A DNA stretch of 42,694 nt from positions 1 to 42,694 of the forward strand of contig NW_021835129.1 in the NCBI RefSeq assembly GCF_006345805.1, written 5' to 3'. The translations under genes were made by a program, and so were the position numbers. Source of the stretch: Octopus sinensis. Its lineage: Eukaryota. Shown here piece after piece: positions 1 to 42,694 of this stretch; the first letter of the stretch is position 1, and the number at the start of each line of letters is the position of its first letter. The notes beneath the pieces are model-generated. The model made no database searches. It was not told the origin of the DNA and was given only the letters and a program-made list of their open reading frames with translations.

Positions 1-728
1 CAAAGAGTACTTTGTAAAGATTTTGAGGGAGTTCGCGGAGAGATTTCGTTATAAAATGCCAGAGCTCTTCCGCTCGGATCGGTAAATCTGCACCAGGACA
101 AAGCAACAATCCGCAGTTCAATCCTGGTAACCAACTACTTGACAGACGTGGGCATCAAAACTGCCCCTTGCCCACACCACCTCCTCTCCTACAATCCAGC
201 CCTTGCTAGAAAGGGACTTAACTGATATTTGGTTTGTAAACAATGGTGAATTTCTCCGCCGTGAAAATTGTTAGAAGTTATGGCTCAAAATTATTTACCC
301 CTATTCGCGGGTGCCTCGGGGAAAAATAATTTGACGAAAATACAGCTAGGATCGTGACGAATGTCCTCCTAAAATTTGAGCGACATGCATGCTAATTTGT
401 GGATCTGCATAAACTACATTCACGTACACACACACACACACCTACAATCCAGCCCTTGCTTCTTGTGACCTATGGTTGTTCCCCAAGCTGAAAGAAAATC
501 TCAGAGGCAGTTGTCTTCAAGGCATAGAGAAGATGAAGGAATCTGCGACCAGGGTCTTGGACACCTTCAGTTTGGAGGACTTCCCAAAGTGTCCGAAACG
601 CCCCAGCAAGTATACTGAAGTCAAAGGACCCTAGTTTTGAAAGAGATTGGGGTTTTGTATTTTTTACACTTCCTTCGAATTAATAGATGACTTTCCTAAA
701 AAAAAGTCTGAAAACTTCTAGAATGCAT

Positions 729-729
<1 letters not shown>
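1..729 (+). pseudogene. Decayed mariner (Tc1/mariner) transposase C-terminal half plus probable right end, interrupted at 208-440
   Basis: Manual translation gives KEYFVKILREFAERFRYKMPELF..LHQDKA..SILVTNYLTDVGIKT.. and, after the insert, YNPALASCDLWLFPKLKENLRG. These match the mariner HQDNAP and YSPDLAPCDFWLFPKLK motifs. Stops and frameshifts are present. Confidence 0.85.
208..440. mobile_element. Unclassified 233-bp insertion with (CA)n end and 20-bp target-site duplication
   Basis: cctacaatccagcccttgct occurs at 188-207 and 441-460; the mariner reading resumes across it. Confidence 0.75.
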
Positions 730-791
<62 letters not shown>

Positions 792-809
792 ATTCTTTTA
801 TTCTTTTAT

Positions 810-970
810 TCTTTTACTTGTTTCAGTCATTTGACTGTGGCCATGCCGGAGCTCCGCCTTTTAGTCGAAGAAATCGACCCCAGGACATATTCTTTGTGAG
901 CCTATATTATCGGTCTCTGTTGCCGAATCGCTAAATTTCGGAGACGTAAACACACCAACAGCGGTTGTCA
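810..970 (-). mobile_element. SINE family A, 3' fragment
   Basis: Matches the tail of the full copies (ttacttgtttcagtcatttgactg..gccgaa..gtaaacacacca). Confidence 0.85.
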
Positions 971-1349
971 CATATATATGTACACACACACACATACAAG
1001 ATGCATTCTAGAAGTTATCAGACTTTTTTTTAGGAGTCATCTATTAATTCGAAGGAAGTGTAAAAATACAAAACCCTAATCTCTTTCAAAACTAGGGTCC
1101 TTTGACTTCAGTATACTTACTGGGGCGTTTCGGATACATTGGGAAGTCCACCAAACTGAATACCTGCCGCTAGGCTCCAGCATGCAGCCCCAGCAAGTTG
1201 TCACGTGACGCTGTCTCACCTTAACTGACCAGTGAAGGCGCGTAGTCTTAGCCCGCGCATTCTCTAAACGACCGTCACCTGTCAGTCAGGGAAGCTTATT
1301 CAGGTGTCAGCTTGTCTCACCTTGTCTGGGACTAATGTACCAACGCCCA

Positions 1350-2171
1350 CAAAAAAGCTTTTGAAGCTGTGGACAGAACATAAGAGACATTAGAAATTGC
1401 ATTTCCATAAAAGGAAATGCCAGTATTATTGTCAGGAGACTTCTGAGAAACACCACCAGTTGTTACAAGAGGAACAGAAATAGAAAAGCCCAATGTTTCA
1501 ATAAAGTCTTCTGTATTATGGCATCATGTGAAAATACTTGAACTTTCGACAAATATGAGATTGAGGCTTTTAAGAGATCAATCAACTGAATTATTTGCAG
1601 AGCAGCTTTTGAAACTCAGTGAAAGGAGGTGTTCCAATTGATGAAGAACAGTCTCTTACACTCAATCCAATTCAGCTGATTCCGTCGATGGTTTGGTGGC
1701 TGAAATTTTTCCAAATCTTCCTCGGAATTACAACAATACAGATTGGATCTGTGAGCGAGCTACCCTGGCTCCAAAACATGTTGTTGTAAATAGCATTAAT
1801 GATATGCTATTGAATAAACTTCTGGGAGAAGTATTCACTTATAACTCAATTGACAGTGTTGTTGTTGATCAGGATAGGGTTAACTACCACACTCGAATAC
1901 TGTTTTCATTCTGAAAATTCCACTAAACCCAACAGACTGCTCCTACCCTATGCAGAGACTTCAGTTCCCTCTTAAACTCACTTTTGCCATGACAGTTAAC
2001 AAAGTACAAGGTCAGTTGCTGAAAGTTGTCAGATTGGAACTTCGAATGTCGTGCTTTTCACATGGACACTTCTACGCCAGTTGTTCCAGAGTTGACCATT
2101 CAGACAACTTATTCATCTATGGTCCTGAAGGAAAAACCAAAAATGTCGTCTACAAAGCAGCCCTACAGTAG
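1350..2171 (+). pseudogene. Helitron Pif1-like helicase fragment, degraded
   Basis: FEAVDRT..RDIR, VLLSGDF, DWICERATLAPK..VNSIN, and RLQFPLKLTFAMTVNKVQGQ..FSHGHFYASCSRV..GKTKNVVYKAAL are Pif1/Helitron helicase motifs, spread over several frames. Confidence 0.9.
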
Positions 2172-2354
2172 TTATTCCTCTCCTGAAATCTTCACTTCTA
2201 TGCCGAGCTGTTAGCTGTTATCTATCAGACTTCCTGCAAGCATTTCATTGACATTCTGCTTCATTTCCCAGTACATTTACCTTCAATGCCCCTTCTTCAC
2301 GCGCGCTGTCCGCTCATAAGCATGCTCTGGCATTCATTTTCGTAAATGCCATTA

Positions 2355-2563
2355 TTCTTTACTCTTTTACTTCTTTCAGTCATTTGACTGCGGCCATGCT
2401 GGAGCACCGCCTTTAGTCGAGCAAATCGACCCCGGGACTTATTCTTTTGTAAGCCCAGTACTTATTCTATCGGTCTCTTTTGCCGAACCGCTAAGTTACG
2501 GGGACGTAAACACACCAGCATCGGTTGCCAAGCAGTGCTAGGGGGACAAACACAGACACACAA

Positions 2564-2632
<69 letters not shown>

Positions 2633-2797
2633 TACGACATGCTTCTTTCAGTTTCCGTCTACCAAATCCACTCACAAGGCATTGGTCGGCCCGGGGCTAT
2701 AGCAGGAGGCACTTGCCCAAGGTGCCACGCAGTGGTACTGAACCCGGAACCATGTGGTTGGTAAGCAAGCTACTTACCACACAGCCACTCCTGCGCC
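2355..2797 (-). mobile_element. SINE family A, full length (tRNA-derived, CORE-like)
   Basis: Minus strand starts ggcgcaggagTGGCTGTGTGG (A-box-like) ... GGTTCAGTACC (B-box-like), followed by ccttgggcaagt. It has an internal (TA)/(CA) tract and more than 10 related copies in the window. Confidence 0.9.
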
Positions 2798-2905
2798 TAT
2801 TCTATTTGTGTGTTTGTTATAAATGTTTGCTTTTCTTTATCATACATGCCTTTCATTGAAAAAAAATGCTTCAATGTGGTTGTCTCCGGCATTATGAGAA
2901 AAATA

Positions 2906-4198
2906 TTAGGTTGTCAAGAAAGTTCTTGCGGCTTTTAACCTTTAAATTCAGATGATACACATATCTTGGCTCAGACAGAACTTTATAAATCGAAATAAAT
3001 ACCATCAGAATCAACACACTTTTGCCAACGCGAAACAAGTTTATTTATGCCAGTAGCGTAAAAATCCTGCGTTTTGGTGTCGATGAAGTCGTTGAAGGCG
3101 TGTTTGGCATCGTCTTGGTTTTTCAAGCATTTCTCATGCAGGAAGTTGTCGAGATGCTTGAAAAAGTGGTAGTCGGTAGGCGAGAAGTCTGGTGAGTATA
3201 ATGGATGAGGCAGAGTTTCGTAACCCAATTCGTTCAACTTCTGCAGGGTCAGTTGTGCGACTTGCGGCCGAACATTGTTGTGGGGAAGAATTTGTCCTTT
3301 TCTATTGACCAATGCTGGCTGTTGTCGGAGTTTCTTATGCATTTCATCCATTTACTGACAGTACTTCTCCGCCATAATGGTTTCCCCTGGATCCAAAAAG
3401 CTGTGATGGATGAGACCGGCCGCAGGCCACCAAACAGTCACCATGACCTTCTTTTGGTGCAACTTTGGCTTCGGGAAATGCCGTAGAGCTTCGTCGGCGT
3501 CCAACCACTGAGCTGAGCATCGCCGGTTGTCGTAAAGAATCCACTTTTCATCGCAGGTCACAATCCGGTCGAGAAACAGGTCGTTCTTGTTGCATAATAG
3601 AAGGGATGACAACACTCCGAAACGGCTTTTTTTTTTTTGTTGTCGTTCAATTTGTGTGACACCCATTTCTAAAGTATTTTTGTTTTTCCAATCTCCTTCA
3701 AGTGGTTGGAAATTGTCGTATACGTTACGTCTAATTCAGAAGCAAGCTCTCGAACAGTTGTGCGTGGATTGTCTTCCACTAAGGCTCTTAGTTGATCGTT
3801 GTCAATATCCGATGGCGACCACTACGCTTACCATCTTCAAGACTCTCGACACCGCTACGAAATTTCTTAAACCATCATTGTGCTGTACGTTTATTAGTGG
3901 CTCTTGGGCGAAATGCATCGTTGATATCGTGAGCTATTCCAGCAGCTTTTTGGCCTAGCTTGAACTGGAATAAGAAAATAGTGCGAATTTGCTTTTTGTC
4001 CATGTTGTATTCAACATTCCTGAAAAAATGGCCTAATTATTCAAAAAGAAAAAGTGTAAAACGATTAGATAGAGCGAAAAACGGGCTTTAAAATGATATA
4101 TATATATATAATCAAAGTAATTTAACGAAAATTGATTTGAAAATACATCATTTAAAACCAAAATTTAAAATTCCGCAAGAACTTTCTTGACAACCTAA
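2906..4198 (-). mobile_element. Full-length mariner element (1293 bp), Hsmar1/cecropia-like
   Basis: Perfect 26-bp TIRs ttaggttgtcaagaaagttcttgcgg (2906-2931 and 4173-4198), each flanked by TA. Confidence 0.95.
2983..4003 (-). pseudogene. Mariner DD34D transposase pseudogene
   Basis: MDKKQIRTIFLFQFKLG start, [22 protein letters not shown] and YSPDFSPTDYHFFKHLDNFL motifs. It has internal stops, a frameshift near the poly-T at ~3627-3638, and HDN changed to HNN. Confidence 0.93.
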
Positions 4199-4853
4199 TA
4201 ACTACAAGATGCAAAACGCTTCAAGTAAGATATAGGATCCCTAAATACCTACTGCAGTTGCGATCTCATTTCATAGACTTTCAAATTTGTGTGACACCCA
4301 TTTCTAAAGTATTTTTGTCATTCCAATCTCTTTCGTCTAATTCAGAAGCAAGCTCTCGAACAGTTGTGCGTGGATTGTCTTCTTAGTTGATCGTTGTCAA
4401 CATCCGATAGCCGACCACTACGCTTATCATCTTCAAGACTCTCCATTTGCTAACAGTACTTCTCCGCCGTAATGGTTCCCCCTGGACCCAAAAAGCTGTG
4501 ATAGATGAGACCGTCCGCAGACCAACAAACAGTCACCAAATTTGTGCTCAAAACAATTTATTCATTACCTGAGTTGCTTAATACCATATCATAAACTGCT
4601 AACGAAAATGCTTTTTATACATTTTACGCTTATCAACTTGAAACGACTTCTAACTGCGGGCTAATTCAACTTGAACCGAGTGAGATAATTCGCTGCCGTA
4701 CTTTTATTCACTGCTGCTTTATTTTGGTTTGGCGCGTTTGGTTGAAGAGATTTGGATTGAATTCACGATGTTTAACGAAAACACTCGATGTGTACGTGTG
4801 TCCTTTCGGATATGGTTTGTATCTGAGTTTCATACATTATACAACTCCAGAAG

Positions 4854-4902
4854 TTTCTACTGAAGATCCACAAATTAATGGCGAAACATCGAAGTATAGA
4901 AA
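4854..4902 (+). ncRNA. Type I hammerhead ribozyme-like motif (stem II closing pair mismatched)
   Basis: tttcta-CTGAAGA-tcca(caaattaa)tggc-GAAA-catcgaag-TA-tagaaa, with a 6-bp stem I. Confidence 0.6.
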
Positions 4903-5066
4903 TAACTGGTCATTTCATTTTTTCATATTGTCTTTGCCCCCACCCCCACATTCAACGTGCTATAAATAAGAATGTCTTCTTCGTGGTTTGGGGATTTGAC
5001 ATCTCTTTTCAGCATGTAAAGAGACCACGTAGTGGTTCTCCACTTAGTGTGTATTTTATACGTACG

Positions 5067-5142
<76 letters not shown>
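5067..5142. repeat. (TA)n microsatellite, one of many (also ~5630-5700, 6305-6347, 7200-7260, 31897-31996)
   Basis: Seen directly in the sequence. Confidence 0.98.
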
Positions 5143-5145
<3 letters not shown>

Positions 5146-5640
5146 AAATAAGCAACAAGAATGACTCCGGTAATTTGGTACGATCGTTTCGTACTACATC
5201 ATTTTATTAGTAAATATGGTTTTCTCTTTTAACTATAAGACCTCTCTTATTCGATAAGTAATTTTATAAGATTTTCTAAACGATGAACCTTTATTTTATT
5301 TTACATTATATATTATATATTTTTATATGCTTCCTATATTTATATATTTTTATACATCTATATATATATTACTTTATACTATATGTTTACGTCTTACATT
5401 CTAGGCGTTGTAATATATTTTTCTTAATCGCTAAAGTATTAACTTTTAACCGTGATGACCTGTATTCACATATATTCACACATTTTTTCTCGCACTTTCT
5501 TATATGCTTGTGCAGATGAATTATATTCCATCTTCCGTGATGTCTAAATGTATTTTCTATGATTAAATGTTCGAGTTATGAAATGTTATTGGATGACCTT
5601 GCATTTGTTGTTCTATAACTTTAGTTTGATATATATATAC

Positions 5641-5749
<109 letters not shown>

Positions 5750-6054
5750 AAATATTCTCTGTCTTTCTCACTTTGCACCTCACTGACCCTGCCTTTCTGT
5801 CGTCAAGCCAATCCTTGGCATGCTCTCTTTCTTCTCCCCTCCTTAATTCCTTCTTTCTCTCTCTTCTCCCCCTCATTGGTGCCTTTTTTCTCTCTCTTCT
5901 CCTCTCACGTGACCGCCAGTCAACTAGCCTTTCGGCTTCCTAGCACTGCCACGACAACATCGATTTATTTTCCAAATACGCCAGCTAAGCTAAGTTGAAT
6001 TGTCTAAAGTCGAAAGACGCCTGTTGTTCTTGTCCTGTTATTATTATTATTGTT

Positions 6055-6302
6055 TTTTGTATTTATATTCGTGTAGCATCGTCCGTTTTTCTGTCCTTGT
6101 TTCGTATACATTCGATCCTTTTTCCAAGAAATCTAATGCCCGTAGCTTAGTTTTTCCTTGGGGCTGGCCGGATCGGAGCCATCTCAAGATTAATCAGCCG
6201 ATATTGCGAGGTTGATCCGGTTCTCGACTGAAGATTAGAGGCTTCGAATGACCCACCGTTTTTTTGTGTCGTCTCTTTGAATGTTTTGTTCTTGTCCCAT
6301 TT

Positions 6303-6305
<3 letters not shown>
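6055..6305. repeat. Unclassified interspersed repeat, second copy at ~23233-23470
   Basis: Shared tattcgtgta.catcgtccgttttt..ggggctggcc..cggttct.gactgaagatt..ggcttcgaatg; both copies end at a TA tract. Confidence 0.8.
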
Positions 6306-6349
<44 letters not shown>

Positions 6350-6409
6350 CTTAGATATGTTTCGACCAGAGATTGGTCCAGGCCATGTCTAACTTAATAG
6401 CACCACCTG

Positions 6410-7197
6410 ATAGGATTATTCGAATCCTGTTTTTTAAGTCAAGTTTTGTTCAAGTAGTGAGTTCTTGTTGGGTGAGTTGTATCCAATATGGGTGGCTTAT
6501 CTGGTATTCTTTGAAGGAATCTATCCAGACTCTGTTTAAAGTTGATGGGATCCTTTTCCTCTTTGATCTCCCTCGGGACAATGTTAAATAGGGCGGGGCC
6601 TGTTGAGGAAAGAAATTATGTTGCAGTGTACATGTATGTTGTGATCTTGAATTGGAATTTTATATATATATTATATTGTGTGAAATTTGATTTAGTATTT
6701 CTAAATTGAATTTTTTTCCTTGTAAGTTTGGATTTTATTCCTTCATAAGTTTGGATTTTATTCCTTCAAATAATAATTATATATATATAATGGTGGTCCA
6801 AGTCTTGGATGAACCTTGAAGCTAATTTTTAGGTCGTTTGGGCAAAGTTGGCGGTATATTTTCCACATCGTACAAATGATGTACCGCTCACGGCGACGCT
6901 GGAGGGAGTAAAGTTTCAATGCTTTAAGGCGATCCCAATAATCGAGAGCAGCCATGCCTTCAATTTGTTTAGTGAGAGCCCTCTGGGGTGACTCAATTCT
7001 GGAGATGTTTTGTCTTGTGTGAGGAGACCACAGTGGGCAGCAGTATTCAGGTGTGGCCGTACAAAGGAGGAAAAAAGTGGTATGATGACACCTTGTTCTC
7101 TGGACCGGAAAGTTCTTAAGATCCAGGAACTCATCCTACGAGCTATATCGACCTTCTTGTTGATGTGTACACTCCAACTGAGATCGTCATCAACAAT

Positions 7198-7199
<2 letters not shown>
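6410..7199 (-). mobile_element. CR1/Jockey-group LINE fragment (RT C-terminus), interrupted at ~6660-6790
   Basis: SSWILRTFRSRE..LFSSFVRPHL and LDYWDRLKALKLYSLQRRRERY, frameshifted. Confidence 0.8.
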
Positions 7200-7250
<51 letters not shown>

Positions 7251-7669
7251 AATATATATATAATTATTATTTGAAGGAATAAAATCCAAACTTACAAGGA
7301 AAAAAATTCAATTTAGAAATACTAAATCAAATTTCACACAATATATATATATATAAAAAATTAGAAAAAAAAACACCTTTTATAAATTCAAAACGAATAA
7401 TTAAATTACACCATCTAGAAAATTACATATAATAGAAATAATAAAATTAAAATAACAATAAAACGTCAATGATTAAGTAAACGTATATAATTATATACGT
7501 TTTTATTATTTTTTTGCAATTTACTTAATCATTAACGTTTTATTAACTTAATTTTAATATTTCTATTACATGTAATTTTCTAGATGGTGTAATTAATTGT
7601 TCATTTAGAATTTATAAAAGGTCGTTTTTTTCTAAATTTATGTATATATATATATATATATATATATAA

Positions 7670-7832
7670 TTACTTGTTTCAGTCATTTGACTGCGGCCAT
7701 GCTGGAGCACCGCCTTTAATCGAGCAACTCGACCCCGGGACTTATTCTTTTGTAAGCCCAATACTTATTCTATCGGTCTCTTTTGCCGAACCGCTAAGTG
7801 ACAAGGACATAAACACACCAGCAGACACACGC

Positions 7833-7876
<44 letters not shown>

Positions 7877-8371
7877 TACGACAGGCTTCTTTCAGTTTCC
7901 GTCTACCAAATCCACTCACAAGGCGTGGCTGTGTGGTAAGTAGCTTGTTTACCAATTATATTCGCGTTTTAATTTTCTTAAATATTTTTCGTTCTTTTGT
8001 TGTTTTATTTGTTGCGGCCATGCTGGAGCACCGCCTTTAGTCGAGCAAATCGACCCTAGGACTTATTCTTTGTAAGCCTAGTACTTATTCTATCGGTTTC
8101 TCTTGCCGAACCGCTAAATGACGAGGACGTAAACACACCAGCATCGGTTGTCAAGCGATGTTGGAGAGGACAAACACACACACACATACATATATATATA
8201 CATATATACGACGGGCTTCTTTCAGTTTCCGTCTACCAAATCCACTCACAAGGCTTTGGTCAGCCCGAGGCTATAGTAGAAGACACTTGCCCAAGGTTCC
8301 ACGCAGTGGGACTGAACCCGGAACCATGTGGTTGGTTAGCAAGCTACTTACCACACAGCCACCCCTGCGCC
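7670..8371 (-). mobile_element. Two SINE family A copies (partial 7670-7925; near full 8013-8371)
   Basis: High similarity to 2355-2797. Confidence 0.9.
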
Positions 8372-8940
8372 TTTGAAATGCTTCTTTTGAGGTAAGATTC
8401 CAGCAACGTGGGAGCCTTTGTGAGATTGTTTATTTTGCTAGATATAGCAGCCAAAGATGCTTCAGATAGTGACTCATTATATTAAATAGATGCCCAGTGC
8501 GACTGTATTCGAGTGTGTGTATGTGGTGGAGTAGCAAACGAAGCCATAATAACGAAATTATGAAAAGCATTCAAATATGAAGAAGCCGTCTTCTTAAAAC
8601 TGTGCAAAACAACGCTAGAAATAAGAGGAAAATATCTAAACGTCGATGATACATGGGAGACAACTCTTATAAAGCTTTTTATGTAAGTTATCTCCCTTAG
8701 GCTATAGCTTTAAAAAAATTTTTCTCCGTTTTCTCTTTAAAATTTACTGCTTCAAACGCTTCCGGTTTCGAAAAGAGTCGGGTCAAGTGGAGGACTTTAG
8801 GAGGCCGTTTGCTTTGCTAGTTATAGCAGCAAAATATCCCTCAGAGAATACCTGGTATCAATTAAATGCAAGGTACAGAGGATTAATGGGCGGGATTCTG
8901 CGTTCAACACCGCAAATAAGGCTACGAAAGTGAAAAGATC

Positions 8941-9567
8941 CGGTATTTCGTCTGCCGCTACGTTCAGAGTTCAAATTCCGCCGAGGTCGACTTTGCCTTT
9001 CATTTTTTCGGGGTCGATTAAATAAGTACCAGTTACGCACTGGGGTCAATATAATTGACTTAATCCCTTTGTCTGTCCTTGTTTGTCCTCTGTGTTTAGT
9101 CCCTTGTGGGTAGTAAAGAAATAGGTATTTCGTCTGCCGCTACGTTCTGAGTTCAATTTCCGCCGAGGTCGACTTTGCCTTTCATTCTTTCGGGATCGAT
9201 AAATTAATAACCAGTTACGCACTGGTGTCGATATAATCGACTTAATCCGTTTGTCCTCTCTGTGTTTAGCCCCTTGTGGGCGACCTCGGCGGAATTTGAA
9301 CTCAGAACGTAACGGCAGACGAAATACCTATTTCTCTTTCTTTACTACCCACAAGGGGCTAAACACAGAGGGGACAAACAAGGACAGACATAGGTATTAA
9401 GTCGATTACATCGACCCCAGTGCGTAACTGGTACTTAATTTATCGACCCTGAAAGGACGAAAGGCAAAGTCAACCTCGGCGTAATTTGAACCCACAACGT
9501 AACGGCAGACGAAATACCGCTAAGCATTTCGTCCGGCGTGCTATCGATTCTGCCAACTCGCCACCTT
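8941..9567. mobile_element. Cluster of SINE family B: two tandem headless + copies (8941-9280) and a - copy (9281-9567)
   Basis: Repeated ggtatttcgtctgccg.tacgttctgagttcaaattccgccgaggtcgactttgcctttcat..gtaccag with a B-box-like gagttcaaattcc; same family as 17339-17570. Confidence 0.88.
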
Positions 9568-10431
9568 CCGATAAATTAAGTACCAGTGACTCGCTGGTAT
9601 CGATGTAATTGACCATCCCCCCCCCCCCCGCCACGTACGCAATCGGTTGTCCTTTTGCCTTTAGCTGATTGGATAATTACTATAACTCTTTTGTAAAAAA
9701 AATAGGAAAGTAACTGCAGTTGAAAATTTAAACCCGTCTTTCGCCGAATCGTGAATCAGGAAGTTTTGCAGATTGGGTAATGTTAATGGTTATTTATATT
9801 TGCATTTTATAACTGCTACTTTTAGCGATACTTTGAAAAATGAGAGTTTAAGTGTAAGGCGATCACATCGTAGGCTATCTTTTTTTTTTCCTGTAGGCTA
9901 ACATGTTTATCTGGCATCAGTTCCCAACAGGGTCCCATGTAAAACCCTTGCTGTTAAGATTTGTGCATAAGAATTATACTTCTATAATACACAAAATATT
10001 CGGCGATCTTCTAGAAATTTTTTTAAAAATACAATTCCTCATAATATTTAATTCCAAAGCCGGTGCTACTTGAGAACAATGGTCACGGTGCGCGCACTCG
10101 CGTTAGCTAGTTTTCATAATTAGTCGATCCTTACTTTGTGTCTTTTTCTGTTTTATTTACTTTGTTTGGCAGTCATGCCTTTGGTTGCTAGGATGAAAGT
10201 AGAAAAAGCGTGACGTCATTTTGACGTCACACTTTTTCTCGTCCATCTTCGTTTCTTTCCGTATAATTTATCAAATTAAAAAACGCAAAATCAAAAACGC
10301 GTGTAAATATATCAAATTAATAAACGCAAATTATTTAGAATGTAAAAATATTATTTTCAACGGAGAGATTATCAAAATATAAACTTGAAGTTAAGTTTTA
10401 AAATAAATGTGATACTTATACTTTCTATATC

Positions 10432-11812
10432 TCAAACACATGGATATAGCTGTCGAATTTGCTCCATCAACTTTCCGAATATATCGTCCTTAAATTCATA
10501 GCGCCACATGAATTCGATGAGATGGGTCTGAAGTAAATTTCGTGCTGTTCCATTTTCTCTTCTGGGCGATGTTTCGCTTGTCGTAGCACACGTTTCCGTC
10601 GATTTCCGTAAAAAACTTTTATTTTTTTACATAAGTAATGAGAGCGAAAGAGACTAAGAGGAAGCGATTTTATGACGAGGAAATTTCTCTTTGAAGTCCC
10701 CGTGTGTGTGTTTGATGGGGTGTGGGAGACAGACAGTATGTTGTGTAAGTGAAGTGCTTCTGTTCGTGTGTGTGAAGAGACAGAGAGAGTAATGTGTGAA
10801 AGAGAGAGATAACTGAAATTTTTTACTCGGTGTATGTGTATATGTATGTCTGCATGTATGTGTGTGTGTATGTATCTATGTATGTGTGTGTGTATGTATG
10901 TGTGTATGTATGAATGTATGTATGTATGTATGGCCGATTCAGTGTTTACATTTTTTACGGAAATCGACGGAGGAAATCGACAATCGACGGAGGAAATCGA
11001 CGGAAACGTGTGCTACGACAAGCGAAACATCGCCCTCTTTTGTTACGATTCTTCACATGTTTCCATAAACATTCTATGTGGTTGGTTGTGGCAAATGTTA
11101 CCGGATCAACAAAATTTATTGAATGATTCACAGTCAAATGTCTGTATCCTAGCTGATTGAGCGTATTATACGAACGCCAAAGGTCGGAAATTATGGTTGT
11201 ACCAGGCAATATACGCTCTCGTATAATTTGTAAAAGAGTGTCCGCTGTCCGATCTTCCACTGCCACTAATAAACATCTGGTAACTCTTTCTAAAGCACCA
11301 AACACCCACTGCGTTTTAACCCGATGGCCAACATTATATTTTCTTCTAACAAACGCGCTTTCGTCTATCTCTACGATTCGGTTCGGTCCTCCGAGCTTAA
11401 TGTTCTGTGCAACATAATATTCTGCACATATATCACGGCAAAAATTCCTCCAATCTGTCACGGCTACATTTGCTAAATGACATTCCTGTCCTATTCCCTT
11501 GGCTAAATCTTCTTTGGCCCAGTAATACAATATATCTATGATTTGTTGACACTTCAATTTACTATTTTCTAAAAATGTTCCTTTTCTAATTGAAACGGTT
11601 TTTCGACAAGGCCTTCCACACGACCATATTACTTCATCCGATATACTTTTTTTCGCTATTTCACTCATGGTACCTCCACACGATATACATATTTTCTGGG
11701 TATTCAAAAGGCCATGTCTCTTAAGCCAATTAATGCTATCTGCTGTTGTAGCCGTGGCGATGGCAATATCGCGGTGACTAATTCCTCTTAGACTTGGATA
11801 TGCTAAAGCCAT
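10432..11812 (-). CDS. Merlin/ISXO2-like DDE transposase (300 aa once the MITE and one TSD copy are removed)
   Basis: Zn-ribbon CISC..WSCGRPC, VEIDES, GTTIISDLWRSY, VNHSINFVDP and TNHIECLW. Beyond the insert the frame continues ENGTARNLLQTHLIEFMWRYEF..YPCV-stop. Confidence 0.88.
10565..11034. mobile_element. Merlin-type MITE inserted in the transposase
   Basis: TIRs ggcgatgtttcgcttgtcgtagcacacgtttccgtcgatttcc; 8-bp TSD ctcttctg (10557-10564) / ctcttttg (11035-11042). Confidence 0.88.
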
Positions 11813-13173
11813 ATTGAAAATTTTCGCACGTGTTGATATCACACTGAAAGACTTTCTAACTGAATAAATTTCAAAGTTTGAATTACGCACGTGGTGGTCA
11901 GTGGTCATTCTGATTGGTGTATGTGATCGCGATTTTGGTCATGGGGGTTCATTTGTGCAGATTTGGTGTGATTTCTTTTTTAAAAACAATAATGAATAAT
12001 GCAAGAATATATTTATTTATAAAGTTTAAACAGAATAAGTATCACATTTATTTTAAAGATTAACTTCAAGCTTTTATAAACCTAGCGTGGTGGTACGTAA
12101 ATAAACGGCGAAAATTAAAGCGTGGTGGTACGTAAATAAACAAAAGTTTAAACATGACGACGTAAATACACGAAGTTGACGTCTGACGTCAGATTTTTCT
12201 ACTTTCACTTCTGACAACCAAAGGCATGACTGTTCCCTTTGTTTAAAAAAATTTACTTTGTGTGAAAAAATTATTTATTTTGTGTTTTATTTACTTTTAT
12301 TTACTTTGCTAGGTAGTCGTTGTAGGATCGACTAGTCACGACTAGCTAGCACCGATACGCGAGTGCGCGCACCGGGACCACTCTTCTTAAATAGTACCCT
12401 TGTTAACTACCTCCTAGGACCCGCAAAGCTACGACTGCCATCTTCCAAGTTGGCACTTCTCCACATTCTTCTGTTTAAATTCCAGTGAAGGAGCCTTGAA
12501 TCTATGTCAGCACTTTCACTAGAAATAAATAATTATATAACATACACACTACGCCCCCCCCCCCGTGTGTATAATGAAATATATATTTAAAATATATATT
12601 TGCAACAGATATCGCTTAGATCCTGTAGGTTGAGTGTATTCACAGGTTTGTTACAAAAACTAAAGACACACGCATACATAAATCCATATATGCATGGTTC
12701 AGTGAGAGGAATATCGAAAAATTCACACGATCTGACTTTTTTCCCCTCCATAACTTTCAGGGGAAATGGCTATACTTTTTGTAATGGATCGTAAACACAC
12801 CAGCATCAGTTCTCAAGCGATGCTGGGGGGGACAAACAGACACACAAACATACACACTTCTTTCAGTTTCCGTTTACCAAATCTTTGGTTGGCCCGAGGC
12901 TATAGTAGAAGACACTTGCCCAAGGTGCCACGCAGTGGGACTGAACCCGGAACCATGTGGTTGGTAAACAAGCTACTTACCACACAGCCACGTTGCAAGA
13001 ACTAAAACTTTTTTCAAGGTTCAGTGAAAGGAATATCGGAAAATTTCACACGATCTGACTTTTTTTCCCTCCATAACTTTCAGGGGAAATGGGTATACTT
13101 TTTGTAAAGGATCGAGAAGGGGGAAGGAATTTCGGATCAGACGGCCCACATAAGTTGGAAATTGGGGCAATTT

Positions 13174-14025
13174 GGCGATCCTTTGTTTTAACTCGAAATA
13201 ATGTAATCACTGAATCGGTCATTTCCGTGACCACATGTCTTGTCAATTTGGAATAGAAAGCTAAATGGGTTGTGCGTGCTTGTTCCTGTGTGTGTGTGTG
13301 TGTGTGTGTGCGAGCGAGCGCGTGCTTGTTCCTCTGTGTATGTGTGTGTGTGTGTGTGCGAGCGAGCGCGTGCTTGTTCCTCTGTGTATGTGTGTGTGTG
13401 CGAGCGCTTGCTTGTTCTGTGTATATACTCTTTACTCTTTACTTGTTTCAGTCATTTGACTGCGGCCATGCTGGAGCACCGCCTTTAGTCGAAGAAATCG
13501 AGCCCCAGGACTTATTCTTTGTAAGCCTAGTACTTGTTCTATCGGTCTCTTTTGCCGAACCGCTAAGTTACGGGGACGTAAACACACCAGCATCGGTTGT
13601 CAAGCGATGCTAGGGGGACAAACACATGCACACACACACACATATATACATATATACTACGGCTTTCTTTCAGTTTCCGTCTACCAAATCCACTCACAAG
13701 GCTTTGGTTGGCCCAGGGCTATAGTAGAAGACACTTGACCAAGGTGCCACGCAGTGGGACTGAACCCGGAACCATGTGGTTGGTAAGCAAGCTACTTACC
13801 ACACAGCCACTCCTGCGCCTATATGTGTGTCTGTTCTGTTTTTTTTTTTTTTGTATTTGTTGTGGAATGTTGAAATAACACACAGGAACAAACACACACA
13901 CACACACGAACACGCACGATCGCACAACCCATTCGCTTTCTCTTCCAAATTGACAAGACAACATGTGGTCACGGAAATGACCAATTCAGTGTTTACATTA
14001 TTTCGAGTTAAAACGAAAGATTTCC
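13174..14025. mobile_element. Long-TIR MITE-like element, probably Merlin-related, containing a SINE A
   Basis: Inverted arms ~13174-13300 and ~13878-14025. It starts ggcgat and shares attcagtgtttacatt with the 10565 MITE. No TSD seen. Confidence 0.6.
13426..13819 (-). mobile_element. SINE family A, full length
   Basis: High similarity to 2355-2797. Confidence 0.92.
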
Positions 14026-14210
14026 TATTTTTAGAGGAAAATGTGTGATGTAAGGGAGATCTGGCTGTTGTTTCTAGCACATCACAAGATCTCCCTCCTT
14101 GTTTCTTTCTCACTCTCACACCTATTGATGTTTTTCAATATCTTTCGGAAAGACTTCCTCCTCCCCCACACCATTTTCTCGCAAATTATTCTTTAAAAAA
14201 ATTTTTTATG

Positions 14211-14662
14211 TCAAAACCCCATGTTTTTGGATAGGGAGATTCCAGAAAATTGCCAAAAATCGGAATTTTGAAATTTTTTGCCCCCACCCCTTCTCCTCAA
14301 TTTCATATTTCACTTTTTTCCATCACCCTAACTCTAAAACCCAACCCTAACCCTAACCTATCCCTAAAACCCCAACCCTATCTCTAAAACCCTAACCCTC
14401 AAACCCTAACCCTAGCTGTAATTAGAAAAATTTTTGTAAATTTTTTCAGAATCGTAATCTCTGTATTTTTCTGCATATTTTGACAAAACAAAAATTTGTG
14501 AAATAAAAATTTACAAAAATTTTTGGGAATTTTTTCCAGAAAAAAAAAAAAATTTCTGAAAAAAGTTAAAAATGAAGAACGGATGGGGTGTAATTTCAAA
14601 ATCCCGATTTTTGCCAATTTTTTTGCAGATTCGTATTCTCCCTAGTCGAAAATGGGGGTTTG
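14211..14662. repeat. Fold-back element with internal degenerate (TAACCC)n telomere-like tract at ~14325-14412
   Basis: Imperfect inverted arms (aaacccc..tagggaga..aaaattg.caaaaatcgg.attttgaaatt) enclose ccctaaccctaacc repeats. Confidence 0.65.
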
Positions 14663-14969
14663 TGTAGAACAAAAGAAATTAAATAAAAAAAGAAAAGGGG
14701 TGTTATTGGGGGTGTACAAAAGGACATCTTGTCTAGTTTTCTTCCCATGAACACATTTTATGGAATGATGATGCCAAAGTAACACATGCATTTAAATGGT
14801 AATTTAAATTTTGACTCTCACTTCCAACCAAATGAGTCCTTGTATTTGTAAGAAAAAAACATTTTCTAACAGAAAATTGTTATCAAAATAAATCATGTGT
14901 TACTTACCTCTTTTTAAAAACACTCTGGATATAACCTAATCAAGCTCTTCAATATTTTAGAATTATATT

Positions 14970-15370
14970 AGGAGTAGTAGTGGCTGTGTGGTAAGTAGCT
15001 TGCTCACCAACCTCATGGTTCCGGGTTCAGTCCCACTGTGTGGCACCTTGGGCAAGTGTCTTCTACTATAGCCTCGGGCCGACCAAAACCTTGTGAGTGG
15101 TTTTGGTAGACGGAAACTGAAAGAAGCTTGTCGTGTATATATGTATATATATGTGTGAGTATGTTTGTGTGTCAGTGTTTGTCCCCCCAAACATCGTTTG
15201 ACAACCGATGCTGGTGTGTTTGCGTCCCCGTAACTTAGCGGTTCAGCAAAAGAGACTGATAGAATAAGTACTAGGCTTACAAAGTATAAGTCCTGGGGGT
15301 TGATTTGCTCGACTAAAGGTGGTGCTCCAGCATGGCCACAGTCAAATGACTGAAACAAGTAAAAGAGTAA
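14970..15370 (+). mobile_element. SINE family A, full length
   Basis: tggctgtgtggtaag..gggttcagtccc head and gactgaaacaagtaaaagag tail. Confidence 0.92.
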
Positions 15371-15609
15371 AGAAACAAGTGGGGGAAGGGAGTGGGGCTA
15401 AAAAAAATCATAAATTTTCAAATTTTTTTTATAGTATGTGTTTTTATGTATGCGTTGAATTATGTATCCTCACCACTGGGCCAATCTTCTATTCATTCCC
15501 CACCCTTTTCACAATATTTATTTATTTGTTTTGGTTATCTTTCAGATACCCAGAATCTACAACCTTTTGAGAAATTCTGTCATTGCTGGTAGTGATAGAA
15601 TAGAAAGAA

Positions 15610-16144
15610 ATGGGATCTAAGAGAAAGAAGAATCTCTCGCGATCGCAGAGAAACAAGAAAAATTATGTATGTAAATGTAGATCAAAGAAAAATGTAACAA
15701 GCATTCCTGAGCAAGGGAACTTTTCAACAGGCATCCATAATGCTTTGCCGAGTACATCAGGCACTTTACAGGTCACCGAGGAACTTCACAATGCGAGCAA
15801 TTCACAGCTGAGGCCATACGTTGATGACTCATCAGATGAGGATATAGAGATAATGAGTCCAGAACACAAGAGGCGCCTGAATGACTGTTTGGTGAAATTG
15901 TTGGAAAATATGATTCCTGATGAAGTGCTCAATATTTTATTGGCAAAGAAAGTATTAACAATCTCTGAGATGGACACAGTTAAAAGTAAGGGAATCCGTA
16001 TGGCTATGAATGAAATGCTCATTTCTTTGGTGACCTGCAAGCCAGATAAAGCATTTAGTGTACTTGTAGAGGCCCTGAAGAGATCTGAGCAAAAGAATTT
16101 GGCCAAGTTACTGACATCTACCGAGTATCGAAAACGGAAACCAG
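15610..16144 (+). CDS. Host gene coding exon 1: basic N-terminus, linker, CARD (death-fold) domain at ~15853-16112
   Basis: MSPEHKRRLNDCLVKLLENMIPDEVLNILLAKKVLTISEMDTVKS..NEMLISLVTCKPDKAFSVLVEALKRSEQKNLAKLL fits the CARD helical pattern. Acceptor tctttcag at 15545 (exon starts 15546); phase-1 donor CCA G|gtaatt at 16144. Confidence 0.82.
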
Positions 16145-16462
16145 GTAATTTCTTCACATACAAATACAGACACACTCTTTCTTTCATAAACACTCCACAA
16201 CACTTCCCCTTACAAACATACACTCTGTCTTTTTTACACATGCACACGCACACACACACACACACTGAGGCATACATAGCTCCAGCTCCTTGCATTTCAC
16301 ACTACTATTGAAAATCAGTTAATTGTGAAACCGGTTAAGTAAATGCAACTAAATCTTGTTAAAGATACCAAGTTCATTTTCAATCTTTATCCTCTTTATA
16401 CCTCCACATGTGTAAAGAAAACCCTTATGTACACACATACACCCACATGAAACATATATATA

Positions 16463-16640
16463 TCATCATCATCATCATCATCATCATTTAGCGCCCGCTT
16501 TCCATGCTGGCATGGACGGTGCAACTGGGGTCTGGGAAGCCAGAAGGCTGCACCAGGCTTAGTCTGATCTGGCAATGTTTCTACGGCTGGATGCCCTTCC
16601 TAACGCCAACCACTCCATGAGTGTAGTGAGTGCTTTTTAC
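16463..16640 (-). mobile_element. RTE LINE 3' tail with (GAT)n; similar - strand tails at 18125-18315, 38463-38715 and 41484-41765
   Basis: Reverse complement of the 34290-34482 LINE end. Confidence 0.88.
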
Positions 16641-16739
16641 AAAAGAATAAGTCCCGGGGTCGAGTTGCTCGATTAAAGGCGGTGCTCCAGCATGGCCGCA
16701 GTCAAATGACTGAAACAAGTAAAATAGTAAAAGAGAGAG

Positions 16740-17757
16740 AGTTTCTGTTACTTAGGATGTTGTTCCAAAAGCGTAACTGCTAGAATAAGAATAGAATGGG
16801 CAAAGTTCAGAGAGCTACTACCTCTGCTAGTAACAAAGGGGCCTCTTCCTCAGAGTGAAAGGTAGGTTGTATGACGTCTGTGTATGAACAGCTATGCTAC
16901 ATAGCAGTGAAACACGGGCTGTGACTACTGAGACTTGAGAGAAATGAAGCCAGTATGCTCTGCTGGATTGGTAATGTCAATGTGCATATATGACAGAGTG
17001 TAGGTGATTTGTGAGAAAAACTGGATATACAAGGCATCAGATGTAGTGTGCAAGAGAGAAGACTGTGCTGGTACAATCATGTAATGCATATGAATGAAGG
17101 GTTGCATCAAGTGATACCAGTCTCTAATTGTGGAATAAAGTGGTTAGAAAGTAATCTTAAGGCATTGGGCCTAATAGAGGAGATCCCAGAGGTTTGCTGT
17201 GCTTGAGGTGACAAATCAAGCTATGTAAAATCATGGTTGTCCTTGCATACAAGCACGTCCCCTAGATCACTCTTCAGTTGAGTATCCCTAATCTTGAGGG
17301 CTTGCAAGTGCTAGTGTCATGTAAAAAGCACCTATACCTATTTCTTTACTACTCACAAGGGGCTAGACACAGAGGTTACAAACAAGGACAGACAAACAGA
17401 TTAAGTCGATTACATCAACCCCAGTGCGTAACTGGTACTTAATTTATCGACCCCGAAAGGATGAAAGGCAAAGTCGACCTCGGCGGAATTTGAACTCAGA
17501 ACGTAACAGCAGACGAAATACGGCTACGCATTTCACCTAGTGAGCTAACATTTCTGCCAGCTCGCCGCCTTAAAAAGCACCTATACCAGTGCCACATAAA
17601 AGCAGCCAGAACTCTTTGTAAAGTGGTTGGCTTCAGGAAGGGCATCAAGTCATAGAAACCTTGCCTAAACACACAGGGAGCCTGGTCAGTTCTTCAGTTG
17701 GTTATCTCCTGTCAAACCAGCCAACCCATGCAGTATGAAAAACAGACATATGATGAT
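16740..17757 (+). mobile_element. Degraded RTE LINE 3' part, interrupted by SINE B
   Basis: Collinear with ~33290-34480 (RIRIEWAKFRELLPLL..; RERRLCWY) and ends in (GAT)n. Confidence 0.8.
17339..17570 (-). mobile_element. SINE family B, full length, 17-bp TSD
   Basis: Head ggcggcgagctggcagaa; taaaaagcacctatacc is duplicated at 17322-17338 and 17571-17587. Confidence 0.92.
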
Positions 17758-18369
17758 GATGATGATTATGTGATTAAGAATCTCGCTTTGAAACTGAATG
17801 GCATTGGGTTCAGTTCTAGTGCACAGCACCATGGGCAATTGCCCTCTACTATAGCCCCAAGCTGACCAATGCCATGTGAGGGAATTTGGTAGAATGAAAT
17901 TGCGAGCAAGCCACTCACTCACACACACACATTCACATGAGTGTGTGTTTGCATTTGTCCCCTTACTACCACTAGACAATCTACTGTTGGTTTGTTTACA
18001 TCCCCTTAACTTAGTGATTAAACAGAAGAAGGGAAAATAAGTTTTGGTTTAAGTTTCTTTAGCTAAGGTGGTGCCCCAGAATGACTGCAGTCCAACGACT
18101 GAAAGTGAAATATAAAAAATGATATACATCATCATCATCATCATCATCATCACCATTTAGCGTCCGCTTTCCATGCTGGCATGAGTTGGACAGGTCAACT
18201 GGGGTCTGGGAAGCCAGAAGGCTGCACCAGGCCCAGTCTGATCTGGCAATGTTTCTACGGCTGGATGCCCTTCCTAACGCCAACCACTCCATGAGTGCAG
18301 TGGGTGCTTTTTACATTTAATGTCCGTTTTCTATGCTAGCATGGGTTGGAATATATATATATATATAAA

Positions 18370-18868
18370 TGGCTATTTCTTGCACCAGCTTCACATAGAA
18401 GCCTCAGCCCATCTAAAGTGCCTTGGATTGCAGGACGGCCTGCACTGCTTACCTTGGATCGTAGGGCGACCTGCTGTGCTTGAGGAGACCTATTGGGTCA
18501 AGTACATCAACAACAAAAAATGAAATGGAAATTGTAATTGTGATACCTGTGCCGGTGGCACGTTAAAAGCACCATCCGAACATGGCCAATGCCAGAGCCG
18601 CCTTGACTGGCTTCCGTGCCAGTGGCATGTAAAATGCACCAACTGATCATGGCCGTTGCCAGCCTCCCCTGGCACCTGTGCCGGTGGCACGTAAAATGCA
18701 CCCACTCCACTCACGGAGTGGTTGGTGTTAGGAAGGGCATCCAGCTGTAGAAACACTGCCAGATCAGACTGGAGCCTGGTCCAGCCTCCTGGCTTCCCAG
18801 ACCCCGGTTGAACCATCGAAACTATACTAGCATGGAAAACGGACGGTAAACGATGATGATGATGATGA
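18370..18868 (+). mobile_element. RTE LINE 3' UTR fragment with (GAT)n tail
   Basis: Collinear with 33820-34482. Confidence 0.88.
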
Positions 18869-19620
18869 TATATATAGGAGAATTTGTTTTTGAAAATGCA
18901 CATGGTTAAATGTTCACAGAATTCGATGACAGAGTTAGATAATATCAAAAATGATCTTCAAAGAGTATTAAAAATGTGGATTACTGAAAGTTTGGTCATA
19001 ACGAGTTATTATAGAATATGTGGACGAGAGAAAGAAGAAGAGAAGGGAGTAAAAAAAAAAAGGTTTGTTTTTACAGTTTCTATCATACATGGCATTCTGC
19101 TTTTTGGAATTAGTTTATATACATGTTTTTCCACGAATGGACCTAATTTTTGAATCATTATAATTCTTATGACATCTTATTCTTCCTGGGGGTCAAGTTT
19201 GGCATTCTACCTGGTTGACTTTGTTGAAGGGAATGGCGATCAATCTTTCCGGTTGGTTCATTCTCTTAAAGGGTCAGTTTGTTTTTTTTACTGAGCATCT
19301 GGTTCTGATCAGAGGTAAAATTTCATTGGTCTAGAGATAGGTGACATCAACAATTGACGTTTGAGAAGGTGTATGGTGTTATTGTTATCACTACCAGATA
19401 TATATATATATATTTCGATGGGTGAATAAATTATCCTATGTTTACTGTCAACATGGAAAATTCGATGAACCGATACCAGGGTAGCAAATTCACATCAGAA
19501 ACATGGTTGAAGCGACCTATCCAAAGGTAGAAACTCTGGGTTCATGTGCAGAAATTTGTGTGTTATATATGAATAAATAAATAAATGGAGTTGAACGAAG
19601 ATGTTAATAAAATTCTTTTA

Positions 19621-19702
19621 CTTTCGACATATGTTTCGAAGACAACATGGTTTTATTCCAAAGGAATAAACGGTGTAAGATGCAATCTTCTCATCAGGAA
19701 AG
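19621..19702 (-). ncRNA. Type I hammerhead ribozyme (canonical core, Penelope-associated type)
   Basis: Minus strand reads ctttc-CTGATGA-gaaga..(loop)..tcttc-GAAA-catatg-TC-gaaag, with stems I and II perfectly paired, a palindromic stem III (ACATATGT) and a GUC cleavage triplet. Confidence 0.8.
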
Positions 19703-19802
19703 AAAGGGAGCCTCTCTGTCTTCGAAACATATGTTGAAAGTAAAGGAATTTTATTAACATCTTCGTTCAACTCCATTTATTTATTTATTCATATATATAT
19801 AT

Positions 19803-20035
19803 ATTTCTTTACTACCCACAAGGGGCTAAACACAGAGGGGACAAACAAGGACAGACAAAGGGATTAAGTCGATTTACATCGAGACCCAGTACGCCACAGG
19901 TACTTTATTTATCGACCCCGAAAGGATGAAAGGCATCGTCGACCTCGGCGGAATATGAACTCAGAACGTAACGACAGACGAAATACCGCTAAGCGTTTCG
20001 CCCGGCGTGCTAACGTTTCTGCCAGCTTGCCGCCA
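19803..20035 (-). mobile_element. SINE family B, full length, within a TA tract
   Basis: High similarity to 17339-17570. Confidence 0.9.
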
Positions 20036-20370
20036 TACATATATATATATAATGAATAAGTGGGGATAGATTCTCCAGGCTGGTATCATTTGAGCGCTCG
20101 ATTATAATCCGGGTTGTGGCTAACACTGTATTTCATTCAATGGGTATATACTGGGTTTGCTTCGCAAGATTATCAATATTTTACCATGTGTATATCTAAG
20201 ACAATTACAATGAATATGGAGATTTGTACATCTGCATATTCTTTTATTTCCATAGTCAATTGTACAACATATTTGCTTTAAACTTATCCAACACATTTCT
20301 GGTGCATAGACATCGAGCAATTGCATTTGCATCTAGTTACTTTCAACTGATTATTAGTCTGCAACTTTAA

Positions 20371-20591
20371 CCCTTTTGATACCAACCCGGCTGAACCCAC
20401 CTCTGGCTCTGAGTACAAATGTCTTGTTTTCATAAGTTTTGAATTAAAATCTTCCACCAAACCTTAGTCACAATTTATGTTCCTAACACTAGCTTAATAA
20501 TAACTAAGTTATTTTACTAAATTCTTTGTCACATTTAAAATCAATCGAAAGAAACACAGAGCATCTCAACAGAAATATGGTAACAAAAGGG
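20371..20591. mobile_element. piggyBac-type MITE
   Basis: TTAA|cccttttg.tacca ... tggtaacaaaaggg|TTAA. Confidence 0.85.
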
Positions 20592-20715
20592 TTAATCTTT
20601 TTCACTCTGTGGAATCTTCACAGGTCCCATTAATATTGATGTTGAAGATATGAAAGGTGAAGATGACTTCAACAGCAATAAAATCATTCTTCCTTTCTTA
20701 AATAGCTTCTCTTAA

Positions 20716-20917
20716 CCCTTTCGTTACTAACCCGGCTGAATCTGGCTCTGTAGTACAAATGTCTTGTTTTCAAAAGTTCTGAATTAAAATCTTCCACCAA
20801 ACCTTAGTCACAATTTATGTTCCTAACACGAGCTGAATGATAATTAAGTTATTTTACTAAATTATTTATTATATTTAAAGTAATTGAAAGAAACACAGCA
20901 TCTCAAAATAAATAGGG
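20716..20917. mobile_element. Second copy of the piggyBac-type MITE
   Basis: TTAA|ccct ... aggg|TTAA, with a body very similar to 20371-20591. Confidence 0.82.
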
Positions 20918-21367
20918 TTAAGCAAGGTCCATCCACAGATATGGTTCAAAATGAACTAAGTGTATGTAGGCTTAGCTAGCATTATTTTCTTAGGTTACTA
21001 TAATTTTTGCGTGCAAAGAATGTGAGTGAAGGATTTGGAATCCTGAATTGCTATAAAAACTGCTATGGGATTGACCTTATCCTGACCCTAGGTTTGAAAT
21101 TCAAATTGAGACTACTAGATCTTTTAATTCAAAGTATATTATTTAAAAAGCCTGAGCCTTAATTGGATTATGAATTAGTGATCTTCAGATATTGTGTACA
21201 ATTATCGGTTACTAAACCAGACATAATTAAATATTGAGGTACACCGGATATCCTTTCTCCCACCACCATTAACTGTGTCTATTCTCCCAGACCCTCCTCC
21301 TCACTGTGCTGTTCTCTACATATTACCTGCACTCTCTCTTTCTCTATCTCTCTACTGAGACAAACAC

Positions 21368-21557
21368 AACTTTATAATGCGCACGTATGTGCCATCAAAT
21401 TGTCTCACAAACTCTTCATAAGCTTCAGAAGAGTTGTCTGGCCGTTTGATGCTGCAGAGCCATGACTTCAGTACATTACACATCTCACTTAAGCACTCTT
21501 TTCCTTTACTGTCAGAACTGGCTAAGTTCTCAATGTCAACTTGCATGCTTATCTCCC
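21368..21557 (-). CDS. Inverted 5' part of host exon 2, including its splice acceptor; 21368-21488 duplicates 22514-22634
   Basis: Minus strand reads tttatttttcttgcag|GG GAG ATA AGC ATG CAA.. (phase 1), i.e. EISMQVDIENLASSDSKGKECLSEMCNVLKSWLC.. The phase matches the exon 1 donor. Confidence 0.75.
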
Positions 21558-21649
21558 CTGCAAGAAAAATAAACAGGCTGTTTTGGTATTTTTTCTTAGT
21601 TTTTTTTTAGTTTTAAAATATTTACTATTAGTTTCCCCACCACAAAATA

Positions 21650-21962
21650 TCAAGAAAATAGACAAAAACAGCACCTGTGCTTTGAAGAACTTACTCTATG
21701 TCCTCAAATATGGTGGGTGTGATGGAGACTACATAGGTCAGACTAGTTTGACCTTGAGGGACAGACTGACGGTATACAAGCAACAAATCTGGGACCCCAT
21801 GACCAGGAAAATTCCCATAAGCAAACACTTAGACCAATGCCCTGCAAACATAAACCCAAAATACCAAATCGTCTCTCTCTATCAATGCACTGGAAACACT
21901 TCAACCCAATTCCAATTGAATAAGGAAAGCATATCATTAAAAATATAAACCACAACTAAATA
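21650..21962 (+). pseudogene. Penelope-like element GIY-YIG endonuclease fragment
   Basis: TCALKNLLYVLKYGGCDGDYIGQTSLTLRDRLTVYKQQI..ISKHLDQC..KE, then a frameshifted KYKPQLN end typical of Penelope endonucleases. Confidence 0.8.
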
Positions 21963-22454
21963 TCCTTTAAAAAGAAGAAAAACACTCAATTTCTCCACAG
22001 AAAAAAAGCAATCAGATACACAGACATAATTTGAAAACTTTAGTAACAGTTTTCCTCCTATGTTTCAAAACCACAATAACACAATACACTGGAGGTAGGA
22101 GCTGGTGTTAGCAGTGTTGTAAGTATAAGCATTATGGTCATCGAATGGTGTAGATTTAAGTTGTGTAGCAAAAATATGGATATTCCAATGTTAGGTTAGG
22201 AGGGAGTCAGCTAAAACTGGTTGCGTTTGTCCAGGAAGAGGAGGATTGAGGGTATAATGTAGGGTACCACCAACAGGGAAGGGTTCAGACAGAGAGAGAG
22301 GAAACAAGCTGATTCCTTCATACACACAAACACACCCACACACATGAACAAGCACACGTGGACAGTTGAATAGCATTCTCCTTCACTTGATAAGGCCAAG
22401 GTAAATTCCTGGGTAGTTGTTGGCATGTTTCTAGACTGAATGAAAATGAAACGA

Positions 22455-22512
22455 AAGCTAGCCGGGTAAGTAGGTAGGCAGATATCTGCCTACCTACTTA
22501 CCCGGCTAGCTT
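22455..22512. repeat. Perfect 58-bp spacerless palindrome
   Basis: aagctagccgggtaagtaggtaggcagat|atctgcctacctacttacccggctagctt. Confidence 0.97.
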
Positions 22513-22513
22513 C

Positions 22514-22894
22514 GTGAGATGTGTAATGTACTGAAGTCATGGCTCTGCAGCATCAAACGGCAAGACAACTCTTCTGAAGCTTATGAAGAGTTTGCGAGAC
22601 AATTTGATGGCACATACGTGCGCATTATAAAGTTTTGCAAACTTATGGAAAATCTAAGCAGCAAAGACCGGGCAGTTACTGATATTACAAATGGAAGTAT
22701 CCATCTCTGGTTCCATTGCTATACACTGAATGGTTTGTTAGATCTTTGGGAAATGTACAAAAGTGGGAAGTTTCTCCACCTTCTCCAGGAGTGTCTTATC
22801 AAACCAGATATAAAGCAGAAATTTCACCCGAAGATAAGAGTGAGAATAATTGATGAAGAATTTCAACAGTGTTATCAAGAATTATCTGGGCAAT
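22514..22894 (+). CDS. Host exon 2 body: TRADD-N-like domain; no acceptor at its 5' edge in the assembled orientation
   Basis: VTDITNGSIHLWFHCYTLNGLLDLWEMYKSGKFLHLLQECLI..IRVRIIDEEFQQCYQEL resembles the GS..C.....L..LW..Y.SG.L pattern I recall for animal TRADD-N-like domains. Phase-1 donor CAA T|gtaagc at 22894. Confidence 0.7.
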
Positions 22895-22984
22895 GTAAGC
22901 TTGACCATGTTTTCTAATGCTCTGAAACTTTTTTTTTACTTCACATTGTTTCTTTGTTAAATATTCAGGATGAAGCACAATTAT

Positions 22985-23232
22985 ATCTATCTATCTATCT
23001 ATCTATCTGTCTACATATCTATCTATCTATCTGTCTATCTATCTGTCTACATATCTATCCTTCTGTCTATCTGTCTACATATCTATCCTTCTGTCTATCT
23101 GTCTATCTATCTATCTGTCTATCTATCTATCTGTCTATCTATCTATCTGTCTATCTATCTGTCTATCTATATATCTGTCTGTCTTTCTATCTGTCTGTCT
23201 ATCTGTCTATCTATCTGTCTGTCCGTCTGTCT
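22985..23232. repeat. (TCTA/TCTG)n compound microsatellite
   Basis: Seen directly in the sequence. Confidence 0.97.
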
Positions 23233-23562
23233 ATTGTATTCTTATTCGTGTAACATCGTCCGTTTTTCCGTCCTTGTTTTGTATACATTCGAGGCTTTCT
23301 TCCAAGGAATCTAATGCGCTTGGCTTAGATTTTCCTTTGGGGCTGGCCAGGTCGGAGCAATCAGATGATCCGGTTCTTGACTGAAGATTGAAGGCTTCGA
23401 ATGTCCCGTCTGTGTTTTTTGTCTCGTCTTCTAAATGTTTTGCGTTCTTGTCCCAGTTTATATTTTCTTACATATATATATATATAGCGGCACCCGTACC
23501 CTTTTGGTCTTATTTATATATCTGTCTATCTATATATCTGTCTGTCTATCTATCTATCTATC

Positions 23563-23642
<80 letters not shown>

Positions 23643-23892
23643 CACATATATACACACACACACATGTATACACTTAAATGCATGCACATATATACATACA
23701 CACGTGTGCCTGTGGGTGTTTGTGCAACCGGTGTTGGTGTGTTTACATCTCTGTAAGCCAGTGGGTCAGCTTAAGGGACTGATAGAATAAGTACCAGGCT
23801 TAAAAGTAATTCCTGGAGTAAATTCATCTGACTAAAATTCTTCCAGCACAGCCACAGTCTAATGACTAAAACAAGTAAAAGGATGAAAGGAG

Positions 23893-23933
<41 letters not shown>

Positions 23934-23935
23934 TC

Positions 23936-24328
23936 AGGAGTGGCTGTGTGGTAAGTAGCTTGCTTACCAACCACATAGTTCCGGGTTCAATCCCACTGCG
24001 TGGCACCTTGTGCAAGTGTCTTCTACTATAGCCTCGGGCCGACCAAAGCCTTGTGAGTGGATCTGGTAGACAGAAACTGAAAGAAGCCCATCGCATCTAT
24101 GTATATATATGTATGTGTGCGTGTGTATTTGTGTGTCTGTGTTTGTCCCCCTAGCATTGCTTGACAACCGATGCTGGTGTGTTTACGTCCCCGTCACTTA
24201 GCGGTTCGGCAAAAGAGACCGATAGAATAAGTACTGCGCTTACAGAGTATAATTCCCGGGGTCGAGTTGCTCGACTAGAGGTGGTGCTCCAGCATGGCCG
24301 CAGTCAAATGACTGAAACAAGTAAAAGA
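23936..24328 (+). mobile_element. SINE family A, near full length
   Basis: High similarity to the other family A copies. Confidence 0.92.
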
Positions 24329-24483
24329 ATATATGTAGCGTCATCTTGTAAATAATGCTGTCTTTTCAGTTGCATGAACTAAAAGTTGGCGGGAGACAGG
24401 ATAACAAAAGCAGGTAGTAATTTTACCATGTACTTATTCTTTGTGCAAGTTTTGAAGAGTTCAGTTATTTTTTCAAAGCTATA

Positions 24484-25396
24484 ATGGAATTGACAAAGGA
24501 ACATATTCAGCATATTTTGCTTTATGAGTTCAATAAAGGCAAACAACGCAACAGAAAGTGCAAGGAATGTTAATGCAGCATACAGCGATCGGACAAGTGT
24601 AATCCAGTGTCAACAGTGGTTCCAGAAATTCTGAGATGGAAACTACAGCCTAGAAAACGAGCCTCACCCTGAAAGATCTGTAGAGGTTGGCGAGGATGTC
24701 CTGCAAAACCTGGTGGAACAAAATCCTGTTGTAATTGTTGAAGAACTAGCAGAGAAGCTTGGATTTGGTCATTCAACCATTCATCGACACCTGTGTGCCT
24801 TCAAAAAAGTCAGCAAATTCAGTCAATGGGTTCCTCACAAAATTTCCGAGTCTAATCGCGTGCAGAGAGTGAATGTGTGCTCTTCTTTGCTGTCACATCT
24901 CATCACTGAACCATTTTTGGACTGAAGAGTGACTGGTGACGAGAAATGGGCTCTCTTCAAAAATGTCAAGCGCCGAAGACAGTGGGTAGGGAAAGGAGAA
25001 ACACTGGTTAAAGAAGGTCTTCACCCTTGTAAGGTGTTGTTATTTGTTTGGTGGGATGTGAAAGGTTTAATCCACTTTGAACTTTTGAACCAAATGATAA
25101 CAAGGGAGATCTACTGTGAGCAGCTTGAGTTGCTTAAGTCAGCACTAGAAGAAAAACGACCATCTTTGGTTTGAAGACGAAAGGTGTTCTTCCATCAGGA
25201 TAATGCTCGGCCATATACAGTGACGATGACATTCTAAAGGCTGGAGCAGTTTGAATGGGAAATGATGCCCCACCCACCATATTTGCTGGACGTCGCCCCA
25301 TCTGATTATCATTTATTCAGCAGTCTTCAGAATCATTTGGACGGAAAAAATATGAATTCTGTAGATGAGGTCAGAACAGTACTGGAAGAGTATTAT
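24484..25396 (+). pseudogene. Mariner transposase pseudogene of a different family, 3'-truncated near a TA tract
   Basis: MELTKEHIQHILLYEFNKG, QWVPHKIS, VTGDEKW, KVLLFVWWD, FFHQDNARP and PHPPYLLDVAPSDYHLF, with multiple stops. Confidence 0.92.
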
Positions 25397-25966
25397 TACA
25401 TATATATATGTTGGTGTCATTAGAATTTTAAGTGTTTGAGAGAATGTGAAATAATTTTATATGGAACTGGATCTCGAAGCATACATATAAACCTATAAAT
25501 AATACCATATTAATATTGGGTTGGATAGAACAAAATCATTGGCTGCCTCTCAGGCTTGAACCTAAGTTACAGAGATGTAGACACACCAACACAGGTTGTC
25601 AAGTGGTGATGGAGGACAAACACTGACACACAGACATACATACATATATGTTGGGCTTCTTTCAGTTTCCATCTACCAAATTTATTCACAAGGCTTTGGT
25701 CAGCCTAAGGTGGGGCTTAAGATTTGGTAAAAAGGTTTTTTAAGGGATTATAATACTATCCATGTATAAGTAAGTCCCATATTTTTTTAACCTAATTTTG
25801 ACAAAAAAAGGGTTTCTTACACACGTTAAAATTAGGTTATATGACATTAGGGTATGATACAGCTTTGCAGCCCCTCATGTCAGACCCTGTCAGACTGTCC
25901 AGCCCATGCCAGCATAGAAAACGGGTATGAAATGATGATGGCGATGACATAAGTACCTGACAACCC

Positions 25967-26132
25967 CAAGGCGGTGTCTCCCTCAAAATTGCTGGCCTTG
26001 TGCCAAAATGTGAAACCATTGTCAAGGCAGTGTCTCCTTCAAAATTGCTGGCTTTGTGCCAAAATGTGAAACCATTGCCAAGGCAGTGTCTCCCTCCAAA
26101 TTGCTGGCCTGGTACCAAAATGTGAAACCATT
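25967..26132. repeat. 56-bp tandem repeat, 3 units
   Basis: Units caaggc.gtgtctcc.tcaaaattgctggc.ttgtgccaaaatgtgaaaccatt start at 25967, 26023 and 26079. Confidence 0.92.
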
Positions 26133-27293
26133 ATTAAAGCTGGTGTACACAAAAAGAAATGACATCTGGTACACACTCAGTGTAAAATGGTTGTTCTCAG
26201 GGAGGGCACAGAGGTGTTGAAATCCGGCCAAATCTGACACTGCTGCCCGATGCAGCAGTGTGACTCACCGGCTACTCTCAGACTGTCCTGCAAATGCCAG
26301 TATAGGTAATGGATTTTAAATCATGATGATTTGATACACACACACACACACTATGTTTTTGTATGTGTGTGTGTGTTTGTGAGCGAGCATGTGTGTGACA
26401 TGGCAGTGCAGGTGATTACGTTGATGTTGATGATGATGATGATGGTGTAGCAAGTCATAAAAGGCGGCAATATGAATTAATGTCCATTTGCCCAAACAGA
26501 CATAGTTGTTGGTAATCCCATTGGTTAAAATTACTGCCCATATACAAATTCTAAACTTTCATCAAAGAAATCTTTCAGAAAATACAGTTCTTAGAATTCG
26601 GATATGAGCAGTTATAAAAACCCTGATTTTTGGGAAATTACTCAGTGTTCGTAGGATTTTACTAAACCCCACGACACTCACAATTGTGATAGTTGGATGT
26701 ACTAAGCTCTACGACACTCTCTCCTTGAGATATTGGCTATTTTTTATGCCATGTCTATGATAAAAATCCAACATGACTTATTTGAATTGTTGTGAACTCT
26801 AGTAGTTAGTACGAAGGATTAGCTAGTGTGAATTTTAAGTCATAATTCTCTGTGACGAAATTACTTTACTTTCAAATTGTATTAAAAATGCTAAATGTAC
26901 ATAAATAAACTAATGTAGTGATTATTTTCTCTTTCTTTACGTTTTTCAACTTGTTAATGAAATTTGTTTCTGCAATTATGAAACTGTGTATTTTTTATAG
27001 CAGTTAAAAGAACACGAATTTATTTATCTTCAACATACATGCACGCATAAAGTGTCCGTTTGCGTTTCAGAGTATATATTTCTCACTATGGTGTTTATGT
27101 AGCTGGAGTCAGGATTTATGTATAAGGATAACACTTATAAGTAAGTGACGGGTTTATCAATATGTATCCCTACTTCAAAAGTAAAATATATTTATTATCT
27201 ATTTCCAAATAGGAAACATATAAAAGTAGTGTTACACAAACAGTAACCGAACGAGGCTATAAAAAGTGTAATGTGTTGTTTGTTTTGTTCCAG

Positions 27294-27340
27294 CATTTGA
27301 AGGAAACAAAGATGTCACTGAGGATCGGAAGGCCGTACAG
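27294..27340 (+). CDS. Putative small host exon (47 nt, phase 1 to 0)
   Basis: ttgttttgttccag|CA TTT GAA..GTA CAG|gtgagc; open frame (S)FEGNKDVTEDRKAVQ; phase fits the 22894 donor; lies in non-repetitive-looking sequence. Confidence 0.6.
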
Positions 27341-27519
27341 GTGAGCGAGTGGACTTTGGTTCTTGAAACATTCCATATTTTATACTGAGATAGTAAACAT
27401 TACATGTGTGTGTGTGCGTGCATGTATACTTACATACGTAAATGTGTGACTTTTGTAGATACTTGTACACACACACACACGCACACTCATATACGTATGT
27501 ATATATGAACACACACACA

Positions 27520-28151
27520 TCTCTATATATATAAAACTGAGAATGTGTGTCTGTCTGTGTGTTTCCTTAAAACTTGAGAACTACACAACCAATTTCATTC
27601 AAATTTTACATATGCCTTACTTAGGGTCCATGTAGTTTCATGGGAAGAAAAAAATGTTCAACTTCTTGCCTAGGGCGAGCCCATAGCAATATCATATCTT
27701 CTCCACTATTTCAGTATTATGTGTTAAAAGTGAAACAAAAACATTTCTCTATTTTATATCAGATACTTTCACTTTAACAATAAAAATAATAATAACAATT
27801 GAATTATATGTAGTAAGTAATAATTAAAATCAAACTTAAGTATAATATAATCGTAACATAACAAAAGTAAAAATAGCAATTGGTATAAAATTGCATCAAT
27901 GATTTGAACTTGAATAAGTGGTTTCACATGAATGGGAATAAATTAAAAATAAAATTAGCGTGCAGAAATGGAATAGTCCTACAATTCCAGTCTGTTATAT
28001 ATTTTCAGTATTGTTATCACTAGCGATATCAAGATATAACTTTGTATTTTGTATTTTATGTGTAGATGTACATGTAATATGTACACATATATATACACAT
28101 ATATACATGCACTAGCACTATGACCCGGCAAAGATGGGTCTTTAATGCTAG
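27520..28151 (+). mobile_element. Non-autonomous Helitron
   Basis: A|TCtctatatatataaaa 5' end; 3' hairpin gaccc..gggtc followed by CTAG|T. Confidence 0.75.
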
Positions 28152-28159
28152 TATATTTA

Positions 28160-29940
28160 TACATTTGGCATGGTTTCTACAGCTGGATGTCCTTCTGAAC
28201 GCCAACCACTCTGAGAGTGTAATGGGTGCTTTTACGTGCCATCAGCACAGGTGCCATTTGTGTGGCACCAGCATCTGCCATGACTGCTATTTTACTTGGC
28301 TTTGTCAATCTTCTTCAAGCACAGCATAATGCCAAAGGTCTTGGTCATTGCTTCTGTGAGGCCCAACGCTCGAAAGGAACTATTCACATGCCACTGGCAT
28401 CAACCACTTTGCCTCCGTGAGGCCCAATGCTTGAAAGATGCATTCTACTTGGTACTGGCACAGGTGCCTGTTATGTGATACCAGCATCATCCACAACGAT
28501 TTCACTTGGCTTGACCGGTCTTCTCAAGCACAGCATATTGACAAAGATCTTGGTCACTAGTCATTGCCTTTGTGAGGCCCAAAGTTTGAAGAGCATGCTT
28601 CACCACCTCGTCACGTCTTCCTGGGTCTACCTCTAACACAGGTTCCCTTCACAGTTAGAGATTGGCACTTCTTTACACAGCTGTCCTCATCCATATGCTT
28701 CACATGACCATACCAGCACAGTCGTCTCTCTTGTACACCACATCTGATGCCTCTTATGCCCAACTTCTCCCTCAAGACGTTGGATCTTTTCGGTTTGAAT
28801 AGCAGTTTTTAACATAATTTCTAGGTAACTAAAAAATTTTAAACTTCGTATACTGGTAGAATGTGTTTATAAAACATCTTTTTCTCTTGGCTTTATAGAG
28901 AAAATTCTATAGTTCGTAAGATATTTGTTGTTTTTTTTTCTTCAATTTCTGCAATTTCAACCAATCAAATACATCTATTGAGTTAAAAAACATTCTGTGC
29001 TGTATGAATATGTCCCTCGTTTAAGAAACAGATTGGGTTTATTTACATTTGTGAAGAAAAAAAGATACCCTTACCCTAACCAACTCTAACTAACCCTAAC
29101 CCTAAAAGAGATTGAAATGCAATAGATTCTAGGGTCATAATTATGGGTGACAATTTCATATGACACCGCTAGAAAAAACTGCCTGTCAAACTGAAAAGAT
29201 CCAAGATGTTTACACTCTGTGAAACATGCACACTGACATTGTTCATCCATTGAAGCCTACTGGCTTCATTTCTTTTCAATGCAACACATGTCCTCGACTG
29301 TCAGAGCCCATGTTTCGCTACCATGTAGCATAGCTGTTCACACACAGGCATCATACAATCTGCCTTTCACTCCAAGGGAGAAGCCCTTTGTTACCAGCAG
29401 AGGTAGGAACTCTCTGGACTTTGCCCAACCCATTCTTATTCTGACTGCTACGCTCTCGGAGCACCCACCTCTACTACTAACTTGGCCACCTAGCTAACAG
29501 AAGCTGTCTGCTACCTCTAGCTTACCCTCCTGCCTTTTGATGGCATCTCTTTTCTGTACATTCTCAATGTATCTTCCACACAAAACGCTATTCTCCCTGT
29601 TAACCTTACTCTGATATTGCTGCACCTCTTATGTGGCCATAGCTTACACCAGGTAAATCTTTTCTACAGATCAAGCAGGGCCATCTACCTGAAGGGATTT
29701 GTGATTTGTCTGCCTTCTTATTTACTAAGACCTTTCAATTCTAGACCTTGCTTCCATACCTGGAATGTCTTCTCTAGTTCTGATAGTGATTCAGCTACAA
29801 GAACATGGTCATCAGCATAGAGGAGCTCCCAGTGGCAGCCTGTCTGAAATTCTTCTGTTATTGCCTGGAGGACTATGATGAATAAGAGGGAGCTGGTAAC
29901 TGATCCTTGGTGGACCCCTACTTGTACCTTGAATTCATAC
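28160..29940 (-). mobile_element. Degraded RTE LINE (RT to 3' UTR) split by a MITE
   Basis: Reverse-complement collinear with ~32755-34350 (VGVHQGS, WELLYADD, DSFC-LGGQVSSRGGCSES). Confidence 0.85.
28782..29202. mobile_element. Merlin-type MITE with internal TAACCC tract; a partial right-end copy lies at ~29940-30013
   Basis: TIRs ggatcttttc.gtttga..gcagtttttt; 8-bp TSD aagacgtt / aagatgtt. Confidence 0.85.
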
Positions 29941-30104
29941 TAGGGTCATAATTATGGGTGACAATTTCATATGACACTGCTAGAAAAAACTGCCGTTCAA
30001 ACTGAAAAGATCCCATTTTTTATTTAACACCCTCCCTGCCTCATAAATCCTAAAATTTCAGCTTCTTTTCAAAATTTGTTTTAATCATAGTTTTTAATTA
30101 CAGG

Positions 30105-31360
30105 CAGTTGAGAAGTTTGACAAGAAGGAGAGAGAACTACAAATCTATAACATAGAGGGCAACTGGGAATTCCTACGGGACAGCTTGCTGAGTGCCACTG
30201 ACCAAAGCTGGTGCAAAGTCCTATCCAGACCGAGGGTGATGTGGAGGTGGAATGATGCTGTAGACAAGGCCATTAGAGCAAAGAGACAGGCCTGGAAGTG
30301 TGGGGTTAGCAGGGAACTGTATCAGATAGCCCGAAGGAAAGCTAGGAGGCAGGTACATTTATCCAGGGAAGTAGCAGAAAAGAAGTTTGCCAATGTTCTG
30401 TGACATGAGGACCAGAGACTTGAAGTGTTTTGGATTGCAAGACAGTGTGTGTGAGAAAATCCTGATGAGTTAGGAGAGAAATGTGTCTGCATGAATGATG
30501 GTTCACTTGCATTTAGTGATTCTGCAAAGAAAGAGGCTTGGAAATACCTTTATGAAAGGCTGCTAAATGTGGAGAATGAATGGGACAAGAGGGAGCTGGT
30601 AACTGATCCTTGGTGGACCCCTACTTGTACCTTGACCCAACAGAGGAACTAGGTATTCAAATTGACAGTAGCCTAGTAGATAAAGCAATTAAGGATACGA
30701 AGACAGAGAAAGCCCCCGGCCCATCAGGAATCACTGCTGAGATACTTAAAATATCTGGTGGAGTAGGATATTAGCTTGGTCACTCATATACTCTTTTACT
30801 TGTTTCAGTCATTTGACTGCGGCCATGCTGGAGCACCGCCTTTAGTCGTGCAAATCGACACTGGGACTTATTCCATGTAAGCCCAGTACTTATTCCATCG
30901 GTCTCTTTTGCCGAACCGCTAAGTGATGGGGACATAAACACACCAGCATCAGTTGTCAAGCAATGCTAGGGGGACAAACATACACACACAAACACACAAA
31001 CACACACACATACACACATATACATATATATACATATATACGACAGGCTTCTTTCAGTTTCCGTCTACCAAATCCACTCACAAGGCATTGGTCGGCTCGG
31101 GGCTATAGTAGAAGACACTTGCCCAAGATGCCACGCAGTGGGACTGAACCCGGAACCATGTGGTTGGTTAGCAAGCTACTTACCACACAGCCACAATGAG
31201 ATTGTCCATGAGGGCGTCATACCTGATGATTGATCTAGCAGCACTGTAGTCAGGTGTTACAAAGGCAAAGGTGATGCCTTAGACAAAAACAATTACAGAG
31301 GCATCAAATTGCTGGACTGGGTGATAAGAGTCACAGAAAAGGTCATAGCTCAATTAATTT
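30105..31360 (+). mobile_element. Degraded RTE LINE (region upstream of RT core), interrupted by SINE A at 30790-31193 (- strand)
   Basis: WRWNDAVDKAIRAKRQAWK, KAPGPSGITAE and YKGKGDALDKNNYRGIKLL; the 3' part is collinear with 32010-32470. Confidence 0.85.
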
Positions 31361-31725
31361 GCTTTCCAACAGCATAATTCCATGTTCAATCCCACTGCAT
31401 GGCACCTTGGGCAAGTGTCTTCTACTATAACCTCAGGCCAACCAAAGCCTTGTGAGTGGATTTGGTGAATGGAAACTGAAAGAAGCCCATTGTATATAAA
31501 TGTGTGTGTGTGTGTGTGCATGCTTTGTGTTTGCTCTGTGCTACCACTTGACTGTTGGTGTTGATGTGTTTACTTCTCTATAACTTAGCTGTTTAGCAAA
31601 AGAAACTGATAGAATAAGCATCAGGCTGGCTTAAAAAAAAGTACCAAGGTCGATTCATTCGACTAAAAATTCCTCGATACAGTCTCTAGCATGGCTGCAG
31701 TCTTGTAACTGAAACAAGTGAAAAA
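31360..31725 (+). mobile_element. Diverged SINE family A copy
   Basis: gttcaatcccactgc.tggcaccttgggcaagtgtc..gaaacaag. Confidence 0.8.
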
Positions 31726-31744
31726 GAAGATATAAATGTGTGTG

Positions 31745-32001
<257 letters not shown>

Positions 32002-32009
32002 AATGTGTC

Positions 32010-34478
32010 TAGGAGAGAAATGTGTCCGCATGGATGATGGGGCACTTGCTTTTAATGTTGGTGAAAAGAAAGAGGCTTGGAGAAGCTATTATGAAAGACT
32101 GTTGAATGTGGAGAATGAATGGGAGGAGGAGAGCCTGCCAAATGTTGATCCAGTAGAGGGACCAGCTATCCAAATAGATAGCTCCCTTGTAGTTAAGGCA
32201 ATTAAGGGTATGAAACCAGGTAAAGCCCCCGGCCCATCGGGAATCACTGCTGAGAGGCTTAAAACAGCAGGTTATGTGGGCTACGGCCTAGTCACCCGTA
32301 TTGTAAACCAGGTAGTTCATAATGGAGTCATACCCAATGACTGGCGTAGCAGCACCATAGTCAACTGCTACAAGGGTAAGGGTGATGCTCTAGATAGAAA
32401 TAACTACAGGGGTTTTAAACTGTTGGACCAGGTGATGAAGGTCACAGAGAGGGTCATAGCCCATCTCATTAGTGAGAGAATTTGCTTAGATGAGATGCAG
32501 TTCGGGATTTTGTGCCGGGTAGAAGCACCACTGATGCTATATTCCTGGTCCGACAACTGCAGGAGAAATACCTAGCTAAAGATAAACCCCTCTACATAGC
32601 TTTTGTGGACTTGGAGAAAGCCTTTGACAGGGTCCCCCGATCCCTTATCTGGTGGTCGATGCGGAAACTGGAGATTGATGAATGGCTAATAAGGGCTGTA
32701 CAGGCCCTATACAGAGAGGCTGTCGGCAAGGTTAGGATTGGCAACGAATATAGTGAAGAATTCCGGGTAGAAGTAGGTGTACACCAAGGCTCAGCTGTCA
32801 GTCCCCTTTTATTCATCATAGTCCTCCAGGCAATAACAGAGGAATTCAAAACAGGTTTCCCCTGGGAGCTCCTTTATGCTGATGACCTGACTCTCATAGC
32901 AGAATCACTACCGGAACTAGAAAAGAAATTTCGGGTGTGGAAACAAGAGTTAGAATCAAAGGGCCTTAGAGTAAATATAGCAAAGATCAAAGTTATAGTA
33001 AGCAGAAAGGCAAACTCAGCACACACCCCATCGGGCAGGTGGCCCTGCTCGATCTGTAGGAAAGGTGTAGGTAGAAACTCCATAAGATGCACCCAGTATA
33101 AGCTATGGACGCATAAGAGGTGCAGCAACATCAAAGGGAAATTAACTGATAAGATAGCTTTCATGTGCGGCAGATGCACAGGGACAATAGACACCACAAA
33201 TACTCAGAAAACAGATTCCATCACACTCCAGGGGGAGAAACTAGAAGTAGTTGATAGTTTCCGCTACCTGGGTGACCAAGTTAGTAGTGGAGGTGGATGC
33301 TCAGAGAGTGTCACCACTAGAATACAAATAGCCTGGGCAAAGTTTAGAAAGCTCCTACCCCTACTGGCGACAAAGGGTCTCTCACTCAGAGTGAAAGTAG
33401 ATTGTATGATGCATGTGTGCGAACTGCCATGCTTCACGGTAGTGAAACATGGGCCGTGACTGTAGAGGACATGCGTTGACTCGAAAGAAATGAAGCTAGC
33501 ATGATCCGCTGGATGTGTAATGTCAGTGTGCATGCACGACAGAGTGTAAGCACCCTGAGAGAAATGCTGGACATAAGAAGCATCAGCTGTGGTATACAAG
33601 AGCGACGCTTGCGATGGTACGGTCATGTACTTCGGATGGATGAGGAGAGATGTGTGAAGAAGTGCCATTCCCAAACAGTTGAAGGAATCAGGGGGAGAGG
33701 TAGACCCAGGAAGACATGGGATGAGGTAGCCAAGCATGACCTCAGAACGTTGGGCCTCATTGAGGCAATGGCGAAGGACCGAGATCTCTGGAGATGTGCT
33801 GTGACTGCAAAGACCCGAGCTGCTTCCTGCACCAGTTCCGCATAGCCCCTGCCCATTCAAAGTACCTTGGATCCCAGAACATCCCGCTGTGCTTGAGGAG
33901 ACCTGTTGAGTCAAGTACATGAACATCGAAACAAATATCAATGGAAATGGTAGATGTGATACCTGTGCCGGTGGCACATAAGAAGCATCATCCGGACGTG
34001 ACTGTTGCCAGCGCCGCTTCGATTGGCTTCTGTGCCGGTGGCACATAAAAAGCACCATCCGAACGTGGCCGATGCCAGCGCCGCTTCTATTGGCTTCTGT
34101 GCCGGTGGCACATAAAAAGCACCATCCGAACGTGGCCGATGCCAGCGCCGCTTCTATTGGCTTCTGTGCCGGTGGCACATAAAAAGCACCATCCGAACGT
34201 GGCCGATGCCAGCGCCGCCCTGGCTGGCTTCCGTGCCGATGTGATCGTGGCCGATGCCAGACTCCTCTGGCACTTGTGCCGGTGTCACGTAAAAAGCACC
34301 CACTACACTCGCGGAGTGGTTGGCATTAGGAAGGGCATCCAGCTGTAGAAACACTGCCAGATCAGACTGGAGCCTGGTGCAGCCCGTGGCTTCCCAGACT
34401 CCGGTCGAACCATCCAACCCGTGCTAGTGCGGAAAACGGACGTTAAACGTTAAATGATGATGATGATGATGATGATGA

Positions 34479-34482
<4 letters not shown>
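32010..34482 (+). mobile_element. 5'-truncated RTE-clade LINE: RT, Cys-rich insert, 3' UTR with 67-bp tandem repeats and (GAT)n tail
   Basis: KAPGPSGI, NYRGFKLL, GRSTTDAIF, AFVDLEKAFDRV, GVHQGS, LLYADD, FRYLG, RRLRWYGHV and RGRGRPRKTW; frameshifts near 32510 and 33400; flanked by TA tracts. Confidence 0.95.
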
Positions 34483-34512
<30 letters not shown>

Positions 34513-36081
34513 CAAATAAGAAAATGGAGAAACAAATTCAGTTTGTTCATCAACTTAATGTTGGATTATTTATTCATTTTACAAATGAGAACATCAAAAG
34601 CATACAAAATATTATATAATACAATAGATAAAATAATAATACAAATAAAATTTCGTTTGTTTTTGATGTTCTCATTTGTAAAATGAATAAATAATCCAAC
34701 ATTACAATATCCGTAAATTGATGAACAAACTAAATTTGTTTCTCCATTTTCTTATTTGTTTTAATAAATATATATATGTATATATATACGAGATGAATTT
34801 GTTTCTCCATTTTCTTATTTGTATTATAAATTTATGGTAAAAATATTTCTTTACCTTCACCCGTTTAATACAGTAAATGACTTAATTGTATTGCAATTAA
34901 AAACATTTATGTAGTAAGAATCTGGGTACTTTACCAACAGTATATTGGATAAATGATATCCCATAGTGGGTTACACCCATAACCCCTATCTTACTTTGTA
35001 TATATATGTATATATATATATCTTATTATAAAAGGCAGATTTTATCTGCCTCCCTTTGTCTCTTATAGAAATCTACAATATAGGATTTCTTCAATTACAA
35101 TTTACCTAGCATTTTAAAGAGTAGAATACATCGGGTCGTGCCAGGTACAGTTTTTCAAATTTCACCCCCAATTAAGCAAAATTTCGAGAAAACTCACAAT
35201 GTGGTGTGTAAGTGAAGTGCTTTTCTTAGTGTGTGCTACAGCACACACACACACACACACAAATGGAGCGAACTGCTTCACTCATGCTATCACCCTAATT
35301 TCTCCTACTTTCTCTTTGCAAGTGTACCTTACAACACTACTCAAAAAAAAAAACAGCAAACAGAAACAAATAAATATATAACGATTTACTCCTCACACAA
35401 TTTCTTCAATTACAGTTTACCTATGATTTTTACAAGTACTTCCATTCGGTCATGCCATACAAAATTTCTTTCAATTTCACCCCCAATTAAGACAAAATTC
35501 GAGAAAACTCAATTTTTTAACATTTCACTCTTTCACTTTGAAGCCTTTACTCTGCCTATTACTCCCACTTCCTCTTTACACACATAGACACGCAAATATA
35601 TAAATAAAATTGTAAGCTAACGTGTGTGTGTGTGTGTGTGTGTGTTGTGTGTGTGTGTGTGTGTGTGTGCGTGTGTGTGTGTGTGAGTGTGTGTGTGTGT
35701 GTGACAGGGATGAGCCATTCAGTCTGGTCATCCCTTTTTGCTAGAAGATCCTCTATGGTCTTATATGCTACACCACTGGTTTTCAGTTCAAGAAGGACTA
35801 TTCATTATAATACATCAGTTCCACACATTTACCCTGGTTCCATTTCGGACAACTGCACAAACATTTGCCATTTCACACATGTATGTAAACAAATTCCTTT
35901 CTTAAAAATTTCAATTCAATTTCTTTTACAATTTACGTTTCTATACACTTTACGCAAATATTTGATTAAACAACTAAAACACTTCACATTTCGAACATGT
36001 ACGTAAACTACTGCCATTCTTGCAAATCTAACTTCATTTTCTTGCATTTAACTCAAATTTCAATACATTTTACACACTCTG

Positions 36082-36441
36082 CTCCATACAAAGTTTTTTA
36101 GGACGAAAATAAGATCTAAAGTTATCTCTAAGTAGTAGGAAGATCGCCCAAAAGTGTATATAGATATTTAAATGTATTTATATATTCATCTATACACAGA
36201 TGTATGTATAACGTATGTGTATATATTTCCATAGAGGTAACCATTCACTCCGCACAAAGTTTTTTAGGACGAAAATAAGATCTAAAGTTATCTCTAAGAA
36301 GCAGAAAGATCGCCCAAAAGTGTATATAGATATTTAAATGTATTTATATATTCATCTATACACACATGTATGTATAATGTGTGTGTATATATTTCCATAG
36401 AGGTAACCATTCACTCCATACAAAGTTTTTTAGGACGAAAA
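36082..36441. repeat. 166-bp tandem repeat (2 units plus a partial), downstream of a Helitron-like start at 35021
   Basis: Units ctcc..acaaagttttt..aggacgaaaat start at 36082, 36248 and 36414; A|TCttattataaaa at 35021. Confidence 0.8.
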
Positions 36442-37286
36442 TCTATATATAAAAGAAAGGTTGTGTGTCTGTCTACTCCAATTTACATTCCTAACTAATC
36501 CCACATTTTGCGATGCAGTTTAACCAAAAGCGGGTATCTTTTAGTCGTGATTCATATCGAGCCCTTCTGGGTATTAGCGCGCGTCTACGATGAGTCTACG
36601 ATTTTAAAAATAATTTACCATCATTTATTTCCATTTTAATGCATATTTTTTTTAATAAAGGGAAGTAACTCTCAAACTTCACACCAATATGCGTGCTCAT
36701 ATGCGACGTAATATCACATCAGCAGCTTTTCCTCACACCCTCCTTGCACTTGCCGAAGGCAAAATACCAGGGGATGAAAATGGTAATATTGCCATCGATT
36801 CCATTTGTACCATTGTTAAGACGCCTTCTGATCTCAGAGATGCAGTGTTCACAGATCTACAAGCTAATTATCAGAATATGGATTGGATTGGCCAAAAGGC
36901 TATACTGGCCCCGAGGAATAAAACTGTTCACCATATTAATGATGAAATGCTAAAACTCATTCCTGGGGAAGTCTATGTATATCAGTCTATCGATACAACT
37001 CCTGACCCAGATGACGTCATCAACTATCCAATAGAGGTACTCAATTCCTTTGAGCACCCCGGACTACCACCACACATTCTCAAACTTAAAGTTGGTGCCC
37101 CTATAATGCTCATCAGAAATTTGGTTACCCCAAAACAATGCAATGGCACACGTTTGATCGTTAAGTCCTTATCTCCCACCGTAAACTTATATCAATATTT
37201 GCCTGAATAATCATCATAATTCAGTGCAATCATTAACAGTACTTTCAAGCAATTCAGCCCCGAGCAACGCCGGGCAATTCTGCTAG
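36442..37286 (+). mobile_element. Internally deleted Helitron carrying a Pif1 helicase segment (36689-37180)
   Basis: A|TCtatatataaaa start and hairpin + CTAG|T end; KAILAPRNKTVHHIN and GLPPHILKLKVGAPIMLIRNL..CNGTRLIV. Confidence 0.9.
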
Positions 37287-37454
37287 TATATATATAAAGG
37301 GAAAGTTTCGAAAATAAACAAAAGACTAAGGCAGGTGGTGTATAAACAAACAGATGTATTAGTATAGCGCACAGGAATAGAAAAAGTCTTTTACGTTTCG
37401 AGCCTACGCTCTTCTACAGAAAGGGACACAGAAAAAACAAGGAGAAAATCATGG

Positions 37455-37812
37455 CGTATATAATGGCAAAATGTCTGTGTGCGTGTCCTTTATACAAATC
37501 CACAATTTTTCTGTTAGAGGTCTCGCACTTTCTGTGATTATTCAAATCCATCCAAGGGTGGTCGTGCACATCTTTACATTTCCCTAGTCACCCCGCAAAG
37601 CCATTAAGAAATCAATAGAAGTGACTTTTTTTGTGAATTTTCTATCCAAAATCCAATCAAAATGCCCGAAACTTGATACGCCAATTGAATGCCAGCTAGC
37701 TGTATGTGATTGGTCGGAGATTTGGACAGTACTCACGTGTATGTGTGCATGCACGCAGCTGTATATGCAGGCACTAACACTATGACCCGGTGTTGCCAGG
37801 TCATACTGCTAG
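37455..37812 (+). mobile_element. Non-autonomous Helitron (5' end uncertain)
   Basis: 3' end cactatgacc..ggtcata hairpin + CTAG|T, similar to 28110-28151. Confidence 0.65.
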
Positions 37813-37895
37813 TATATATATATATATATATATCGTGTGTGGTATGTCATGTTTGCCAGTAAGTCATAAAATGATTTCCAAACATTTTATTTTAG

Positions 37896-37978
37896 GAGTC
37901 ACCTATTTCAGCTAAGGTGAAAAAAAGGATTACACGTCAAAATATCCAACCCAAAGGCAGAAAGACATTGAAGGAAAA
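37896..37978 (+). CDS. Putative small host exon (83 nt, phase 0 to 2)
   Basis: ttttattttag|GAG TCA..GAA AA|gtaagt; open frame ESPISAKVKKRITRQNIQPKGRKTLKE; phase fits the 27340 donor. Confidence 0.6.
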
Positions 37979-39001
37979 GTAAGTATTTCTAATATTTTTG
38001 ATGTTCTAATTCCATTACCGTTGTTGTTGTTGTTCGCAGTGATGTTGTTGAACCCAAAGTGAGCCTCGAGCTATGTATATTTATATCCATGTGTATGTTT
38101 ATATCATCATGGCTCGGCTTTGTGAACGAAGATCAGGAAGGCTTTCCATGTCGCATGCATGCATGCTCATGACTGAGAAGTCTGATATGGGAAAGGCAGG
38201 TCCGTGATCAGTGTCCACAGACGAAGGTAACATCCGGTGTGGTGTCAGAGGCGGCTTGCGCCTTCCTCCTGCATCTCTTGTCTTTAAGCACATCTCTTCT
38301 TTGTTCCTCAAACTTGCTGTCTGCGTTGAAGATCGTGTAGCGCCAGACATCACGGTCCGCAGCCAGGTCTGACCAGCATTAAGTCGGCGAGCTGGCAGAA
38401 ACGTTAGCACGCCTGATATTGCCTTCTTTTTCTCAGGAATATCTCGATGTATTGGTAAACGGTCATCATCATCATCATCGTTTAACGTCCGTTTTCCATA
38501 CTGGCATGGGTTGGACGGTTCAAATTGGGTCTGGGTCGCCGGAAGGCTGCACCAGGCCCAGTGTGATATGGCAGTGTTTCTACTGCTGGATGCCCTTCCT
38601 AACGCCAACCACTTCGTGAGTGTAGTGGGTGCTTTTTACGTGCCACTGGCACAGGTGCCAGACAAGGCTGGCAAATGGCCACGATCGAATGGTGCTTTTT
38701 ATGTGCCACTGGCACACATTTATATACTGTTGTGAAATATTTTAATATATTTTAATTTTTATGTATTAATTGTATTAATCGAATTATATTTCTATATAAT
38801 TAATTACAATATGTATTTTGAATCCGCTCTACGATTTAAGGTTTTTCCTTGATTTTCTTTATAATGTATACTGAATTCATTTATTTTTGTCGCATGCTTA
38901 AGACTGTTATTTGATAAGACCAATGAAACAAATCCATTTTTAAAGGTGTGTACTTTAACTAGTTTTGATCAAATTATTATTTCGGTTTTATTTTAACAAA
39001 A

Positions 39002-39039
39002 CTGTCCGACGAACGGGAACGTGAAACTCCGAGTAACAG
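39002..39039 (+). ncRNA. Minimal type I hammerhead-like motif with one core substitution
   Basis: ctgt-CCGACGA-acg(ggaa)cgt-GAAA-ctccgag-TA-acag. Confidence 0.55.
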
Positions 39040-39184
39040 CTTCTGTTGAATTTCTGCTGCTTTTAAATAAAGCATATTATTCTACTTCTGGTATTTGAGT
39101 ACTCTCTTTTCCACCTTGTTTCACATTTATGTGCTTACTCCGGTATATATATATATATATATATCATCATCATATATATATATA

Positions 39185-40053
39185 GGCGCAGGAGTGGCTG
39201 TGTGGTAAGTAGCTTACTAACCAACCACATGGTTCCGGGTTCAGTCCCACTGCGTGACATCAAGGACATGTGTAGACTTGAAAGAAATGAAGCTAGCATG
39301 ATCCACTGGATGTGTAATGTCAGTGTGCACACACAACAGAGTGCCCTGAGAGAAATGCTGGACATAAGAAGCATCGGATGTGGCGTGCAAGAGAGACGTC
39401 TGCGCTGGTATGGTCATGTACTGCGGATTGATGAGGAGAGATGTGTGAAGTGCCACTCCCAAACAGTTGAATGTATGCGGGGTAGAAGTAGACCCAGGAA
39501 GACATGGGATGAGGTGGTCAAGCATGACCTTCAAACGTTGGGCCTCACAGAGGCAATGACGAAAGACTGAGACCTCTGGAGATACGCTGTGACTGAGAAG
39601 ACCCAACAAATCACGTGAGTTCATGGCTGTTTCTGCACCAGCTTCACATAGAGGCCCTAGCCCTTCCAAAGTACCTTAGATTGCAGGACGGCCTGCTGTG
39701 CTTACCTTGGATCGTAGGGTAACCTGCTGTCTTTGAGGAGACCTATTGAGTCAAGTACATCAACATCAAAATAAATATCAAATGGAAATTGTAGTTGTGA
39801 TACCTGTGCCAGTGGTACATAAAAAGCACCAACCGATCGTGGCCGTTGCCAGCCTCTCCTGGTACTTGTGCCAGTGACATGTAAAAAGCACCCACTACAC
39901 TCTCGGAGTGGTTGGCGTTAGGAAGTGCATCCAGCTGTAGAAATACTGTCAGATCAGACTGGTGCCTGGTGCAGCCTCCTGGCTTCCCAGACCCCGGCTG
40001 AACCATCCAATCCATGCTAGCATGGAAGACAGATGCTAAACGATGATGATGAT
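39185..40053 (+). mobile_element. Chimera: SINE A tRNA-like head (39185-~39260) fused to an RTE LINE 3' end
   Basis: ggcgcaggagtggctgtgtgg..cccactgcgtg joins aaggacatg.., is collinear with 33466 onward and ends in (GAT)n. Confidence 0.82.
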
Positions 40054-42204
40054 TATACATATATATATATATATATATATTTATCGCCATACTAATTTTA
40101 GAGAGACTTAGTTATTTTAATATTTCTATTATATATATATATATATATATATATAAAGATAGAGAGAGAGAGAAAGGAAGTAATAACAAGTGAATGAGAA
40201 TAATGATGGAAGGGTTAAAAAAGTGTAAAAATAAAGATAAAATTAAATAAAACTAAAGCCAAAACATTAAAAATTATTGAAAGTGGGTAGAAATAAACAC
40301 TACGTAGTGTAGTAATTCTACACTAGGGTGTCTGTAGAAAGTTGATTTTGATTTCGGAATATAAAGAGGAAAAATTCGGATCTTGAGAATTTTCCAAAAG
40401 TCCTCTCCCCACCTCAAGATTTTCCCCACAGATTACTTTATAGTCATAATGCATGCTGTTTGGAAGGTATTTAAACAAAATTTCAATAAAAAAATATTAA
40501 TTTTCGTAACAGTTACAGGGGGAAAACTTGAATCTTGTGAATTTTCCAAAGCCCTCTTCCCACCACCTTGGAAAAGATTTTCCCCACAAATTTCTTTATA
40601 ATGGTGATGTATGCCGTTTGAATGGTATTTCTATAAAATTTCATTGAAAAATCCCATTTTCCTAAAAGTTATGAGGGAAAAACTCAGATCTTGTGAATTT
40701 TCTGAGGTCCTCTCCCAAAATGCTTTGCGCGCATTTTAATTTTCTTTTTCAAATTCATTTCCGACACATTGTTTTACATGCTTTGTACTATTTTTTTCTG
40801 ATTTTCGATTCTGGGTCAAGTTGTAAACATTAACCCCTTTGGTCATGTTGTAAATGTTAACCCCTCCACCCACACGGTTTTCACTAATAAGGAAAAAAAC
40901 TCGAATTTTTTTTTGCATGGAATCAAGTACCTGACCTTCTAGTGTGTGGCAAACCCCTCATTTTTGTTCAGAAACAAAAGTGTGTGTGTGTGTGCCCCCA
41001 CTGCATCCCAGAATCATTGGAAAATTTTTTTTTTCGGGGAATGAATTATGGTGGTCTCCTAACATGCTACAAAACCGATTTTTTTTGTTCCAGAAAACAA
41101 GTTGAAGTGGAACCCTTGGAAATTTTACCCCCCCCTTCTCCCCGCTCCTAACATTTTATAGAAATACGTTTTCCAGAAATACACGGATCATTATTAAATA
41201 TATAAAGATTGTGAATTAATATGCTAACATTTACGTTGTGTATTTGATGTTGAAAATAATTTTTCTGAAGTCTTAGTGTATGCATATATATATTCTGTAA
41301 ATAATAACAATCGTATTTTACAAGCAATCAAGGAAAATAGTTTAATAACGAGGCATATAAACCCTTGACAGAGAAAAAGTAGGTTTTTCCATACTCGTGG
41401 GACTTTAACCGCACCTCTTTGTTTTCGCAACAAGTATGCTACCATTACACTAGCACACAACCTGCTTCATTCCATCAGATTTTATCATCATCATCATCGT
41501 TTAGCGTCCACTTTCCATGCTGGCATGGGTTGGATGGTTCAACTGGGGTCTGGGAAGCCAGAAGGCTGCACCAGGTCCAGTCTGATCTGGCAATGTTTCT
41601 ACAGCTGGATGCCCTTCCTAATGCCAACCACTCCATGAGTGTAGTGGCTGCTTTTTACGTGCCACCAGCACAGGTGCTAGACGAGGCTGGCAAACGGCCA
41701 TGATCGGATGGTGCTTTTTATGTGTCACCGGAACGGAGGCCAGTCGGGGTGGCGCTGGCAACGGTCACTTTTGGAAAGAACTATAATTAGTTTGTAGTGT
41801 TGTTTTTGTAAACAAACTTTCATGTGCTTTTACTGCAATGGTTTTCGTTAAGAAGCATTGATTTTTACAGTTCTGTGAGTAATAATAATAATAATAATAG
41901 TGTTTTATAAGCTTAAAGCTTATAAGCGATCTCCGCTCAATGACTAAAGAAAATGGCCCAATAATAGAGCATATAAGCCCTCGACAGAAAAATGTAGGTT
42001 TTCCTGTATGCATGGGACTCGAACCCACACCTCTTTGCTTTTACGTTGCGTACCCTCCCCTTTTTTGAGAACAAAAATAAGGGATTTGCCGCACAATAGG
42101 CGGTCAGAGTACTTGTTTCCACGTGAAAAACCCGAGTATTTTTTGTTAGTGAAAATCGTATGGGTGAACGTATCAAAATTTATCAATTTTGTTTTTAATC
42201 CACG

Positions 42205-42592
42205 TAGTTGTGATACCAGTGCCAGTGGCACGGAAGACAATCATCTGAATGTGGCCATAGCCAGCGCCGCCCCGACTGGCCTCCTGTGCCAGTGGCACGT
42301 AAAAAACACCATCCGATCGTGGCCGTTGCCAGCCTCGCCTGGCCTCCGTGCCGGTGGCACGTAAAAAGCACCATCCGAGCATGGCCGTTTGCCAGCCTCG
42401 TCTGGCACCTGTGTCGGTGGCATGTAAAAAGCACCCACTACACTTACGGAGTGGTTGGTGTTAGGAAGGGCATCCAGCCGTAGAACACTACCAGATCAGA
42501 CTAGGTCTGGTGCAGCCGTCTGGCTTCCCAGACCCCAGTTGAACCGTCCAACCCATGCTAGCATGGAAAGCGGACGTTAAACGATGATGATG
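42205..42592 (+). mobile_element. RTE LINE 3' UTR with (GAT)n tail
   Basis: Collinear with 33950-34482. Confidence 0.88.
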
Positions 42593-42694
42593 TTCAAAAA
42601 TACAGAGATTACAAATCTGAGATTTTTTCTTTTTAATTAAAGTTTTTGCGTTTGTAAGGTGGTGTGGAAAACATTTGTTTTATGTGAATTGAAA

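Follow-up and report, generated by a model that had tools for sequence, protein, structure and literature searches.

In the octopus gene copy described here, the front of the TRADD-N exon is flipped to the opposite strand; this type of gene combines a CARD with a TRADD-N-like domain and is predicted to serve as an adaptor in cell death or immunity. The gene parts lie at 15546..37978 of a window of 42,694 nt from Octopus sinensis (contig NW_021835129.1, assembly GCF_006345805.1, positions 1-42,694, + strand). The probable outcome of this inversion of about 1.1 kb is splicing of the CARD exon (exon A) to exon C, giving a CARD protein without TRADD-N. The gene itself is of a known kind, and this copy carries an intragenic rearrangement that probably costs it a domain.

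All four exons matched annotated Octopus proteins by tblastn. Exon A (15546..16144, + strand) carries a 5' UTR, an ATG at 15610 and AG/GT ends, and ends in phase 1. It codes for a basic N-terminus, an acidic patch, the CARD (residues 88-170) and a basic RKRKP linker, and its protein is identical to the O. sinensis models P0005-7 at 176 of 178 residues. Exon C (27294..27340, + strand, 47 nt, phase 1 to 0) has splice sites and tblastn matches to all seven Octopus proteins; homologues pointed to this position, and the other candidates at 27715-27812 and 35745-35880 were dropped. Exon D (37896..37978, + strand, phase 0 to 2) codes for a basic linker, has splice sites and matches P0001-6 by tblastn; reading through its donor leads to a stop one codon later. 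Model P0007 has an alternative terminal exon (30104..30403, + strand) with no Pfam match, which is likely retroelement-derived, judging from neighbouring repeat matches.

An earlier note on this DNA had proposed four phase-compatible exons that predict a CARD followed by a TRADD-N-like domain. The phases of exons A, C and D and of the exon B donor agree with that proposal, but the exon B acceptor does not. On the + strand only the 3' remainder of exon B is present (22514..22894), with an intact phase-1 donor after 22894 and no in-phase T-rich acceptor. The true 5' end (21489..21557), comprising 69 nt behind a phase-1 acceptor with a T-rich CAG, is on the minus strand together with its coding sequence for predicted strand beta-1, and the window copy thus does not encode the domain collinearly. 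The note had also asked whether a caspase, NACHT, kinase or Roc domain lies downstream. No further coding exon was found from 37979 to the window end at 42694 (best tblastn E 0.066). The Octopus relatives do carry further CARDs downstream, including additional C-terminal ones in P0005; in the four of seven Octopus proteins scanned against Pfam the downstream domains were CARDs, and none of the four families asked about was present.

The CARD assignment was confirmed. The domain in exon A scored 57.4 bits with the Pfam profile PF00619, against a gathering cut-off of 23.9 (E 1.5e-15). An AF2 model computed for P0003, a relative, shows the six-helix death fold in the CARD at a local pLDDT of 93-97, and this CARD superimposes on the Apaf-1 CARD (1z6t_A) with Z 18.0 and rmsd 1.0 over 90 aligned residues.

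The TRADD-N-like assignment also holds, with the domain falling in the DEDD2 clade. The surviving part of exon B codes for helices, beta-2, the GS turn, beta-3, a helix, beta-4 and the last helix. Alone, this part stays below the cut-off of Pfam TRADD-like_N (E 0.012), but it reaches 105.8 bits on a profile built without three named Octopus rows, and its ESM Atlas features score 0.94 to TRADD-like_N clusters. P0003 passes the Pfam profile (PF20694, 30.5 bits against a cut-off of 23.7); of 38 distant relatives, 28 match it at E<=0.01 and 12 exceed the cut-off. The GS motif occupies residues 62-63 of the window piece, and its Ser does not vary among the 20 rows aligned. A uS motif of the beta2-beta3 turn was defined for TRADD-N by Kaur et al. 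(2021; PMC8195603), and in the P0003 AF2 model the GS motif sits between strands 271-277 and 281-287. Predicted beta-1 corresponds to strand 187-199 in this model, which has four strands in the order expected for an RRM-like alpha+beta sandwich. The Atlas model of P0003 matched a TRADD-like_N cluster at TM 0.61/0.79. In three PDB fold searches with the P0003 model, death folds matching the CARD part filled the lists and no TRADD-N chain was among the matches listed, and a PDB sequence-profile search using the TRADD-N alignment returned weak helical matches only (best E 0.014).

The anatomy of the inversion was resolved by self-blast and an inverted-repeat search. The inverted segment, on the minus strand, spans 21365..22483, its right end being either the palindrome centre at 22483 or position 22512, and contains the acceptor flanked by the 3' end of intron 1 and the 5' part of exon B. 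The inverted 5' part matches P0001-3 in frame -2 by tblastn, and the flipped 69-nt piece, read from 21557 to 21489, is identical to P0001 and P0002 at 21 of 23 residues. At the left breakpoint lies an inverted duplicate of exon B (21365..21488, minus strand), identical to 22514-22637 at 121 of 124 nt. The right breakpoint is marked by a perfect palindrome without strand (22455..22512, 58 nt, 29-nt arms, no loop); only one other perfect palindrome was listed with arms >=10 nt, (AT)n runs aside, and its arms are 12 nt. Since the two duplicate copies differ at only 3 of 124 nt, we judge the inversion to be recent. It may have originated from staggered breaks or from a fold-back template switch, both of which would leave inverted duplications at the breakpoints.

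With exon B inverted at its 5' end, splicing of the four exons in this copy cannot give an intact CARD+TRADD-N protein; the intact form is present in the related Octopus proteins P0001-3. An intact exon B would measure 450 nt with phase 1-1, so that skipping it keeps the frame. Three of the four retrieved O. sinensis models (P0005, P0006 and P0007) join exon A to exon C, and the fourth, P0004, has its start within what survives of exon B at the 3' end. Exons A and C followed by 30104..30403 reproduce P0007 at 291 of 293 residues, and against the TRADD-N profile the skip model obtains -0.3 bits. From these database models we predict that this copy likely splices exon A to exon C in frame, and that the skip product would be a CARD protein without TRADD-N. 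That the O. sinensis models are CARD-only or truncated in TRADD-N is most likely due to the inversion.

Among the matches listed in raw sequencing runs, compared over 15500-22950 of the window, the one spliced contig for this gene is of the intact form. Record 17 of run X15, from another animal and typed as likely RNA (no run carrying the locus is recorded as RNA), joins exon A to an intact exon B in sense. Over 1011 nt it departs from the window at 17 positions and therefore comes from another allele or paralogue. At 21440 X15 agrees with the + strand duplicate, and at 21407 it does not differ from the minus-strand one, which suggests that either genomic copy has a change of its own. Each of the 16 visible differences alters the encoded amino acid (P ~0.01), which hints at diversifying selection from one comparison of 16 sites. 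RNA editing was rejected as their cause, with A>G on the transcript strand in only 1 of 16, as was trans-splicing or a strand switch as the source of X15, since the switch lies inside the duplicated exon and away from splice sites, and given the 17 differences. Run X13, guessed to be RNA, reads past the end of exon A into intron 1 with no splice, and was left out of the transcript evidence. The DNA run X1, possibly the sample behind the window assembly, has a single difference at exon A in 732 nt. Its contig over the inverted acceptor ends at 21459, 30 nt into the duplicated segment, just as predicted for a k=31 graph branching at the breakpoint. Among the matches listed, mostly repeats, no read or contig bridged either inversion junction.

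Exon skipping competes with three other explanations. This copy may be a dying duplicate or null allele with little stable product and no function, an intact paralogue doing the work. We consider this unlikely but worth weighing, as near-identical copies, at least two of them, occur in the relatives (a pair of O. vulgaris proteins, and a pair of O. sinensis gene ids that share an identical exon A), P0007 ends in a repeat-like exon, the one spliced contig listed is intact, and a surplus of amino-acid changes is also typical of lost constraint. It is opposed by the in-frame skip in three of the four O. sinensis models retrieved and by the intact frames and splice sites of exons A, C and D, although the latter would be uninformative after a recent event. 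The inversion, duplication and palindrome could also be an assembly or long-read fold-back artefact of a gene that is really intact, which we regard as very unlikely. Chimeric reads can yield palindromes and inverted duplications, the intact spliced contig stems from a run sharing the organism code of X1, and junction-spanning contigs were missing from the matches listed. On the other hand, the two duplicates are not identical, the X1 short-read contig breaks exactly at the breakpoint, database models differing at two residues in exon A also lack the 5' part of exon B, and X15 represents another copy.

Use of a cryptic acceptor in the surviving exon B, giving a CARD and a TRADD-N domain without beta-1, is very unlikely. 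The AG before 22510 on the + strand is in phase 0, and joining exon A to 22510 leads to a stop after 180 residues (codon 181). Six phase-1 AGs were found between 22480 and 22760 (22565, 22580, 22589, 22667, 22676 and 22742, + strand), with open frames of 273-332 residues; the 3' part moreover retains its donor and GS motif and is included in a predicted transcript by P0004. However, all six sites are T-poor: the 16 nt upstream of them hold 0-7 T, compared with 8-12 for the five acceptors that are true or annotated. In four of the six, position -3 is an A. Each site would also remove beta-1 from the predicted four-stranded sheet, and none of the seven retrieved Octopus proteins joins the CARD to a truncated exon B.

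With skipping of exon B as the preferred explanation, the consequences for function can be outlined. The conserved basic linker could act as a nuclear localisation signal, as in DEDD proteins. In the intact protein, contacts between CARDs would bring the CARD into a complex for apoptosis or immunity, as death-fold biology and the work of Kaur et al. (2021) lead us to expect, and TRADD-N would switch interactions by way of its conserved Ser. The skipped form, of 222 residues if it ends after exon D and longer if it has further CARDs as in P0005, would retain CARD binding and lose the switch, becoming a bare scaffold or a competitor.

The window gene is an octopus copy of a catalogued molluscan gene with a CARD and a DEDD2-clade TRADD-N, and its architecture is not new. 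The earlier note knew of no characterised cephalopod example, but the computational catalogue of Kaur et al. (2021; source data 1 to Fig. 4) lists O. bimaculoides KOF75889.1 as CARD+TRADDN-DEDD2 and LOC106877111 as CARD+TRADDN-DEDD2+CARD. They also report CARD+TRADDN-DEDD2 in snails and bivalves (Lottia LOTGIDRAFT_234111, Mizuhopecten LOC110448711, Biomphalaria LOC106061941 and Aplysia LOC101861459). A literature search found no experimental study of a cephalopod CARD+TRADD-N protein, and for the role of invertebrate TRADD-N domains it found only computational predictions. The database names 'kinesin-related protein 4' and 'caspase-2' of relatives found no backing among the proteins scanned: no kinesin family appears in P0001, P0002 or P0024. 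In a 62-row tree the Octopus rows cluster (82/91) on a stem of 1.14, yet join a long-branch row within an unresolved fork, and their position within the CARD clade of molluscs is not firm.

These results correct the annotation, setting truncated or CARD-only O. sinensis models against intact, spliced copies in other animals. Should the skipped form be produced and the inversion be segregating, the locus would offer a natural domain-deletion test for invertebrate TRADD-N. The view of Kaur et al. (2021) that TRADD-N genes are very few in cephalopods would need qualifying in the light of possible diversifying selection, although this hint concerns 16 sites in one comparison. One might also imagine that a conserved molluscan CARD-TRADD-N adaptor has become, in octopus, a duplicated and fast-evolving set of immune genes shaped by diversifying selection. 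There, an intragenic inversion that segregates would turn off the TRADD-N module and leave a functional decoy with a CARD alone, an invertebrate counterpart of the CARD-only inhibitors of primates, but this scenario is improbable.

The molluscan CARD+TRADDN-DEDD2 proteins share the order CARD, basic linker and TRADD-N, with the linker in 31 of 34 rows and the GS motif in 33 of 34. For the window copy, with exon B un-inverted, identity to the O. bimaculoides protein is 66/87 residues in the CARD and 66/86 in the 3' part of TRADD-N. The Octopus sequences are about 30% identical to those of other molluscs, are seemingly duplicated and have extra C-terminal CARDs, and the window copy has its TRADD-N exon split by an inversion. 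As in vertebrate DEDD2/FLAME-3 and TRADD, a death-fold domain is coupled to TRADD-N with a conserved uS turn, but a CARD replaces the DED or Death domain. Residues 186-352 of the P0003 Atlas model match a DEDD cluster at TM 0.59 and a TRADD cluster at TM 0.50, both below the Atlas naming bar. Octopus has a separate DED+TRADDN-DEDD2 gene, LOC106881630 (Kaur et al., 2021), so the window gene is not the DEDD2 orthologue. Primate CARD16/COP, CARD17/INCA and CARD18/ICEBERG (PMC7555848) are CARD-only products that arose beside their parent gene by duplication. The resemblance is an analogy only, since these proteins of the caspase-1 cluster have an unrelated origin, whereas here an intragenic inversion and a skipped exon lead to a predicted product. 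Non-repetitive inverted duplications at inversion breakpoints were attributed to staggered breaks by Ranz et al. (2007; PMC1885836). The present inversion differs in that it is about 1.1 kb, lies within one gene and has an additional perfect palindrome at one junction, which suggests fold-back repair as an alternative.

The window is AT-rich animal DNA, rich in microsatellites and transposon fragments, and all seven close protein relatives of its CARD + TRADD-N-like gene are from Octopus vulgaris, O. sinensis or O. bimaculoides. The earlier note had proposed four exons at 15546..37978 with phases 1, 1, 0 and 2. These phases hold, as do exon A (15546-16144, +; ATG at 15610, phase-1 donor), exon C (27294-27340, +; phase 1>0), exon D (37896-37978, +; phase 0>2) and the phase-1 donor after 22894 (+) that forms the 3' border of the TRADD-N-like coding stretch, exon B. 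The start of exon B, however, is not on the plus strand. A degenerate (ACCCTA)n telomere-like array lies at 14325-14414, about 1.1 kb 5' of exon A.

The T-rich CAG acceptor and the first 69 coding nt of exon B are on the minus strand (21557>21489), with 21 of 23 encoded amino acids identical to those of the O. vulgaris relatives P0001 and P0002. Contiguous with this piece, 124 nt (21488>21365) form an inverted copy of 22514-22637 with three mismatches, and a perfect 58-nt palindrome (22455-22512) marks the right junction. For the remainder of the inverted segment, no second copy was found elsewhere within the window. Most simply, this arrangement is explained by an inversion of about 1.1 kb that broke once within intron 1 and once, in a staggered fashion, within exon B; Ranz et al. 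(2007, PMC1885836) give staggered breaks as the cause of inverted duplications at the ends of inversions. An alternative origin, a fold-back template switch, would account for the palindrome as well. The palindrome contains donor-like GGTAAGT on both strands, with no splice use seen. Within the inverted segment, a 140-aa open frame (21526-21948, +) gives no Pfam match and has a YIGQT motif like that of the GIY-YIG endonucleases of Penelope-like elements. The duplicated helical segment (22514-22637) is hypervariable among Octopus copies; it shares 22 of 41 amino acids with P0001 and P0002, and its flanks about 91%.

Both domain identities proposed earlier are right. The CARD in exon A scored 57.4 bits against a Pfam cut-off of 23.9. 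P0003, a relative from O. bimaculoides, was modeled with AF2 from 32 aligned rows (mean pLDDT 71), and the model matched the Apaf-1 CARD with a Z of 18.0 (rmsd 1.0, 90 residues). Against a 29-row TRADD-N profile from which the three named Octopus proteins were left out, the surviving piece of exon B scored 105.8 bits and covered positions 28-157, compared with 14.3 bits over positions 2-60 for the inverted piece and -0.3 bits for a model skipping exon B. The ESM Atlas agrees with the TRADD-N identity, by features for the surviving piece (0.94) and by structure for P0003 (TM 0.61/0.79). With the surviving piece as query, phmmer gave 41 matches at E<=0.001. Among the 38 further relatives, i.e., phmmer matches beyond those already collected, Pfam TRADD-like_N was found at E<=0.01 in 28 and above cut-off in 12, and a CARD was present in 8. 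The serine of the GS turn is invariant (20/20 aligned rows).

Reassembled exon B measures 450 nt, runs from phase 1 to phase 1 and yields a 372-aa CARD + TRADD-N frame. In the DNA as it stands, the joins A>22510 and A>22519 both stop after 180 aa. Rescue of exon B by a cryptic acceptor is improbable: six phase-1 AGs within 22480-22760 leave the frame open, but every one is a poor acceptor and all six drop predicted strand beta-1 (P0003 187-199 in the AF2 model). Skipping exon B keeps the frame, giving 222 aa up to a stop just past exon D, and A is joined to C in three of the four O. sinensis database models retrieved (P0005, P0006 and P0007); the fourth, P0004, begins within the surviving 3' part of exon B. 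Since P0007 corresponds to window A + C + 30104-30403 at 291/293 aa, and P0005 and P0006 show eight further differences in exon D, P0007 marks the locus that the window resembles most. The terminal exon of P0007 (30104-30403, +) is repeat-like sequence. Exon B is intact in P0001, P0002 and P0003. Further CARDs occur C-terminally in P0001, P0004, P0005 and P0006, for which no match was found in the remainder of the window. The window copy is a rearranged variant in which TRADD-N is probably missing, and we favor, with some reserve, that it makes a CARD product lacking this domain via in-frame skipping of exon B; that it is a dead duplicate seems rather unlikely.

Four of 24 listed sequencing runs, none of which is recorded as RNA, were compared with 15500-22950, the RNA status of run X15 being a guess. 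A gapless X15 contig (1083 nt, depth 26.6) runs through +15584-16141, then minus 21560-21368, then +22635-22894, and is, with X15 presumed RNA, a spliced transcript with intact A>B. Its three segments differ from the window at 10, 3 and 4 positions, so its source is a different allele or a paralogue; it supplies the transcript support sought by the earlier note for the gene family, not for the window copy. That the inversion is an assembly artefact is very unlikely. Among the matches listed for 15500-22950, no piece bridges an inversion junction, but an X1 contig (21459-21732) ends 30 nt into the duplicated segment, the point at which two different upstream neighbours of that segment would force a 31-mer graph to branch. 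This end agrees, indirectly, with a real breakpoint, and X1, a DNA run whose 732 nt across exon A show one difference from the window, is possibly the window's own source sample. Run X13 gave a contig running unspliced from exon A into the intron. Of the 17 differences that separate the X15 contig from the window (15638-22827), all 16 that are listed are non-synonymous; if changes fell at random, 72-79% would be expected to alter an amino acid, which gives a P of 0.005-0.02, or 0.03-0.10 if the 17th is silent. The four listed differences between X13 and the window are likewise all non-synonymous. In this one post-hoc sequence comparison, the amino-acid-changing excess and the hypervariable segment hint at diversifying selection; lost constraint on a broken copy could contribute to the excess.

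The surroundings hold several transposon remnants: an ISXO2-like transposase domain (PF12762, E 1.9e-16) in a 327-aa open frame at 10958-11938 (-), broken mariner-type transposase fragments (PF01359) at 2983-3735 (-) and 24635-25171 (+), and a frameshifted LINE reverse transcriptase (PF00078, E 2e-23) at 32000-33845 (+), to which the fragments at 28517-30759, 16761-17097 and 39263-39892 are related. A Pif1 helicase 2B domain fragment at 36659-37207 (+; PF21530, E 2.7e-15) likely derives from a Helitron; fragments resembling it at 1645-2168 gave no Pfam match. Self-inverted segments of 230-420 nt with 75-82% identity (7341-7655, 9124-9518, 19564-19797 and 34482-34788) are possibly MITE-like, and a 166-nt unit is tandemly duplicated at 36082-36442 (2.2 copies, 94% matches).

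A Solemya relative used as query retrieved 33 proteins with 41-70% identity to it, the named ones being from bivalves, gastropods and one chiton. At least four K/R within the 14 residues before the TRADD-N domain were present in 31 of 34 rows (35 given, minus one without a domain match), and the GS motif in 33 of these 34. In a 62-row tree (four partial rows and four without the domain left out), the Octopus rows grouped on a long stem that the tree does not place, and the case for orthology is therefore built on the shared architecture and on the sequence at the junctions. Four relatives (P0008, P0020, P0035 and P0039) are short gene calls extending from the beta-1 motif to just past the last helix, which suggests that a single exon, identically bordered, encodes the TRADD-N domain in distant relatives too.

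The intact protein is likely a death-fold adaptor combining CARD-CARD recruitment with a TRADD-N switch. Its basic linker may, by analogy with DEDD proteins, which have a nuclear signal, serve as such a signal. CARD-CARD contacts would recruit the intact protein, with TRADD-N acting as the switch modeled by Kaur et al. (2021, PMC8195603), who also define the DEDD2 clade and uS motif and describe DEDD2 as nucleolar. Literature searches on TRADD-N with CARD in invertebrates, or DEDD2 with cephalopods, returned only this survey, most subscription journals being outside their coverage; the best 20 of 386 results for Octopus and CARD contained no study of the gene in question. The survey gives cephalopods very few or no TRADD-N domains. 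The earlier note knew of no characterised cephalopod example, but the CARD + TRADD-N architecture is already catalogued: Fig. 4-source data 1 of PMC8195603 includes O. bimaculoides KOF75889.1 (391 aa, CARD+TRADDN-DEDD2) and LOC106877111 (587 aa, CARD+TRADDN-DEDD2+CARD), and P0003 is taken as the LOC106877111 gene because it has 391 aa and bears that name. The same source data place CARD+TRADDN-DEDD2 in Lottia, Mizuhopecten, Crassostrea, Pomacea, Biomphalaria and Aplysia, and 'CARD+TRADDN' appears at least 53 times in the supplementary data. CARD-only proteins are known elsewhere as duplication products (PMC7555848).
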